Shown piece by piece: positions 1 through 64,000 of a stretch of 64,000 bases of DNA. The notes under the pieces are model-generated. The model made no database searches, was not told where the DNA came from, and was given only the letters and a program-made list of their open reading frames with translations. The position numbers were made by a program, and so were the translations under genes. Numbering within the stretch: position 1 is the first letter of the stretch; the number at the start of each line of letters is the position of its first letter. The DNA is taken from the NCBI RefSeq assembly GCF_006345805.1, contig NC_043016.1, positions 23,994,001-24,058,000 of the forward strand. Reading direction: 5' to 3'. This stretch comes from Octopus sinensis. Taxonomy: Eukaryota.

Positions 1-190
1 ACGTAAAAAGCACCCTCTACACTCTTGGAGTGGTCGGCGTTAGGAAGGGCATCCAGCTGTAGAAACTGCCAGATTAGATTGGAGCTTGGTGCAGCCTTCT
101 GGCTCGCCAGCCCTCAGTCAAATCGTCCAACCCATGCCAGCATGGAAAGCGGATGTTAAATGATGACAGTGATGATGATGATGATGACTA
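1..190 (+). mobile_element. 3' tail of RTE-type LINE/SINE family ending in (GAT)n
   Basis: Near-identical to 1740-1915 (aagcacc..gttggc.ttag.aagggcatc..ccaacccatgc.agcatggaaagcggatgttaaa.gatga). Confidence 0.8.
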
Positions 191-575
191 AGCACAAGCA
201 TATCATTATCCATTTACATACATTTCTCACCTACCACATCTCTATTCTCTCTAACACACTGCTTTGTAATTCTGAACACCTCATGCCTCTGATCCTTGTG
301 CTGTAGAACATTAGCAAACTTCTTACATTCTGCTATTCCTTTTGCTATGTAGACCTGTCGCCTAGCATCCCTTCAGGCTCACTGGTATAATGCTTTGCTT
401 ACACTGTTTTCCCAGTCCTGTCTCTTTGCTTTTATAACACTGTCCACCTTGTTTCACCACCAAGTCACCTTTGGCCTTTGTATCAGCCCTAGATTTGGTC
501 AGTGTCACACAGTAAATTGTCCTGCAGGAATTTCCAGTTGTCCTCGGAGCTATATGTCCCTTCCTTCTCCTCTGG
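190..575 (-). mobile_element. Decayed RTE LINE ORF fragment (post-endonuclease region)
   Basis: Minus-strand translation gives DNWKFLQDNL..VTWW*NKVDSVIKAKRQ with stops. Similar to the fragment at 4170-4600. Confidence 0.65.
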
Positions 576-610
576 GACATATATATATATACATATATGA
601 TAGGTTCTTT

Positions 611-757
611 AAGTTTCCATTTACCAAATCCACCCACAAGGCTTTGATCAGCCCAAGGCCATAGTAGAAGATACTTGCCCAAGGTGCCATGCAGTAGGAC
701 TGAACCCAAAACCATGTGGCTGGAAAGCAAACTTCTTATCACACAGCCACATCTGCA

Positions 758-759
<2 letters not shown>
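611..759 (-). mobile_element. tRNA-derived SINE, 5' part, reverse orientation
   Basis: Reverse complement of the SINE at 25143 (gtggctgtgtg.taag..gttcagtc..cttgggcaagt.tcttctactat..gattt ggta). Confidence 0.85.
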
Positions 760-788
<29 letters not shown>

Positions 789-954
789 TTCAACACAAAT
801 GCTAAACAGTATTATAAAGGATAAAATCCTTTATATATACTGTTCAGTATTTACATGTTGAAAAAAATTTATCTTTCTATTCGTTCCAATGCTTCAAAAA
901 CAAACTTGTTTGTTTACATATGATGTTATATATACATACATACATATATATATA

Positions 955-1915
955 TTGGATGTGTAATGTCAGTGTGTATACTTGACAAAGTGTAGGTACC
1001 TTGAGATAAATGTTGGACCTAAGAAGCATCAGATGTGGTGGGCAAGAGAGACAACTGCGCTGGTATGGTCATGTGGTGAGAATGGAGGAGGATGGCTGTG
1101 TGAAAAAGTGCCACACCCTAGTGGTTGAGGGAACCTGTGGAAGAGGTAGACCCAGGAAGACCTGGGATGAAGTGGTGAAGCACGACCTTCAAACATTAGT
1201 CCTCACTAGGGAAATGACTAGCGACTGAGACTTTTGGAAATATGCTGTGCTTGAGAAGACCCGGCAAGCCAAATGAGACCATAACCTCGTGGCCTATGCC
1301 AGAGGTGTAACCTGCCCGCTTATGCATACCATTTTCTTCCTTGAACACTAAACTCTGCTTGCGAAGACCTGTTGAGGCAAGTGAAATCAAAATCACATTT
1401 GATGACTGGCATCCATACTAGCGGGGTGCAAAGAGCACCATACGAGCGTGATTGTTGACAGAGCGGTTAATTAGCTTCTGTGCCAGTGGCACATAAAAGG
1501 CACCATTCGAGTGTGATTGTTACCAGCGACGCCTTACTGACACTTGTGCCCATGCTAGTAGGGTGCCAAGAGCACCATCTCAGCATGATCGTTGCCAGAG
1601 CAGCCGGTGGCATGTAAAAGGGCACCATTTAAGCGTGATCGTTACCAACGTCGCCTTACTGGCACCTGTGCTGGTGGCATTTGTAAAAAGATTCGAGCGA
1701 GGTCGTTGCCAGTACCACCTGACTGGCCCCTGTGCCAGTGGCACGTAAAAAGCACCCACTACACTGTCGGGGTGGTTGGCATTAGAAAGGGCATCAAGCT
1801 CTAGAATCTCTGCCAAATCAAGATTGGAGCCTGGTTCAGCCATCTGGTTCGCCAGCCCTCAATCAAAATCGTCCAACCCATGCTAGCATGGAAAGCGGAT
1901 GTTAAACGATGATGA
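955..1915 (+). mobile_element. 5'-truncated RTE-clade LINE: RT C-terminus plus 3' UTR with internal 50-70-nt tandem repeats and (GAT)n tail
   Basis: ORF 1010..1228 reads LRWYGHVVRME..GRGRPRKTW, typical of the RTE C-terminus. Repeated gcaccat..gagcgtgatcgtt.ccag units lie at about 1435-1700. Confidence 0.85.
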
Positions 1916-1936
1916 TATATATATATATATATATAT

Positions 1937-3330
1937 AATCATCATCATCATTCAACATCTATTTTCCATGTTGACATGGTTTGACAGGAACTGGTAAGGC
2001 CAGAGGTTGTACTAGGCTCCATTGTTTGTTCTGGCATGGTTCCTTTGGCTGGATGTTCCTCCTAATGCCAACCACTTCACAGAGTGTTTACTGGGTGTTT
2101 TTTTATATGAAACCAGTATGAGTGCTTTTAACACGAAACAATCACTAGTGCTCTTTAAGTGGTACCAGCACCAGAATCAATTTCCCTTTTTTCTTGGACA
2201 GCTCATTTTGAAAACAGCAGGGCTCCAGACATCTTAGTCCTTTGTTATCTCCTTCACAAGGCTCAGTGTCTTGAGATTGGCCTTCATTACTTTATCCCAT
2301 GTCTTCCCCTTCCATAAGTTCCATCCACTTTAAGTGATTGACACTTCAGTATACAACTGCCCTCATCCAAACACATCACATGACCAAACCAGTGCAGTCT
2401 TCTCTCTTGCACACTGCAGCTATTTTCTCTTAAGCCTAACTTTTCCCTCAATACATTTTGATTTTGTTGTGCATGTACACTGATGTTGCACATCAAGCAG
2501 AGCATACTAGCTTCATTCCTCTCTAGTCTTCACATTTCCTCTGCATTTAAGTCCCCATATCTCACCACCATATAGAATTGCTGTTCGTAAACATGCACCA
2601 TACAACCTTCCATTAACTCAGAGATCGAGAAATTTGGTTGCCAACAGAGGCAAAAGCATTTTGAATTTTCTCTATCCTATTCTTATTCTAGCGATTATGC
2701 TTTCTGTACATCCTCCCCCACTACTAATTAGGTCACCTAGGTAGCAGAAATTATCCACTACCTATAAAGAACTTCCGCAACATTTAAGAAAATCAATTTC
2801 CCAAGTAGTTCTTATGGCTCCTGTGCATCATCCACATACAAACACTACACTCTCTGATAACATTATTATTCTATTGCACCTCTTGTGTGTCCATAACTTG
2901 CACTGGGTACACCAAATGGAATTGTTGCCTACACCTTTCCTGCATATCAAGCTGAGCCATTTATCTAATGAGGGAAGGGTCCTGTCCATTTTCTTGCTTA
3001 CTAGACTCCTAGTCTTTGCTAAGTTAACCTTAAGGTCCTTTGATTCCAAGTTTTACTTCCACATCTGGAATTTTTATTTCTAGTTGTTATAGAATCAACC
3101 ATGAGAGCTAGATCATCAGCATATAGCAGTTCCTGGGGGAAGCCAGTCTTGAATTTTTCTGTTATGTCCTGGAGGACGATGATGAATAGGAGGGGACTGA
3201 GAACCAAACCCTGATGAATGCCTACATGCACACTAAATTCATACCTATACTCATGGTTAACTCTCACCTTACCAACAGAATCTATTCTACATGACCTGTA
3301 CAGCTTTCAAAAGCTACTCATCTGCCCCTA
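1937..3330 (-). mobile_element. Decayed RTE-clade LINE, RT domain to 3' tail
   Basis: Minus-strand ORFs contain HQGLVLSPLLF and ELLYADDLAL (RT YADD motif), LKVNLAKT, and RLHWFGHV..GRGR. Frameshifted; tail at 1937-2130. Confidence 0.88.
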
Positions 3331-4169
3331 GCTTCCTCAGAGCCTACCATATCACACAGTGGGGTACACACACAGTGTCATCAGCAGCTGCTTTCTATGC
3401 TGGTATGGGTTCGATGGTTTAACAGAATCTTGGATTGGAGGATAACTTTTTCCTCTAATGCCTCAGTTTTGGTATGCACTTTATGGCAGAATGCCTTTTC
3501 TAACACCAACCAGTTTGCAATGCATTCTGTATAATTTTTCTTAGTAGCAGCATTACAAAGTTGTCTTGACAAGGGAAAGACTAGAACTTTCTCTTAATCC
3601 TGTGTTATCCCAGTTCGATTTAGCAATGACTTTACAGAATGTATTGAGTCTTTTGATGGCTCCTGTACTTCTGATGTCACCTTGCAACTAAAGAGAGAGC
3701 TCCTATGAATGAGAGAAAGAGAATAAAAGAGCAAGTGTTGAATTTAGGTGAGGTATTGAGAAGTTAAAGTATGACGGGGGAGGGGGAGGAAAAGGTTTAT
3801 TACTGTCACACAGTTAGGGAGGAGAGTAATAGAAACATCGCTAGAGAAGGGGGGAAAGGGAAGGAGTAATGTCAGGAGTTAGCAAGAGTGATTCAGGAGA
3901 TAATAGAGTGGGTTGAATAGAAAGAGATTCAGAGCTATTTTGCAGTGAATGTGGGTGGGGTGGGTAGGTGGAGTTAGGGGAGGCTTCCCCCCACCACCAC
4001 CCTTCACATTCTTAATTGTTGTATCTATTATACAACTGTCTGCTGGAATGGCCAGTCTTTTCCTTGGGTTTATGATGGGTAGACCTCTCCCACTGCCTTG
4101 CAATTTCCAGTCTGTTATAGTAGCACTTCCCATGCCTTTTTCATTTCAGAATTACTAAGTGCAAGTGTA

Positions 4170-4487
4170 CCATTATTCATGTCTACATACATAATGTAGA
4201 ATATTGACAAAGCTCCTATTTCTGGGTTTCCCCCTTGCTATGTATAACTGATGTCTAACTTCTCATAAAGTTTCTTTGCTCTTCCTCTTTTCATAACTCT
4301 TTCCAAGCCTATTTGCTTTGCTTTTATACCTCTGTTTTCATCACCACATCACCTTCAGTTTGTCTGGAACCTCACACTAGCTACAAGTTTGATCCGTAGC
4401 CTTCAGGTTTTCCTGTAGGAACATCCAGTTGTCTTTCATGCTGTAAATTTCTACATCTCCCTCATTTTCTTAAATACTTCAGCTGGT

Positions 4488-4522
<35 letters not shown>

Positions 4523-4600
4523 TTCTGGCTGTTTGATGGATCTTTGAACTTTCCTATCTTCTTTCTTCAAACTGACTTGTGTCCCTGAGTGTATCTAGTT
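4170..4600 (-). mobile_element. Further RTE LINE fragment, probably the upstream part of the 1937-3330 copy
   Basis: Minus-strand DNWMFLQENL..KVMW** similar to 190-575, interrupted by a T29 run at 4490-4518. Confidence 0.6.
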
Positions 4601-4955
4601 CTAGATCTGAAATCACTAATTTTGTCACTAACTATATGTATATATATGTGTGTGTGTGTGTATGCATATATGTATGTAGGTATATATATTTATATAAATA
4701 TATATATATACATACACACACACATATGTATACAGACAGACAGACATAAATATACACACACAAGCACACACACTCGCATACACATATATAAATACATATA
4801 CAAAAATATTTTATAAATATATTATGCATATACACCTATATAATATTTAGATTATACACCGTGTATATTATTTATATATTTTACATGTATGTACGTACAC
4901 ACCCTCTTTTCTGATAGTTGTAGCTTAATATAAGTCACTTAGTTACATGCGGTCA

Positions 4956-5171
4956 TTTGTCACGTGACAAAAAATGCTTTGCTTTTGGTGTTGTCGCTTG
5001 GTAATAATACAGATTGGTATATAGTCACCGACTGATCGACATCTCTCCGTCTAAATTGATTTAGTTACAAACCGGCCACGTGTCTGATACCATATGTATT
5101 CATACCACGGCTGCCACACCGAGCAATGGTTCAGTAAGCAGAATACTTTAACATGGTCGTGCAGTCAGCTG
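4956..5171. promoter_or_regulatory. CpG-containing E-box cluster, candidate upstream enhancer
   Basis: Perfect 16-bp palindrome TTTGTCACGTGACAAA at 4956-4971, CACGTG at 5077-5082 and CAGCTG at 5166-5171, in non-repetitive sequence about 3 kb before the ATG. Confidence 0.35.
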
Positions 5172-7279
5172 ATCTTCCACCCATGTTCAGGGTTGGGGGA
5201 GGTAGAAAAAAACTGCTAAATGTTAAATGGGGTTCCTTTTAAGTCCATAAGTTTAAACGTAGACGATTTGTTGTGACGCCTACTAGATGCTTGTTTTATC
5301 AAAAAGTTTTGTAAATGCTTAATTGTAAATTTAAGAGAAAAAAAGGAAAAAAAATGAACTCATGTGAGTGTTACTATGCACCAGTATGTGCAAAAGCACA
5401 AGTATGTGCATGGGATGTCTATTTTATTTACTGCTAATTTGTTTTTAAGACTAACTTTCTAAAAGTATGCTTCTGTTTTGAAGAACGTTTATATATATGT
5501 ATGTATGTATATATATCAATATATATATATATATACACATGTATATACACTTCGTATTTAATTTCAAATGATTGTTCTCTTATATAATCCACTAAAAAAA
5601 AATTAGGATATATAAACGGTAACATTTTTTCCTTTAAAAACATTTTCTAAGAATACTTCATATTTCTGTTAATGCTATGCTATTGTTACATCTGTTTGCA
5701 GTTTTTAAACATTTAAAAAAAAAACATCCCTCATTCATCAGTTCACAATGTAATATCTATTGAAAAAAAAAAAGAGAAAAGAATATATATATATATATTT
5801 ATATCCATACATACACACACCTATATATTATTTTCTTACTTTCGTCGAACCATCATTACGTTGTTATATAAAACATTTTTATACTCTTGGATTGTTCTGT
5901 ATATGTAGTAAAGGAAAATTCATAGATATATTAACTATGCTGTATCTATTTTCGTAGAGTTGTATATAATTAAAAAAAAAAAGAAAAACATTATAACATG
6001 TATATAAAGAGCAAACTTATATTGAGTTTGTCAATATGTTTTTATAGAAGTCGTTTTGTGTCTTGTTATTGTATTTTGCTCAATTCCTCATATTGATGTT
6101 TTATGCTCATTCAGAGTGTTGCATTTATCATTTTTCCTCTCTCTTTCTCTCGTTCTCTATAAATATTAACAAATGGTAATAATCGATACTGCATTTATAC
6201 GTGTCCATTCGACCCTTTTAACGCCCGTAAAGCATCCTATTTGCGTATTAAGAATTGCGCTATGATATTTGATAATTTTTGCAAGATATAATGCCTTAAG
6301 TATATGTTTAAAAACAAAATAAATATTGTATTCCATATTAATGTTCTATGATATAATCCAGATTTAATTGAAATCGCTATAAGATTTGTCCTACGTGCTA
6401 CGCAGCTTGGACCAGCTGATTTCTCTTTTCTTTCTTTTTTTTTTTCCTCGTCTAATGAAATATACATAATGGTGCAGGGAAGGAATCATTCTGGATCACG
6501 TTATTCAGATGCGCAATATTTTAGTCTCATTTATAATGAAAAAAGTTATTTATAATTGTAAGACAATCGCTTAGGTATGAAATAAAATGTAGATTTCGAT
6601 ATAAAGATCTTGTCTGTTGCTTCTAAGACCCATTCGTTTATGTGCATTTATCAAATGTATTAATTACTGGCAAAATGTAATAAAGATGAAAAGAAGAAAA
6701 TCGTTCACCAGAAATTATACATATTATACATGAAACTGTGTATTATATATGTAGCAAAAAAAAAAAAATGTGCATTTTACGTTGTAATAATATTGTTGCA
6801 TGTTCTTCGCACTTGAAAATTCATCAATCTGTGATAGGTGATTGAAACACGCTATAAGTGATTCATAAAATACTAAAGGTTATCATCTATCATCCATGTA
6901 AGTAGTGTGCAAAAATATAACATGTCCGATTTGTATTATTTTTATAATAGTAGTAATTAGGTGTTCCTGAATTTGTGTCAATTTATGCTTGTACTTCGAA
7001 CTACAAACACACTCGCTCTTTTTTCTTTTCTTGTTTTCTCTTTCGCACTTTGTTCCCCTCCCCACCCTTCTCTTTCTTTGCTTTTCTTTTCCTTTTTTTT
7101 TTTTTTTTTTTTTACAAATACACTTGTGTTGTGTGTGCTTGTTGCTGTTTACATTAAATAATTGGGGGATGGGGGGATATGTCCGTAATTCTAGTTTTCT
7201 TAATAGGATTTTTGCAACGTGAATAAAATCAATGAAAGGAAAATTGCTGCTATCAATTGTGATTGTGCGTTGTGGTGCA

Positions 7280-7445
7280 GGAGAGAGAGAGAGAGAGAAA
7301 AGGCGAGAAACAATTTGAGAGAGGGAAGAGAGAGAGAGACAGAATGGGAGAAGAGAGACCAAGAGTGAGGAAAGAGAAAGAGAGAGAGAGATGATAGATA
7401 GAGAGTAGTTTAACAGTGGGAGTGATAGATGCAAATTATTTGCCA
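7280..7445 (+). promoter_or_regulatory. Probable proximal promoter: (GA)n polypurine tract and POU octamer ATGCAAAT (7429-7436)
   Basis: GA-repeat tract 7280-7400 followed by ATGCAAATTATTTGCC, about 600 nt upstream of the ATG. The TSS cannot be determined from sequence. Confidence 0.3.
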
Positions 7446-7631
7446 GTCTTCTTTCTACTGCCACTACAACACACTACAGTTATAACAGACATTCTCTGGA
7501 TATATTATGGAGAGAGAGAGAAGTTGTAGATGATATTGTTGCACTTTGTTTGCCAACAAGTCCTAACTGCTTAACTACATTATACAACAAGAAAACATAC
7601 ATACACGCACACATAGAGAAGCTCTGGAGAT

Positions 7632-7664
<33 letters not shown>

Positions 7665-7805
7665 ATATAATATATATATATATATACGTTTTTTTTGTCA
7701 TTTTCACCCTTTCTCTTACTCTCATGTTCACATTCAACTTGCTAACTTTCTAATATCGTCGACGGCTACTTGAACTACCTACCTAACCAGGCTGGCTCAG
7801 CCCTA

Positions 7806-7968
7806 TCACCATCGCCACCACCGCCATCATCATCATTATTGCTACAACAACCACCACCACCGCCGTCGCCGTTATCATCATCATTCACCGTCTCACTCAG
7901 TCTCTCACTCACTCTTTCACTCACATACACACTCTCACTCTCTTTCATTACCTCTACTCTCATTCCAT
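7806..7968 (+). promoter_or_regulatory. Dense sense-strand YCAY cluster immediately upstream of the Nova start codon
   Basis: About 24 TCAT/CCAT/TCAC/CCAC tetramers in about 165 nt (hand count). YCAY is the established Nova/Pasilla binding motif. Confidence 0.55.
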
Positions 7969-8040
7969 TTTATAAGTGAACTATTCAATTAGTCTCGTGC
8001 TCGTGCCGTGGTACTCCGCGAGATCTGGGCTTAGCGAAAG

Positions 8041-8158
8041 ATGGCGATGAGTTTCGATGGCATGAATGGGTCAGATATGGACACATCCGACTCCCGAAAA
8101 AGACCCTCAGACGCCGAAAGTGATAGCGGGGTGACGAAGCGCTCAAACCAAGGCGGAG
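8041..8158 (+). CDS. Nova: Nova coding exon 1 ([39 protein letters not shown]), includes putative NLS RKRP
   Basis: ATG in AAGATGG context with an in-frame upstream TAG at 8032-8034. DSRKRP...TKR matches the Nova N-terminus. Phase-1 donor GAG|GTTAGA at 8159 fits the phase-1 acceptor at 41366. Too short for the ORF track. Confidence 0.88.
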
Positions 8159-8334
8159 GTTAGATACATTTTGAATATCCTTTTGTATTTTTTTTTTTTT
8201 TTTACCATTTTATTTTCTCCATTTCTATGTCTTTGCCTTTTTCTTTTTTTTTTTTTTGCATCCTTCCGAAACGGCAATTTCTACTTCACTCATAATATCT
8301 CTCTCTCTCTTTCGGTCTCTCTCTACCTTCTACG

Positions 8335-8370
<36 letters not shown>

Positions 8371-9136
8371 AATATATATATATATGTATATATATATATG
8401 TGTGTGTATATATGTATGTATGTATGTATTTATGTGTGTGTGCCTCTTCAATTAGCATTATTCCTTCGTTTCAACTTGGTTTTTTTTTTAAATCTATGGG
8501 TTTTCTTTTATACGTTAGACTGGAAAACGCTATCGCTTGTCTTGTATCCCCCCTTTCATTCCGTTTCTTGCCTTTCTTTCTCTTCACCCCTCTCTCCATA
8601 GAACGTTCTCTATCAATCTATCCTCATTATAACACATTTTGGTATTCAAAGTAAATCGTTATTGCTTACAATAATGACCACTTGTCCAAAGAAGTGGAAA
8701 CGAAGGAGAAAGAAGCAAGCTTCACTTCAACCGACATGCAAGAAATGGCAATGAAATCTTCCTCCTTATACTACTGTCTGAATTAGAATTAGTAAAAAAA
8801 AAAAAAAAGAGAGAGAAAAGTAGGGGGGGAGAACGTATTAGATAATGTAGTCCTAGTTACATCAGTACATAAATGATATATATACATACACACACACACA
8901 TAATGTTACACATGTATATTCTATATGAAATACGTACATTTTAAATATACTGAAAACTGCATTTATTGAGATTAAAATATTGAGGAGTATATATACACAC
9001 ACACATTCTAAGCTCTTCACTGTCGCTATTCAGAGTTTCTTGCTTAAACGTCCTTTCAGATGACGACTAATATTAACTCTTTTTTTTTCCTATACGAATT
9101 TTATGCTTTATTCCCTTCTGTATCTCTATGTGTTCT

Positions 9137-9183
<47 letters not shown>

Positions 9184-10074
9184 GTGTATTGGTGTGTACT
9201 CCCTCTATATAATATGTTTGAGACGGGATGGTCATGGTCGGTAGATCTTTTGAAACACATTGAAAAGTCTTGATAGAGGAGGAGGAGGGGGTGTTAATTA
9301 TGTGAGTCGGTGAGGGACTAGGCAACACCAACCACTTGTCCAAATAATTTGCGTTGTCATACAATACACACACGCATATATGTATGTATGTGTGTGTCTA
9401 TACATGTATAGATAGATAGATATGTATATATTATATACATATAAGATATATGTGTATATATATCAAGTAAAAGTCGGCATCGGTTGAGAGGAAACCAACG
9501 ATTGTTGGCAATATGGCCGACGCCACCATCAGCTCCGACGACGTCGTTTACTGCTTTCACCAATGTTGTTGGCTGCTTAAACACTGCTGCTATATAAAAC
9601 CTACTGCGTATAAGGCAGTATAAGATAGCAGCAAGGAGAATTTTAGTGTTTTTATTACTAATCATCTCCTTTCCTTTTTTTTTTTGTTTTATATATATAT
9701 ATATATATATATATTACATTATTTTTGATTTTGGTATATTTCCTACCTACCCTCTCTCTCTCTCTCTCACATGAATAATTACTCTTGACTTTGCAGAAAA
9801 AACACTCATTTTAACAATTTTATTTTTCTTACCCCCTTTTATTCACACCACCTTCCCCATTCTTTTTCACCATTGATATTGGAAATATCCCACTGGGTGT
9901 TTTTTTTCTCTATCGTTTTAGATTAGTTTCGTTCAGTGTTAATGAAAAATTAAGCTAACATAAAGTGACGCTATTAACACATTGACGTGTATATTATGTG
10001 AATATGCGTGTGTACATACATATATATATATATAATATATATATATAATATATATATATATATATACATATATG

Positions 10075-10108
<34 letters not shown>

Positions 10109-10222
10109 ACACTACTAGCACATAAATGTAGATATACGATGTATATATTAATCACATCTATATGACAGTATTTAATACACAGTATGTGTGTATGTAATTC
10201 TGTGTGTACTTACGTATGTATA

Positions 10223-10263
<41 letters not shown>

Positions 10264-10484
10264 ATCTAGTGGAATATTGCTAATTTTGAGTGCGTACATC
10301 TATATATAATAATTTCGATTTTTGATTTATATACATACGCATGTAATTTTGATATGAATTTTAATGTTTATTCAAAATGTTTGTCATAGGAATATTAAAA
10401 TTTTATATAAAGTTAAAATTATGCATATAGGTACATTTGTGCAATATTAATTCATATACGTATACTATATATCCAATATATATA

Positions 10485-10536
<52 letters not shown>

Positions 10537-12203
10537 ATTTGTACAGTAAATGTTAAAGAATATTGGAATATCGAGAAAAAAAAAAAGCGAAAAGAATATA
10601 TCTAAATGTCCTGTTATAAGTAATTTTTGTAAATTTTCATTATGAAAGAAGTGTGGTTGTCCTTCTTGGTGTTCCGTACGGGACAGATAGAGATTAGTTT
10701 GTCATTCAAAAGTGTGTGTGTGTCATAGGATGGTTGTTGGACCTTTTTGATAATTCTGACACAAGTAAAGCAATTCGTATTCTTGGCTGGATTATTTAAA
10801 ACCATTTGTTCTATATTTAAGATTTTTTTTCCTTCTTTAATATCAATTAAATTTATATTTTCTGTGTGTATGTGTGAAATAAATCCTTCAGATATGTCGG
10901 TGAACTAGATGACTATGTTGTATGATCCTGTATTGACTTTTATATAACTACAGTCAATAGTTAGAAACCTCTCCATCTTTGCATTTTTATATCGGCTTGT
11001 GTGCCCCTCCCACCTTTACTCCAATCCCTTCCGAGATGTAATTGTTCATAGATCCACTCCACCCCCTAATTATTAAAGTTCTAAGCTATTAGTGCGTTCT
11101 GCCAATAAACCGAATACGTGCGCGCGCGCGTACGTGCACGTTCTCAATTCATTTTGAATAGTTCCTATAAATTAATTTCAGCTGTGAATTATAACGATCA
11201 AAAGAATAAAGGATATATATATATAATGCTTAATTTTTTTTAATGTAGAAGGATTTTCAAATACAAAATATGCTCAGGAAAACGAAGGTTTAAGATTTAC
11301 TAAAGTCGACATTTTATCGAATTATAAATGTACGATGAACATGTATCGTTTTAGAGCCGATATTTTATGGCAATCTTTAGAAGATGGTATTTCAGCGACA
11401 TGCAAGAGAAGAAAAGAAGAAAAAAAAACCCTCATTCGGATATCTCGTTCTGAATATTACGTATGACAGGCAGAACTATATATAGCAATGAATTCGGAGT
11501 ACGCGATTCAGACAGCCTGAAGGTGGGAGCCGACATCACTTCGCATTGCGCAAAAAAAAAAAAAAAAAAATGACTCGACTCGACCTACATACTTCCGTCT
11601 ATAATATTGAAGACAACAACCTTTTCGATAGATGTGAGCTAGCAAGTTTTCCTGCATGGAGAGGTATTATCTTGCCTTCTTCGGAGTTAGGAAATTTGAG
11701 GTTTATAATTTTATTACATATAACACTTAGTGATTTTAACGGGTTTCTCTTGATTATCCATCCTGTTTAGTGCTCGTTGGATTGGATGGATAGCTAAACA
11801 GATAGCTAGGTAGATAAATGATCGCAAATGTATGTAGGACTTGTGTGGCCACGTCGTAACAAGAGCAACACCCACTGACACAGCTAACGTGATGTCTAGC
11901 TATCACTTGTAGACATTTCTTTTGCTAATGCGGACACGTGTCAATTAATATCAAGTATTCTTTTTAATAATTTTGTATTATATTTGGATGTTGAGACAGT
12001 TTGCTCTCTACATTCTTTAAGTCGAACTATATATATATATATATTTAACCGATCGGTATTGTATTGCTGCTTCGTCTGTTGATCATGTCAGAACAAGTAT
12101 AACGATGGCTACGTATGGCACATCTGATATATCTACACCCGAACTACCAGGTATCTGATATCTACCTCTCTACATCGCCCCTCCTTATTTGTCTCATTAT
12201 ATA

Positions 12204-12240
<37 letters not shown>

Positions 12241-12551
12241 ATATATATATATATATATATAGGAGCAAATAGAAAATACTCATTTGTTACGTACTTCTTC
12301 GTCCTTTTCTATCCTCTGCCCTCAACCCTTAGTGGTTTTGCGACTGAACGTCGTTCTACCACTGTGTATGTGTGTTCGTCGTTTCTACATCCTTTTTGCA
12401 AAACTATGCGTCAGCCAGTTCTACGCATTCTGAGATAGTCATTTAACTGATTCGTGGGGTGGTTCAATAGAAATCCTGCTAATACGACTGAAGATATCTT
12501 GTAATATATTAATACACTCACACTCTGTGTGTGTGTGTATGTATATATATA

Positions 12552-12598
<47 letters not shown>

Positions 12599-15500
12599 AA
12601 CACGCAGACACGTACAGGCATAGAGTAAACTATTTTCCCATTGCTCTCTCATTTACGTAGGAATGTAGTTTATTTGCATGGGTATTTCTCGACTATAATA
12701 CTCAAACACGATTGTATAGCAGTTTTGGCTGTAGGTCATTTGTGTCATCTTAGAGGTCGTAGCTTAAAATACTTTTTACCGTCGTCCTCCTTTGAAAACT
12801 ATAAATAATTTCGGCTTCATTGTTATGTTAATTTAATTAATTAGGATAGCATATTCCTTGGTTTTAATTACGTTTAGTATAAACTTATAATTAAATACTG
12901 TCCTTTTAATCTGCCTGAAATGTATTCGAATCCCCACAAGAAATATTGGTAGTCTGATATATTTGGAAGTGGAATGTGGCATAGGCTACAAGTATTATTT
13001 CTTTGTAGGTTGATAGAGCAATTAAAATGATTAGTTGGGTTAAATCTGTTAGTGTGATTGCATCAGATACTTTTGAAGGTTTCATGAACAGTGTATTACA
13101 TTTTCTGTCTGTCGTTTGTTGAGTTTTAAAAAATAAAATGTATTAAAATTAATTTTTGACATTTCATTTTCAGTAACATACTGTTTCCATCGATGACCAA
13201 GGCGTCATTTATTAGTACTTGAATGAAATATGCGTGCAATTTTAAAAATGACAGTATTTGTTGCTTAAACTGATATAAAAAAATGCTTTTAAGACTTCTT
13301 TTTTAGTTGAAAGTATATTTTAAATCGTCTATGATATAATTTGGTGGTAGGTAGTGTTGTATTCAGAATATTCAATACATTTTTTTTTCTCATTATTAAT
13401 GGCTGCATTCATAAAAATCAGCTGATTCTTGATAAGCTATTGAAAGTTGCTGTAATATATTATTTTCCCCTGTAGACAATGAATTTACAATTAAAACGTT
13501 GTCACATGATCAAATTATTTGAAATATTTTTACTCATTTCCAAATATAAGTTTTTCTTCATCCTGTTTTGGAGAATGTCTTTTTTGTTAATTATCTAAAA
13601 GGCAAACAAGTATAATTTAGATCATTTAAATTAAATGATATATTATTTGAATGTATATATTAGTCAGTCAATTAAGATATTTTGAAACAAACTATCTGTA
13701 ATAATTAAAGCTTTCATTTTAACAATATGTAAAAATATACTGGAATTTGATAACTATTAGATATTGATACACAGTTGTTATTTTAAACCCCTTTATTTAT
13801 ATTGTCAGATTTAATTAGTTTATTTTCCTAAATGTAGAGCTCTGGATATTTCATTATATTTTGTGATTCAGGAAACATTCATTTGAGAGCAAACATATGC
13901 AAGTATTAAGAGGGGTATTAAGACCATGTGCAAAAGTACAGCTTGAGGTTAATGTGCTGTGCTGGGTGTCAATGCAAAGTTATATCTAATTATATAACTA
14001 TATTTGAATAAATATTTGTCAGTGAGTGACTTATAAAATTTGTTTTGTACTATAGATTTTAACTTAGTGTATGAAAACTTCACAACAGACTGTGCTTTGT
14101 TGAAGATATCTACTTTGCTGGAAAGGTCATTGAAAAGGATTTAGTTTGTTAGGTGAACAGATAAGGTATTGTTTGTTGTGTTTAACTATTTATTGAATGT
14201 TACAGAGGTTGTGATACTGATTGCAAGATACAAACGGAATATTGTTAATTACTAAACATTCAGTGAACTGTTGGGGTGGGGGTGGAGTGGGAGGACTGGA
14301 AGAAATAAGTGAAGTCAAGTATTTAAAGTATTTATGATGTTTACTGCTTAGCTGAATATATATTAATCTAGATATTTTATAAACAAATAATCATTTTAGT
14401 GGTTTTTTTTTTTTTTTATAATTGAAAAAAAGTGTTACATTTTTGTTGTGATACAAATGTTAACTTTTACGAATGATATAGTTTTTACTTTTTCATTTAT
14501 ATCACTAAAACTAATTGTAATTAGAGTATTATAGTAACTATTTTAAAACTAAAACTTGCATCTTAAAATGAAAAATACTTCCAGAACTTAACTAGATTTT
14601 AGTAAATGTAAATTCAGTATTTAAGTAATAAACGTTTTTAGCATACCTTATTTAATCTTGAGATATTCGCTATGTTTAAATTTTTTCATCCTTTTTTCAC
14701 TCAATTAGTATATTTTATGATCTAATATCTTCTTGTTTTCATCATTAGTGTATTAAGGATTAACTCTGTTCCCGAAGCAAATTCTCAAATTATGAATTTG
14801 TTATATTGTTTACTGCTATTTCATAAATGTCCTCAGGGAATTAAAGTGCTGGGAGGGATGGTTTGGTGAAGTTTGCAGATATAACCGCATTTCGTATTTT
14901 TCATGTGATGAGTCACGTACTCAAGTTTATTGTAAAAGAATTAATTTTGATAGCGTTTAAAATTTTTTTTTTTTTTGTCGTTTATTGCAATTAAAATATT
15001 GCAACGATTGCAAAGGAATTAGTGGGTGTAGCTTATTGTATAGTGAGAATTATCTCCCTTGCATTGAGTAACGTGGAACATGAATACTTGTTTATGAAAT
15101 TAATGAAATATGTTAACTAAGATTTGTTACATATGGGCTAATTAATGTTGTGCTCATATATTTATTTATGTATATATATATTTTTTTGGCGGTGGGGCAT
15201 TGCAAAAAGGAAATTTCTAATTTGTTATGGAAAGCAGCATGGCTAATGTATAATAAATTATTTAAATATTTTAATTTGTCATGTGTAGGTTATCATATTC
15301 TAATATTGTAGATTTTTCGAGAATTCATTTCAACCCAAATGTTCACTTGATTCCTGGTATTATTTTTTCAATTGTTGGTTTTCAGTTTTTATATCTTCAT
15401 AGTCTGCTACTCAAAATAAAATCTGTTCCATAAATTTGTTGACCAGAAATAAATGATTTGAGTGTTATAACAGAAATTTACATATCTTCAATAAAAAGAA

Positions 15501-18500
15501 AAAAATATTGCATTTTATAATCACAATATATTAACCAGCTTTTTAGATTGTTTGGTCTCAATTATTTTAGTAAACATATTTTCAACATATGCTTATAGTC
15601 GGTTCTGGGTTCAGTCTCACTTCATGACTCCCTGGGCAAGTGTCTTCTACTATAGTTTCAGGCCAATCAAAGCGTTGTGAGTGGATTTGGTGGATGGAAA
15701 TCCTGTGTTTTTGTGTATGTTCTCCACCTCCACTTGAGAACTGGTGTTCAACAAAAAAGACTGGTAGAATAAGCATCAGGCTTAAAAAAGAAAAAGAGGA
15801 CTGGGGTTGATTCATTCAACTAAAATTCTTCAATGCAGTGCCCCAGCATAGCTGCAGTTCTAATGACTGAAACAAATGAAAGAATAATATAAAGAAATAC
15901 ATGACTGATCAGTTGTTGTTGAAATAACAATCGGTCTCATACTTAGGATGAAACCTTTTTCTTTTCAATTTTCACATATATGTTCTTCAGTTTCATATCT
16001 GTTGACCATTAGGTGTCTTATTTGTACCGGGCCAAATTAAGAGTAGGAATCTTCATTTCTAAATTATGGAAGTAATGTCGTTATCTACCATATTGCTGAC
16101 ATATGTTCCCATTGATTGAGAAATAAGGATTCTTGTTTGAATCCAAGAATAAGTGGTTGGTGATAAAGAGATATGTACTGTGTATAAATCTTAGAGTGTA
16201 AGTGATTTAAAAAGAAAACTGGGTATATGACGCATTAGATGTTGAGAGGACTATGCTGGTTTGGCCATGTGATGAGAACGGATGGGGATAGCTGCATAAA
16301 GAAGTGTCAATCTAATTGTGGAAGGAGTAGATGTGGGATGAAGTGAGAAAGTATCTTCTGTATAGAGGAAGAGCAAAACTGGAAATCTGGGAACATTGAT
16401 GATAGATTTAGGATCTTTGTTGTTCTAAACAAACTTCAAGGAAATTAAAAAAAAGACCTTGATAAAATTTTTGTGGAATAGTATGAAATTAACTGTCAAG
16501 GTTTTGCTGTGTTCACTTAAATTTTGATTTAACAGGTGGTATTTATATTGTTACACATCATCATCATCGTTGTTTAATGTCTGCTTTCCATGCTGGCATG
16601 GGTTGGACAGTTTGACTGAAGGCTGCACCAGGCTCCAATCTAATCTGGCAAAGTTTCTACTGTTGGATGCCCTTCCTAATGACATGAAATTGTCTGAAAT
16701 ATCCTCATCTCAGTTTTTTTCTTATTTGCTATCAACACTTGTTTAAAGTTTAACTACAATGTCATTGTATGTACATGTGTATGTACACACACACACACAT
16801 TATGGTTAACCTTTCTGCCAATTTTGGCATCGTTTTAATAGAATAAACTATGAAAATAAATCTAGATATATGTAATGTATAAATTCAACTTAAACTAGAA
16901 ACCTTATTTGTAAATCAGTAGTAACATATGTCAGTGGCTGGCAAATAAACGCAATATTCCCTTAGTTCAGAAATTGTTTGCTCATAGGAAGTGCTTGATA
17001 AATGATAGAATATTCAGGCTAAGATGTAACATAGGCTATTTTATTCCATTGCACATTGTCTTTGACTTACACAATTTGACAAATTGAATTCAGTGTTAAA
17101 AGAAGTTACAAATTACCATGTCTTTGTAGTTTATATAAAAATGCCAGTGATATAATTTTTTGTTGAAATTTTTACTTATTAATATTAAAGCTTGGTTTCA
17201 AAGGATAAGGGCATTACAAACTATTTTGCATTAAATTTCATCTTCTGTAAAAAAAAAAATCCTACATTTTGCTCAATTTATATTAATTTCTCAATTAGTT
17301 GGAAATTGAGGTTTTTCGTAAAGATATTTTGTGAACTTGAAATAAATATTGTTACCCTTTTGTAGCTCTTTACTTGTTTATTTCTAGGTACTATTGGGAC
17401 ACCTGATGACTACAGCTGTGAATATAAATCTGATTCAGGTAGGTTGACTAATCTTTACACACACACACACACACACACAAGTGAATAAAAGTTATACATA
17501 TATGTGTGTTTGTAAATATATTTGTATACATGTTTATGTATATGAATGTATTATGTTCATGTGTAATCTGTGTGTATATGTATGTGTGCATATTTGTTAT
17601 GTGTATGTGTGTATATGTGTGAATATGTATATATGTTTGTGTATGTGTGTGTGTACATTTATATACATGTGTGTGTGTACATTTATATACATGTTAAATG
17701 TGATTGTATGTATATATATACACACACATACTCACAAATAGACATGAACTACGTATATTTGATAATTAGTTCTGACTTAACATGAAATTATCAATATTCT
17801 GTCTTGTATCCTGTTAACTTAGCATTGTCAAAAAGTTGCATTTGTGAATATGCATTTTTTCCGCTCCCCCATTTTGTACAATTTCAACTATCATTCATTG
17901 CTAGTTTACATTAACATTGCAATCATCTGTTCATTTGCTTTTCATTAATTAACTAAAATTTCATATTTCATTGATATTGCCAGAATTGAATTTCCGAATT
18001 TTTATTATGAAGAAACAAAAAATATCCAAAGCAAGAATTTTAATTTCATTCCTCCCAGTTGAAGATGGGATTCATTCTTTTCTTTTTTTTTTTTATCAAA
18101 TTCATTTTAACAGATTGACTGTGGAAATATTCCTAGAATCTGAAATTTCATCACATTTCATGAAAATGTTTGCTAAATCTAAAAATATAACTGCTTTTCT
18201 TAGAATTACATAAGGATTATTGTAGAGCTTTAGTTAGAACAAAATCCAGAGAAGTTATTTTCACAAGTTTAAGGATGAATATGAATTTTAAATATGGTTA
18301 TTTCTAATTCTTACTTTACTAGTTATGCCAGATTGATCAAATGCATGCAATTATTCCTATACTAAAACATTTCACTTAAAAAAAATTTTTTTTTACCAAG
18401 TTTGTTTGCTCTTCTTGCATTTTCCATCAAAATTCACAACTGATTTATAGAATTTCTACCAGTTAAGCATTATTAATATTGGGCTTGTTTTTGTAAAAAT

Positions 18501-21500
18501 ATAGACACTTCGATAAATTACAAGTACTGTCATTTAGCAAGAAAATATTTCAGTTTATTGGTTTTTCTACATTAAAAGGAATTTCATTTGTCAGGGAAAA
18601 AAAATTTGTTAATATAACTGATTTGTGACTGATACTTAAAATTATAACAACTGATATCCAAGCATTCTGGAATGTGTGTGTGTATGCATATACCTAGAAA
18701 TTTTGTTGCCTAAGAATTTTTGAACATTGGTTAAAAAATTATACCATTACACATGACATTTGCTGTCATATCTGCTTAAAAGGAGATTTACCAAGAAAAT
18801 TTTAAAGAAATGAGATTCTGGTTTTTGAAGTAAAATAGGGAATTTCAGTAAACATGCCCACTGGTTTTAAAGGTGCGTGTAATATATATATATATATATA
18901 TATAATTTACATTATATTCAACGTGTTTGTAATGGATGAACATTTATATTTCACATGTGATTGTGTGCAGATTTGATTAAATTATGAGGTTTTGATGGCT
19001 AAAAATAATTTAAAAAAAAAATAGAAATAATGATAATGGTTGTCTGATTTGTAACATTTTTTTTTCTGATAATTTTTCTGTAGTTTTCTGAAGAAATGGC
19101 TTATTGTGATAAGTTAATGTTGCATTGCAGAGAGTAGTTACAAATCAACAATAGTTGTATGGTCAATGTAGGGTATTGGGTGTGTCATTTATTGGTGGTT
19201 TATAAACGTTATATGTGGCTGTATAGTTGAGTTACATTGTGCAGCACCATGGGCAGGTGTCCATTATATATTTGTGCTTGTATGTACCCTTGTTTTGACA
19301 TCATGTGATGGCTGCAAGTGAGAGTGTCATCATCATATATGATGTTTTCAGACTGCCATGAAAAACAGGTCTAGCCATGCATCAGAGAATTGTCTGTCCC
19401 ATGAAAGGAAGGAAAATTGATGTTGAAATGATATGTATTTGGTATTTGTATGTTGTATGCAACAAGCATTTTGCAACTAGTCTCTTTTTGCACTAATTAA
19501 TTGCTCAGTTGGCATCTTTGCTGGACAAGTTGCTCAGGAATAATGAGTAATGGATTTGCAGAATATCTAAAATCAATTATAATGAAATATTTAAAATCAG
19601 TTCACCTTGTATGATTCATCAAGATGAAGTATGAGCATTAGTATACATTTCTTGGTAATTCTGGTAGTGAAAAGGAAGTTTGGTGTGTATAAATCTTAGA
19701 ACTCTTTTTGTATCTTTTAAAAAACCAAGTGAAAGCCTAGTGAGAATCCTTTCCCCTTTCTTTACTGCTATATACAGAAACATTTATAGGAACTGTGTTC
19801 AGTTTCCACTTAGTTCTCATTTTTTTTTTTTTTTTTTTGGCTTTCATATTTGTATGTTAACATTAAAGCACTGCTAATTATCATTAAAAGGAAATGTAAA
19901 ATATAAAAATCAATTATTTTTAAGAGTTGTAAAAAATAAGGGATGCAAATTTTCTTAGAACACAAGAGTTACAGAAGCAATAAAAAAATAAACTATTACA
20001 CTGTAAGCAGTGTTATAGTTAGAAACTTTTTACCCAATAAAAGATAAGAATGATAAGGAATTTCAAAATTAATGGACAGAATACCAAATAAAACTATTGA
20101 AGTACTTGGTTGCAATTGCAAACCATACAACTTTTAGCGGACACCATGACTACATAGTAAATGCTGTGTGAAGCAGAACTACTTGAAGAATGACGTAGCA
20201 ACACTTATCTTTCCTTTGTTTCTATAGAAATTGTCTGAATGGATAACATTGTGGTTAAGTAACTATTGATTATCTCACCAACCACTTGTAAATATAATAT
20301 CCTGTAAATATAACATCCTGGATACACATTTTTTTAATTCATAGTCATTATTCAAACCATAAATATGGAATCTAGAGGTGCGAATTATTTGGTTTCTAGA
20401 AGATTGTTCATGGGTGGTAATTTAATAGTTTGCAAATGAAAATTAGCTAAACATCTTGATAACCATTCTCATCACATTACAAAATGACCCTGTCCTTGTT
20501 ATAGGAATATGGTAAGTATTCATCATTATCAATTTAACATTTTTCTATTCTGGCACAGGTTTGCTGAACAGATTTTTTTTTTCCTACATCTGTCATTTCA
20601 TCTTAACTTTCTAATCTCTGAATATGATTGCTTTGAGTCTTCCTTCGCTAATTTTGTCAAATTCATAGCAGTTTTTATTTAGCATGTCATCTATTTTCAT
20701 TACATGTGCATACAACATGATTATTTCTTGCATGTACCAACTAATTATATCAATACTTCACTAATTCCCACCCCATATGTCATATTTCCTTGCCATTACA
20801 TAACATTTACCTTTCACCCTTATTCTATCATTGGATCACTTCAGCATGATTAAGTGCCCTATGTTATTAAGCATTGCTACTAAGTAAATCACAATAGCAA
20901 TCAATTTATTTTACAAGTAACTCATACTGTTAGTCACATTGAGGAATTTGGATTATGCAAAGTGTTGACTTTATCAACATCAAATCACAGTATGGGTTTT
21001 CTTTTCCATTAACTATACAGCATATTTTGTTTCTCAGTATCATTCTACGTAGTGAGCTACTAAACTACATCAACTTTTTTTAAGTGTCTTTATTAGTGGT
21101 TAGTATAGTGTATCATTTGGGACATACTTATCTTGGATACTGTTGAACGTCATTTGTATACTGTTACAAATATTCTCTGTTTAACTTTTATTATACGTTT
21201 TCATGTCCCTTCTACTTGATTTATTGATTTATTACACATTTTCCTTGGCTAATTGCTAATGGAAGAAACCTAAAGAATGACCAATTGTCCAAACTGTCAA
21301 CTTGTTCTGTTTCCATTCTTGGTGGACTTGGATATTTAAGTCTTCCATTGTTTTGAATCTTGCTTAGCTATTTGTCATCAAAACATTCTGAAGGGAATGT
21401 ATCAGTGTTGAAGTATAAAAAGATTGATTGAATTTGGTCATTATATAAGATGAAAAAGGGCAATCCAATGATAGATTAGAATAAAACTATATTTTTGATG

Positions 21501-24315
21501 AGTTGGTTGTAGTATTTTACTTTTAAGGATATGGACAATATGTAAAATGGCAACATTGATATTACAATGAATTTCAGTTGGTAAACAGCCTTTTGGATTA
21601 TATTAATTATTGAAGCAACTGAGTATTAAAGAAATAAAATTTTTGCAAAACTTAATTTTGTCATTCATGTCTAGTTTTATGTAAAAAAAAAAAAATATAT
21701 ATATATATATATATACAAAAAAGAATGCCTTATCAAAAAGGTTCTGAAGGGTTTTTTCCCCAATTAGAATTCATTTTCTATATATAATGTAACCAGAATC
21801 ATTGACCATTGAAAGTATGTATGCACTTTCTTCAGAATAAAATTTTGTTTGTATTGCACTGTCATTTTTTCCCCATTTTCAATGTAACTTTTCATTTAGT
21901 TATCTCTTCATTTTAGTATAAATAGCATTTAAAGCATAGATATGCAGAATATGGAACCTGGCCCTCTAAACACTTTTTTAACTGCCAGCATCTTCAACAA
22001 GCTTATTAAAATTGACAATTTCATATTTAATTTTTTCATCAACTAACAACACAATCAAGCTGCATGGATTTTCCTGTCTGTGTGAACATTTTTTTCAAAA
22101 TATACAGATGCTTTCTTTTTGGCTTGAACTCAGATCTTTAATTTCTAATGTAGGAGACCTCAGTGTTCTTATCTAGAGAAATATACACTTCAGTTCAGAA
22201 GCTCTGAGTTCTCTCATTCTACATGAGAATATGTAGCAAAATATACTGCTTTATCAAAATTGAATCACTTCAGTTAATTTAGGTCTGCAAGCTTAAGACT
22301 CAAGCAAAATAATTTTGAAGCCACTTTTTTCCCCTATATTTAAATCATTTAGCATACATATAACTATGCAGGCAGGGATTAATCAATGTTTTTTAACACA
22401 GTTTCCAAGTCCTGCTTCATTATGTATGTGAGGGATAATTTTTCTACATTTGGATCTTTCATTTATGACATTTTAGTCAACCTCTACTGCAAGCTTATAT
22501 TCCTGTTTGCCCATCATTCATTATCTACTCGAATAGTGTCTCCATTGCAGCATCAACCATTCTTTGTTCAACCATTTTCTCATCTTGCATTCAACCTTCC
22601 TAAGAAGTTGACCTTGCTCATCAACCAATCAATATTCGACATCTTCCTTTTCAGTTGCTCCAGATGGTTTTCTTTCACTATCCATATTTCATTGCCATTA
22701 TGTGTTTTCACATGATTCATAAAGACTAGTTGTTGTGCAGAGGGAAATATTTTGTTGCCAGCTGGTAGCATTCCCCTAAATGTCTTCTTTCAAACATAGT
22801 CACTTTGCTTATCATTAGCTATGATCACAGTTTATGTACATGTACATTAAAGTACTAGTTGGAAGGGATGGGGATGTGGATGTTACCTTGTACACTGTTC
22901 AGTTTTTAGTTGCGTAGTAGACAATTAATAGTTTGTTGCCAGCAAATTTGTTGGCTGAATTAATCAATCTTAATTCTGATTAAATCCTATAAACAACTGT
23001 CATTTCTAATTGCATCCCTGTTTACTTTGGAAATCTGTTCCAACAGATACTCTGATATTATGCTAGTGATGTATAACTATGTAATTTACCACATGATATT
23101 TTTACTTTATAATGCAATTGGTGGACGATAGTGTTTCCAATATGCCAGTCACTGGTTTGCTACATTTGTGACGGTAGCAGCAGCTCAAAATGGAACAAAA
23201 AACAACCAAGGATTTTTATTCAAGAGCACTATTGCAATTTTCTTGCCAAAATATATTGGTGAAAGATCCACATAAAGCACTTCTTCAAAATGAGTAACAA
23301 AATCAATGGTTGATATGCAGTTATATGGTAGAAGATACTTACCCAAAATGCTGCACATTTGGATTAAACCTGGAATCACTTGGATACAAAGCAACAACAG
23401 CATTGCCTGCTGGGATAAAATTTATTGCTGGATTGATATATTTTTTTACAAGATGAAACCATCTAAATTTCAATCTTACTGGATTGAAATTTTCTCTGCT
23501 AGTGTTTTTCGTTCTTTGTTTCTGTATACTTTACATTTAGAAAAAAAAAACAAAATGTTTTGCATGATTGGTTTTCACATCTTGTGCACATTTCTAATAT
23601 TGCCCTAATTACTGAATCTGAGATGAATATGTATTGTTGACTTAAATAGTTAATTCATTCCTTCTCATGTATATGTCCACGAATTGTATATTTAAATATC
23701 TCACATAAAGTCTCTTGAATCCATTCTCCAATGGAACATTGACTTCATCTGAAAGCACACTGACGTATGCTTCTGTTCTTCCATCGAATTTCATTATTAT
23801 AGCTATTTATTTTTAGAATCTTTATAATTTAATTTACAGTTAGTTGGAAATCATATTTTTATTGAGGTTTTTCCTATGAACAAGTAATATTTTGAAACCT
23901 CAATGCTATAGATATTCCAGTACCATTCAATGCTATAGATATTCCAGTACCATAGATTAAAATTTTGAATGGATGTTCTTTTGCTATAACACAGACTAGC
24001 AACTGGTACTTTATGATGCCTGATCATAAATCACTTAGTGATTGACCTTTTAGCATTTAGATTGTACTGTCAAATATAATTTATTCACATTGTTTTGAAT
24101 TAATCATGCATTATCTTGTAGCTTCAGAATTTTCATGTGATTATATTACCTTGCATTGTAGGGTAGGTGTGACTGGCTAGTTTGAACATAGAACAGGTAG
24201 AATATTTAGGTCAGATATGGCCAGTTTAAATGCAAAAGGGTTAAGAAATGTTTTTATTTCCTTCCACTTCAGTTGAGCTTTTTTCCTTAACGATAACAGA
24301 TTTGTGTAATGCTTT

Positions 24316-24346
<31 letters not shown>

Positions 24347-25307
24347 CACACACACACAAACTGCATGCAGACGAGATTTAACATACTAATTTTAAGTGTA
24401 TTTTCCCTTTTTAGAGGAATAGCATGCTACATATGAAATTATACAAATGAAACATTATGGTAGTAGAAATAAATGAATCTATGTAAAACACTCTACATAT
24501 TAAAGCAAGAAGATTCTCATATCTTTTATATCCTTATAGTTCAGTGATATTTTTGTGTGTGTGTGTGGTTAAAAAGTTTGCTTGGCGACCATATGTAGGT
24601 TTTCAGTTCAGTCCTATTGTGCAGTGTTTTTGGCAAGTGTCATCTGCTACATTTGTTGACCACCCAAAGCTTTGTGAGTGAATTTTGTTGATGAAAACTG
24701 TAGGAAACCTGTAATGTGTGTGTGTGAATGTTTATGAAAATTAACATTTGACTGCACGTATCACTGCCAGTGATATGTTTCCATTCCTTTCAAAGATTTG
24801 TGGAATAAAAAAAAGATTTCTTACTTGAAAATGAGGTAAAGTTTGGCAACAGGAAAAGCATCCAGCCATAAAATCTTGCCTCTTCTTCCTGTTCAACCCA
24901 CTCTAGTATGGGAAAATAGATGCTAGAGAATATGTTTGTGTGTGTATATCTGCATTTGCAACTTGTTGAATTTGGTTGGGTGGAGTAACAAAAATATTTT
25001 AGGTTCTTATGCGGTTATATGAATAACAAAACATTGATGAGGAGACTTGTATTAAAAGTAATATAATTTATTACACAATTAAGTTTGACTAGGTTTGTAA
25101 GCCATCAGGTGAAATTGAATGGCTTAGTCAAAAAGAAACATATGGTGTAGGAGTGGCTGTGTGTTAAGTAGCTTGCTTATGAACCACATGTTCCGGGTTC
25201 AGTTACACTGCATGATACTTTGGGCAAGTGTCTTCTACATTAGCTTCGGGCCAACCAAAGCCTTGTGAATGGATTTGGTAGACAGAAACTGAAAGAAGCC
25301 CATCATG

Positions 25308-25340
<33 letters not shown>

Positions 25341-27839
25341 TTGTTCCCCCAACATCGCTTGATAACCAATGCTGGTGCGTTTACATCCCTGTAACTTAGC
25401 GGTTCAGCAAAAGAGATGAAAGAATAAATACTAGGCTTATCAAGAATAAGTCCTGGGGTCAGTTTGCTCTACTAAAGGCAGTGCTCCAGCATGGCCAAAG
25501 TCAAATGACTGAAACAAGTAAAAGAGTATTGTTATTGGTCAAAAGAGTTACAGCTGTGATTGCCGTCTTTTATGTCCATTCCTCAGGTGTAGGCTCTCTT
25601 GCTAGGTTTGAAAAATTGTGTTATACAACATGGATAAAACTAATTTAAAATTTTAAAAAACTGAATAGGCAAGTGCATTACCGGCAACTTTTTTTTTTTT
25701 TTGTTGCAAAATTTGACTCTTGTTTGAAAGTAACCTTTGGGTGTAACGTTTCTGACTGCTACTTGGAAAGAAGTCACCATATTTTGGTTAGCTATTATTA
25801 GATTGAAAATAATTCTGTTAAAATGAACAATAGTTGCAACAAACATTTTTGTAAGCATTTTAACTTAGATTTGTGTCTTGTTGGTTTGAAGAAGTAAACC
25901 TCAGCCAGCATGTTCAATTGAATAACTTTTCTCAGTTTTATTCATTTAACATGAAGATGCTAGAATTAAAAATTGTGTTTAAAGACCTATTATGAAACTG
26001 ATTATGAACAAATATGAACTAATCGGTCTATTTACTAATTGCTTCAGTGAAGATTCCAATAAATAATAGTCAGATTAAGTGCTTGAAAGATGGTTTGGCT
26101 ATGATCAAATTAGATTGAATTGGCAGTTATTAATGTTAGATAGAATGCTCTGTCTTCAAATACCACTGAGGTCAGTTTTCATGCTTTTGATGATTGGATT
26201 GACAGAATTGTTGCACAATTGAGATTCTTTGTGGTTGCAATGTGTGTTTTGACTCTTTGATTTCAAATCCAACCACTCGCTGGAAAAATGGTGATAGCTC
26301 TTTCAGGGCTTGTGACCATATTATTGTGTCAGCAATTTGAAAACCAATAAATCCATAGTTCTTGATTTGATCTGATGAACTGCTCTCACCATGCCTTAAA
26401 CCATCTGTGGTCATGTTACCAAAGCGTAAAATACCAGCATAAACTGTATGTTTGTTAATAGTTACAAGTTAGATTAACACTTATATATCAACAAATTGTT
26501 TACTTTACTAGTATACAACTAGTGTTCTCAGAGTTAATTTTCTGTTCTTGGAAATTTATTTTTCAATATCCTTTCTCTCATGGAAAGTGTTCTACCATTT
26601 TTTCCTAATTAAGCTAACTCTGAATTTGAATAATCTTTGAATGCAGTAAATAAAAGAAATGCTACAAGCATATCAATGTAGTTGACTTGGAAAGGAGTAC
26701 TCCAATGTCTAATAATGTTAACTGGTATAGTGTAAACAATTTCCAGAAAGTATAACATTAAAACTTTAAGAAGTATTTATGTTTCAAATTTTCAAAAGGC
26801 ATTGGACTCAGTCAGTTGACTTCATGATTCAAAATCATTATTCCGAATAATAATGAAAGGAAAACTCATTGGTACTTAGGGGTCAGCATAAAGTATGATT
26901 GACAAATTGGACCAAATAAGTGCATTATTTGTTATATTTCTAGTGGGCTTTCCATGTAAATTTTTGCCTATAATAATCTACTGAAAATATCTGAATAATG
27001 AGTAGCCTAACTACACTGCTGAAACTACTTATGTGATCTATCATGTAAATTTAAATGATTTACATTTTTGTTTTGAGACTAACATATTGTTGTCTTATGG
27101 AAATGATCTAAATACATAGTTATTTTAGAATTTTGAAACAAAATGTAGTAATGAAAGAATAGTAGTTAAAGAATAAAGAATTATAAAAAAATTATTATTA
27201 TTACAAATAAAGATTTTTAAACTTTGAAATTTTATATTATCCGTAAAATTCTCTTGCTGGTCCTTTGTGGTCAGTTTTCTGGGGTTTTTTTCCTGCTGAG
27301 CTAGCAGAATTATTAGTGACAGAACAAAATGCCTCATTGTACTTCTTTTGGCTCCTACACATTGAGTTCATATCCCACCATGATCAACTTTGCCTTTCAT
27401 CCTTTCAGGGTTGACAGTCAAGAGTGCCAGTCAAATATTGAGATTGAACAGCATCGACTGACTCCTTTCTCCTAATATTACTGGCATTGTTCTTTAATTA
27501 GAAACATCTTAGGAAAACATGAGCAGAGGTTACAGTGTGGAAGAAATAAGTGGTTTGAGACAATTGGGGTTGTTTGTGAGATAAGGAGGTGTTTACAGAT
27601 GTTTTAAATTATTTAAAACATTGAATAACAGACTTTTAATATCCTTTGGTGTTTTTTTTTTAAGTAAAAATAAGTGACTCTGGAGGTTAAGTCTTCCGAC
27701 CTGTATTAGTTGGTAATCCTTAATTAAATATTGTGGAATTGATTGTTGAAAGACAAATGTGTATCTAGGCTTAAACAATTTCACGAGTGTAGTATGCTAG
27801 AAATTTATTTTCAAATGAAGGTATTTTAAGTAGTTATTA

Positions 27840-27873
<34 letters not shown>

Positions 27874-30800
27874 TTTTCTACAGAGTTTAGTGTACTGATT
27901 CAGCAAAAATAATTTTTTTTAGCATGTTTAAAAGATTAGGTTGAAATAAGTAAACATTGAAAATATTAGATTGTCATCTTCAAGTACTATTATTACTTGT
28001 ACTTGTGGCGATATTCACCCTGGGCAGGTTGAGTTGGCTTCTTCCACCACCCTTAAGTCATTGTATTCACCATTGAGAATTCATGGAAGAAGTACTATTA
28101 TTCTCTATATATGAACATATTTTTGAGTTACGACTAAGCTTTTGATGCCTTTTATTTATAAATATTGTTACTATCTTTAAGAAAGGCATAAGTAGCTCAC
28201 AAATACCACCCTTCAACCCCTTTTATAGTGAATTTTTTTTGTGCCACTCCTTAATATGAAGAAACAAAATAGTTTGCTTCCACAAAATTCTTTCTTCACA
28301 GTATTTAAAAAGTTAGAAGCCATCTTGATTTTATTAAACATGGCAATATGTTCACCTCTTTTCAGTCCTCAAAGGCCTCACCCACCTGAGAAACACTACA
28401 CCAGATAATGAAAGAATGGGAGTGTAGACATGGCATATTACTCTAGAAATAGTTTATCTCAGCTATGCAGAGGGCATAAATCACTCCTAATTTGACATTC
28501 ACCAAAGACAGCATTTTTGTTTTAGATATGAAGCACATCTTTTTTGTGAAACCAAGTCCTTTTCATGACATTACACTTTCACTCTAAAAAGTGGTGACAT
28601 TCTCCAGTTTTCTCTTCACACTATTGAACAAATTTCTTTCAAAATTTTAGTACAAACATTTTCTTGCTAAAATTATGTAGTGAGGCTTTATAAAGTAAAG
28701 GAAAAGGCAATCGACATATATTTCCCTTTTGTTGGAAGGGAACTTAGCATAGTCTATGAAATATATGCATTGTTAGTATTATATAAAAAAAATAGCTTGT
28801 AATAGTATTTTGTATATCTTCTGTGTATATGTGAAACTGTGTATGTCTTAATTTGATTTGATAATTACTGCTGCATTTCACATCATTTCATCCACTTCTA
28901 CTTTTCAATGAGTTTATAATTTTTAAATTCTAAAATTTGTATAAGTAACTGAATTATATAAAATTTGATGATGACAGACTGTAGTTTAAATTCTGATCCT
29001 TTCATTAAACTATCAAAATAACTTTTTATTGGTGCTGCTTAACACTTCTCACTCTTGTTATCTAGCTTATTTGCCTGATATTGATTTGCTTTTGTGAGTG
29101 AAAATGCTTGTTCCAAAGCTAATTAAAAACCTGATACTTCAGTGTATAAAGTTTTGTTGGGCTGCTAAGTTCCTGACAGTTATGTCCAGTGTCTAAGCAT
29201 AGTAGTACTATTTCCAAATATGGGGAACAATAGTTTTTCCTTTCTCTAATTCCTCAACTATCAGCTGAATATAATTCTGATAGAGATAATGAATTGAGAT
29301 TAATTTCAAAGCTTGGTACCTGATGGTATCAATGAAAGAAATGAAAAATTATCAGAATTTTGCTGTCACTTGAACTTAGGATCAAGCTAATTATTTTATA
29401 ATAGAATTCTTCATTTTTTTTTTTCTGATTTTTATAATTGTATCTGTATTTCAATTTGTCAGATTGTTCTTACGGCTTACAGCCTGCTCTTGCTTCTAAA
29501 CTGTCCTGATTTTTTGCCATTTACTTATAGAAGTATGCATATTTAATTTTACTTAACAGTACTGTATAAATCTGATTACTTAACCATTTTATTCATGACC
29601 CAGTATTTTAAGAAGCTTCTATTTAGATTTCACTGATAATACAGGTTATAATTTTTCATTATGAACTTGTTGGTCAAGTTAATGAAAAAAAGTCATCTTG
29701 CTTAGGGATGTTTGCAGCCTTGTAAGTTACACTGGGTTATGTGTAGCGATAGCTCTAAACTTGGTTGAAAACAATATTTTAATATATTTCTATTTCAATA
29801 AGAGTCCCTATAAAAAGTCATCATTAAAGACAACAGCAGAGGCAAGAAGCAGGAGTGGAGCTGAAGCCAGTGGTAAACTGAATGGAAGAGAGAGCTCAGT
29901 GGACAGCAGGAGTGGTCCATAATAAAGGGAATTTAGAATGAAAAGCAGTGATGAGCAAGATATTCAGAATTGCAGACAGAGCTAACAGTCTATCTTCTAA
30001 TAGATTTTTTTTCATGATCAATATTTTTATTCAAGGAATATTGAATAGTATTTTTAGTAGAAAGTTATTATTTTCTAAAGATTAACATATCTCTAGGTTA
30101 ACATTGCATTTTTTTATATTATGAAAATATAGTCTTCAATTTTCATCCTTTGTAACTTAATACAAAACATCAGAAGCATCACTCAAAAGTTCTTATTTCT
30201 CTGATTTTTTTTTCCTTTCTTGCTCACTGTAATATAATCCTTTGACATTGAAAAATCATTTGAGTTATCGAAATTAAATTTCTATAGGGCATCAACAAGA
30301 TTCATTACTGCTGCTAAATTATGTAACAAGACATGTCTAATTTTTCAAAATTAAACAAACAATTCAGATTAAATCTTGGAACAAAGCTGAAAGAAACCAG
30401 TTCATATTAAAAGGAATGTTTTATTTAGTTTCTTAAAGTTTGTTAATTTCATACTAAATATGATCTGCACTGATGTAATATAATCATCCCATCTTTTCAA
30501 CCTGAAAGAGCCCTAAAAGTTATCTCTTCTTTCTTGGGATTTTTTGAATTTTTATTGATACCATTACTAATTGTTGCAGTGTATTGATGCTCACCATAAT
30601 TTTAGTAATATTAAGTTGATAAATATGTCTCCACTATCAGGGTTTTTTAGTAAGAGAATAACTTAGTGTTCTAGTATTTTATTAGATTTAGCTAGTACGC
30701 TAATGACCTCAGTTGTTGGTTGTAGCACTTTCATAGTCAAATTAAAATTCTCAACTGAAACCATGTTGTTATAAGACAGAATGAAAACTGCTTGAATTCT

Positions 30801-33800
30801 GGCTGCATTCCAAACATCAGTGAATGGAAGAAAAAAAATTAATACAAACCTCTGTAAAATACTTACTTTAAAAATACATTGAAGCACATGAACAGTTTAA
30901 TGTAGATGACAGATAGAAAAATGGGTTTGATATTGTTTGAAAATGATTAATTACATGTAGTTTCCAAATTCAGTTAATGAGACACTATTGAAATGTGAAG
31001 TGATATTCAGTATTCTTTTGTCAATGTAAATCATGAACTCTCATCAATTAATATTGTGTAGCCTCTGAACTTTATATTTGAGCATTTATTTGTTAAATGT
31101 TATTACAAAAATTGGTAGATTAGAAGACATTTGTTAACATAATGTGCTGCATTGAAGCATCTGATGTTAGAAACATTTATAATCAATATATCTGCATAGT
31201 TATTATGCTAACAAAATTTTTTGATCTGAACTAAGAAATTGGTAAATTTTGTTTACATTACAAAAATGAAGAACTTGAAAAAGTATTTTGAGCAGAAGTA
31301 ATTTTTTTAATATTTTGTAAATCTCTTAAATTCTTGGTTGTTGGTAACCTAGTTTTTAAAATCTTCAGATAACATGAAAGATGGTAACAAATTTAATGTA
31401 CTTACTCTTCACTAATATTAAAAGATGTGGAATTGTTTTGTAATTATGTAATGTATTGGTAGTTGAGTTTTAAAAAACAATTTCATTCATATTTCGTGTA
31501 TTAAAAAAAGAGAAAATATTGAATGTTCAATCAAATCCTAGTTACATCTTAACTATTATAATTAGATGATTTGTTTTTAATTTTTTTTTTTTAATGCAAA
31601 GAATAGTCCATTTGTATTTTTTTTCTGTAAAATGGTGTAGCCTTTTATATTTTACTGAATCTTTTTTCTTATATTCACACCCTTTATCTCAGAATTTTCA
31701 AATAACAGTAAAGTTTGATCATGTGAAATATTTTTTAGTTTAAATTTTGTTTTCCTAAAAACAGTTGAAAATTTCTAATTTGATTCTGTCAGGTTAGCCT
31801 TATAAAATCTGTGTCATTTTCTTCACATTATTGTTGAAAGAGAATTTCTTGAATTAATATTTCTGGTTAATATAAACTGATCTTTAAAGAACTCATTACT
31901 GCCCATCATTGCAGGAGCTTCAATGTTTACGTTGAAAAATATCCTCATGAATCAAATAACGAATTACGAAACTGCTGAGATACTTAGTGTAAAGTTATAC
32001 TAGGCATTATAAAAGTACTATTCAGAAATGTCTTTCTTTTGTGTCTCAACAGCACATATAATGTTGCTTACAGTGTTGGGCATTATTTTTTAAATTTCAA
32101 ATGGAACCCAAAACAGCCCTTATTCATTATGTATGTACACACATATACTTGCAAGATCTTGCATAGAAAATTACTATCCACCCTACATTCTTTACTGGTT
32201 GCTACTTGCTAAGTATGTATAATTTTTCTAATGTGCCATATTTGGGTTTTAAGTAAGATTTCCATTTCATATTTCAGCTACCATATAGTTACTATCTAAA
32301 GGTTAGCAACATTAATTTCTCAGTATTAAAATAAATTTGGTAGCTGTAATTTTATAATTTCATATACGATATTTAGGACATTCTCTATGAACTGTTGATA
32401 TCCTGATACTAAATAGTTATTACATTTAAATTTATTCTGCATTTGACCTAGTTGCTAATGCCATTGGATTACTTTCTGTTCTATTAATACTAGCATATTG
32501 TTCTTGTATAGTGTAAGCTGTCTTATTGAGCTATGTCTGGTGCTAGTAAACAACTCTTGCTGACAAGCTACCTACCTGGCAAGCAAATAGGAATCAATAA
32601 AAGGTTTTTTTTTTTTTTTCTTCTTGTAAATATATATGTTAATATATTCAAGTTATTCCTAAAATACTTATTGTGTGGAAGATTGATGCAGTTATTTGTT
32701 TTAACACAAAAATTAGGATTGGTTTAAATAAGTTTAAACTATATTTCTGATCTATAAGCTTATTAAAATTCATATTTATTTGATGGTGTACACATGTGTA
32801 TACACTGCCTTTTGGAAGAAAAATTCCCAGTAATTAATATTACACTTTATATTCACAAGAAAATGCCTGTCAAAGTTAATTACCAACATAATTATGCTTA
32901 ATGCTTGATTCACTTCTTGTAGTATTAATAATTTAGCATGCAACCTTGATTCTTCATATCACTTTTACATTGGTTCCAAGAACATATCTCAAAATATAAT
33001 CAATTGGAATCATACCAATCTTGTCTCCTTTGGCAGTACAAATACAATCACTAGGCATAGAAAGAAAACATACCTTACCCACCTAAAATTTGAACAAAAT
33101 GCATCAAGAACTCTCAAGAAAGGTACTGATGCCAGGCCTCATTGCTAAGAATTGCTGCTGTCAAAGTGTTTTCAACACAGCTAAAACTTTAATCTCTAAT
33201 GCGTTTTCTTCAGCATGGGAAAATAAATCTAAGTCAAGGACTTCTAATTTCCACAAAACTTAGACCCACAACAAAATGTTGCTTTCACATCTAGGTCAGT
33301 GCAGTTGTTAAACATACATTTTAAATTGCATTGTAAAACAAGCCAAAAAAAGGGGCTGCCTATTTGATTGGCAAGAACTTACCTGCCTCCTTCCTCTGCC
33401 TTTTGTCACTACTACTTCAGTGACCTCTGCACCTTTCGATTTGGCTTAATCTCATATCCGGCCATTTCAGGCACTTCCAACTTGTTCCTTGCTACTACCT
33501 CCTGTTGATCACAGATCCTACACTAACTACATCTTTCTTCTTAGAAATATTTTCATATCCTTGTTTTCCCTGCAGACATCAATTTACAACTTGGGGAGAA
33601 ACATTAACTGCATTGACTTTGTCTTAGAGGTTGTGGGATGATCATTGAGTACTGGCTCTTCGACACCAAAATAGGACCCTCCCAAAAAATCACAAATTGT
33701 TGTATTTAATTTAAGAGATTTGCAAACAATAAGTCTAGAATTTTTTTAATCAAAAGTAAATGTTTTGTTTTTAAAGATTTCATTATGTCAATGAATATAA

Positions 33801-36800
33801 ATGGATTAGAAGTTAAATACACAAAATGACTTCATCTGAATTTACAGTGTTTACATTTAACAATTTTGAACTACTTAAAATCACAAGGTCATGCGTTATA
33901 AGGGATTACATCGAGAATATAACTTGCAATTAAGTTCATGTGTTACCAGAATCGTGTGGTTTGTGCATTTAAATTAAAACTTGCAAAAGTCATTGTCATC
34001 ATATAAGATAAAACTTCATCAAACTGTGGTAACGGTAAAAGAAATAAACTTACTCTAGTAATATATAACTACCCATTATGAAAACCATGTTTCATGCTTG
34101 CATAAAAATATAGATTTTTAAAACAATAAATGAATTGAAATCTACATAAATCTTAACATTTATTGACATGATATTCATGTTTAGGATCATTTCATTTCAT
34201 CTCATTTGATATTTTCCTTTCTAGTTGTGTGTGCATATTTTCAAATCAAACTAGTTCATTGTTAGAAATATTTGATTTTAATAAAACATTAAATATATTT
34301 GACAAATATTTCTATAAAATATTGAAATTTTTAAGAATTTTTTTATCGTATAAATTAATTGAAATACCTTATACAAATTGCTAAAATATTGAATATTGAT
34401 ACTTTCATGGTTTTCTGCCAGAACATTGCTTTCTTCACTTTTCAAAATGTTTTTTTTTAATGGTTGCTTGTATTGGTCTATTTAATGTTTTAAAAATATA
34501 TATATAAATTATATATATACATTATTTATATATATATATACATAATTTTTTAGTATATTATCTAAATTCTAATATATTGAAATAGTAAAAATTACTAAAT
34601 CATATCAGTACTTTATTAGAAAATGATTCTTTACAGCACTTAGAAATTCTTCCTTTGTGGATGGCAAACCATTAACTTTTAGATTGTAGGAATTTAATGG
34701 TGTAATAAATTAGCATGGTTTAAAATTTAGTATTAAAGGTAAGAAAAAAAAAATAGGATATAAGTTTTCTAGTTTTGTTACCATATTTACTATAAAAACG
34801 TCAACTTTGTAGTAGTATTAGGGGGTCAGATATTGATGTTCCATACTGTTTATATTTCTACTAGTGTGGAAAGTGCACAACTTGTGTGGATAACTATTCA
34901 AAAAAGAGAGGAAAAAAATCTACAGCAATAGTGCCAATCAATTGCTTTAAGCCATCTTTCAGAGATGAATGAACAAAGATTTATTATAATTAATTTTAAT
35001 TTGCTTTTAAGTTTCATTTAATTCTCTGTTTATTTATTCAATTTTCCTTTTCTCTTGGCTCACCTTGGTACAACTCTGTGATGCCTGTTATATTAGATGA
35101 AATACAATAACCATGCTACTGCTGGTAATATAATTCTGAAAACTTCTGGCTTCAGTATCTTAGCAGTTAGCTTAGATATCTTTTAAAGTCTTCCATATAG
35201 AAGTTATATTTTAATTGTATATTATGAAGATACTTTGGTAGGAAAATGGGAATGGATTTAGGAAGTTATTGAAGCCAGTCTTTCTGAATTATTTTTTATA
35301 TTACAATAATATTTAGGAATGCTGCTGTTGAGTACCTATTTTGAGGAGATTAGATTATAATAGCAGCACTATTCCTCACTTTATGCATATACAAGATGCA
35401 TAAAATATCATTCATTTGAACTCTATTTACTTCTTTCTCTCCACTTTTCTTTTTACTCTTCCTCTCTTTTTTTTTTTTCTTCTTAGTTGGTTCAAATTTC
35501 CATCTTCGACAGTTTTAATCCGGGTAACAATTTGTATCCAAATGATGCATAATAGTGTAGACATTTATAGAAACAAACATTTATAGATTTTATTTAAATT
35601 AGGCTGAAAGTTCCACTCAATGGTATCTTGATAGGTATTGAAAGTCAGGTCTGGGCACCCTCATATGCATACGAAGATTGTCAACCCGGGGACGAACCGT
35701 TGAGACATAATATGATGGCTTCTCTTCAAATTTGGCACAAAAACCAAGGTGAGCCATGAATGCATTGCTTTGATTTTTCCCATAGCCAAATTTTTCATTT
35801 GTTCTCATTACAATATCTGTCAGGAGAATGATGTCACTTGCCAAATTTAGCATAATTCTATTTTGTGAACGAGTGGATAAAACATGCATGTCTTAAATAA
35901 CTTTTTAAAAAATGGTAAAATCAAACATATCCATGCTTTTTGTTTGTGTCTAACATTAAAGTTTCAGGTGGCTGATTCTGGACATCACTGTTACTTTTGT
36001 CCTTTTCCCTTCGGTGTCCATTTATTCCCATGCAAAATTTTGCCTGGCTTGATTGGAAATTTGCGATTATCATTTTTTCAAGGCATTTATGTAATGAGAT
36101 TTCAGAAAAACTTTTAATGCTTTAAGCCCTTGCCTAGCCTTCCTCTTTAGTGGCTATTAGATTCTTTATTTCTCAAATTGACAGCACTATCCTTATACAT
36201 TTATGGCCATTGCTTGTTGCACACCTGTAATCTAATTTTTTTTTTTCATTCGAAAGTTACAGTATTGTATTCTAGATTTAGTATTCCTTTTCTGTATTTA
36301 CTAACAAATTTTATTTTTCCTTATATACATTCATTAGTTTACTCAATTTTACACCAGATACACTTTTAATTTTATTATATATAGTTTAGATGGTTTTGAA
36401 CTGCTTCTAACAGTGATAGCAGTATGTGCAAGTTCCAGTGTTTATAAGTGTTCATTTAAGTAGATATCCTTAGCAGTGAGGGTTGAGACCTTCAAAACTT
36501 AGAGCAAGCCATAAATAACTAATGAATATGTTGGTTCCAGCGTCTCCCCACAAGCCTATATCTTTATTTTTAATGATATTGGGTTTCATACATTCTATGT
36601 AACTGAAAAATTTTCTCAGGATAATCACTGGATCTTAATGTAACATATTTTGCTTTATGACTAATGTAATTAAAATATGAGAATAGTTGTGAAGCAGTTT
36701 TTTTATGGAATAAAAATAATGTACAATTTGTGATAGGAAAGATTTGCTTGTGAATCTTGTTTTCACTGCTAAAAATCAAAGAATAACATCTATTACAAAC

Positions 36801-39800
36801 AAACAAATGGTATGGTCCTCAGTCCACACTTGCAACACATTCAGAAATTGAGTTTTGAATCACCATATTAAAATCAAAAGCATCATCTTCCAATAGTTGA
36901 AAAAAGTGGGTTTGTGTACATAGTAATGAAATATTCCATAATTGATTTCTGCATTTATGTGACTGCCTGACATATGCTACACTGCAATAAGAATATATGC
37001 TCCATAAAATTGGGGAACCAAAGTTTATACACACACAGACATACATGTCACTGGCAATATTAGTTTTTCAATTGCCCTAATGCCCAAGAATGGCATATGC
37101 AGGCAAAAATATCAAGATCAATATTTCAAATGTACTGGAAATAGGAAGAAATAGCTTACAAGATTACAAATGATGGGCGAGAAATGGTACCAGTGAGAAA
37201 TTTTTATTTTTTTCAAAAAATCCTTTTTTTTTTTCTTTTTTCTAGCAGTTGTTAATAAATTTATGGATAAATAAGTTTATAACTGAGGTGTTTTACCATC
37301 AGTGATAAAATTATGAGTTTGTTATTTAAAAAGATCTCCCTTGGCATATATTTCACAAAGACTTATTTTATTTTTTAAAGGTACATATGTAGGCATTATT
37401 TAGTTGATCACTTAGACTGCTGAAAAATGGCAAGATCTGATTGAATATCTACTTAGAATGATCCACTAGTTACCAGTTTACATTTTCATTTATTTTTACT
37501 AACAGACACCTGGACTACATTTTTTTTTTTTTTTTAACATTTAGCAACCTTGGCAGTCTTTTGATCTTCCTCTCCCTTATGTTTTTTTTAAAGTTTATAA
37601 AAGTGTAGCTAAGAAAATTGAAAAAAGTTATTCCTTGATCTTGGTTCTCATAAATATGAGTTCTGGATTTTCTTTTTGAACAATTTTATATTTCATTAAT
37701 TGAAATTGACTTTGTCTCACGTTTCCTTTCTGTACTCAAATGCAACTAATATAAAATAATTCAACATTAAAAAATAAGCTATTTATATAACATTTGCTGT
37801 GGTTTTGAACATATATAATGCATATATATGTTATATATATTGTATATATTATGTATATATTGTATATATTATATGTATAATATTATGTATATTTTATATA
37901 TTGTATACATTATATATATATTTTGTATTAACTGTTTTTGCAAAATCTCATTGCCTAATACTAATTTGGATTTTTTTTTCTATTAAAAGCTGAATTTATT
38001 TTAAATGACTATTATTTTAATCAATGAGCATTTTTATATTTTTATATAACTATATTAGGATTTACTACATCAACTGTGGCTAGAAATAAATTAAAATTAT
38101 ATGCCATTGTAGTAAATAATTTTTTTAATGTTTTACTTTTAGTATTGAGTGATTATATATTTAACTCATCTGAACGTTATAACCAGTATTTTTCTTGTGT
38201 AGGTGGGGTAAGTCATTTTGGCAAATCTGCTCCTTTCCAAACAATACCCATTTAAGCTTACTATTTTGCAAGTTACTAATTTTGGTATTTGTTTATAGCA
38301 AGTTGATATTGACACCATATAAATCAACCAATTTTTGGTTGATAGCCAAGTATCTTTGCTTCACCCACAGTTTCTATCTTAACAATAGTAAACAAAAAAA
38401 AATCACCACATACCTGGCTTATGAATAAATATATATGTATATAATGTCTGCACTCTTTCTGATTGCAGTGTAAGTACTAAATAAGCAGAACATGTCCACA
38501 AAGGGAGCCCAGCATTTTTTTTTTCATTTGTTTGTTCAGGTATGGCTTCATGGTGTAGAAACTTGCTTCTCGACCACATGATTTTGGGTTCAGTCCCACT
38601 GTGTGGCACTTTAAGGCAAGTGTTTACTAAAACCCTTGATTGGGCAAAGCCTTTTGAGTGGATTTCATAAATGAAAGGAGCCTGTTGTATGTGTGTATCC
38701 CAGTATTGACATTGTACCATAATAGTAAATTTGGTGACAAAGGTCATTTAGCTGTAGAAAATCTGTTGCATTCTTTGACTCATGCAACTATGGAAAATTG
38801 GATTCCAAAATGAAATTTTTAAAAATTTTGGTTGCTATTTTTAGCTGGTAAAGCAACTCAGTGGAGGCTCCTTTGTAAATTTAAAACTAAAATTGTTAGT
38901 ATAGGAAATTTTTTTTTTTTACCTGAGATAGAAAAAAAATTTACCCTTTTCAAGAATTCTCTATTTCAGAGAAAGGGTCCTTGTAAATCTCAGCTGACTA
39001 GTTTTCCTACTGGACTTGGTTTTGCCATATAAATTAGCAAAGCTTAAAATTTGTGGTTGTTGAGATAATATTCAGTCAGATATGTGGTATGTTCAAATGA
39101 TAGAGTAAACTACCTTTTAATATCAATTTTCTGATATCACCACAGGACCATTAAATTAATCATGGTATTTTCTATTATAACATATTGCCATATTTTCAGA
39201 GTACTTGCTAGTGCATAGTATTTCACAGATACTAATGTTGATGAACAAGTGGTTAGTGTCTTAAAATTTAATACAGTAATATCCATCCCTTTTCATATAG
39301 AAAGTCCATATCCTTGCTATGGATAGTTTAGTTATTTGAAGATGTTTATTATTTATTCAAGCAATTGCATTAGTAAAGGCTGAGATTTTATGCCAATAAT
39401 GTTAATGCGATCTGTAATACACACAACACATTTTGATTCAAGCCTTTGCTGATGTGGCACATTTTCCCCACCTTTGAATAGTGTTGTTTACAAATAATTG
39501 CTTGATTGTATTTCACCTTCCTCTCTTTAGAGCCAAACTTCTTTGCATAAAACCAAATTTCATTAAAGATTGTGATTTTTCTCGAAAGCCAAATGCCACT
39601 TTAGCATTGTATGGAAGAAAATCCTTATGAAATTTAATAATTAATAAAACTGAAATCAATATAATGAATTTGGTGTTGCTATTCCTATTTTTATCTTTGT
39701 GCCATTACTGATTTACATTACTTAATTTTTTTAGTTTTGAAAATTTTCCTGATAATTTCTGAATTATTTCTATTTTCCCTATTATATAGTAGTAGTATGT

Positions 39801-40857
39801 GAGAAATAAAACACAGCTATACTATTTTAACTTCCTGCATGTAAATATATGGAAGAATTCAGATAATTTACTGAATTCTTCCTTGAATTGGTCTCAATTA
39901 TTTTTGTCATGGTCTTTCAATTAATATACAAACAAGTATCATTAAAAACAAAATGATATACATTAGTGGTGTGGAGAGCCTATGTGGTAACTAGAACTAC
40001 TTCACACCTACTAGACTACTAATGACCTTTGGCTGACTACAAAATAATTAAAGCTGTTACAAGCAAGGTGTACTGTTTTGTTGGAGTGAGTTTCATTTGT
40101 AGTTAATATTAAAACTACCTGGGCAGTGGATTGACTGTATCTATTGAATGATAGATAAAATGCCTTGTAATATTTAGTTACAGATGTTCAGATCATACTG
40201 TTGTTAATTTTGTTCTTCATCCTTTCTGGGATGGTAAATCATGTACCAGTGAGTAACTATTAAATATAGTCAGCTATACAACTTCCTCTATATAAAATCT
40301 TAAAACTCAATATTAGGAAGTCAATCCAGTTGGAAACAGTTCTAATAAAAACCAATTCATCCTGTTAGTTTTTTCTTCTTTTTTTTTTAAATCCTGGCAT
40401 ATTATACATAAACTAGTACTGCTAAATCATTTACTTGTCAACCTGAAAATGTAATGATATTTAGTGTCTTTGTTCTGTCCACACCATGTAGTGGAACAGC
40501 TGTACTTAAGCATTCAGTTAAGCTATATAAATGCTCAATCTTTAACCTCAGCTACAAAACCAAGGTTAACTGTCCATTCTAACTGAAGCGGTCTACCCTG
40601 GCTATTATTATGCTTGTACTAAATCCCTTGCAAAGCATTCACTGCTTTCAACAGTTACTGTGTGTGTATTAATAACTTTTTGTGGTATCATGTAAAGAAA
40701 TTTAGGAATTCCTAAAGAAAAGGTTTAATTTCAAACTACCAGCTGTTTTAGTTGAAGATATTTTCCCTTAATTATAACATGGCATAATGTCATTATTGTT
40801 TTTGCTCCATCAATGTTTCTTTTCATACTTTATAAAAACCCACATTCTGAAATATAC

Positions 40858-40888
<31 letters not shown>

Positions 40889-43310
40889 GTGAATTCTTTG
40901 GGCATATTTTTCAAACATTCAATTGGACTTTTAAAAAATTACTACTTAACACATTTACGTTTTGCTGCCTAAAGAAAAGAATTCTTAAATATTTCAATCT
41001 TGTCAGTATTAACTTGCATTTTATATTTTTACTATTAATGCTCAAAACGTAGTTTATCCTTTTAATTAGTGAAGTTTGCAGTTACATTTTTGTCTTTTCT
41101 ATTTAATGTTTGAGTGTTTTAAAATGACTTTACATTTTTTAACCATAAAAATATTGTTTAAAAATTATGCAGTGTTTTTTCTTCTTTAAACAGTAATTTT
41201 TTTTTTGTAAGCATTAAAAAAATGTTTCAAAGATGAATTACAGATATTATTAATGTGAAATTTTGTTAGTGTATTGTATTAAAGATAACTTGTTCATCTT
41301 AAGGGTGGGGAGATTTGATAAAATTTTGAATAGAAATTATTAAAGGTAAATTAATTTTTATTACAGGGGAGAATGTCCACCTTAAGATTTTAGTTCCAAG
41401 TGCAGCTGCTGGAGCCATTATTGGCAAAGGTGGAGAGACAATTGCACAAGTGCAGAAAGATGCAGGAGCCAGAGTAAAGATGTCGAAAGCTAATGATCAT
41501 TATCCTGGTAACTATTTTCTGTTTGTGAGGACTAACACATTTTTAGGTTATTAGCTGAGAAGTGGGGGGCATTATAATTAACAAATGAAGACATCTGGAT
41601 GAATGTAGTGAGTGTTTACAATGATTGTCTATTTTATTATCTTCTAGTCAAATAAAAGAATTATGAAAATGTTTTAGATAACTGATGTGGCAAATATCTT
41701 ACTTTGACTAGTTTAAGTTGAGAAATAACTGATTTTAACTATAATTTGGTATGTCTTGGTGTTGTGTGTGTGTGTGTATGTATGTATAAAAGCTAATCTG
41801 TATTAAAATTGAATATGTAGACCTAAGTTGTAAATTTTTTGCATGTTTGTTTTTTTTTTTTTGGCAAATTTAAATTGGACTTAGTTTAATGATATCTTAA
41901 TGTATTTGCATTATTTATTGCTTAAAATATTTAATTATTTTCTGTGTATGAATAGCATATTTTCTTCTCTTTAAAATCATTTTATGTCATAAAAATTGGA
42001 ATATATTGAGGAGGCACCACATTTTGGTGATTTATTTTATTTATTAGATTAACAGTTTGTTATTTAAAAAAAATTTCCAGGGACATCCGAACGAGTGTGT
42101 CTTATAACTGGTTCAGTTGAAGCTGTTAGGAAAGTCCATACTTTTATTATGGAAAAAATCAGGGAAAAACCAGAACCTAACCCCAAATTAGATGAAAATA
42201 AAAGTACCTATGAACGGCACCGGCAGGTAATAATGTTATAAATTTTCTTTTATATTATACATATATATATATACACAAATATATATATATACACACAATA
42301 TGCACATATATATATACATATTTATGCACATTATATATACTCACATTTGTATATACATGTTTATATATATACATTTATAAATGTGTGCATATAATTATCC
42401 CCTTTGTGTGTGAGTGTGCGTGTGTACATATATAGTTTAGAGATGTATTTAAAGTAAATAAAATCTATGAAGACTTAATTTTAATTTTTCATATTTTTGT
42501 CTACATACTTTAATTAATTTGTGTAACTGAGAAAAAATTGGAGGAAGTGCATGAAACTGAGGAAAATCTATTCTTAGTTACCTAAGCATCTTCCTTTCCA
42601 ATTTGATTGAGTCGAATCTTTTGGAATTTCTGATATATTTGAAAGTAGATTAATAATATTGTTAAATTATATTTAACTATAGTTTTTGTTCATTTTGCTT
42701 TTTCATTTTGTTAATGCTACTAAATCAGTGGTCAGAATTAGCTCTTCTACCTCCAACCCAGGCAGCAAGAGCCCTTTATTAAATAGGCTGTCTGATAGGC
42801 TGCTATTTCCAAACTATAAAGTTTCTCTTACATCACCTTCTGATCTGCTCACTTTCCTTACTTTTTGTACATACTGAAATCCCAAAATAGGTTAAAAAGA
42901 AATCATTCTTACTTTCAGACAATAGATTTAGCTGCTCCAACCCAATTTGACAGGCTCCAGCCCTCTGATAGTCTAGAACCATTTTTACAGGTCAGAGAGT
43001 CCTTTGAACTTTTTGAAACCGCTAAGGTCAAGTTTTGGCCTTTTTATTTACATATGGCTGGACATTTTGTTTCAGTATTCAAGGAAATTGAAATTGTATT
43101 CCAAACCATTTATTGATGGTAATAAATGTTCAAATAAATATATAATATATATTTTGATCTAGCTCTGAATGTATAGGAAGTTCTTACTAAAGTATGTTTA
43201 CTGTGGATGAGAACTCATTTTTATATATTTAGAAATGTTAAACATTACTATATTTTAGTACAAAAATTCTTAAGGATGACTTTATTTGGAAATTAAGCAT
43301 GTTATTTAAG

Positions 43311-43341
<31 letters not shown>

Positions 43342-45968
43342 TTATATATATATATATATACACACATACATATATTAGCTGGTTTTTACATGATGATCAG
43401 GTCACTGCTGCCTCCTCTTTCCAACTGCATTCAGCATGTCCAAATTAATTTAGCATTTACCTGTTTCATTTTTAAGGCTAAGACAGTTCTGCATTTTATA
43501 ATAAATAACTGTTAACCACATTTGTTTGATTTGGTCCTTGATTTAGTAATGAATTATAGTTAGTTTGTTTTTTATACAGTTTGAACATTAGTCAACTAAA
43601 GATATGAAATTGTCTTATAGTATGTTATACTAATGAAATATTTATTCAAATCTCTCCAAAAATTTGCTGATAATTTTTAATTTCACAAAAAAAAAAACCT
43701 GTGGTTAACTAAATAAAAATAAGAATTTTATTAAAAAAGTTTTTCTTAAATATTTTAAAATGTAACAGACAATAGATCATTTTTAACAAGATTAACAATT
43801 TAAATTTGGTTTGATACATATAAAGTCATTCATTTTGATCATAAAAAAATCATAATTAATTTGTAACTGAATCAAAATTAAAGCTATTTATGTATTTATT
43901 ATCTAATGCTCCATGTTTGTTTTTAATTATTAATTGTTGTTTTACCAATGTTTTCAGGTGAAAATCTTAGTCCCTAATAGTACTGCAGGAATGATAATTG
44001 GTAAAGGTGGCATTTATATAAAACAAATTAAGGAGGAAAGTGGAGCGTATGTGCAGATATCTCAAAAGTCAAAAGAAACAAATTTGCCAGAACGCTGTGT
44101 AACAGTTGCAGGTGAGTGCAGCCTTGTTTTAGTGTGTTTATTGTATTTTGAATTATTGTTTGAAACTGAATTTGTGACTAGGAAACAAGTTCTCTTGTGT
44201 AGTATTATTTTTAATTTTGTGCATGTATTATGAAATTGTTTGACATTTTGAAAGCTGTGTTTTGCTGTAGTGTTTTGAATTAAAACATTGTGAACTTGAT
44301 GATTTGTTGTCTTGGGCAGATTTTTACTAGTGACCATCCATCTATAATAAAGTTGGACTCTTTTCTTTTTATAAATTACATTGCATTTGTTATTTAGTTG
44401 CCATAAGCCTATTTATTATATTTATATTGCAAATGACTTTGGTATATTTATCACTAAAATTTATAAACCATTCTATATTTAAATACTTAATAGGGTGTTG
44501 GGGGGTAAATTATGAATTTCTAAGAAATTTGTTTATCTGTTCCGGACTCTGCATTTGTTGCTACTGAATATTTCTTGTCATCTTGACTTAGAAAAACAGC
44601 TCCTAAATATTTTTATTAAATGTTTAGTATGTAGCCCTATATTATCTATTTTAGTAACTTGGCTGAAATGTTAATACATTCATTGTTTAGAAAATTATTG
44701 TAAATAAGGTAGTTTTTGTTTAATACTTTTTCTTAAATTTTAGTTAGTCTAAACTGTTTTTTTTTTCCATTTTTTTTTTCCTTCTCAATCTTTGTTTTGT
44801 AGGTGATGTTGAGTCCAACAGAAGAGCTGTTGACATGATATTACAGAAGATTGTTGAAGATCCTCAAAGTGGAAGCTGTCCAAATATCAGTTATGCAGAT
44901 TACACAGGACCAGTGGCCAGTGCTAATCCTACCGGGTCCCCTTTCGCTAACACGGACTATATACAAAACAGAAGTACAGAGATAGGATTAGCTAATAATA
45001 ACTTTGGTGCTTTTGGTTTTGGTTTTAATGGAAATGCCTTTGGAAACAATATAGGAGCTAGCATGACGAATCTGAACTTGAATGCAGCTTTAAGTGGTGG
45101 CACTAGTAATAGCATTAACAGTACAGCTTTGGATAACATAAAAATAACTCTGCGAGGAAATGGATTTTCAGATCAAGCAACCGAAGAAATAAGTACTGCC
45201 ATGAACACTTTAGCTAGCTATGGTATATTAGCTAGTATGGGTTTAGGAATGGGCAGTTTGAATAATTTGGCAAACTTAGGAACTGGAAGCGGTCTAGGAA
45301 CAGGACTGAATCTTAATTCATCTGGCTTGCAAGGCTCTAGCATGATGTCAAGTAGTACAACTTCAACCACAAGTGTGAGCAGCCCTTTCTTTAACACTAC
45401 CACCAGTACTAACAGTGCTGGTAGCCTTTTTGGTCCAGTTGGCAGTGGGTCATCCGGATTAGGAAGTTCAGGCTCCACTGGAGCCAACTCTAGTCTTTTC
45501 AGTAATTCCTCTCCTAGTATTGGCAACGAAAGATATGGGGGAAGTCCAATGCTTAATGATTCATTTGGCAATGCTGCTAATTATCCCAGCAATCCTGGGT
45601 TCACTGGAACTCCAAGCATAGCTGGCGACAGGTCTCCTAATGTTAATCAAAATTCTTTTGGCCTCGGAACTGGCATCTATAGCCCTGCTGATGACAAATC
45701 AGCCCCGGCAACTAAGCAAGAGATGGAGGTTCCGGAGACAATTGTTGGAGCTATCCTGGGACCTGGCGGGAAAGGCATCGTGGAAATACAACAGTTCACG
45801 GGCACCAACATTCAGATTTCAAAAAAAGGAGTCTATGTACCTGGTACCCGTAATCGTGTTGTCACCATAACTGGTACTCCTAACAACATTTCCAAAGCCC
45901 AGTTATTTATCCAGCGGCGCCTCCAGCAAGAGGAAATGAAGAGGGCTCGTCAAGCTTCTACCCGTTAG
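8041..45968 (+). CDS. Nova: Nova/pasilla-family triple-KH RNA-binding protein, spliced CDS join(8041..8158,41367..41507,42081..42226,43958..44111,44803..45968), 574 aa
   Basis: Exon lengths 118+141+146+154+1166 = 1725 nt give 575 codons with no internal stop. All introns are GT-AG, with phases 1,1,0,1. The translation has the Nova N-terminal SRKRP motif, KH1 ([18 protein letters not shown]), KH2 ([18 protein letters not shown]), the Nova-typical [28 protein letters not shown] and NTLASYG motifs, and KH3 ([34 protein letters not shown]). Confidence 0.95.
15601..15885 (+). mobile_element. tRNA-derived SINE, internally deleted
   Basis: ggttctgggttcagtc..ctgggcaagtgtcttctactatag..gtgagtggatttgg..ctggggttgatt..aatgactgaaacaa, homologous to 25143-25526. 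Confidence 0.85.
16195..16350 (+). mobile_element. Short degenerate RTE RT C-terminal fragment
   Basis: gctggtttggccatgtgatgagaa..gatagctgcataaagaagtgtcaa resembles 1050-1170 and the reverse complement of 2330-2420. Confidence 0.6.
16556..16683 (-). mobile_element. RTE/SINE 3' tail, reverse orientation
   Basis: Reverse complement of 40-190 (catcatcatc..tttccatgctggcatgggttggac..ggatgcccttcctaa). Confidence 0.8.
17388..17438 (+). CDS. Candidate 51-nt symmetric (phase 1-1) cassette exon in Nova intron 1 ([17 protein letters not shown])
   Basis: Pyrimidine-rich acceptor ctctttacttgtttatttctag, donor CAG|GTAGGT. Length is divisible by 3, there is no stop in the Nova frame, and GC is higher than the flanks. 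Confidence 0.5.
20505..20511 (+). other. Candidate 7-nt microexon (GAATATG)
   Basis: Sequence is ccctgtccttgttatag|GAATATG|gtaagta: near-consensus donor and a reasonable acceptor, flanked by YCAY motifs. Confidence 0.3.
23900..23953. repeat. 27-bp perfect tandem duplication (tcaatgctatagatattccagtaccat x2)
   Basis: Directly visible. Confidence 0.9.
24561..24925 (+). mobile_element. Degraded tRNA-derived SINE with RTE-like tail
   Basis: gtgtggttaaaaagtttgct..gttcagtcc..ggcaagtgt..tttgtgagtg..ggcaacaggaaaagcatccagc..aacccac. Confidence 0.7.
25143..25526 (+). mobile_element. Near full-length tRNA-derived SINE
   Basis: A/B-box-like 5' head (ggagtggctgtgtg..ccgggttcagt), central (AT)/(GT) microsatellite, and a 3' end aatgactgaaacaagtaaaagag. 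Several homologous copies lie in the window. Confidence 0.9.
27350..27505 (+). mobile_element. Second SINE family copy
   Basis: gagttcatatccc..tcaactttgcctttcatccttt..gactc homologous to 58011-58160. Confidence 0.7.
35635..35748 (+). CDS. Candidate 114-nt symmetric cassette exon or alternative first exon ([38 protein letters not shown])
   Basis: Strong donor AAG|GTGAGC at 35749 in phase 1. The Nova-compatible frame is open from 35598 to 35756, and the segment is a local GC/CpG island. Acceptors at 35634 (114 nt) or 35602 (146 nt) are weak to moderate. Confidence 0.42.
38203..38207 (+). other. Candidate 5-nt microexon (GTGGG)
   Basis: Sequence is gtatttttcttgtgtag|GTGGG|gtaagtc: strong acceptor and perfect GTAAGT donor. 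Confidence 0.3.
38537..38800 (+). mobile_element. Degraded tRNA-derived SINE
   Basis: cttgcttctcgaccacatg..gggttcagtcccactgtgtggcac..ggcaagtgt..gagtggattt. Confidence 0.8.
41367..41507 (+). CDS. Nova: Nova coding exon 2, first half of KH1 ([48 protein letters not shown])
   Basis: Acceptor tttttattacag|GG, donor CTG|GTAACT, 141 nt, GxxG loop (GKGG). Confidence 0.95.
42081..42226 (+). CDS. Nova: Nova coding exon 3, second half of KH1 plus linker ([49 protein letters not shown])
   Basis: Acceptor aatttccag|GG, donor CAG|[19 protein letters not shown] matches Nova KH1. Confidence 0.95.
42919..42990 (+). CDS. Candidate 72-nt phase 0-0 cassette exon between KH1 and KH2 ([24 protein letters not shown])
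   Basis: Acceptor tcattcttactttcag, donor CAG|GTCAGA. 24 codons, open in the Nova frame. Confidence 0.45.
43958..44111 (+). CDS. Nova: Nova coding exon 4, most of KH2 ([52 protein letters not shown])
   Basis: Acceptor gttttcag|GTG, donor CAG|GTGAGT. Lies inside ORF-track entry 43934..44233. Confidence 0.95.
44803..45968 (+). CDS. Nova: Nova terminal coding exon: end of KH2, long G/S/N/T-rich linker, KH3, stop TAG
   Basis: Acceptor tttgttttgtag|GT at 44802, in frame with the 377-aa ORF 44835..45968. Confidence 0.96.
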
Positions 45969-46188
45969 GGTACCCTCTCCCGCCATTTCATTGCACGGAA
46001 ATTCCCCCTTTTTCTTTCTTTTTCTTTTTTTTTCTTAAATCCTCTCTCCCTCACTCTCTCACCCATTCCTCTTTTTTTTTCTTAACTTCTCCCACTTTCA
46101 TTTAAACATTTTTATTTATTTTATTTTATATTTTTGAAATCAAATTAAACCCATCCCGAATCCTAACCATAAATATAATTCAAACAAA

Positions 46189-46190
<2 letters not shown>

Positions 46191-46237
<47 letters not shown>

Positions 46238-46449
46238 TATACATATATATATATGCACAGACACACATACACACGTGTGCGCGCATACATATTCATGCAT
46301 ATTCAAATAAGCACGCCATGTACATACATGTGTGTCTGTGTATATACGCATATAGGTGCGAGTATATATGTATGTATATACTACACTCATACACTTTTGT
46401 GTATTTGTGTGAATATGTGTGTGTGTGTGTATATATATATATGTGTATA

Positions 46450-46489
<40 letters not shown>

Positions 46490-46490
46490 A
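46191..46490. repeat. Compound (TA)n/(CA)n/(TG)n microsatellite, representative of dozens in the window (others near 8338-8440, 10018-10110, 10476-10532, 12200-12260, 12520-12600, 17458-17720, 52650-52920, 60985-61040)
   Basis: Directly visible dinucleotide runs. These generate most of the spurious [12 protein letters not shown] ORFs in the track. Confidence 0.95.
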
Positions 46491-49298
46491 AAATCATTTT
46501 CCTCTTTCCACAGCCTTGGAAATAGGAATAGAAAACTTAAATACATTGCCTCTCCAATTTCTAGATATAACAAGATGAAAGCTAACCTTTTTTTCTTTAT
46601 TTTTTCATCAAATTCATTCAGTATATAATTCATTTATAAATTAAATTTCAAATGCTCTAAATGAATCCCATACAGCCTCAGAAGTGTTTAGTATCACATG
46701 CACACATACATCCATATAAAATTACATACACACACACACACTCACATGCATATATCTTCTCAAGGTGGGGAAAATTGAAATGCCTATGTTAATGAGCTTT
46801 TTTAGTGTTACGTTTTGTGTTTATATATATAAATGTATATATGTGTATGAATGTGTTTATGTGTTTAATTGGTATTTTTTACGTCTGTTTTCCATGCTAT
46901 CATGGATTTAGATGTTCTAAATATGGATATTTTCATGAACTGTGTGACTGTGTGTGTGCCTTGTGCATTGTGTGTATATATTTGTATATGTTTGTGTGTG
47001 TATATATATGTGTATATGTATATACATACATACATACATAAATGTGCACACAGATTTTTTTGATTATATCTTTTGAGTTTTTATTTATATTAATTTAATG
47101 CTTTGAAAATATTTGTAAAAAATCAAAAATTGAAAAAATTGAAAAAAATCTATTTAAAATGTTACACTCATCGTATTCATATTCTAGAAATAAGATACAT
47201 TCTAATCTGGATATCTAATCATCAGTATGTTCTAAAATCGTTTAAGAACGTTTTGGTTTTATTTATTTATTTTTTTTTCAAATGGAAATCATAACTTTAA
47301 TGTTCAGGTCAAATTTGTTAGCTAATTGAGGCATTTATTTCTATATTTTTTAAATGTTTCTAGATTTTACATAATTTATTCAATAGCTATCTGATTGCCA
47401 TATTCTCACTACAGAAAATCATCAATTTTTGTCTGATTGTCATAAACATGTTTGTGGCTGAGTTTAATGTATTCTGATAAATCTTACATCTTATAGTGAA
47501 AAGGTTGGCTTAATTTGAATTTCTGGTAGTTGGAAAGACAAAGTGACTATTTCTGTTATTTTCTTTTTGATTCACAGAGGCTTCCCTGAATATTATGAAA
47601 ATGGAATGTGGTATTGAAATATCTGTTGCAGTCTCTTCAAGCAGCTTTAAAAACTGTTTTATTGAACCAAAATAGAATTAACTTTTCAGTGCTTAGGTCA
47701 AAATTTGTCTTTCACTGATACTTCTCATCAAGTATCAAAATATGTAGGTTGGCCTAAGATGAAAAAGAAATCTTGAGCAAGAAAGATGGTTATACCTGAT
47801 TATAACATTATACATTCATTATTGTTTCATTTTGCAAAAAGAAAAATAACAAAAAAAGACAAAAAAAAGAAAAAAAATATGAAGATAAAATGTAAAAAAA
47901 AAAAATCATTCTCTTTTTATTTTCCTAATAACCTATGTTTATTATATCAATGATTTATTAACTCGTATTTCAGAGCACCTATGTAATGAGAAATCAAAAT
48001 CATCTTAATTCTATTAAAGCAATTTTTCACCCTATAGATTCCATAAAATCTCCACATATCTATCTCTAAACTCTATTTATACCTATTTATATCCATGTAT
48101 TTATATTGGTTATATCAACCTTTTTCCTTGCATAAATAACTTCTAATTTCTAAACATCTCATTATTTGATTTATATTTTCCTCATTAAAATGTTTTAGTC
48201 TCTAAATTTCAGTTCAATTGTTATAGAATTTAATATTAAAATATATATTTATATATAGTATGTATATATATATGTATATATATATGCATACGTATATATC
48301 TTGTTGCAATGTTACAGTGATTCAGTGATTATAGTTTTCAATACTGTTGCCCTGTTTTGTAATGTACTAGTTTCTAGTAGCTCCACACATACACACACAC
48401 AAAATAAAACCCATCCTTTAATGTTTGTAATTCATTTGCAGAATTTAAAATATTTACTCCATAAAGTACTTTAAGTTACACATGCTTCTAAATAGCTCTA
48501 ATTTAAATCTTGTCTGATGAGAGAAACTTTACTCTATAATAGTCTTGTACTTATATTAGATATTGAAAATATTTTAAGTATTTCTAAAAAATTTTAAGCA
48601 CATTTTGTGTGTGTGTTAGTCTCTGTCTTTTAGCAAGGTGTCTCATTTCATTAGGGTTTTAGGTGAATCCTTTAGCTTAGGTTACATAGTTAATTTTCTC
48701 TCTATTATTTTGCTATCAATATTTATTCGTGAGTGTAATCTTCACAGCATTTTATTTAACAATTGTATATGAAATGATTAATAGTTAGTCATGTGTCAGT
48801 AGATTTATACTCTTCCTTTTCATGTTGCATACATATTTTTGGAGAATTTAATTAAGGAAACAATGTAACAAAAGGCATTTTAATGCAATTATCTTCAGGT
48901 GTTTTCTTCTGAATCTTAATATTTTAATCTTAAAAGTAGTTATGAATACACTATTTTCACAGCTTTCTAAATATGCAATCAATTTTGAACTTTCCATTTA
49001 TTTGTGCAATTACGTCATCATGATTGTACTATATTAATACTATTTTATCTTCTAAACCATGACAATATTTCATTGAAACTATGAGTATATGATATTTGGT
49101 TTCATTTAATTAGATAGTTTGATGTTACACCCCATTCTATCAGTATATTTTACTAAGGCTAATCACTGAACTATCTAGTTGTTACATTTTTTGCATGTTA
49201 GCACATTTTATTTAATTAGAAATTACATTTTGCAAAGTGAACTCTATGCAAATATTTTGCCTTAATATTGGAAATGGTTAAGATATATAGTCCTAGTC

Positions 49299-49329
<31 letters not shown>

Positions 49330-50189
49330 GATTTGCTAATGCAACAATTTAATGTAAAATTTCATTTTTTGAGGTATGGCTTGAAAATATCTAAAGTGAA
49401 AGAGGAAAGCAAAACATTTACAATACTAAACACTTCAAAGGCAATTATTAATTTTCCATCTATTTATTTTAAATTGCAGTGTCATTGTTTGAATCATAGA
49501 GGCTTTGTGTTATCACCTAAGGGATATGTATATCATTTGTATATACATACACATGCATATTCTACATATACATACATACATTCACACACATACATTTGTA
49601 CCCCTCTTTCATTTTTCCTATCCCTTTAAAATCTGATATATTTTTTAAATTATCATTTCATTATTTGATTATTTTGTTTTAGGGGGCATTTACAGTTCCA
49701 AGAATGGCTGCACCTTTTTCTTCCATTTTTATGGTCAGCAGAGATATCTGGAATTATAAAGAATGATGCCTTCTGCTCATACCAACTTACAATGTGCCAG
49801 ATATTTTTTATTACACAGCAAAGATGATGTACATGTTTGCATTGTATATTTAAATTTTGCAATAATATAGTTATTCATGTGATATAATGAAAATTTTCAT
49901 AAGTCTCTCTGCTAATCAGAATCAAGTAGAAAGGCTTCATAACTAGTCACAATAACTTTACTCTATACTACATAAGCACCAATAAATTGTCAAGATATGA
50001 CTACTATACATCATTTTCACTCTCCCTCTAAAAAAAAAACTAAAACTAAATAGATCTATTTAAAATGCTAACAACATTTTGTCATAGTCTGTTAAAATTT
50101 TCCAATATTTACTTTTATATATGTATATATATATGTATTCATGCACACATATGCACATATATACACACACACACATACACAATGAAGCA

Positions 50190-50233
<44 letters not shown>

Positions 50234-52875
50234 TATCAGGGTGTGTGTGTATATATATGTTTGTGTGTGTGTGTGTGTAGTTTAAAGGTGAGCAATATCT
50301 CCTCATGCTGAAAGCCGTTTGAAGCTGGCATGGTCATAACAGAAAAAGCAATTGTTAAGTTTGCACATTTTGTTGGTCAATAATATATTTTGATATATTG
50401 CTTTTACCATTTGTTTACATGCCTGCTAATAGCAACAGCTATGCTATGAGTGCATAACGCATATTGGAAATTTATTCTTCCATGTTAACACTCATTTGAT
50501 GGTTCCTTCCAATCTTTTTATATTTCTGTGCTCACTGTTCACATTTAGTTTGTATTTGCAAAATTAATCTTCAATTTTAATCTGAAGAAAAAAAATCACA
50601 CAACATAGAAAAATGATTGATTCAGCTTTCACTTTATTTATGTGTGTGTGTATGTTTGTGTGTATATGTGTTTTGTGTATATTATATATACACACATACA
50701 TGCGCACACACATGTACATACCCATGCATACACATGAAGGTAGTATCATTTGATATAGTGATTTAAGGTACAAGTTGAAAAAAAAACTTATTTGCACCTG
50801 ACATATTTATCATTAGAAATTTCATTATATGCTATATAAATGATTATACGAAATTGGAATTGTTTATTTGAATATATAGTGCAAAAATGCTGTGTTTTTG
50901 CTATGTAATTAAAACATGTTGTGCTCAGAAATAAAAGCGGCCATTTTTTTAGGAAAGCTTTGTGAATCATACATCTGTGCATGAGTTCCAAATTGTGGAA
51001 AGACAAGAAAATGGATTTTCTCTTAATGCTGCGGTGTCACCCATGTGTGTTTGTGTGACTAATCAACCAATCACTTCCAGGTGTGTCCACTCTACTTTGC
51101 CCTCTTCTATATTCTCACAAAAGGAAAAAGTGGCATACTTACAGGGCTGTGCATCTTCGTTTTTCACTAATAGTCATACCAGAATTGGTTGCATAATGTA
51201 CATTAAAACACAAGCCATTAGTCCTTGCATTGCTGTATATAATTCACCCACAAACTCTGGCTGTAGCCATCACTCTCATGTGCCCATCTGTGACAATGCA
51301 CGGATCACACTAGGAAATGTAACATGGGCACTCATTAAATTTTTTTTTATAGTCAAGTTAACACACTAAAATATGACATTGCTCAGGCATTTGAGGAAAG
51401 TTAAAAGTTGTGAGGTCAGTGAAATATTATTTGTATTGATGATGATTATCATTCCAAGGTTATATAATTTTTCATTTTTCCTCTTCAGACAGATGGCTTA
51501 TGTAATGTCATAATATATTTTCTAGCTGTTGGATCGACATTGAAGAAGAAACCTTTATATATTATATATTGTTTTTTTTTGGTTTTTTTTCCCCCCTCCC
51601 CGTTAGAAAAATGTCAGCTTGAACATTATCTTCGATATTTGTTCAACTGCTTTACCTTGTATTTCTTATCTGTCACATTCAGTTTGTTACTGTTATTGTA
51701 TAGTATAAATTTTTTAGGGGGTCTTGGGAAAAAAAAATTCTGCAAAATCTGTCCTATCCAAAGGAAGTAATTTTTTTTATTTAGTTTCATTTCCTTTTTC
51801 TTGTACTGCCTTAAAGGCTTAAATTATTTCATGGCAGTCATTTTTTTTTCTTTTATCCCCTCTGCCCCTCCTTTTTTGGTTGATTAGATTAACAAGCTTT
51901 TGTTTGGTAAATTGTGAGAGAAAGCAATGAAATGGAGACTTTTTTTTCTTTTTTTCTTCTCTCTATGACTTATTGAGGCTATTACTTCTGTACCACTTCG
52001 CCATAAAATTTCCATTCATGCAGGAAGAATAATTGTTCATATTGATTATTCTTCCATCCCTTCAATCTGCCACACTATTACAAAACAATCGTAACTATTT
52101 AGCCACTACAATATTGCAATGACATATTTATTTAGGAATTTGTTGTATTCATTTTCTCCTGCAAAAAATAAACTAGCAGCTTTTTAGCCATTCTTTATTT
52201 CCATTCTCCTCCCCGCTTCTAACACTCTTTTACCCAATATTCACTTTTTCTGTTTCAATTCCAGTTACACTCATTTACTGGTTCCAGCAAGAATGTTGTG
52301 GCCATGCTGGTTACTCTTTTATCTTAGATATCAAGTTAATATTTAAATGCTATTAGCATTAGAAAGTATGTCCTCTTCATCTATAATATCTTTAGATAAT
52401 GGCCTTTTAGTTTGTTTTTCTTTTCATTTGATATATTGATATTTTACTGATGCCAAAATGGCAGAATTACTTATCTCCTTTCCCAGTTTCTTCCTAATAT
52501 TTAGATGCGAAGTGCCATCTGTATTTATATGGTTTTTTCTTCACATTTTCTTCTTTACCCCTTTATTTTATTTTCAAGTAGAATGTTTGATTGCCGCAAT
52601 AGTTATCTATGAAAATTAATAAATCCCCACAGTCTTTTATTGTTTATACACATGCATATATATATATATATATTATATATATATATATATATATGTGTGT
52701 GTGGTGGTGTGTGTTTATATATATCTGTATATAATTTACACACACACTTTAGTGTAACAGTAAGCTGCCACAATAGTTGTCTCATTACCGTGAGTGATAG
52801 ATGAACTTGATTACATGTTCTTAATTCAACTGTTTGTGTATATGTGTGAATATATAACATACATGTGTAACATGT

Positions 52876-52923
<48 letters not shown>

Positions 52924-52974
52924 GAAATGTTGCAAAAGGAAAATAGAAACTATATGTGGCAATGTGAGGGGAAA

Positions 52975-53390
52975 GTAAAGAGGAAAATAAATGAAAATGA
53001 ACATTGGAAATCAAAAAAAGTCGAAGCTTTTTTTATGAAAAGTAATGAAAGATATATACAATTGGATGAACTGAGGTAGGAATAAAAGTAATAGGTCATT
53101 ATTGGGAATTGTTGGAGATTTAAAAGTATAACCGTTTCATAAATTACTAATCATTGCTTTGTATACAGGTATTCATTGCTTTGAATGCACGTCCATTCTA
53201 AGTAATGATTAGTAATTTATGAAAGTTATGCTTTTAAATCTCTTTAACAATTCACAATGATTTTTATTACTTTTATTCTTACCTCAGTTCATTTAATTGT
53301 ATATATCTTTTGTTATTTTTCATAAAAAAGGCATGACTCTTTTTTTTTTTATTTCCAGTGTGCATTTTCGCTTATTTTTCTTCTTGCTTA
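52975..53390 (+). repeat. Long imperfect inverted repeat / predicted RNA fold-back (core arms 53026-53159 and 53200-53332, 40-nt loop)
   Basis: Hand alignment of the 5' arm against the reverse complement of the 3' arm shows about 130 nt of near identity, for example GATATATACAATT..ATGAACTGAGGTA.GAATAAAAGTAATA and TTTCATAAATTACTAATCATT. Weaker homology extends outward. Confidence 0.9.
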
Positions 53391-53803
53391 CCACTATACA
53401 CACACACACACACACATATAAACACATGCACTGCAATTATATTCAACATTTTGAGCTATGGGAGTAATCATTCTGCAATACTTCTATTTTCATTGGCCTC
53501 TTATTTTCTTTTTAAGCATTTCTTTAAGAAAATTATAAAATCATAAGATTAGTTTCTGCTTTAAAATACCATTTTTCTGCACATATCCTGTTCTCATCAC
53601 TTGAATGTTTTTCTAAAGAAAATAATGGTCACATAAACATAATCCCATGCAACACTCATGCATACATACAAACATACACATGCATTTGTTCATTCACTCA
53701 TTCAAATGCATATTTATATTCTAATCAGATACATAAATGCATACAGATTACACATGCATCCTTATTTTTTCCTCAGACATATACAGTTATATATGCATTT
53801 GCT

Positions 53804-53837
<34 letters not shown>

Positions 53838-54170
53838 TCGTCATTACTAGCTTCATACATTTATCCACAGACACTCTTGACTTATAAGAGTTTATTTAAC
53901 ATTCTTGCAATCTCTCTGCAGGGAATATTCATACCTTAAAATTAAGGTAATCTATTGTGATATATAGAGGCATAATGTTTAGGGCTATAACGGGTACTTG
54001 TCTACTCGATGAGCCTAGCTGTTGTCCAACCAAGAATAGATTGTTCTATCAATATCTTGCATTAATAACATTCTGTACATGCATATGTGTGCATACACAT
54101 ACTTTTGTGTGTCACACTCTTATGTTCACAAATTAATATAAAATATTAGTTTGTGAATACACACACATAA

Positions 54171-54203
<33 letters not shown>

Positions 54204-57200
54204 TTCAGTTTTATACATAAGAATATTAGAATATATTATTTCCAGACACCCAGATTTAAAAATCTTGTAATTTTAGTATTTCCTGGATATCTCACATCAA
54301 TTATTTTCCAGTAAGCATGTTGAAAATTTTCATGCAATATATGTATATAGATCAAAAGCAAGGTCATATTCTGATATCCTTATCTTCAGAGCAATTTAAA
54401 GCTTCTGTGATATTGAAAGTTCTTCAGGCAGTGCATATTTCAAGCATTTAAAAGTGGTCTTATAAATTAGTTATTTGACTAAAACAAAGAGCTTGGCTGG
54501 GCCAATAAACTATTTGGTACAATTTGAAGATATGACAAGTTGCTGATTGATTCATTTTTATTACATCAAAAGGACTTCATGTTAATCTAGTTGACTCAAG
54601 TATAACATTTTCTTCACAGTTAAACTGTTTTCTGATGTTGGTGTTTTGCGTGAAATTGAATTGTACTAATTTAAACGAATGTTTATTTCAATATTCACTG
54701 TTATATCATATGTAAAGTTTCAAAGTTCAAGGGTGGATAGTTGTGAGTGCTTATAAATTTGTTAGCTTGTTATTTTATTGCTAATATGATAATAAAATAA
54801 GACTTTACCAATGGATGTTTTTTTTTTTTATTTTGTTTGTACTCTTATCTCTATCTACCTTTCTCCCCATTCCTCTTGGTTGGACAATAGTGATTTTGGA
54901 TTCTAGTGTTTGCTGGGGCTTGTAGTGTCCTTTGTTCATTGGCTGTGTCAAATACTTGTAGCCCTATATTGGTCACTCAGGGAAAGAACAGTCATTTGGA
55001 ATGAAAAGTTTATTCACTTGCAGTTGTAATCATTGATTGTTCCAAAGAGTTTTAGACTCAAGAAGTTTATATAAATATATCATTCATAACCATTTATTTC
55101 AATTAAGTTATTAAATACATGTATTATATAACAATGCTACATAATCAACCTGATTAGTTTGTTTTATTGCAATCAGCAGATACATTAAAATTTACTTTAC
55201 AATTATATAATTATACTAGTTATTGAAAAAATACTTATTAGATTGTCATAGTTTAGTAAAAAAAAAAAAAATTCCATTATTAGCATTATATTTAATACAT
55301 AACCATTTTAAAATGTATATTAAAACATTTAAACTATTAAATTCAATTTACTTATATTCCTAATTGAAAAATAACTCATAGATTTACTTTCTAGCATTTG
55401 CTTCTATATCAAATTATCTAATCAGGCTCGTATGTGTGTATGTATTGGTATGGTTGCCAAGTCGGATGTCTATTTCCTAAAGAGCAAATTACAATAGAAA
55501 TTATCTCCCCTTCTTTCTTGAGTAGTGCTTTAGTTAAAAACGAAATGAGGTTATTCTGTTGAAGGCATTCACTCTAGAACTGAAAGGATATTGTCTGACT
55601 GTCAGTCTAATAAATTACTATTCTGATTCCATTCCTGCTTGGATAAAAATAATTTAGTTTCTTTCAATATTTACTGATGCAATAGGTCTTGAAATTTTTC
55701 GTTGTTTTTAGCATTTTAGGGTTTTTTCTTTTTTTTTCTAACTGCAATATCTTAATGTCTTCAACTTTTCAGTTCATAGTAGTGTATATATAATAGGCTG
55801 CTGAATGTATAGTAGATGTGTGCATTTACCTTATATTTGAATCTGCCTCTTCACATGAATGAATGTATTACAATCCATCAAAGACCTAATTTTGGCCAAC
55901 ACATTATGTACATGTGCACACATTCTTGTACCAGTCCATTGTTGCTCATTGAAAGTTGAATAATTTATGTGTGTACATGTGCATATATACATAATGCATA
56001 ATATGTGATATTAATAGAAAGAATAATTATTTCTATTACAAATTTATACTTTAGCATACTTTAGAAGTAGATTTTTGCTTGGCTTCTTTAAAATTATTGT
56101 AATTCTTCATGGAAATACAATAGATTGATTTAGGAAGAACCTAAACAGCAAGTATTTTTAAGTGTTTCATGTCATCAAATTTTGCATTTCTCAAACACTT
56201 CAAACAAGAGGTTTGGGAGTCTGGTATTGTTGGTGAAAATGGCAAAAGTATTTCAAATACTGGAGAAAAATATCATTAGCATAATTTACAAAAAGTTTCT
56301 GACTGGAGTTACAATGAGGATGCTTCTGATGTGACTTGCAGTATCTTAATACAGAATATTCATTGTGGTAGTATCTTAGTAAGAAGACTGGCTGTTTTGT
56401 TGGTCTAATGATAAATGAAAAGAAACAACACAATGTACTTGAAAATTTAGTAAAGCATTGTACTATCTATGCTTCTTGGGGCACTGTTGAGGATTAAGAA
56501 TTTGTAATATATCTGATACTTGTCAGGTTGGCAAGAGCCCATTTCTCTTTACCAATTCAAGTTTTCAAAAATGGTAAATTATTTTTATGGTGCTACCTGC
56601 CTCTTAGAACAATACATTACTCTGTAGTAGTTATTGCCGGGTGGATTAGACCATTGAGAATTAGTGTCTTTGCTCAACATAATTCAGTATGTCAGTAGCC
56701 TGAGCACTATGCCAATAAGAGCAGTTGTCTTTCTCATTTCAGCACATGATTACAATAATTCTGGAGATTCCATTTGTTTTGTTTTGATAAGCATTAATCA
56801 CGCTTACCATTAAGACAAAAATGTCATCTGAAACTTAATTTCTTAACAGTTCATAATGGATTTTAATATATGGCAAGAGCTAGGAAAATATTACATCTTT
56901 AGGAGTAATAAATTTTATAAAGATTAGGTGACACATTAGACCATGAACATTTTTGATCTCTTTGATTTGTTTTCCTCAACGTTTGACAAAAGGAAACTCT
57001 TGTAAAGATAGTTTTTAATGCATAGCAGCTGAATTATTTCTGTTGTATGCCTCATTTGTTTTTAATTTGACTGACAGACCAATTAATTAGTATAAATCCA
57101 GTGGAACTTGCCTTTGTAGATGAAGGAAGATATATGGTCCTGCCTTATGGAATAGATATTGGTTTATATGAGAGATTCCTTTTTTTCATTTCAATTACTG

Positions 57201-58010
57201 AATTATGCCACTGTTCTGGAGATATTTCACCGCTATTTCTTCATATGTACATACATGCATATATATGAATATTTATATGAACATATTTTCATATATATAA
57301 TATGTATACACACAATAAATATGTAGTATATGTTTAGTTAAAATTAATGGTGAATCATTGGGTTTTGGCTCTTGCCCTCTTTTTGCGCGTGTGTGTGGAA
57401 ATTTGTAGACATGGTAATTTTGCTTTCCATATAATTAGTGAGTTACAAATGCCTTTCTTAATACTCTGACATTAATTTTAGACTGAAATTATATCTTTAT
57501 CCACCAACTTAGATATGTTCAACCCTTATATATTGCTAGTATTTTTTTTTTAAGCACCAACTTTGAAGGATGTTAGCTGATGAAATATAAAGTTGAAATT
57601 TTCAAAGTTGTCAGTTTTGATGCTTTAACGCTATCAAAATATGTAAGTAGCCTTATAGTGACACTGTCATGTTACTTGGAGACATATAGAGGAGAAACTG
57701 AATTTGGTTTTTAAAGTTGTAAAATATAAGTTTTCTATTTTAGTTCTTGGATTTTTTTCTTTTTTTACAAATTTTTGTGAAGCTGAGTTTGTTAATCTGA
57801 ACAAAAATGCTTGTTCAGTAGAAGAAATTTAAAGATAGCTAGGAATATTTTTCAGTGCTATTGGAAAGTATCTATTCTTTAAGGGAAGTAGATTTGTTTT
57901 TTTATTTGCTATAGTTTTTGATATCACAGAAAGAAAACATTCTGATCATTTGGATAGCATCAATATATGTATTTCTAGCTTTATCAGATAGAATATATAA
58001 ATATATGAAC

Positions 58011-58160
58011 CATATGCTCTGAGTTCAAATCCTGCCAAGGTCAACTTGGCCTTTCATTCTTCCAAAGTTGATAAAATGAGGTACTAGTCAAGTACTAGGC
58101 TCAATATAATTGACTCTTCCTAACTCCCTAAAATTCAGGCCTTGTATCAATGTTATAAAA
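58011..58160 (+). mobile_element. Second SINE family copy
   Basis: gagttcaaatcc (B-box-like)..tcaacttggcctttcatt..gataaaatgaggtactag. Confidence 0.7.
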
Positions 58161-58176
58161 ATTTACTAGTGTTTTA

Positions 58177-58216
<40 letters not shown>

Positions 58217-59758
58217 TTACATTACAGTACCGAGTATTAAAGTCAGGCATTTTTAACGATATGAGCATTTTCCCTTTTTTTTTTTTTTCTAATTTCAAAA
58301 AGTTTCATCTCCCATTAGTTAGATTCATACAGAAGACAGACTTTTGATTTGAAATTTTTTTTTTTTCCAGTCATTATCATTTTCTTGTTATTGATCTCTT
58401 AGTATAATAATGTCCTCTTGAACCAAGTAAAATTAGTTTTTATCAATATTGAGGATTCTCATTTCTTAGTTCATTTTGATAATTCTAATGAAATAATTTG
58501 TGCATACGTAAATAAATACATACATACATACACCAAACTTTCATTTTGAATATTTTTTAAGTTCATCACAGAAAAAAAGAATCAGACTGTCATTTAATCC
58601 ATTTTCAATTTTTCCTCTATCTCTTTTTAAAACTTCCTCAAGACAGTGTATGTGATAAACTAGGGAATCACTGTCCAAATTTCTGTACACCTCAGTTCTG
58701 TGAACTTCAGTCTATATGATGTTGCCTTTCTTTAAGTGCCTGTCCACACTAATTTAGACGGTATTTAAATTTAAAAAAAAAAATAAAATAAAAATAATAA
58801 ACAAAACCAAGCATTACAAATTATCAGAAAGAACGAAAACATGACTTCAAAAGGTTCCCATTCTATCAAGCTTTATATTTGTGTGTGTGCATATACAATT
58901 GTATAAATGTGTTTGTGTTTATATACATGTGTGTGTATGTATGTTTATGTAAATGTAATACCTTCAAGAAATAATTTGTGAATAATTGGCACATTTATTG
59001 TTTACAAAGTGCAAAAGTTTTTAAAAAAGGATATCTTTCATCATTGCAGTTACATTCAGTTTAAATTGATTACACACATCTTTCAGTGAAGTAATGTTTT
59101 ATCCCTTACTTGAGGTTTAATGAAATTAAGCAGTTTGTTTACAGCACAGCGAGTTTATTTAATTTTTTTTTTTTCATGTTTTTAGTATTAGTTTTGATAA
59201 TTCTTGCCATTGTATTATGGAGTTGTACCTTTTATTATTATTATTATTATATTATTATTATTAATGGGTTTTCATTTGCAATTTTTCAGATTTTTTTTTT
59301 TTAAACAATAAGAAAAAGTATCTTTAGTCTCCTAAATGGTGGTAATACAAACTGATGTAACTCTTTGAAACTCTACTTTTTGTTGAATAAAATAACAGAT
59401 AATTATAGAACCCTTACCCTCTTTTTTCATAAATCAAAATTAGGTTTATTTAATTTAATCTGATTGGTTGTTAATGAAATTAAACATAAAGTGCTATTTT
59501 ATCTTGTATTTCATTGTTTACTAATTTTTCAAAGTTTTATCCGTCCGCTGGGGTTTATTATTCGTTCCCGTCCCATTGATTAGTGTTATTTTAATGATTT
59601 AAGTATCCAGAATACCATGTCCAAGTTTGCATGTAGTAAGTGTAGCATAAAATGTTATTGCATATTCTGGTTAGTTTGTATTTATGGGACTAGGTTTATG
59701 ATTTAAGGTGTTTTGTTTTTATAGGCATTAGGAGTACATTTGTTGTGTGTGTGTGTGT

Positions 59759-59801
<43 letters not shown>

Positions 59802-61019
59802 TTATAAATTCTTGTTTGACTTTGTTGCATAAAAATGTTTAGTTTTTTTATATAAGAGAATTCACACAAAAAGGTTTAAAAGTGCATTTAAGTGCATTTA
59901 CTTACACTTTCCAATCAAGAATTAACTTCATGGAAAGCCTGAATATTCTCTAACTATTCAGTTTGTTTTAATTAATTTTTCAACACAGTGTATAATTTCA
60001 GTTTTATATACAATAGTTCTCAAAAATATTGAAATTAAATTTGAAAATTTAATTAATTTTTTTTTTTCTTATTTGGTTTAAATTAGTTCAAAATGAAAAC
60101 TCTTGAAGTCATATCTTTCTGATGAACAAAAATTGAATTTAGGTAATTATCTTTATTGTTGAAAACTTAAGCCGTTATTCCTAAAGTTAATCAATATTTA
60201 GAAAATTAAACATTTAATTAGTGGATAAATAGGGACTGGTATTGTTTTGTTAGTGTGGATAGGCACAAAACACTAATCAAATGTAATTTTCAACCTTTCC
60301 AATCCTATAAATATAAGACTATACAAAATATTTATCTTTTCCTTTACAAGGTATTTGTTAAAAGTGATTTTAAATATGAAAAATAACTGATATGTATGTG
60401 CTGGGAAAAAGTTGGTTATCTAGTGGGTTTTACTTTATTTTTCTCTCTCAATAGTGTGGATGTTGAACACTTCATTTTATTGGAGTCTTGTATGTTGGAG
60501 TATTTTTTTTTAATAATAGTGGTGAAATAAGGTTAAATCTTATTAAAAGAACAGTTGAAAAGTATTTTATTCTTGTTAGGCATTGGCAATTTCTGTAGCT
60601 TTATAGCATTAGCTTTAGGCTGACTAACATGTGAGAAAAATTTTTACACACCAAAAAAAAAAAACCCCATTTAGAAGAATAAAATTATTTTCAAATTAGT
60701 TTCTCGGTATAAGCATCTAAATTTACATACCAAGCACTTTTATTTTTAAGCCTGTATTAGTTTACATTCATTGTAATATGATTTTGTTATATTTTAATTC
60801 TTTGTTATGTATTTTAATTTTACTAAATTCCTAAAAAATTTTTTTCAACCTTTGTATCTTTGAATATTTTATTTTTCACAGTTATGCTTTCAAGTTTATA
60901 TTGGTGATTACTGTAGATGTAAATTAAATTTCAAGTATATTTTTTACCCATAAAAAGGTTTTAGGTAGATATTTCAACTAATATATATACATGTATATAT
61001 ATATATGTATATATATATG

Positions 61020-61064
<45 letters not shown>

Positions 61065-64000
61065 TACAATAACATCTTTCTTGCTCATTTCTTTTTAATT
61101 CAATATAAAACCTAGTTTCTCTGAACACTGAACAAGATTATTCAAATATTCTAGGTAAATTACATTATTTTAAGAGCTTTTATATTATTTTTTTTTACTA
61201 ATTTATATTTGGTTCATTTGTCAACCATCTGGCTTATGATAGGTAGAACTATATTTCTAACCATTGATAAATTAGTGTTAATTAGTAACTGCTATGTTTC
61301 TTAATTTCTCTCTTCAACTTAACGCTAGACTTTGCTGGTTTTTAACTTATGGGTTGCTGATAGAATGGGACCTTTGAACAGTTATGTTTGACATCATCCT
61401 ATCCCTTTTCACAACATACACATTATCTAGATGATCCATTAACTTTACAGTGCTCTCAAATATTTTCATTTTTTTTTTTCTCTCTTCTTCTTCCCCTCCA
61501 TTTTATTTATTTGGTAATTATATTTTTAGCAGACCATAATGATAGTCTGTTTATTTCTATTTGAAACTTGTACTCACATATTTTGCAGCAGTCAGAAACA
61601 TTGCAATGCTGTAAAAAAATATATATATATAAAAAATATGAAAAAAATTGTACATTATAAGAAACTCCCGAATAAAGTGTTCAACAGCTACATAACTGGG
61701 ATTAACTTAGTAAAATTAAAACTTCGTTTATTAACCGCTGCAAATCTCCTACATAGCAACAGAATCTCTATTGATCATCTATTGCATTCAGAACCCCATT
61801 CTTATAATTACTATTATTATTTCATTCTTCTAATTCAATTATGAATTGAAAGTTTATACTTTATTGATTAACATTAATAATTCCATGAAAAAAAAAGATA
61901 GGTCCTGCTAAGCAAATTTTTTCTTTTTTTTTTAATAAAGAATTTGTCATTGTTTTTTCTGCTATACATTAACATAAACATGTCCTTACAATTGTATACT
62001 TCTTTATATCAATATTGGTTCAAAGGCATTCCTTGATTCTATATGACAGTTTTTAACAGACTTATTACATTTTCGAACATTCACAAAATCGGAAGCTGTC
62101 CTGTTTTTTTTTTAAAAAAAAAAGCTTCAACATATTTGCATGTCATGCAATTTTTATTTGACTTTTTATGAATTAATTCCTCCATCCAACCATCCTTTCT
62201 ATAAAAAAAAATATAAAATAAAATGAAAAACAAAAACAACCCATCCCACCTTTTTTTTTGCAGCAAAACAAAAAGATAAATATATTTAGCTGAGTCTATG
62301 TCATGGGTATTTGCAGCGGTTAGCTATCATTTAATTGTGATTAGGTGATGTCTTGTTGGTTGTTTTTTTTTTCTTTTTTTCTTTTTTTTTTATTCGCTTG
62401 ATGCTGATTAAGGTTGTTGGTCCCCAGTTGCTGTTGTTGAATCCTGAATATATCATAATTTTAGTCATCCATGATATGTAAACAGCATCTTACCATATGT
62501 TACACTCTCAGTATTTAAATTGTTCTCTAAGAAAACTTATTACATTTCATGCTCAACTACATATACCCATCCTGTGACTATTTGCAAATTTTACTTAGTA
62601 TGTTCAATAATGATGAAATGCCTTTCTAGCACTGAGTTTGGCATTCATGGTAGTAAGTTTAAGTAATTAGTAAGATATGTAATAAAGAAAATTCACCAGT
62701 GATCAGTTATTATTTATACTTAAGAAGTAGTTTGGTTTTTCTTTTTTTTCTTTGCTTTTTCAATATATGTTATATATTAAAGACATTTTATTTAGCAATA
62801 TAAATGGACTTGGTTTATATATATTTTAAATGTTTCATTTCATTGTTTGATAGATTCAAAAGTTTATTAGACACTTTAATTTTGCTTTGTAAATTCAAGA
62901 GATAAAAATTTCTTAATTACAACTAATAACTGGTCCTTTTCAGTTAATAAGTTTATAGTTTCACTGATATATAAAAAAAAAGCAAAAACCATTTAGCATT
63001 TTTTTTTTTTTTTTAGATTTTTTTGGATCCAAAGAGAGAAAATAAACAAACAAAAAAGGACTGCCCCCTCCCTCCCTCCCTCATAGTTGCAAATGTTATT
63101 TTAAGATACTTTGCAACACTCAATTATCTTGAAGAAAAAAAAATATTGAAAAGTTGCAAAGATATGTATTGCCTATTTACATTTGTTACTGCAAATGTCT
63201 TTCATTATCAGTTTTGTACTTTATTGTTAGCAAAATGGACTCTGACATGTTCTCTTTCTAGCCATAGTATGCTGAAAGAAGGCTTTCATGATGACAACAC
63301 CTGGAAATTGAAACTGGCATATTAAGATTAAGACACAATTGATGAGAATATGGTATTTAAAAAATAATAACAAACAACTTAAAACCCAGGAAAGATAGGT
63401 GAAAGTGGACTTTTTTTTCTTTTTAGGGTGGGTGGTAGGGTAGGCAAATATTTTGTAGGTTTCTTAATTTTATAGTAAATTATTGCTATTGTGGTTCCAA
63501 ATAATTTATTGATTTTGTGTAATTTCTAATTTTATTCAGATCTAATTTAATAGTTTTGTTTTTATTGATTTTTGTTAATTCTTTGGTTTATATATAAAAA
63601 TATTTGCCATTTTTTTCAAATTCACCTTTCTACCTTTCTTTCCTTTTTCACCTCCCTAAATTAAAATGAAATAATAATAATAATAAAAAAAAATCTTTCA
63701 TGTTAAAATTAACTTATATATAATATCCTGTAGTTTTAAATTATAGATTAAAAGTTATTACACTATTGAAAACACACCCAGGTCATTTGCTGCTTTCTAT
63801 TTCTCATATATATTCCCTGGGAGCTTTTGCAGCAATCAAAACCTTTGCAGAAAAATCTTTTCAGAGTAACTGCACATCTTGGATTATTATTTGTAGATGT
63901 TTGCCACATTTTGTTTGATTTGAAAAATTTTTTCTTAGAAGTTGTTGATGGAAAAAAGAAAAAATTGCTAAATTTTGCAGTTAAATTTTTTTTTAAATGA

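What the first reader, a model, noticed from the sequence alone, without database searches (positions are those of the whole stretch)
7806..53390. Putative multi-layer Nova self-regulation system in a cephalopod-like genome
Seen in sequence: YCAY clusters before the ATG, around a frameshifting microexon and after the stop; several candidate alternative exons between the NLS exon and KH1; an E4-like cassette between KH1 and KH2; and a sense-strand dsRNA fold-back downstream. Established knowledge: Nova/Pasilla proteins bind YCAY clusters, vertebrate Nova-1 regulates its own exon 4, splicing factors often self-limit through NMD-coupled exons, and coleoid cephalopods have unusually heavy ADAR editing. 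Inference: this locus may combine poison and frame-restoring microexons, N-terminal isoform switching, UTR binding and dsRNA/ADAR control into one feedback circuit.
Basis: partly seen in the sequence, partly recalled or inferred. Interest (0 to 1): 0.72.

Follow-up and report, generated by a model that had tools for sequence, protein, structure and literature searches.

The report
Octopus Nova-1 gene; self-regulation circuit unsupported
This is the already-annotated Nova-1 splicing-factor gene of Octopus sinensis, with real and conserved alternative exons, but the sequence gives no specific support for the proposed multi-layer circuit in which Nova controls its own gene.

Summary
The window is Octopus sinensis chromosome CM016878.1 (0 mismatches). 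The finding spans the RefSeq gene Nova-1 (isoforms X1-X10). Most described objects exist. There is a YCAY-dense tract 73 nt before the ATG, alternative 5' exons, a 114-nt cassette, a 72-nt cassette between KH1 and KH2, and a ~175-bp hairpin 7 kb past the stop.

The self-regulation reading fails the tests I could run:
- Sense-strand YCAY is not enriched overall (1031 observed, 1060 expected).
- The two verified cassettes have background YCAY in exon and flanks.
- The 5' tract is low-complexity sequence whose composition explains most of its YCAY. The 3'UTR and microexon flanks are not significant against local shuffles.
- YCAY is conserved between Octopus and Argonauta no better than other tetramers or its own antisense.
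- The candidate 7-nt poison microexon lacks an acceptor in Argonauta.
- The hairpin is absent from Argonauta, and one per 64 kb is the published Octopus genomic expectation.

Residual leads:
- GCAUG (Rbfox-type) motifs are 11/11 conserved near the alternative exons.
- The hairpin shows an unexplained 14:1 sense-strand G.U bias.
- A conserved splice removes KH3.

Verdict: a known gene with ordinary features and low interest.

The parts
5315..5363 (+). Alternative first coding exon C (MLNCKFKRKKGKKMNS.., RefSeq X3/X8), donor gtgagt
   Evidence: Peptide mapping and splice sites. No counterpart found in Argonauta.
7806..7968 (+). YCAY-dense, pyrimidine-rich low-complexity tract ((CAC/CAT)n, (CTCA)n) 73 nt upstream of the exon-A ATG. 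It lies in the promoter or 5'UTR.
   Evidence: 21 YCAY in two clusters. TRF repeats. 24 observed against 16.8 +/- 2.1 in local shuffles. The Argonauta counterpart is an unalignable 855-nt CT-rich tract with 5.3 YCAY per 100 nt.
8041..8158 (+). Exon A: ATG plus bipartite NLS (SRKRP...KR)
   Evidence: 95% identical to Argonauta, including 66 nt upstream of the ATG.
11570..11663 (+). Alternative first coding exon B (MTRLDLH..., no NLS). This N-terminus is shared across Mollusca.
   Evidence: 84% identical to Argonauta. The MT[LR]LDL...W[RK]G N-termini occur in bivalves and a chiton.
12105..12150 (+). Alternative first coding exon D ([14 protein letters not shown])
   Evidence: ATG is TTG in Argonauta and the rest is not aligned.
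17388..17438 (+). Exon E2 (51 nt, [17 protein letters not shown]), phase 1-1
   Evidence: 93% identical to Argonauta.
20505..20511 (+). Candidate 7-nt frameshifting (poison) microexon, ttgttatag|GAATATG|gtaagt. Unverified.
   Evidence: Inclusion gives ...KSDSGIWY*. Consistent with RefSeq X10 starting at the downstream MMAS. Donor conserved, acceptor AG absent in Argonauta. Comparable motif-only candidates: 4 sense and 1 antisense in 33 kb.
20682..20734 (+). Two conserved GCAUG motifs, +171 and +219 from the microexon donor
35635..35748 (+). 114-nt in-frame cassette (38 aa) between E2 and KH1, skipped in X6-X9
   Evidence: Exon plus flanks 97.7% identical to Argonauta. YCAY 3/1/6. Conserved GCAUG at +138.
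41367..41507 (+). KH1 exon a
42081..42226 (+). KH1 exon b
42919..42990 (+). 72-nt, 24-aa in-frame cassette ([24 protein letters not shown]) in the KH1-KH2 linker ('E4-like')
   Evidence: Included in X1 and skipped in X4. 98% identical to Argonauta with flanks. YCAY 3/1/1. Absent from a more distant octopod, L002. Conserved GCAUG at -370, +307 and +444.
43958..44111 (+). KH2 exon
44803..45968 (+). Last coding exon (Gly/Ser/Asn-rich linker plus KH3), stop at 45966-45968
45375..47577 (+). Alternative intron (donor GTGAGC inside the last exon) that removes KH3
   Evidence: O. vulgaris and Argonauta models end ...TSTTSRLP*. Donor conserved in three octopods.
47578..47589 (+). Coding start of the alternative terminal exon (AGG CTT CCC TGA = RLP*)
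   Evidence: 99% identical to Argonauta over 102 nt.
45969..51547 (+). Conserved non-coding domain after the stop (putative 3'UTR). It holds eight conserved AATAAA/ATTAAA signals.
   Evidence: 90% alignable with Argonauta, against 5-10% for the long introns. The ORF at 51043-51369 is not maintained as coding.
52993..53369 (+). Near-perfect inverted repeat (fold-back, ~175-bp stem), specific to the Octopus lineage
   Evidence: Present in O. vulgaris at 99%. Absent at the orthologous Argonauta site. No Rfam family.
53543..55067 (+). Second conserved non-coding block, with a conserved AATAAA at 54791 (possible distal end of a ~9-kb 3'UTR)

Best explanation
The region is the Octopus sinensis Nova-1 gene, a three-KH-domain neuronal splicing factor. 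It is already annotated in RefSeq with ten protein isoforms.

Its isoform diversity comes from four mechanisms:
(i) Four alternative first coding exons. Only exon A carries the nuclear localisation signal. The A/B choice is ancient in molluscs.
(ii) An in-frame 114-nt cassette before KH1.
(iii) An in-frame 72-nt cassette in the KH1-KH2 linker.
(iv) A conserved splice from inside the last exon to a terminal exon 1.6 kb past the stop, which removes KH3.

A conserved non-coding domain of 5.6 to 9 kb follows the stop and is most simply a long 3'UTR.

Shown: the exon structure, its conservation, and the statistics of the motifs.

Inferred:
- The cassettes are regulated. They and their flanks are 98% identical between Octopus and Argonauta while the neighbouring long introns barely align.
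- The cis-elements under selection are not YCAY clusters. The only motif with a strand-specific conservation signal is GCAUG, so an Rbfox-type factor is a better candidate regulator than Nova itself.

The YCAY-rich tract before the ATG is a composition-driven, length-variable pyrimidine/CA low-complexity tract. The downstream hairpin is a lineage-specific palindromic insertion of a kind that is common in Octopus genomes. If it is transcribed within the long 3'UTR it would be a generic ADAR substrate. There is no sequence evidence for a dedicated, multi-layer Nova feedback circuit.
For: - Identity: 100% protein match and 0 mismatches over 55,968 nt to the RefSeq locus.
- Exon graph from X1-X10, with canonical GT-AG junctions.
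- Conservation: cassettes plus flanks 98%, alternative terminal acceptor 99%. The 3' domain is 90% alignable, against 5-10% for the long introns.
- YCAY globally: 1031 observed against 1060 expected.
- YCAY at the cassettes: 3/1/6 and 3/1/1, against an intronic mean of 3.1, sd 2.3.
- Local shuffles: 5' tract 24 against 16.8; 3'UTR and microexon flanks not significant.
- YCAY conservation 122/217 = 0.56, against 0.51 background and 0.55 antisense.
- GCAUG 11/11 conserved, the top of 564 pentamers (p = 1.5e-4), with antisense 6/18.
- Exon-B N-terminus shared by bivalves, a chiton and Octopus.
- Hairpin absent in Argonauta.
- Octopus genomes have 4.4e-3 of loci in long near-perfect dsRNA, which predicts about 280 nt per 64 kb (PMC5625713).
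Against: - The 5' tract still has more YCAY than local shuffles allow, in both Octopus (24 against 16.8 +/- 2.1) and Argonauta (45 against 37.7 +/- 3.3). (UCAU)n-like repeats are good Nova ligands whatever their origin.
- The first ~30 nt after the stop, containing GCCAUUUCAU, are conserved in three octopods.
- Footprinting used one species pair and 217 motifs, so power is modest.
- Splicing factors commonly autoregulate, so the prior for some self-binding is not low.
- The GCAUG signal was noticed post hoc. After Bonferroni correction for 564 pentamers, p is about 0.09.
- The hairpin shows 14 G.U against 1 A.C between its arms (p about 0.001). Neutral decay does not predict this, and it hints at constraint on the sense-strand RNA.
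- No transcript data were available, so the UTR extent and microexon use are inferred.
Confidence: 0.8

Rival explanations
1. Nova protein binds YCAY clusters in its own 5' region, around a poison microexon, at the E4-like cassette and in the 3'UTR. A 3'UTR dsRNA adds ADAR control. Together these form one multi-layer negative-feedback circuit.
For: - YCAY clusters exist before the ATG, and there is mild density after the stop and around 20505-20511.
- The 7-nt exon would cause a premature stop, and RefSeq X10 fits a disrupted upstream frame.
- The 7-nt and 5-nt (38203-38207) candidates together restore the frame if the 114-nt cassette is skipped.
- Vertebrate Nova1 autoregulates exon 4 (PMC5343574).
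- The hairpin is real and sense-biased.
Against: - No YCAY enrichment at either verified cassette.
- No preferential or strand-specific YCAY conservation.
- The 3'UTR and microexon densities are explained by local composition.
- The microexon acceptor is not conserved, and motif-only candidates occur by chance.
- No annotated isoform has the frame-restoring pair.
- The hairpin is not conserved in Argonauta and is expected at this density genome-wide.
Confidence: 0.06
2. Limited autoregulation only. Nova (or another KH or pyrimidine-binding protein such as PCBP, hnRNP K or PTB) binds the CU/CA-rich 5' tract or the proximal 3'UTR of its mRNA. This tunes translation or stability without any involvement in splicing.
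For: - Sense-strand pyrimidine/CA-rich tracts occur at the same place in Octopus and Argonauta despite complete sequence turnover. Both have a YCAY excess over local shuffles.
- GCCAUUUCAU just after the stop is conserved in three octopods.
- YCAY conservation in the 3' domain is slightly above background (0.62 against 0.55).
Against: - It is not shown that the 5' tract is transcribed. The TSS is unknown.
- The tract length varies from 189 to 855 nt.
- Most of the YCAY density follows from composition.
- The 3' excess is not significant and is matched by control motifs such as YACY at 0.65.
Confidence: 0.15
3. Cross-regulation by an Rbfox-type factor. Conserved (U)GCAUG motifs downstream of the 114-nt cassette, the 72-nt cassette and the candidate microexon act as intronic enhancers. 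Nova isoform choice (and possibly poison-exon use) would then be set by Rbfox, not by Nova.
For: - GCAUG is conserved 11/11 in aligned non-coding sequence, the best of 564 pentamers (p = 1.5e-4).
- Its antisense is conserved only 6/18.
- Sites lie at +138 (114-nt cassette), +307 and +444 (72-nt cassette), and +171 and +219 (microexon).
- The distant octopod that lacks the cassette also lacks all GCAUG in that intron.
- Rbfox motifs accompany Nova-regulated exons in mouse (PMC8379844).
Against:
- Total GCAUG count is not enriched (45 against 50 expected).
- Only two species were compared.
- Several of the conserved sites are far from any exon, in the 3' domain.
Confidence: 0.3
4. The hairpin is a functional sense-strand RNA element. 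It would be a long dsRNA in the distal Nova 3'UTR, or an independent hairpin-RNA gene. It would be kept paired by selection and act as an ADAR or Dicer substrate that affects Nova mRNA localisation, stability or editing.
For: - 14 G.U against 1 A.C mismatches between the arms (p about 0.001).
- The + strand folds 43 kcal/mol better than the - strand.
- It sits between two blocks of a conserved, probably transcribed, domain in Nova's orientation.
- Base-composition skew predicts a G.U:A.C ratio of only about 1.1 (my calculation composition and pair counts). C/T and A/G differences between the two Octopus species are balanced.
Against: - It is absent in Argonauta.
- 10 transversion mismatches and 13 gap positions are tolerated.
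- Eight conserved proximal poly(A) signals could end transcripts before it.
- It belongs to no known RNA family.
- Such structures are common in Octopus, and most are repeat-derived.
Confidence: 0.2

Closest known systems
Vertebrate Nova1 exon 4 (E4) and its autoregulation (Dredge et al. 2005, EMBO J, cited from memory and via PMC5343574)
   Same: - An in-frame cassette in the KH1-KH2 linker.
- The same size: 72 nt and 24 aa. The vertebrate size is from memory (human isoforms of 507 and 483 aa).
- Alternatively included in annotated isoforms.
- Strongly conserved flanks.
   Different: - No sequence similarity.
- The insertion point is offset by 3 codons. Vertebrate...NPDR|E4|ANQVKIIV (2ANN). 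Octopus...ERHRQ|cassette|VKILV.
- The vertebrate exon and its downstream intron hold multiple YCAY motifs. Octopus has 1 in the exon and 1 in the 200 nt downstream.
- It is absent from other molluscs, arthropods, annelids and brachiopods sampled, and from a more distant octopod.
- Independent origin within the same linker is therefore more likely than orthology.
Molluscan Nova/Pasilla genes as annotated in RefSeq (oysters, scallops, clams, abalone, Aplysia, chiton)
   Same: - The three-KH architecture.
- NLS exon A (MAM.YDGMNG..SRKRP..KRSNQGG).
- The alternative NLS-less first exon B (MT[LR]LDL...).
- Variable exons between the NLS and KH1.
- Alternative splicing at the KH1/KH2 junction.
   Different: - Other molluscs insert only 1-5 residues at the KH1/KH2 junction (Q, VE, VS, VIE, VTVIN, FDSFQ).
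- The 24-aa cassette and the KH3-skipping terminal exon were seen only in octopods.
NMD-coupled poison exons in splicing-factor genes (for example PTBP1 exon 11 skipping, SR-protein poison cassettes); established knowledge
   Same: A short exon (7 nt) whose inclusion shifts the frame and creates an early stop upstream of many exon junctions.
   Different: - Classical poison exons and their flanks are highly conserved and carry the factor's own binding sites.
- Here the acceptor is not conserved in Argonauta, YCAY is at the local expectation, and usage is unverified.
Hyper-edited long dsRNAs formed by inverted or palindromic repeats in metazoan transcripts (Porath et al. 2017, PMC5625713)
   Same: - A long, nearly perfect intramolecular duplex in non-coding sequence of a neural gene locus.
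- Lineage-specific.
- Octopus is the extreme case for the abundance of such loci.
   Different: - No repeat-family membership was shown. It is single-copy in about 150 kb of Octopus DNA examined.
- Editing and transcription are not tested.
- It has an unusual 14:1 G.U bias.

Membership tests
Nova/Pasilla family of KH-domain splicing factors | Three KH domains in the order KH1-KH2-long linker-KH3, with the GxxG loops | tested here: met
   Pfam KH_1 hits and 100% identity to RefSeq Nova-1. KH1-KH2 aligns to human NOVA-1 structure 2ANN with E = 2.7e-55. The KH3 motif [19 protein letters not shown] is present.
Nova/Pasilla family of KH-domain splicing factors | N-terminal bipartite NLS exon | tested here: met
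   [20 protein letters not shown] is in exon A. It is shared with 92 of the collected homologues.
Nova/Pasilla family of KH-domain splicing factors | YCAY-specific RNA binding by KH3 | not testable with these tools
   Inferred only from high KH3 similarity. It needs SELEX, EMSA or CLIP.
Vertebrate-type Nova1 E4 autoregulated cassette | In-frame alternative cassette in the KH1-KH2 linker | tested here: met
   42919-42990, 72 nt. X1 includes it and X4 skips it.
Vertebrate-type Nova1 E4 autoregulated cassette | YCAY cluster in the exon and/or adjacent downstream intron | tested here: not met
   1 YCAY in the exon, 3 in the upstream 200 nt and 1 in the downstream 200 nt. The background mean is 3.1. 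The vertebrate feature is described in PMC5343574.
Vertebrate-type Nova1 E4 autoregulated cassette | Orthology: same intron position and recognisable sequence | tested here: not met
   There is a 3-codon offset relative to 2ANN and no similarity. The cassette is absent in other invertebrates sampled and in octopod L002.
Vertebrate-type Nova1 E4 autoregulated cassette | Inclusion responds to Nova protein level | not testable with these tools
   Needs a minigene or knockdown experiment.
NMD-coupled poison-exon autoregulation | Exon whose inclusion introduces a premature stop | tested here: met
   In silico, the 7-nt exon 20505-20511 gives ...GIWY*.
NMD-coupled poison-exon autoregulation | Exon actually spliced into transcripts | not testable with these tools
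   No transcript data could be reached. RefSeq X10 is compatible but not diagnostic.
NMD-coupled poison-exon autoregulation | Conserved splice sites and flanks | tested here: not met
   The donor and 270 nt downstream are conserved, but the acceptor AG is TG in Argonauta and there is no alternative acceptor.
NMD-coupled poison-exon autoregulation | Binding sites of the factor itself around the exon, above chance | tested here: not met
   7 and 7 YCAY observed, against 4.9 and 7.5 in local shuffles.
ADAR hyper-editing substrate in a transcript | Long, nearly perfect intramolecular duplex | tested here: met
   167 pairs, -195 kcal/mol, z = -24.6.
ADAR hyper-editing substrate in a transcript | Lies within a transcribed region, with A-to-G clusters in RNA | not testable with these tools
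   It lies between conserved blocks of a putative long 3'UTR. There are eight conserved proximal poly(A) signals, and no RNA data.
Palindromic transposon / MITE | Multiple dispersed copies; terminal inverted repeats with target-site duplication | tested here: inconclusive
   No second copy in the window, in the Argonauta locus or in 44 kb of other Octopus DNA. No clear target-site duplication at the ends. A whole-genome search was not possible.

The most novel reading that the evidence does not exclude
Octopods may have evolved their own regulatory package on Nova-1, distinct from the vertebrate one. Its parts would be:
- An Rbfox-type (GCAUG-dependent) control of a lineage-specific 72-nt KH1-KH2 linker cassette. 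This cassette converged on the size and place of vertebrate E4.
- The same control acting on a 7-nt poison microexon.
- A conserved splice that deletes the YCAY-binding KH3 domain.
- In Octopus proper, a sense-strand-constrained 175-bp dsRNA inserted in a ~9-kb 3'UTR that couples Nova mRNA to ADAR.

Probability: 0.1. Interest if true: 0.55.

Novelty: already known. Interest (0 to 1): 0.17.

Why it matters
If the original claim were true, it would be the first case of Nova autoregulation outside vertebrates, in the lineage with the most elaborate invertebrate brain and the heaviest RNA editing. My evidence shows instead that the locus is an annotated gene whose motif 'clusters' mostly reflect base composition. 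That saves follow-up effort.

Three things remain useful and can each be checked cheaply with public Octopus RNA-seq:
- An exact exon map with conservation scores.
- The observation that an NLS-plus versus NLS-minus first-exon switch in Nova is ancient in molluscs.
- Three leads: GCAUG conservation near the cassettes, the KH3-deleting isoform, and the G.U-biased hairpin.

Tried and rejected
- Transcript evidence. The look-up of the window's last-exon ORF, P0002 and P0001 found nothing.
- P0131 turned out to be a genomic KH1 exon of another species.
- Papers. Dredge 2005 (PMC1142566) and Irimia 2011 (PMC3069165) are not held. No paper links Nova with cephalopods.
- Paralogue P0073's 25-aa insert as evidence for an old cassette. 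Rejected: it is fused to the KH2 exon and its alignment score to the cassette is 4.
- Extension of the hairpin into the flanking (TG)n/(CA)n tracts. Rejected: 62% identity, microsatellite only.
- The ORF at 51043-51369, called as a gene in O. vulgaris. Rejected as coding: frameshifting indels and 12/11/12 substitutions by codon position.
- Mutation-bias test for the G.U asymmetry, using Argonauta as outgroup. Underpowered, with only 5 polarised sites.
- Sub-threshold Rfam hits (mir-297, mir-466 and others). Rejected as microsatellite artefacts on both strands.
- Search for extra hairpin copies in 44 kb of other Octopus DNA. Negative, but low power.
- Squid and cuttlefish orthologues. None was present among the top protein hits, so wider coleoid conservation could not be tested.

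Full report
IDENTITY

The window is AT-rich animal DNA (about 30% G+C, many TA/CA microsatellites). Stop-free stretches at 41.3-45.9 kb encode KH domains. A protein search gave 100% identity to RNA-binding protein Nova-1 isoform X4 of Octopus sinensis. Its 90% cluster holds RefSeq isoforms X1-X10. The window matches CM016878.1 from position 23,994,001 with 0 mismatches over 55,968 compared bases. RefSeq calls no other gene within 10 kb past the stop.

EXON MAP

I aligned the ten isoforms and mapped each segment to the window.

- There are four alternative first coding exons: C 5315-5363, A 8041-8158 (ATG plus bipartite NLS), B 11570-11663 and D 12105-12150.
- E2 is 17388-17438 (51 nt).
- A 114-nt cassette lies at 35635-35748 and is skipped in X6-X9.
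- KH1 is split into 41367-41507 and 42081-42226.
- A 72-nt cassette lies at 42919-42990. It is present in X1 and skipped in X4.
- KH2 is 43958-44111.
- The last exon is 44803-45968.

All junctions are GT-AG. The N-terminal junctions are phase 1, and the 72-nt cassette is phase 0. X10 starts at a Met inside the 114-nt cassette, so some transcript lacks an open upstream frame.

The O. vulgaris and Argonauta hians models end '...TSTTSRLP*'. This maps to a donor GTGAGC at 45375 inside the last exon and an acceptor at 47578 (AGG CTT CCC TGA). That splice deletes KH3.

They are also already annotated.

COMPARATIVE LOCI

I fetched four kinds of locus:

- The Argonauta hians locus (L001).
- The O. vulgaris locus (L008). 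It differs from the window at 0.39% of aligned sites.
- Genomic contigs of a more distant, unidentified octopod (L002-L007).
- The two Octopus paralogue loci.

Against Argonauta, the long introns are only 5-10% alignable. The following are conserved:

- Exon A plus 66 nt upstream, at 95%.
- Both cassettes with their flanks, at 98%.
- The whole KH1b-cassette-KH2 interval, at 77-81%.
- The alternative terminal acceptor, at 99%.
- 90% of the 5.6 kb after the stop.
- A further block at 53543-55067, which holds a conserved AATAAA at 54791.

Exon B is partly conserved. Exons C and D are not. The cassettes are therefore constrained, regulated exons. The sequence after the stop behaves like a long 3'UTR of 5.6 to about 9 kb. 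An ORF there, called as a gene in O. vulgaris, is not maintained as coding in Argonauta.

YCAY TESTS

Test 1, global count. The + strand has 1031 YCAY against 1060 expected from dinucleotide content.

Test 2, clusters. Clusters of at least 5 motifs with gaps of at most 15 nt number 9 on the + strand and 4 on the - strand. 2-kb block shuffles give 2.05 +/- 1.4. The largest clusters (8 and 13 motifs) lie at 7806-7836 and 7875-7968, 73 nt before the ATG.

Test 3, the 5' tract. It is made of (CACCACCGC), (CTCA)n and related repeats. Local dinucleotide shuffles already give 16.8 +/- 2.1 of its 24 YCAY. The Argonauta counterpart cannot be aligned. It is an 855-nt CT-rich tract with 45 YCAY against 37.7 +/- 3.3 expected.

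Test 4, exon flanks. Counts are compared with 758 intronic 200-nt windows (mean 3.1, sd 2.3).

| Feature | YCAY up / exon / down |
|---|---|
| 114-nt cassette | 3 / 1 / 6 |
| 72-nt cassette | 3 / 1 / 1 |
| Upstream of exon A | 16 |
| First 200 nt of 3'UTR | 8 |

Only the last two stand out. The 3'UTR value is not significant against local shuffles (5.6 +/- 1.5).

Test 5, footprinting. In all aligned non-coding sequence, 122 of 217 YCAY are perfectly conserved (0.56). All tetramers score 0.51 (p = 0.07) and the antisense RTGR scores 0.55. TCAT ranks 42nd of 204 tetramers.

Test 6, the proximal 3'UTR. The first ~30 nt after the stop, including GCCAUUUCAU, are conserved in three octopods. Beyond that, Octopus-Argonauta identity is uniformly 94%, so it says nothing specific about YCAY.

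Conclusion: YCAY clusters are absent where the Nova RNA map would need them. Where YCAY is dense, composition explains most or all of the density.

THE MICROEXON

It sits at the edge of a block conserved with Argonauta. Inclusion gives ...KSDSGIWY* with or without the 114-nt cassette, which fits X10.

The evidence against a conserved function is as follows:

- The donor and 270 nt downstream are conserved, but the acceptor AG is TG in Argonauta and there is no substitute acceptor.
- A motif filter (YAG, at least 11 of 19 pyrimidines, GTRAGT donor, 3-30 nt) finds 4 sense and 1 antisense candidates in 33 kb of introns. None is aligned across both splice sites.
- One candidate (38203-38207, 5 nt) would restore the frame together with the 7-nt exon, but only if the 114-nt cassette is skipped. 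No RefSeq isoform has this combination.
- Flanking YCAY (7 and 7) equals local expectation.

Use of these exons remains untested.

GCAUG

While reading the alignment I noticed conserved GCAUG motifs, so this observation is post hoc.

- All 11 GCAUG in aligned non-coding sequence are conserved, against a pentamer background of 0.45.
- It is the best of 564 pentamers (p = 1.5e-4, about 0.09 after Bonferroni).
- The antisense CAUGC is conserved 6/18.
- Sites lie at +138 of the 114-nt cassette, at -370, +307 and +444 of the 72-nt cassette, at +171 and +219 of the microexon, and at four places in the 3' domain.
- The distant octopod that lacks the 72-nt cassette has no GCAUG in that intron.
- The total GCAUG count is not enriched (45 against 50 expected).

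This points to an Rbfox-type regulator more than to Nova. It is a lead, not a result.

THE E4 COMPARISON

Vertebrate E4 is a 24-aa cassette in the same linker (size from memory). The E4-less human structure 2ANN reads ...NPDR|ANQVKIIVPNSTAG. Its insertion point is therefore 3 codons upstream of the motif that the Octopus cassette abuts.

There is no sequence similarity. Across 223 collected Nova/Pasilla proteins, other molluscs show only 1-5-aa inserts at this junction (Q, VE, VS, VIE, VTVIN, FDSFQ), and arthropods, annelids and brachiopods show none. The distant octopod has no trace of the cassette. Vertebrate E4 and its downstream intron carry multiple YCAY motifs (PMC5343574), and the Octopus cassette does not.

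So the cassette resembles E4 in size and place, but membership of the E4 autoregulatory type is not met.

N-TERMINAL SWITCHING

The exon-B N-terminus (MT[LR]LDL...W[RK]G, without the NLS) occurs in oysters, clams, scallops, Dreissena, a chiton and Octopus. The choice between an NLS-bearing and an NLS-lacking first exon is therefore an old molluscan trait. It is real, but it is not a cephalopod novelty, and nothing ties it to Nova feedback.

THE HAIRPIN

An inverted repeat at 52993-53369 folds into 167 pairs: 118 A-U, 33 G-C and 16 G.U. MFE is -195.4 kcal/mol (z = -24.6) on the + strand and -152.7 on the - strand. Key properties:

- It lies 7 kb past the stop.
- It is present in O. vulgaris at 99% identity.
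- It is absent at the orthologous Argonauta site. The anchors enclose 1995 nt in Octopus and 652 nt in Argonauta.
- It is single-copy in the window and in 44 kb of other Octopus DNA.
- Its flanking complementarity is only microsatellite.
- It has no Rfam match.

Porath et al. report that 4.4e-3 of random 50-bp Octopus loci form long, near-perfect dsRNA (PMC5625713). That predicts about 280 nt per 64 kb, so one such element here is ordinary.

One feature is not ordinary. Arm-to-arm mismatches are 14 G.U against 1 A.C (p about 0.001), alongside 10 transversions and 13 gap positions. Base-composition skew predicts a ratio of only about 1.1. C/T and A/G differences between the two Octopus species are balanced at 64 against 73. 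The polarised test had only 5 sites. This may reflect constraint on a sense-strand RNA, but the tolerated transversions argue against simple selection. I leave it unexplained.

Whether Nova transcripts reach the hairpin is unknown. It sits between conserved blocks, but eight conserved proximal poly(A) signals precede it.

VERDICT

The proposed Nova self-regulation circuit has no specific sequence support. The locus is an annotated gene with ordinary features. The residual leads are GCAUG conservation, the KH3-deleting isoform and the G.U-biased hairpin. All three can be checked cheaply with public RNA-seq.

Noticed in passing
window 45375-47589: A conserved alternative splice runs from a GTGAGC donor inside the last exon to an acceptor 1.6 kb past the stop (AGG CTT CCC TGA = RLP*). 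It removes KH3, the main YCAY-binding domain. It is annotated in O. vulgaris and Argonauta but is not among the O. sinensis X1-X10 proteins. The acceptor region is 99% identical to Argonauta.
   Followed up: partly
window 20682, 20730, 35886, 42549, 43297, 43434, 49193, 50328, 50979, 54315: Every aligned non-coding GCAUG (Rbfox core motif) is conserved between Octopus and Argonauta: 11/11, the top of 564 pentamers. The antisense is conserved only 6/18. Several sites lie 140-450 nt downstream of alternative exons.
   Followed up: partly
window 52993-53369: The hairpin arms differ by 14 transitions that give G.U on the sense strand, but only 1 that gives A.C (p about 0.001). Base-composition skew or balanced C/T against A/G divergence does not explain this.
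   Followed up: partly
window 11570-11663 (exon B): The NLS-less alternative N-terminus MT[LR]LDL...W[RK]G is shared by oysters, clams, scallops, Dreissena, a chiton and Octopus. The NLS-plus versus NLS-minus first-exon switch in Nova therefore predates the split of these molluscan classes.
   Followed up: partly
L011 10001-11671; L010 10001-12706 (O. vulgaris): Octopus has two further Nova paralogues. One (P0040, 61% identical) is a single uninterrupted 1671-nt ORF, as expected of a retrocopy. The other (P0073, 49% identical) has three exons in 2.7 kb and a Ser/Thr-rich 25-aa insert fused to the KH2 exon.
   Followed up: partly
proteins P0003, P0008, P0010, P0022, P0029, P0041, P0205 (KH1/KH2 junction): Other molluscs show alternative 1-5-residue inserts (Q, VE, VS, VIE, VTVIN, FDSFQ) exactly at the KH1/KH2 exon junction. 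This junction is a recurrent site of alternative splicing across Mollusca.
   Followed up: no
window 7786-7974 vs L001 9077-9931: The pyrimidine/CA-rich tract before exon A keeps its strand and composition but not its sequence or length (189 nt in Octopus, 855 nt in Argonauta). It lies between well-conserved blocks.
   Followed up: partly
window 51043-51369: The O. vulgaris annotation calls a 108-aa gene here. In Argonauta the frame is broken by indels and substitutions are spread evenly over codon positions. It is a spurious ORF inside conserved non-coding sequence (82% identity).
   Followed up: yes
window 1010-1225 (+), 2290-2529 (-), 3022-3306 (-): ORFs with reverse-transcriptase/LINE-like motifs (..YADDLAL.., ..RLRWYGHV..GRPRKTW..) lie upstream of the gene. 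These are transposon fragments in a more G+C-rich stretch (42%).
   Followed up: no
window 29066-29093 and 38203-38207: Two further motif-only short exon candidates (28 nt and 5 nt) have good splice signals. The 5-nt one would restore the frame after the 7-nt exon only if the 114-nt cassette is skipped (...SDSGIWWGENVHLK). Neither is aligned with Argonauta.
   Followed up: partly
window 46200-47060, 50110-50720, 52640-52935: Sub-threshold Rfam matches to mir-297, mir-466, mir-3149 and similar families fall on (TA/TG/CA)n microsatellites on both strands. They are artefacts of repeat-derived miRNA models.
   Followed up: yes

Follow-up and report, generated by a model that had tools for sequence, protein, structure and literature searches.

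A 72-nt segment within the octopus Nova-1 gene raises the question of whether vertebrates and octopods share an ancient switch in the linker between the first two KH domains of Nova. In vertebrates, Nova holds a central place in the control of neuron-specific splicing, and exon 4 of NOVA1 is a textbook case of autoregulation. A first-pass annotation of the 64-kb stretch of Octopus sinensis DNA analysed here (the window) had placed a cassette at the position and length of that exon, and had left deep homology and convergence as alternative origins. On sequence comparison, the cassette resembles NOVA1 exon 4 in position and size but appears to be neither its orthologue nor an exon with the YCAY signature of Nova autoregulation.

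The window is AT-rich, and its plus strand holds a whole Nova/pasilla orthologue, Nova-1 (Table 1). Positions 4315-46968 correspond to CM016878.1:23998315-24040968 of the O. sinensis assembly GCA_006345805.1 with 100% identity. The encoded protein has the domain order KH1-KH2-spacer-KH3, as determined by tblastn and from the gene model, matches O. sinensis Nova-1 with 100% identity wherever the two overlap, and exhibits 66-69% identity with mollusc Nova/Pasilla proteins that have Pfam KH_1 matches; these features place the host gene among the KH-type splicing regulators of the Nova/pasilla family. Outside the KH1-KH2 region, alternative exon B is included in some RefSeq isoforms and missing from others.

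Table 1. Features of Nova-1 in the window; identities are to the Argonauta hians locus.
Feature	Position	Strand	Description and basis
Main first coding exon	8041..8158	+	ATG at 8041; matches N-terminus of O. sinensis X1, X4, X6
Alternative first exons	5315-5365, 11570-11662, 12105-12149	+	
Alternative exon A	17387..17437	+	Intron 1, 17 aa; 100% tblastn match to RefSeq isoform segment
Alternative exon B	35634..35747	+	Intron 1, GIESQVW...IWHKNQ; 100% tblastn match
KH1a exon	41367..41507	+	First half of KH1; tblastn, gene model
KH1b constitutive exon	42081..42226	+	Second half of KH1 and linker, ends ..ERHRQ; tblastn, gene model
Upstream intronic flank	42725..42918	+	Short polypyrimidine tract, acceptor; 95.4% identity
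Alternative cassette exon	42919..42990	+	72 nt, phase 0-0, 24 aa in KH1-KH2 linker; translation and RefSeq isoforms
Downstream intronic flank	42991..43199	+	GTCAGA donor; 97.6% (42991-43117), 84.3% (43118-43199) identity
KH2 constitutive exon	43958..44111	+	Starts VKILVP; tblastn, gene model
Last coding exon	44803..45968	+	Low-complexity spacer and KH3, stop TAG 45966-45968; tblastn, gene model

The first-pass annotation described the cassette as a phase 0-0 exon of 24 codons, bounded by a clean acceptor and a CAG^GTCAGA donor (a caret marks a splice junction) and lying in a GC-richer block between ..ERHRQ and VKILVP.., and all of these points agree with the sequence, its translation and the mapped KH1b and KH2 exons. 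Only frame 0 is open across the segment, the AG acceptor reads tcttactttcag^ACA, the donor reads CAG^gtcaga, in which the C at +3 is suboptimal, and both surrounding introns are in phase 0, giving the order ERHRQ^cassette^VKILVP. The GC fraction is 0.431 in the cassette and 0.374 in the block that contains it (42725-43120, hereafter the island), as opposed to approximately 0.22 in the remaining intron. The octopus intron contains 31 AG...GT segments of at least 45 nt that are open in frame 0, and so the sequence features of the cassette alone are no better than chance; the corresponding cuttlefish intron contains 10 such open segments of at least 15 nt.

Gene models provide the evidence that this segment is used. 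The identical 24-aa peptide is present in nine of the ten RefSeq isoform models of O. sinensis Nova-1 (X1-X3 and X5-X10), and isoform X4 (629 aa) differs from X1 (653 aa) only by the loss of this segment. The skipped junction is also present in independent gene models from O. vulgaris (CAI9734609.1) and Argonauta hians (GAB1604532.1). Among the public read assemblies represented in the protein collection, none gave a spliced transcript contig of octopus Nova-1. The exact match to RefSeq isoforms, together with approximately 98% identity of the island to Argonauta, indicates that the exon is real, and the 72-nt segment is confirmed, at the level of gene models, as a genuine alternative exon. 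Since the exon is already present in RefSeq models it is not a discovery in itself; what is new is its pattern of conservation, its restricted distribution, its parallel in vertebrates and the absence of a Nova-type motif signature. A literature search found no paper on the 24-aa cassette of octopus Nova-1.

The conservation of the intron was determined by alignment to the A. hians locus. Gene-wide, the sequence alignable with Argonauta consists mostly of exons, the short introns flanking KH1b/KH2, and the 3' region past the stop codon. Identity falls from 97.3% in the KH1b exon to 60.6% in the left part of the intron (42227-42724), rises to 97.8% across the core of the island (42796-43117), falls again to 64.4% in the remaining intron (43200-43957), and is 93.5% in the KH2 exon. 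The last 123 nt of the upstream flank (42796-42918) are 98.4% identical and the cassette itself is 97.2% identical (70/72); its two differences are one synonymous change and the substitution F10Y, leaving 23 of the 24 residues unchanged. Argonauta keeps the reading frame of the cassette, and both splice sites are identical. The gene region is 99.5% identical to that of O. vulgaris, and the island, including the upstream flank, is 100% identical. Intronic flanks that are as well conserved as coding sequence usually indicate that an alternative exon is regulated. Across the deep split between Octopus and Argonauta, the flanks of the cassette are conserved at least as strongly as the constitutive exons next to it; with only two diverged octopod sequences that are approximately 98% identical, coding and RNA-level constraint are not separable. 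The flanks presumably contain splicing-regulatory elements.

Outside the octopods the cassette was sought in cuttlefish, using public read-assembly contigs L001-L007, in which the orthologous exons have 85-89% nucleotide identity. Contig L007 derives from run ERR12945500, assigned to Acanthosepion esculentum by a cuttlefish genome preprint, and L001 is 100% identical to L007. The cuttlefish intron is complete (896 nt, L001 2932-3827) and possesses no nucleotide or peptide counterpart of the cassette and no plausible cassette of its own. The conservation among coleoids anticipated by the first-pass annotation was therefore found in Argonauta but not in cuttlefish, and the search it proposed in more distant relatives gave the same negative outcome for the annotated isoforms of gastropods. 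In a junction survey of 137 Nova proteins and approximately 95 further mollusc isoforms, the latter from oysters, scallops, clams, abalone, limpets, whelks, Aplysia and a chiton, no 24-aa cassette of this type was present outside octopods. No such exon was seen in lineages between octopods and vertebrates, with no invertebrate deuterostomes among the matches listed. The distribution suggests that the cassette is octopod-specific and was gained after the decapodiform split and before the split of Octopus and Argonauta, with cuttlefish as the one decapodiform lineage compared; the exon may instead have been lost in the cuttlefish lineage.

The same junction carries other, shorter insertions. Mollusc variants add 1-5 aa (+Q in scallop, +VE, +VS, +VIE, +VTE, +VTVIN, +VTLLN, and +FDSFQ in the chiton), and crustaceans have unrelated inserts of 9-10 aa (+ISRSARSPQ in decapods and +NWTEKTRPPQ in krill). 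The protostome inserts, from decapods and krill to bivalves (VTVIN/VTLLN), gastropods, chiton and scallop, are like the cassette in lying at the Q^V junction, in altering the length of the KH1-KH2 linker, and in being both present and absent among annotated isoforms, but they are much shorter (1-10 aa) and unrelated in sequence, and those starting with V look like the products of downstream alternative donors rather than of a separate cassette. Across bilaterians, the length of the linker has thus varied repeatedly at the Q^V intron of Nova.

The vertebrate exon provides the closest comparison. In annotated isoforms of vertebrates ranging from shark to birds and mammals, the junction is either ..NPDRIKQ^VKIIVP or carries TLPSSPTTTKSSPSDPMTTSRANQ between Q and V, and this peptide is almost invariant between shark and human; the 24-aa exon 4 that the first-pass annotation had placed at Q^V is thus found in annotated vertebrate isoforms, and the correspondence in intron position and 72-nt length holds. 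The two exons share an orthologous host gene, the phase-0 intron at ..Q^VK(I/L)(I/L)VP, a length of 72 nt/24 aa, frame preservation, and, at the level of gene models, annotated included and skipped isoforms, and each is strongly conserved within its own clade. They differ in peptide character, the octopus cassette being acidic and hydrophobic whereas vertebrate exon 4 is an S/T/P-rich phospho-acceptor tract; in YCAY enrichment, which the octopus exon lacks; and in distribution, the octopus exon being limited to octopods and not continuous with vertebrates.

Given this resemblance, the cassette might be an orthologue of NOVA1 exon 4 inherited from a bilaterian ancestor, since lost from most lineages and no longer recognisable by sequence. 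The common intron, phase and length favour such descent, and the two peptides have a first T, a last Q and an internal PSD in common, as the first-pass annotation had observed while describing them as otherwise dissimilar. That description holds: the similarity of the octopus peptide is at chance against human (local BLOSUM62 score 22, shuffle mean 17.8, P=0.16) and frog (P=0.56), gapless identities number 3/24, S+T residues number 4 in octopus vs 12 in vertebrates, and net charge is approximately -3 vs +1. With a CAG^GT donor in phase 0, the last residue is necessarily Q. One predicted medaka nova2-like insert contains PSDSIE, close to PSDSLE in octopus, with an uncorrected P of 0.004 that was obtained post hoc among approximately 30 variants. 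Because both exons have evolved slowly within their clades and are near-invariant there, total loss of similarity under common descent would be unlikely, and the absence of the cassette from the cuttlefish intron and from many annotated mollusc and arthropod isoforms also argues against continuity. Position, length and phase agree with orthology, whereas peptide homology and phylogenetic continuity are lacking, and it is most likely that the octopod cassette arose independently of vertebrate exon 4, deep homology being highly improbable. Between the two origins proposed by the first-pass annotation, convergence is favoured by the chance-level similarity, the absences in cuttlefish and other molluscs, and the unrelated inserts of crustaceans. 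A separate possibility is that octopus Nova-1 controls its own cassette by binding YCAY motifs there, whether to repress or to enhance inclusion. Strongly conserved alternative exons in genes for RNA-binding proteins are often auto- or cross-regulated. In mammals, YCAY motifs flank NOVA1 exon 4 (PMC5343574), and PMC4191425, citing Dredge 2005, states that Nova1 of mouse and rat leads to exclusion of its own exon 4, in agreement with the repression stated by the first-pass annotation. The five upstream YCAY motifs that it pointed to in octopus are present (42690, 42703, 42833, 42849 and 42903) but occur at background density, and the autoregulation at which they hint is without sequence support. 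YCAY counts are at or below expectation in the island (5 vs 7.6 expected), the exon (1 vs 1.1) and the whole intron (20 vs 27.8), and the island contains no cluster, no 45-nt stretch having more than 2. Approximately 110 nt upstream of the KH2 exon, at 43826-43850, lie four TCAT motifs in a small group, but it is only half conserved, with TCATTCAT alone kept in Argonauta, and windows with 4 YCAY per 45 nt occur at approximately 1.3% of positions in this AT-rich sequence. The sequence thus lacks the YCAY signature expected of a Nova-autoregulated exon, and such a switch is unlikely in octopus.

The island could also be conserved for a reason unrelated to splicing of the cassette, for example as an enhancer within the intron or as a non-coding RNA, with the exon being incidental or a product of noisy splicing captured in the annotation. 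Conservation does reach far into the non-coding flanks, and a 72-nt open AG...GT segment is statistically unremarkable alone, but conservation is centred on the exon, whose frame and splice sites are kept in Argonauta, and only one of the ten RefSeq isoforms lacks it. An Rfam scan of the intron found no match in the island, and the island is not more stable in folding than shuffled sequence (z -0.16 and -0.60); a role of this kind is very unlikely. Recruitment of the exon from a transposable element or dispersed repeat, which the first-pass annotation had raised as a concern for the GC-richer block, is scarcely credible. Octopus genomes are repeat-rich and the GC content of the block is unlike that of the surrounding intron, yet the block is single-copy in the 64-kb window and in approximately 81 kb of other octopod sequence (37.6 kb from Argonauta and 43.4 kb from O. 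vulgaris), and approximately 98% identity maintained by purifying selection across 320 nt is unlike a decaying repeat.

The best joint explanation, which is held to be probable, is that the segment is a genuine, regulated and frame-preserving cassette of Nova-1 that originated in octopods in parallel to vertebrate exon 4. In this mechanism the cassette would have been born in the octopod lineage within the ancient phase-0 intron that also gave rise to vertebrate exon 4. The weak GTCAGA donor and the short polypyrimidine tract would make the exon dependent on regulators, and the near-invariant flanks, of approximately 125-190 nt on each side, would presumably bind trans-acting splicing factors. 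Inclusion would add 24 acidic and hydrophobic residues with a net charge of approximately -3 to the flexible KH1-KH2 linker, and skipping would yield the linker of other bilaterians (..ERHRQ^VKILVP..). In an AlphaFold2 model built from an alignment of 11 sequences, the KH domains have pLDDT values of 70-89, and pLDDT is below 50 at residues 118-156, a span that takes in the linker and the greater part of the cassette (residues 135-158). The cassette is therefore predicted to be disordered, in agreement with a flexible linker insert, and a functional effect of inclusion on the protein and on RNA binding would be expected. Vertebrate SR and hnRNP genes offer a precedent for such an arrangement, since they are also genes for RNA-binding proteins with conserved alternative exons whose flanking introns are conserved at least as strongly as the neighbouring coding exons; the classic cases, however, are mostly poison exons that trigger NMD, whereas the octopus cassette leaves the frame intact and alters the protein.

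Of all animal lineages, octopods and vertebrates have the largest brains. It is possible, although doubtful, that both lineages independently placed a frame-preserving 72-nt cassette in the same Nova intron and that in both it serves as a tissue-regulated switch of the length or modification of the KH1-KH2 linker that retunes the targets of Nova. If true, a master splicing factor of neurons would have evolved in parallel at the molecular level, and the octopod code would not rely on YCAY. Together with the variation in crustaceans and molluscs, the octopod cassette points to the KH1-KH2 linker as a place where control of Nova activity has evolved repeatedly. The island of 320-450 nt, the 24-aa insert and the two isoforms offer a concrete, testable handle on the independent elaboration of neuronal splicing networks in cephalopods.

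Several further candidates were considered and rejected. Motifs of Rbfox, MBNL, PTB, CELF, QKI, Sam68 and Tra2, as well as U-rich motifs, show no enrichment in the island. Looping-out of the exon by RNA structure was also considered: nested inverted repeats at 42849-59/43081-91 and 42871-79/43070-78 pair in the minimum-energy fold, and their arms are invariant between the species compared; the structure is unsupported, the folding energies being the ordinary ones given above. The segment at 42732-42810 resembles a diverged tandem copy of the exon through the colinear 10-mers CTCCAACCCA, AGA(A/T)TTAGCT and TCTGATAG, but the local alignment is not significant: its score was reached by 138 of 1000 shuffles and by 11 of 195 genomic controls, and in Argonauta three of the four changes in the open frame are non-synonymous, as in non-coding sequence.

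Octopod Nova paralogue 3 (CAI9731936.1 from O. vulgaris, XP_029644249.1 from O. sinensis and GAB1605062.1 from Argonauta) possesses an extra 25-28 aa at the linker position of the cassette, reading IIRRSSTISNSSTTTSGSLDGTFMH or IPKRSSSTLSSSSSSTGTSVSLEGALHH. Unlike the cassette, this segment is S/T-rich, and the gene model from Argonauta joins it to the KH2 exon without a break instead of making it a separate cassette. Homology between the two, as suggested by SDSLEPFLQ vs SVSLEGALHH, was rejected because the similarity is at chance (P approximately 0.4).

The only matches in the Rfam scan were sub-threshold ones between microsatellite-like TA/CA repeats, all outside the island, and the mir-297/466 models. 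On the vertebrate side, PDB 2ANN reads ..NPDRANQVKIIVP, which could be taken to mean that the boundaries given for exon 4 by the first-pass annotation are wrong; this was ruled out by the annotated skipped isoforms of many vertebrates, ..NPDRIKQ^VKIIVP, and since these agree on the boundary, the 2ANN construct must carry an engineered deletion.

Alternative splicing alters the Nova KH1-KH2 junction (..Q|VK.LVP) in many protostomes represented in the Nova protein survey, with junction inserts that differ between lineages. These read ISRSARSPQ in decapod crustaceans, NWTEKTRPPQ in krill, FDSFQ in one chiton and Q in scallops, while VTVIN or VTLLN occurs in venerid and dreissenid bivalves and VE, VS or VIE in gastropods; the V-initial inserts look like the products of downstream alternative donors. 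The Nova-1 models of O. bimaculoides (proteins P0122 and P0250) are without the KH1b exon and run from ..HYPG-NYFLF.. directly into KH2, and therefore look mis-modelled; these two models are uninformative on the cassette in that species.

Besides Nova-1, octopods appear to have two further Nova paralogues, one a 556-aa 'Nova-2-like/Pasilla' protein and the other a divergent 'Nova-1-like' protein 551-567 aa long, which makes three in all (protein groups P0167/P0254-P0257, P0183/P0252/P0253 and P0231; locus L012). In the divergent third paralogue, the linker position occupied by the cassette in Nova-1 holds an S/T-rich segment of 25-28 aa. The Argonauta copy of this gene comprises approximately three exons within only 3.4 kb, and its S/T-rich linker segment is continuous with the KH2 exon.

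Among vertebrate proteins, some predicted NOVA2 isoforms also have inserts at the Q|V junction (e.g. P0408, P0420 and P0413). Predicted turtle NOVA2 has 24-aa S/P-rich inserts with a terminal Q in two isoforms, and predicted fish NOVA2 has junction inserts of 12-29 aa in several isoforms. The Nova-1 KH1/KH2 chain of PDB entries 2ANN/2ANR reads ..NPDRANQVKIIVP, which neither natural isoform matches.

The reading frame of the cassette is open for 90 codons in O. sinensis, starting 25 codons before the acceptor and extending 41 codons beyond the donor, and for 89 codons in Argonauta; the 90-codon length is marginally unusual when compared with shuffled sequences (P=0.033). If the donor were skipped, 40 more sense codons would be translated (41 including the TGA stop). 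Nested inverted repeats with arms that are invariant between species bracket the cassette. The minimum-energy fold includes these repeats, and its energy is no better than that of shuffled sequence.

Positions of further alternative exons, inverted repeats and motif-rich or repetitive tracts of Nova-1
Feature	Position	Detail
Alternative first coding exons (n=3)	5315-5365, 11570-11662, 12105-12149	100% match to RefSeq isoform segments
YCAY-dense tract	~7792-7960	8 YCAY per 45 nt, highest density in the window
Cassette exon A	17387-17437	17 aa; 100% match to RefSeq isoform segment
Cassette exon B	35634-35747	38 aa; 100% match to RefSeq isoform segment
(TA/CA)n microsatellite-like tracts	42240-42400, 43300-43376	KH1b-KH2 intron
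Open cassette frame	42844-43113
Nested inverted repeats	42849-42879, 43070-43091	TCACTTTCCTT/AAGGAAATTGA and ATACTGAAA/TTTCAGTAT
TCAT group	43826-43850	4 motifs within 45 nt

Nova-1 has other alternative exons: the three alternative first exons and cassette exons A and B all lie within or before its 33-kb first intron. Exon A is kept in Argonauta at 93%, and exon B is also kept there, with 83% across the ~800 nt surrounding it.

The TCAT group precedes the acceptor of the KH2 exon by ~110 nt, and Argonauta keeps only TCATTCAT of this group. The main first exon is immediately preceded by the YCAY-dense tract, a CT/CA-rich low-complexity sequence (ctcactcac...) that probably belongs to the 5' UTR or the promoter. 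A microRNA identity was rejected for the two (TA/CA)n tracts, which are simple repeats: their Rfam matches, to mir-297, mir-466 and mir-3149, are sub-threshold, and the tracts also match many sites across the loci from Argonauta and O. vulgaris.

What the first reader, a model, noticed from the sequence alone, without database searches (positions are those of the whole stretch)
52975..53390. Long fold-back downstream of Nova whose arm differences are almost all G-U wobbles on the sense strand
Hand alignment of core arms 53026-53159 and 53200-53332 shows 13 substitutions plus four small bulges. Twelve substitutions are transitions, and all twelve give G-U pairs in the + strand RNA with none giving A-C; the other is a G-A mismatch. 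Neutral decay of a DNA inverted repeat should give G-U and A-C about equally, so 12 of 12 has probability about 1/4096. This points to selection on an RNA duplex in the Nova-sense direction. Weaker pairing extends to about 52975/53390, and flanking (TG)n/(CA)n tracts (about 52870 and 53400) could extend it further. The roughly 130-190-bp wobble-rich stem with a 40-nt loop resembles ADAR hyper-editing substrates or Drosophila-type hairpin RNAs that yield endo-siRNAs. Cephalopods are established heavy A-to-I editors.
Basis: partly seen in the sequence, partly recalled or inferred. Interest (0 to 1): 0.78.

Follow-up and report, generated by a model that had tools for sequence, protein, structure and literature searches.

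The report
Wobble-rich fold-back downstream of octopus Nova-1
A 608-bp fold-back inserted in the octopus lineage lies in the conserved region downstream of the Nova-1 gene, and its arm differences are almost all G-U wobbles on the gene's sense strand; this suggests, but does not prove, that it is kept as a long double-stranded RNA.

Summary
Machine alignment of arms 52967-53159 and 53200-53395 gives 162 Watson-Crick pairs, 17 G·U, 2 A·C and 8 transversion mismatches. The + strand folds at -218 kcal/mol, the - strand at -164.5.

The window is Octopus sinensis. Nova-1 is on the + strand and its stop codon ends at 45968.

The fold-back is larger than reported, 52842-53449. It is present in O. vulgaris and absent from Argonauta hians, where the missing segment matches the repeat ends. 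It is therefore a discrete insertion, or a deletion in Argonauta. It sits inside a ~9 kb block much better conserved than the introns, probably a long 3'UTR.

Fifteen control inverted repeats pool to 126 G·U : 89 A·C, so the target is an outlier (p = 0.007). The core has 3 disruptive mismatches where 13 are expected from the outer arms.

Best reading: an inserted fold-back whose loop-proximal ~135 bp is constrained as sense-strand dsRNA, probably bound and edited by ADAR. The endo-siRNA reading is disfavoured by published work.

Not testable here: transcription, editing, genome copy number, and covariation. The two Octopus genomes differ by only 0.39%.

The parts
52842..52900 (+). Outer left arm of the fold-back: unique sequence followed by (TG)n and the start of (TA)n. 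Pairs with 53395-53449.
   Evidence: Local alignment; repeat I2; MFE. Mismatches here are 1 G·U, 2 A·C, 2 transversions.
52901..52966 (+). Segment present only in the left arm: (TA)n plus about 45 nt of unique sequence, with no partner in the right arm. Forms a side branch in the fold.
52967..53025 (+). Middle left arm, with a neutral-looking mismatch spectrum (5 G·U, 2 A·C, 5 transversions in 58 pairs). Pairs with 53333-53395.
53026..53159 (+). Core left arm: 131 aligned pairs with 12 G·U, 0 A·C and 3 transversion mismatches. Candidate constrained dsRNA.
53160..53199 (+). 40-nt terminal loop containing a small 7-bp internal stem.
   Evidence: MFE structure.
53200..53332 (+). Core right arm. 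It includes 53287, which is G in O. sinensis and A in O. vulgaris, opposite C53071.
53333..53394 (+). Middle right arm, including a T11 run that forms a 5-nt bulge against A7 in the left arm.
53395..53449 (+). Outer right arm: (CA)n followed by unique sequence ending ...TTCAACAT.
44802..45968 (+). Last coding exon of Nova-1 (KH3 domain). The stop codon ends at 45968.
   Evidence: tblastn; ORF; 100% identity to O. sinensis Nova-1.
47578..47589 (+). Alternative terminal coding micro-exon (R-L-P-stop) of a Nova-1 isoform lacking KH3. Shows that sense transcription reaches at least 47.6 kb.
45969..55100 (+). Downstream block conserved with Argonauta, the putative long 3'UTR. It is 82% alignable outside the 51.5-53.5 kb island that holds the fold-back.

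Best explanation
A ~608-bp fold-back (52842-53449) entered the region downstream of Nova-1 in the Octopus lineage after its split from Argonauta. It is either a palindromic or MITE-like element, or an inverted duplication. It lies inside a ~9 kb conserved block that is most likely the long Nova-1 3'UTR, so it would be transcribed in the sense direction. In that RNA it folds into a nearly continuous duplex of ~190 bp. Since insertion the arms have diverged. In the loop-proximal ~135 bp, changes that break pairing in the + strand RNA (A·C and transversion mismatches) have been removed, while changes that keep a G·U pair were tolerated. The result is a DNA palindrome broken by G·T mismatches (longest pure Watson-Crick run 21 bp) that still forms a 70-bp uninterrupted RNA helix. 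The most likely role is a binding platform for double-stranded-RNA-binding proteins on the Nova-1 mRNA, above all ADAR (hyper-editing). Effects on mRNA retention, localisation or stability are possible. Shown: the structure, the strand-specific wobble excess, its excess over controls, the lineage-specific presence, and the conserved context. Inferred: transcription through the element, selection as the cause, and ADAR or other dsRNA-binding proteins as the readers.
For: 17 G·U against 2 A·C overall and 12:0 in the core, robust to scoring scheme. The + strand is 53 kcal/mol more stable than the - strand. Controls pool to 126:89:243 (G·U:A·C:transversion), with Fisher p = 0.007, and p = 5e-5 for core G·U against disruptive mismatches. 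Internal clock: the core has 3 disruptive mismatches against 13.0 expected from the outer and middle zones of the same repeat (Poisson p = 0.001), while G·U is 12 against 7.1 expected. Background base composition implies only about a 1.2-fold combined transition asymmetry (T/C 2.50 against A/G 2.08). The G·U lean of the controls does not follow local G+T skew. Context: Nova-1 is on the + strand and an alternative coding micro-exon lies at 47.58 kb. The sequence is 82% alignable with Argonauta at 45969-51547 and 53501-55100, against 4% in the long intron and 9% beyond 55.1 kb. O. vulgaris annotates no other gene within 10 kb downstream, apart from a small + strand ORF at about 51.0-51.3 kb. Literature: octopus editing is concentrated in intron and 3'UTR hairpins, and 3'UTR length is the standout feature of its transcriptome (PMC9699675); octopus tops hyper-editing among the 19 species compared (PMC5625713).
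Against: There is no direct evidence of transcription, editing or protein binding. There is no covariation: O. sinensis and O. vulgaris differ by 0.39%, with one stem substitution, and that one creates an A·C mismatch in O. vulgaris. The sample is small (19 transitions). The control repeats are over-dispersed: one shows 7:0 with 10 transversions and another 30:15, so an unknown strand-biased process may exist. The outer zone used as a clock is partly microsatellite. Long fold-backs are very common in octopus (4.4e-3 of loci, PMC5625713) and most are presumably neutral. Genome copy number is unknown. The element lies in the least conserved 2 kb of the downstream block.
Confidence: 0.45

Rival explanations
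1. A neutral fold-back transposon (MITE-like) or inverted duplication with no RNA-level function. The G·U excess would come from chance plus a modest strand-asymmetric mutation process, for example transcription-associated excess of A>G and C>T on the non-template strand.
For: The element is a discrete unit absent from Argonauta, with boundaries at the repeat ends. Fold-backs are exceptionally common in octopus (PMC5625713). The sense strand has T>A skew across the whole window. The controls lean towards G·U (0.586, p = 0.014) and two of them are individually skewed. The outer and middle zones look neutral. The one substitution separating the two Octopus species makes an A·C mismatch.
Against: Even with the empirical G·U fraction of 0.586, P(17 or more of 19) = 0.004. 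A twofold asymmetry would still give p of about 0.02, while composition implies only about 1.2-fold. This reading does not explain why transversion mismatches are also depleted in the core relative to the outer arms. The G·U lean of the controls does not follow strand skew. No second copy was found in 64 kb plus 139 kb of cephalopod DNA, though that is a weak constraint.
Confidence: 0.3
2. A directional A>G footprint. Either the G·U pairs are genomic 'hard-wiring' of adenosines that ADAR edits in the duplex (A>G is nearly neutral or favoured where the RNA already reads as I), or the element was copied through a hyper-edited RNA intermediate. In both cases the wobbles mimic I·U pairs.
For: The wobble Gs lie on both arms (10 left, 7 right), as expected for promiscuous editing of a duplex. 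Their 5' neighbours are U 8, A 6, G 2, C 1, against a background of A 43%, U 29%, G 16%, C 12%; this goes in the direction of the ADAR preference. G·U in the core is somewhat above the neutral expectation (12 against 7.1, p = 0.057). The single interspecies stem change is G/A opposite C, the best ADAR context.
Against: The neighbour preference is not significant at n = 17, and there is no 3' G enrichment. There is no poly(A) tail or other retroposition mark at the element ends. The middle zone's 20% balanced divergence argues for an old repeat rather than a young hyper-mutated one. The ancestral state of the G·U sites cannot be determined, because Argonauta lacks the element.
Confidence: 0.12
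3. A Drosophila-type hairpin RNA (hpRNA) gene diced into endo-siRNAs that silence a target gene.
For: It is a long near-perfect hairpin with sense-strand G·U pairs, which resembles hpRNA loci.
Against: Cephalopods and other lophotrochozoans are reported to lack a siRNA-class Argonaute and detectable endo-siRNAs (PMC8915122). The arms show no complementarity to the Nova exons, to three paralogue loci or to anything else in the DNA held. The arms are AT-rich non-coding sequence with no Pfam hit.
Confidence: 0.04
4. A DNA-level cause: hairpins extrude preferentially on one DNA strand and G·T-specific mismatch repair acts on them, removing the + strand A·C sites (which are G·T on the - strand) without any RNA function.
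For: This would give strand-specific loss of A·C. Over-dispersion among the control fold-backs hints at non-selective strand-biased processes.
Against: It does not predict the depletion of transversion mismatches seen in the core. It needs an unshown strand bias in extrusion. No such process has been described, to my knowledge.
Confidence: 0.05

Closest known systems
Long intramolecular dsRNA hairpins in 3'UTRs and introns that ADARs hyper-edit (inverted Alu pairs in human; edited 3'UTR hairpins in C. elegans and human brain)
   Same: A duplex of more than 100 bp formed by an inverted repeat inside a transcription unit, in the non-coding part of a neuronal gene. Octopus editing is reported to concentrate in exactly such intron and 3'UTR hairpins (PMC9699675) and octopus leads in hyper-editing (PMC5625713).
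   Different: Inverted Alu pairs are two independent insertions with a long spacer and evolve neutrally or are selected against. In human only one long, highly paired dsRNA was found in a 3'UTR, and conserved dsRNAs are short and weak, about -42 kcal/mol on average (PMC11838218). Here a single compact fold-back of -218 kcal/mol shows a mismatch spectrum suggesting that the duplex is preserved. Editing itself was not shown.
Palindromic transposons that form dsRNA on their own (the Harbinger-derived palindromic repeat of Xenopus; MITEs and fold-back elements)
   Same: One element whose two halves are inverted copies. It is present or absent as a unit between lineages and can fold without a partner copy (PMC5625713, discussion).
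   Different: Those are high-copy families with defined termini and target-site duplications. Here no second copy was seen in about 200 kb, no clear TSD was found, and the genome-wide count could not be obtained.
Drosophila hpRNA loci
   Same: Long hairpin with a short loop and wobble pairs only on the transcribed strand.
   Different: hpRNAs derive from, and target, a protein-coding gene and need Dicer-2/AGO2. No target homology was found here, and the siRNA branch is reported missing in cephalopods (PMC8915122).
Engineered G:U hairpin-RNA transgenes, in which one arm carries C>T changes so that the RNA pairs but the DNA is not a perfect palindrome (from my own knowledge, not checked here)
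   Same: Same design outcome: the DNA inverted repeat is interrupted (longest pure Watson-Crick run 21 bp) while the RNA helix stays continuous (70 bp including G·U).
   Different: That is a deliberate design for transgene stability. Here the pattern would have arisen by mutation and selection, and the wobbles are spread over both arms.

Membership tests
ADAR hyper-editing substrate (intramolecular 3'UTR/intron dsRNA) | Long, nearly perfect intramolecular duplex (tens to hundreds of bp) | tested here: met
   About 190 bp stem at -218 kcal/mol, z -23; 70-bp uninterrupted helix.
ADAR hyper-editing substrate (intramolecular 3'UTR/intron dsRNA) | Both arms lie in one transcript | tested here: inconclusive
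   Indirect evidence only: it lies on the Nova-1 sense strand inside a ~9 kb block conserved with Argonauta, an alternative coding exon sits at 47.58 kb, and no other gene is annotated nearby. No RNA data were available.
ADAR hyper-editing substrate (intramolecular 3'UTR/intron dsRNA) | Clustered A-to-G RNA-DNA differences on the sense strand | not testable with these tools
   No read data. The supplementary files of PMC9699675 that are held contain no Nova entry and no matching sequence.
Drosophila-type hpRNA / endo-siRNA locus | Organism has a siRNA-class Argonaute/Dicer branch and endo-siRNAs | tested here: not met
   Literature only: PMC8915122 reports the absence of siAgo and endo-siRNAs in lophotrochozoans, including cephalopods.
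Drosophila-type hpRNA / endo-siRNA locus | Arms homologous or complementary to a target gene | tested here: inconclusive
   No match in the window, the three Nova paralogue loci or the Argonauta locus. The whole genome could not be searched.
Drosophila-type hpRNA / endo-siRNA locus | Phased 21-22-nt small RNAs from both arms | not testable with these tools
   No small-RNA data.
MITE / fold-back transposon | Discrete presence/absence with boundaries at the terminal inverted repeats | tested here: met
   Argonauta lacks about 52.84-53.50 kb while both flanks are syntenic. The repeat ends are at 52842 and 53449.
MITE / fold-back transposon | Target-site duplication | tested here: inconclusive
   The flanks TTTGTGTAT and TTTGAGCTAT are only loosely similar. 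About 25% divergence from Argonauta blurs the empty site.
MITE / fold-back transposon | Many dispersed genomic copies | tested here: inconclusive
   No second copy in the 64-kb window or in 139 kb of other cephalopod DNA. This excludes only families of more than about 60,000 copies. The ORF-based protein search and the metagenome scan found nothing. No octopus genome search was available.
miRNA precursor or other Rfam family | Match to a curated covariance model; about 60-80-nt hairpin | tested here: not met
   No hit at gathering score in the window. Only sub-threshold, microsatellite-driven hits in 52700-53600. The stem is about three times too long.
Structured RNA under purifying selection | Pair-preserving (compensatory or wobble) substitutions across species | tested here: inconclusive
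   Only O. vulgaris carries an orthologue, at 0.39% divergence. The one stem substitution gives C:G in O. sinensis and C·A in O. vulgaris. Within the element, arm-to-arm evidence favours constraint.

The most novel reading that the evidence does not exclude
The fold-back is a lineage-specific, selectively maintained long dsRNA module in the 3'UTR of the neuronal splicing regulator Nova-1. Its G·U wobbles would be genomic stand-ins for I·U pairs: they keep the RNA helix and its dsRNA-binding proteins, break the DNA palindrome, and limit perfect duplex runs to 21 bp or less. This would tie Nova-1 mRNA fate to the ADAR/dsRNA machinery that is so active in the cephalopod nervous system.
Probability: 0.12. 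Interest if true: 0.7.

Novelty: new member of a known kind. Interest (0 to 1): 0.42.

Why it matters
Long near-perfect hairpins in mRNAs are usually treated as neutral or harmful transposon debris that ADAR has to neutralise. In human they are almost absent from 3'UTRs, and conserved dsRNAs are short and weak (PMC11838218). A ~190-bp duplex in the conserved downstream region of a master neuronal splicing factor, with a mismatch spectrum pointing to preservation of pairing on the sense strand, would be a concrete and testable case of a long dsRNA kept for a function in an animal with extreme RNA editing. The test used here (G·U against A·C against transversion mismatches between the arms, with the outer arms as an internal clock) needs only a genome. 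It could be applied genome-wide to ask how many octopus fold-backs are constrained and on which strand. If the bias proves mutational, that would itself reveal a strong strand-asymmetric process in octopus.

Tried and rejected
1. Polarising substitutions to measure strand-asymmetric mutation. O. sinensis and O. vulgaris differ at only 222 sites in 57 kb, and only 4 of those could be polarised with Argonauta, so this was useless.

2. Fishing orthologues or extra copies through spurious ORFs. A chimeric query of eight arm and flank ORFs found nothing. An exact look-up of the 133-aa ORF that overlaps the left arm found nothing. The 108-aa ORF returned only O. vulgaris.

3. Reaching O. bimaculoides. 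The P0001 cluster holds only O. sinensis isoforms with contigs. An N-terminal Nova-1 search returned no further octopod gene model. Logan contigs from another octopod (P0003) end about 300 nt past the stop codon.

4. L013 turned out to be the window itself.

5. ADAR neighbour preference at the 17 wobble Gs showed a mild 5' U excess that is not significant. A CpG origin of the wobble Ts is rejected, since only 3 of 17 are TpG.

6. A correlation between control G·U fraction and local G+T skew was not found.

7. Rfam gave no family.

8. A metagenome scan with a 26-mer shared by both arms gave 0 hits.

9. The supplementary tables of PMC9699675 held no Nova entry and no matching small-RNA sequence.

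10. A conserved poly(A) signal at the end of the conserved block: ATTAAA at 55110 lies where conservation stops but is not conserved in Argonauta, so the 3' end is not defined.

Full report
**What is there**

Bases 52967-53159 and 53200-53395 form an inverted repeat around a 40-nt loop. A local alignment of the left arm with the reverse complement of the right arm gives 162 Watson-Crick pairs. It also gives 17 positions that would be G·U in + strand RNA, 2 that would be A·C, 8 transversion mismatches and a few small bulges.

Two of those three sit next to a bulge. This matches the hand alignment apart from that bulge.

Six different scoring schemes give 14-18 G·U and 1-6 A·C. The + strand RNA folds at -218.0 kcal/mol with 22 G·U pairs. 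The - strand folds at -164.5 kcal/mol with 6. The longest helix counting G·U is 70 bp, and the longest run of pure Watson-Crick pairs is 21 bp.

The repeat is longer than reported. Through the (TG)n/(CA)n tracts and into unique sequence it reaches 52842 and 53449, and the whole 608-bp unit folds at -281 kcal/mol.

**Where it is**

The window is 100% identical to Octopus sinensis CM016878.1, positions 23,994,001-24,058,000.

Nova-1 lies on the + strand. Coding exons are at about 8.07, 41.4, 42.1 and 43.9 kb and at 44802-45968, with the stop codon ending at 45968. The stem therefore starts 7.0 kb downstream of the stop.

An alternative terminal coding micro-exon (R-L-P-stop, 47578-47589) is spliced from a GTGAG donor inside the last exon. 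It is used in annotated O. vulgaris and Argonauta isoforms, so sense transcription reaches at least 47.6 kb.

Comparison with Argonauta hians shows where conservation lies:
- 45969-51547 and 53501-55100: 82% alignable.
- The 33-kb intron: 4% alignable.
- Beyond 55.1 kb: 9% alignable.

This is the pattern of a long, conserved 3'UTR of about 9 kb, as is usual for neuronal RNA-binding-protein genes. It is inference, not proof. O. vulgaris annotates nothing else within 10 kb downstream except a small + strand ORF at about 51.0-51.3 kb.

**Origin**

O. vulgaris carries the hairpin at 99.1% identity in an independent assembly, so it is not an artefact.

Argonauta is syntenic on both sides but lacks about 52.84-53.50 kb. 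That is almost exactly the 608-bp fold-back. The element is therefore one discrete unit gained in the Octopus lineage or lost in Argonauta. The first is more likely, because the arm-to-arm divergence of about 15-20% is far below the divergence of unconstrained Octopus-Argonauta DNA.

This is how a fold-back or MITE-like transposon, or a one-step palindromic insertion, behaves.
- I found no convincing target-site duplication.
- I found no second copy in the window or in 139 kb of other cephalopod DNA.
- No ORF-based or metagenome trace of relatives turned up.
- These results exclude only very high copy numbers. A genome-wide search was not possible with these tools.

**Is the G·U excess more than chance or mutation bias?**

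Under strand-symmetric mutation, G·U and A·C arise equally often. 17 of 19 gives a two-sided p of 0.0007, and 12 of 12 gives p = 0.0005.

The sense strand does show T>A skew throughout. However, the base composition (T/C 2.50 against A/G 2.08) implies a combined transition asymmetry of only about 1.2-fold. Even a twofold asymmetry would leave p at about 0.02.

As an empirical control I scanned the window, the Argonauta locus, two O. vulgaris paralogue loci and one O. bimaculoides paralogue locus in the same way. Fifteen independent inverted repeats pool to 126 G·U, 89 A·C and 243 transversion mismatches. The results were:
- The controls lean towards G·U (0.586). Two are individually skewed: 7:0 and 30:15.
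- The lean does not follow local strand skew.
- Against this background the target is still an outlier: Fisher p = 0.007, and binomial p = 0.004 with the empirical fraction.
- It is more of an outlier when G·U is compared with all disruptive mismatches: p = 3e-4 for the full stem and 5e-5 for the core.

**An internal clock**

All parts of one inverted repeat are the same age. By zone:
- Outer (52842-52900): 1 G·U, 2 A·C, 2 transversions in 53 pairs.
- Middle (52967-53025): 5, 2, 5 in 58 pairs.
- Core (53026-53159): 12, 0, 3 in 131 pairs.

From the outer and middle rates, the core should hold 13.0 disruptive mismatches but has 3 (Poisson p = 0.001). G·U pairs are at or above expectation, 12 against 7.1.

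So in the loop-proximal ~135 bp, changes that break RNA pairing on the + strand are missing, while changes that keep a wobble accumulated at about the neutral rate. This is what purifying selection on a sense-strand duplex predicts. It argues against a young repeat hit by one-off hypermutation. One caveat: the outer zone is partly microsatellite, so the clock is rough.

**What could not be shown**

O. sinensis and O. vulgaris differ by only 0.39% in substitutions (222 in 57 kb, ts:tv 1.92). The stem holds a single difference: 53287 is G in O. sinensis, pairing with C53071, and A in O. vulgaris, giving an A·C mismatch. That is compatible with any model.

The O. bimaculoides Nova-1 locus and other octopods could not be reached. 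No RNA-seq, editing or small-RNA data for the locus were accessible, and the supplementary files held for PMC9699675 contain nothing relevant. There is no Rfam family.

**Mechanism**

The best-supported reading has confidence of about 0.45. An inserted fold-back was taken up into the long Nova-1 3'UTR, and its core is maintained as a long sense-strand dsRNA. That would make it a platform for ADAR and other dsRNA-binding proteins.

Published work fits this reading. In O. vulgaris most A-to-I editing lies in introns and 3'UTRs because hairpins are there, and 3'UTR length is the most outstanding feature of its transcriptome (PMC9699675). Octopus has the strongest hyper-editing signal and an exceptionally high density of long near-perfect fold-backs (PMC5625713).

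The endo-siRNA alternative is disfavoured. Lophotrochozoans, cephalopods included, are reported to lack a siRNA-class Argonaute and endo-siRNAs (PMC8915122), and the arms match no gene in the DNA held.

The rivals are:
- A neutral fold-back with chance plus mutational asymmetry (0.30).
- A directional A>G footprint or hard-wiring of edited sites (0.12). The 5' neighbours of the wobble Gs lean towards U, but not significantly.
- A DNA-level repair bias (0.05).
- hpRNA (0.04).

**Comparison and novelty**

The element works like the known class of long intramolecular dsRNAs in non-coding parts of mRNAs that ADARs edit, and by origin it resembles palindromic transposons. What is unusual is the hint of constraint on so long and stable a duplex. 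In human, only one long, highly paired dsRNA was found in a 3'UTR, and conserved dsRNAs average only about -42 kcal/mol (PMC11838218).

I rate it a new member of a known kind, of moderate interest. The decisive tests are cheap and are listed under next steps.

Noticed in passing
window 45374/45375 (donor) and 47578-47589 (micro-exon): An alternative terminal coding micro-exon (R-L-P-stop) is spliced from a GTGAG donor inside the last exon, giving a Nova-1 isoform without the third KH domain. It is annotated in O. vulgaris (P0060) and Argonauta (P0072), and the 60 nt around the acceptor are identical between them.
   Followed up: partly
window 45969-55100: A ~9 kb block downstream of the stop codon is 82% alignable with Argonauta, against 4% for the long intron. 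This suggests a very long conserved 3'UTR ending near 55.1 kb. ATTAAA at 55110 is not conserved in Argonauta.
   Followed up: partly
window 1000-3300: Retroelement debris: ORF 3019-3267(-) hits reverse transcriptase RVT_1 (E = 3e-7), and ORF 2828-3049(-) has a weak PHD-like hit.
   Followed up: partly
window 1-64000; L002: T>A skew on the Nova sense strand over the whole window (-0.086) and in the Argonauta locus (-0.10), against -0.03 to -0.05 in three paralogue loci. GC skew is about 0. This may be a transcription-associated asymmetry.
   Followed up: partly
L010 6550-6836; L011 2967-4357: Two other octopus fold-backs also show G·U excess (7:0 with 10 transversion mismatches; 30:15 with 31). 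G·U/A·C ratios among octopus fold-backs therefore look over-dispersed, which a genome-wide, strand-aware census could explain.
   Followed up: partly
L010 10001-11671; L011; L012: One O. vulgaris Nova/Pasilla paralogue is encoded by a single uninterrupted 1671-nt exon and looks like a retrogene. Two others span 2.7 and 8.5 kb, against about 38 kb or more for Nova-1.
   Followed up: no
L011 19200-21750: A large nested palindromic/tandem array gives many overlapping inverted-repeat alignments of 100-480 bp.
   Followed up: no
window 53287 (and 53071): The only stem substitution between O. sinensis and O. vulgaris is G/A opposite a C: C:G in O. sinensis and C·A in O. vulgaris. This is the context ADAR edits best. 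It is a single site, so anecdotal.
   Followed up: partly
window 46222-46380: A microsatellite-based near-palindrome lies just downstream of the stop codon (4 G·U, 5 A·C). Logan contigs from another octopod break in this region.
   Followed up: no
window 51014-51340 (L001 52923-53249): The O. vulgaris annotation calls a 108-aa + strand 'gene' with no Pfam domain inside the putative 3'UTR. It is probably an ORF called on a 3'UTR transcript fragment.
   Followed up: partly
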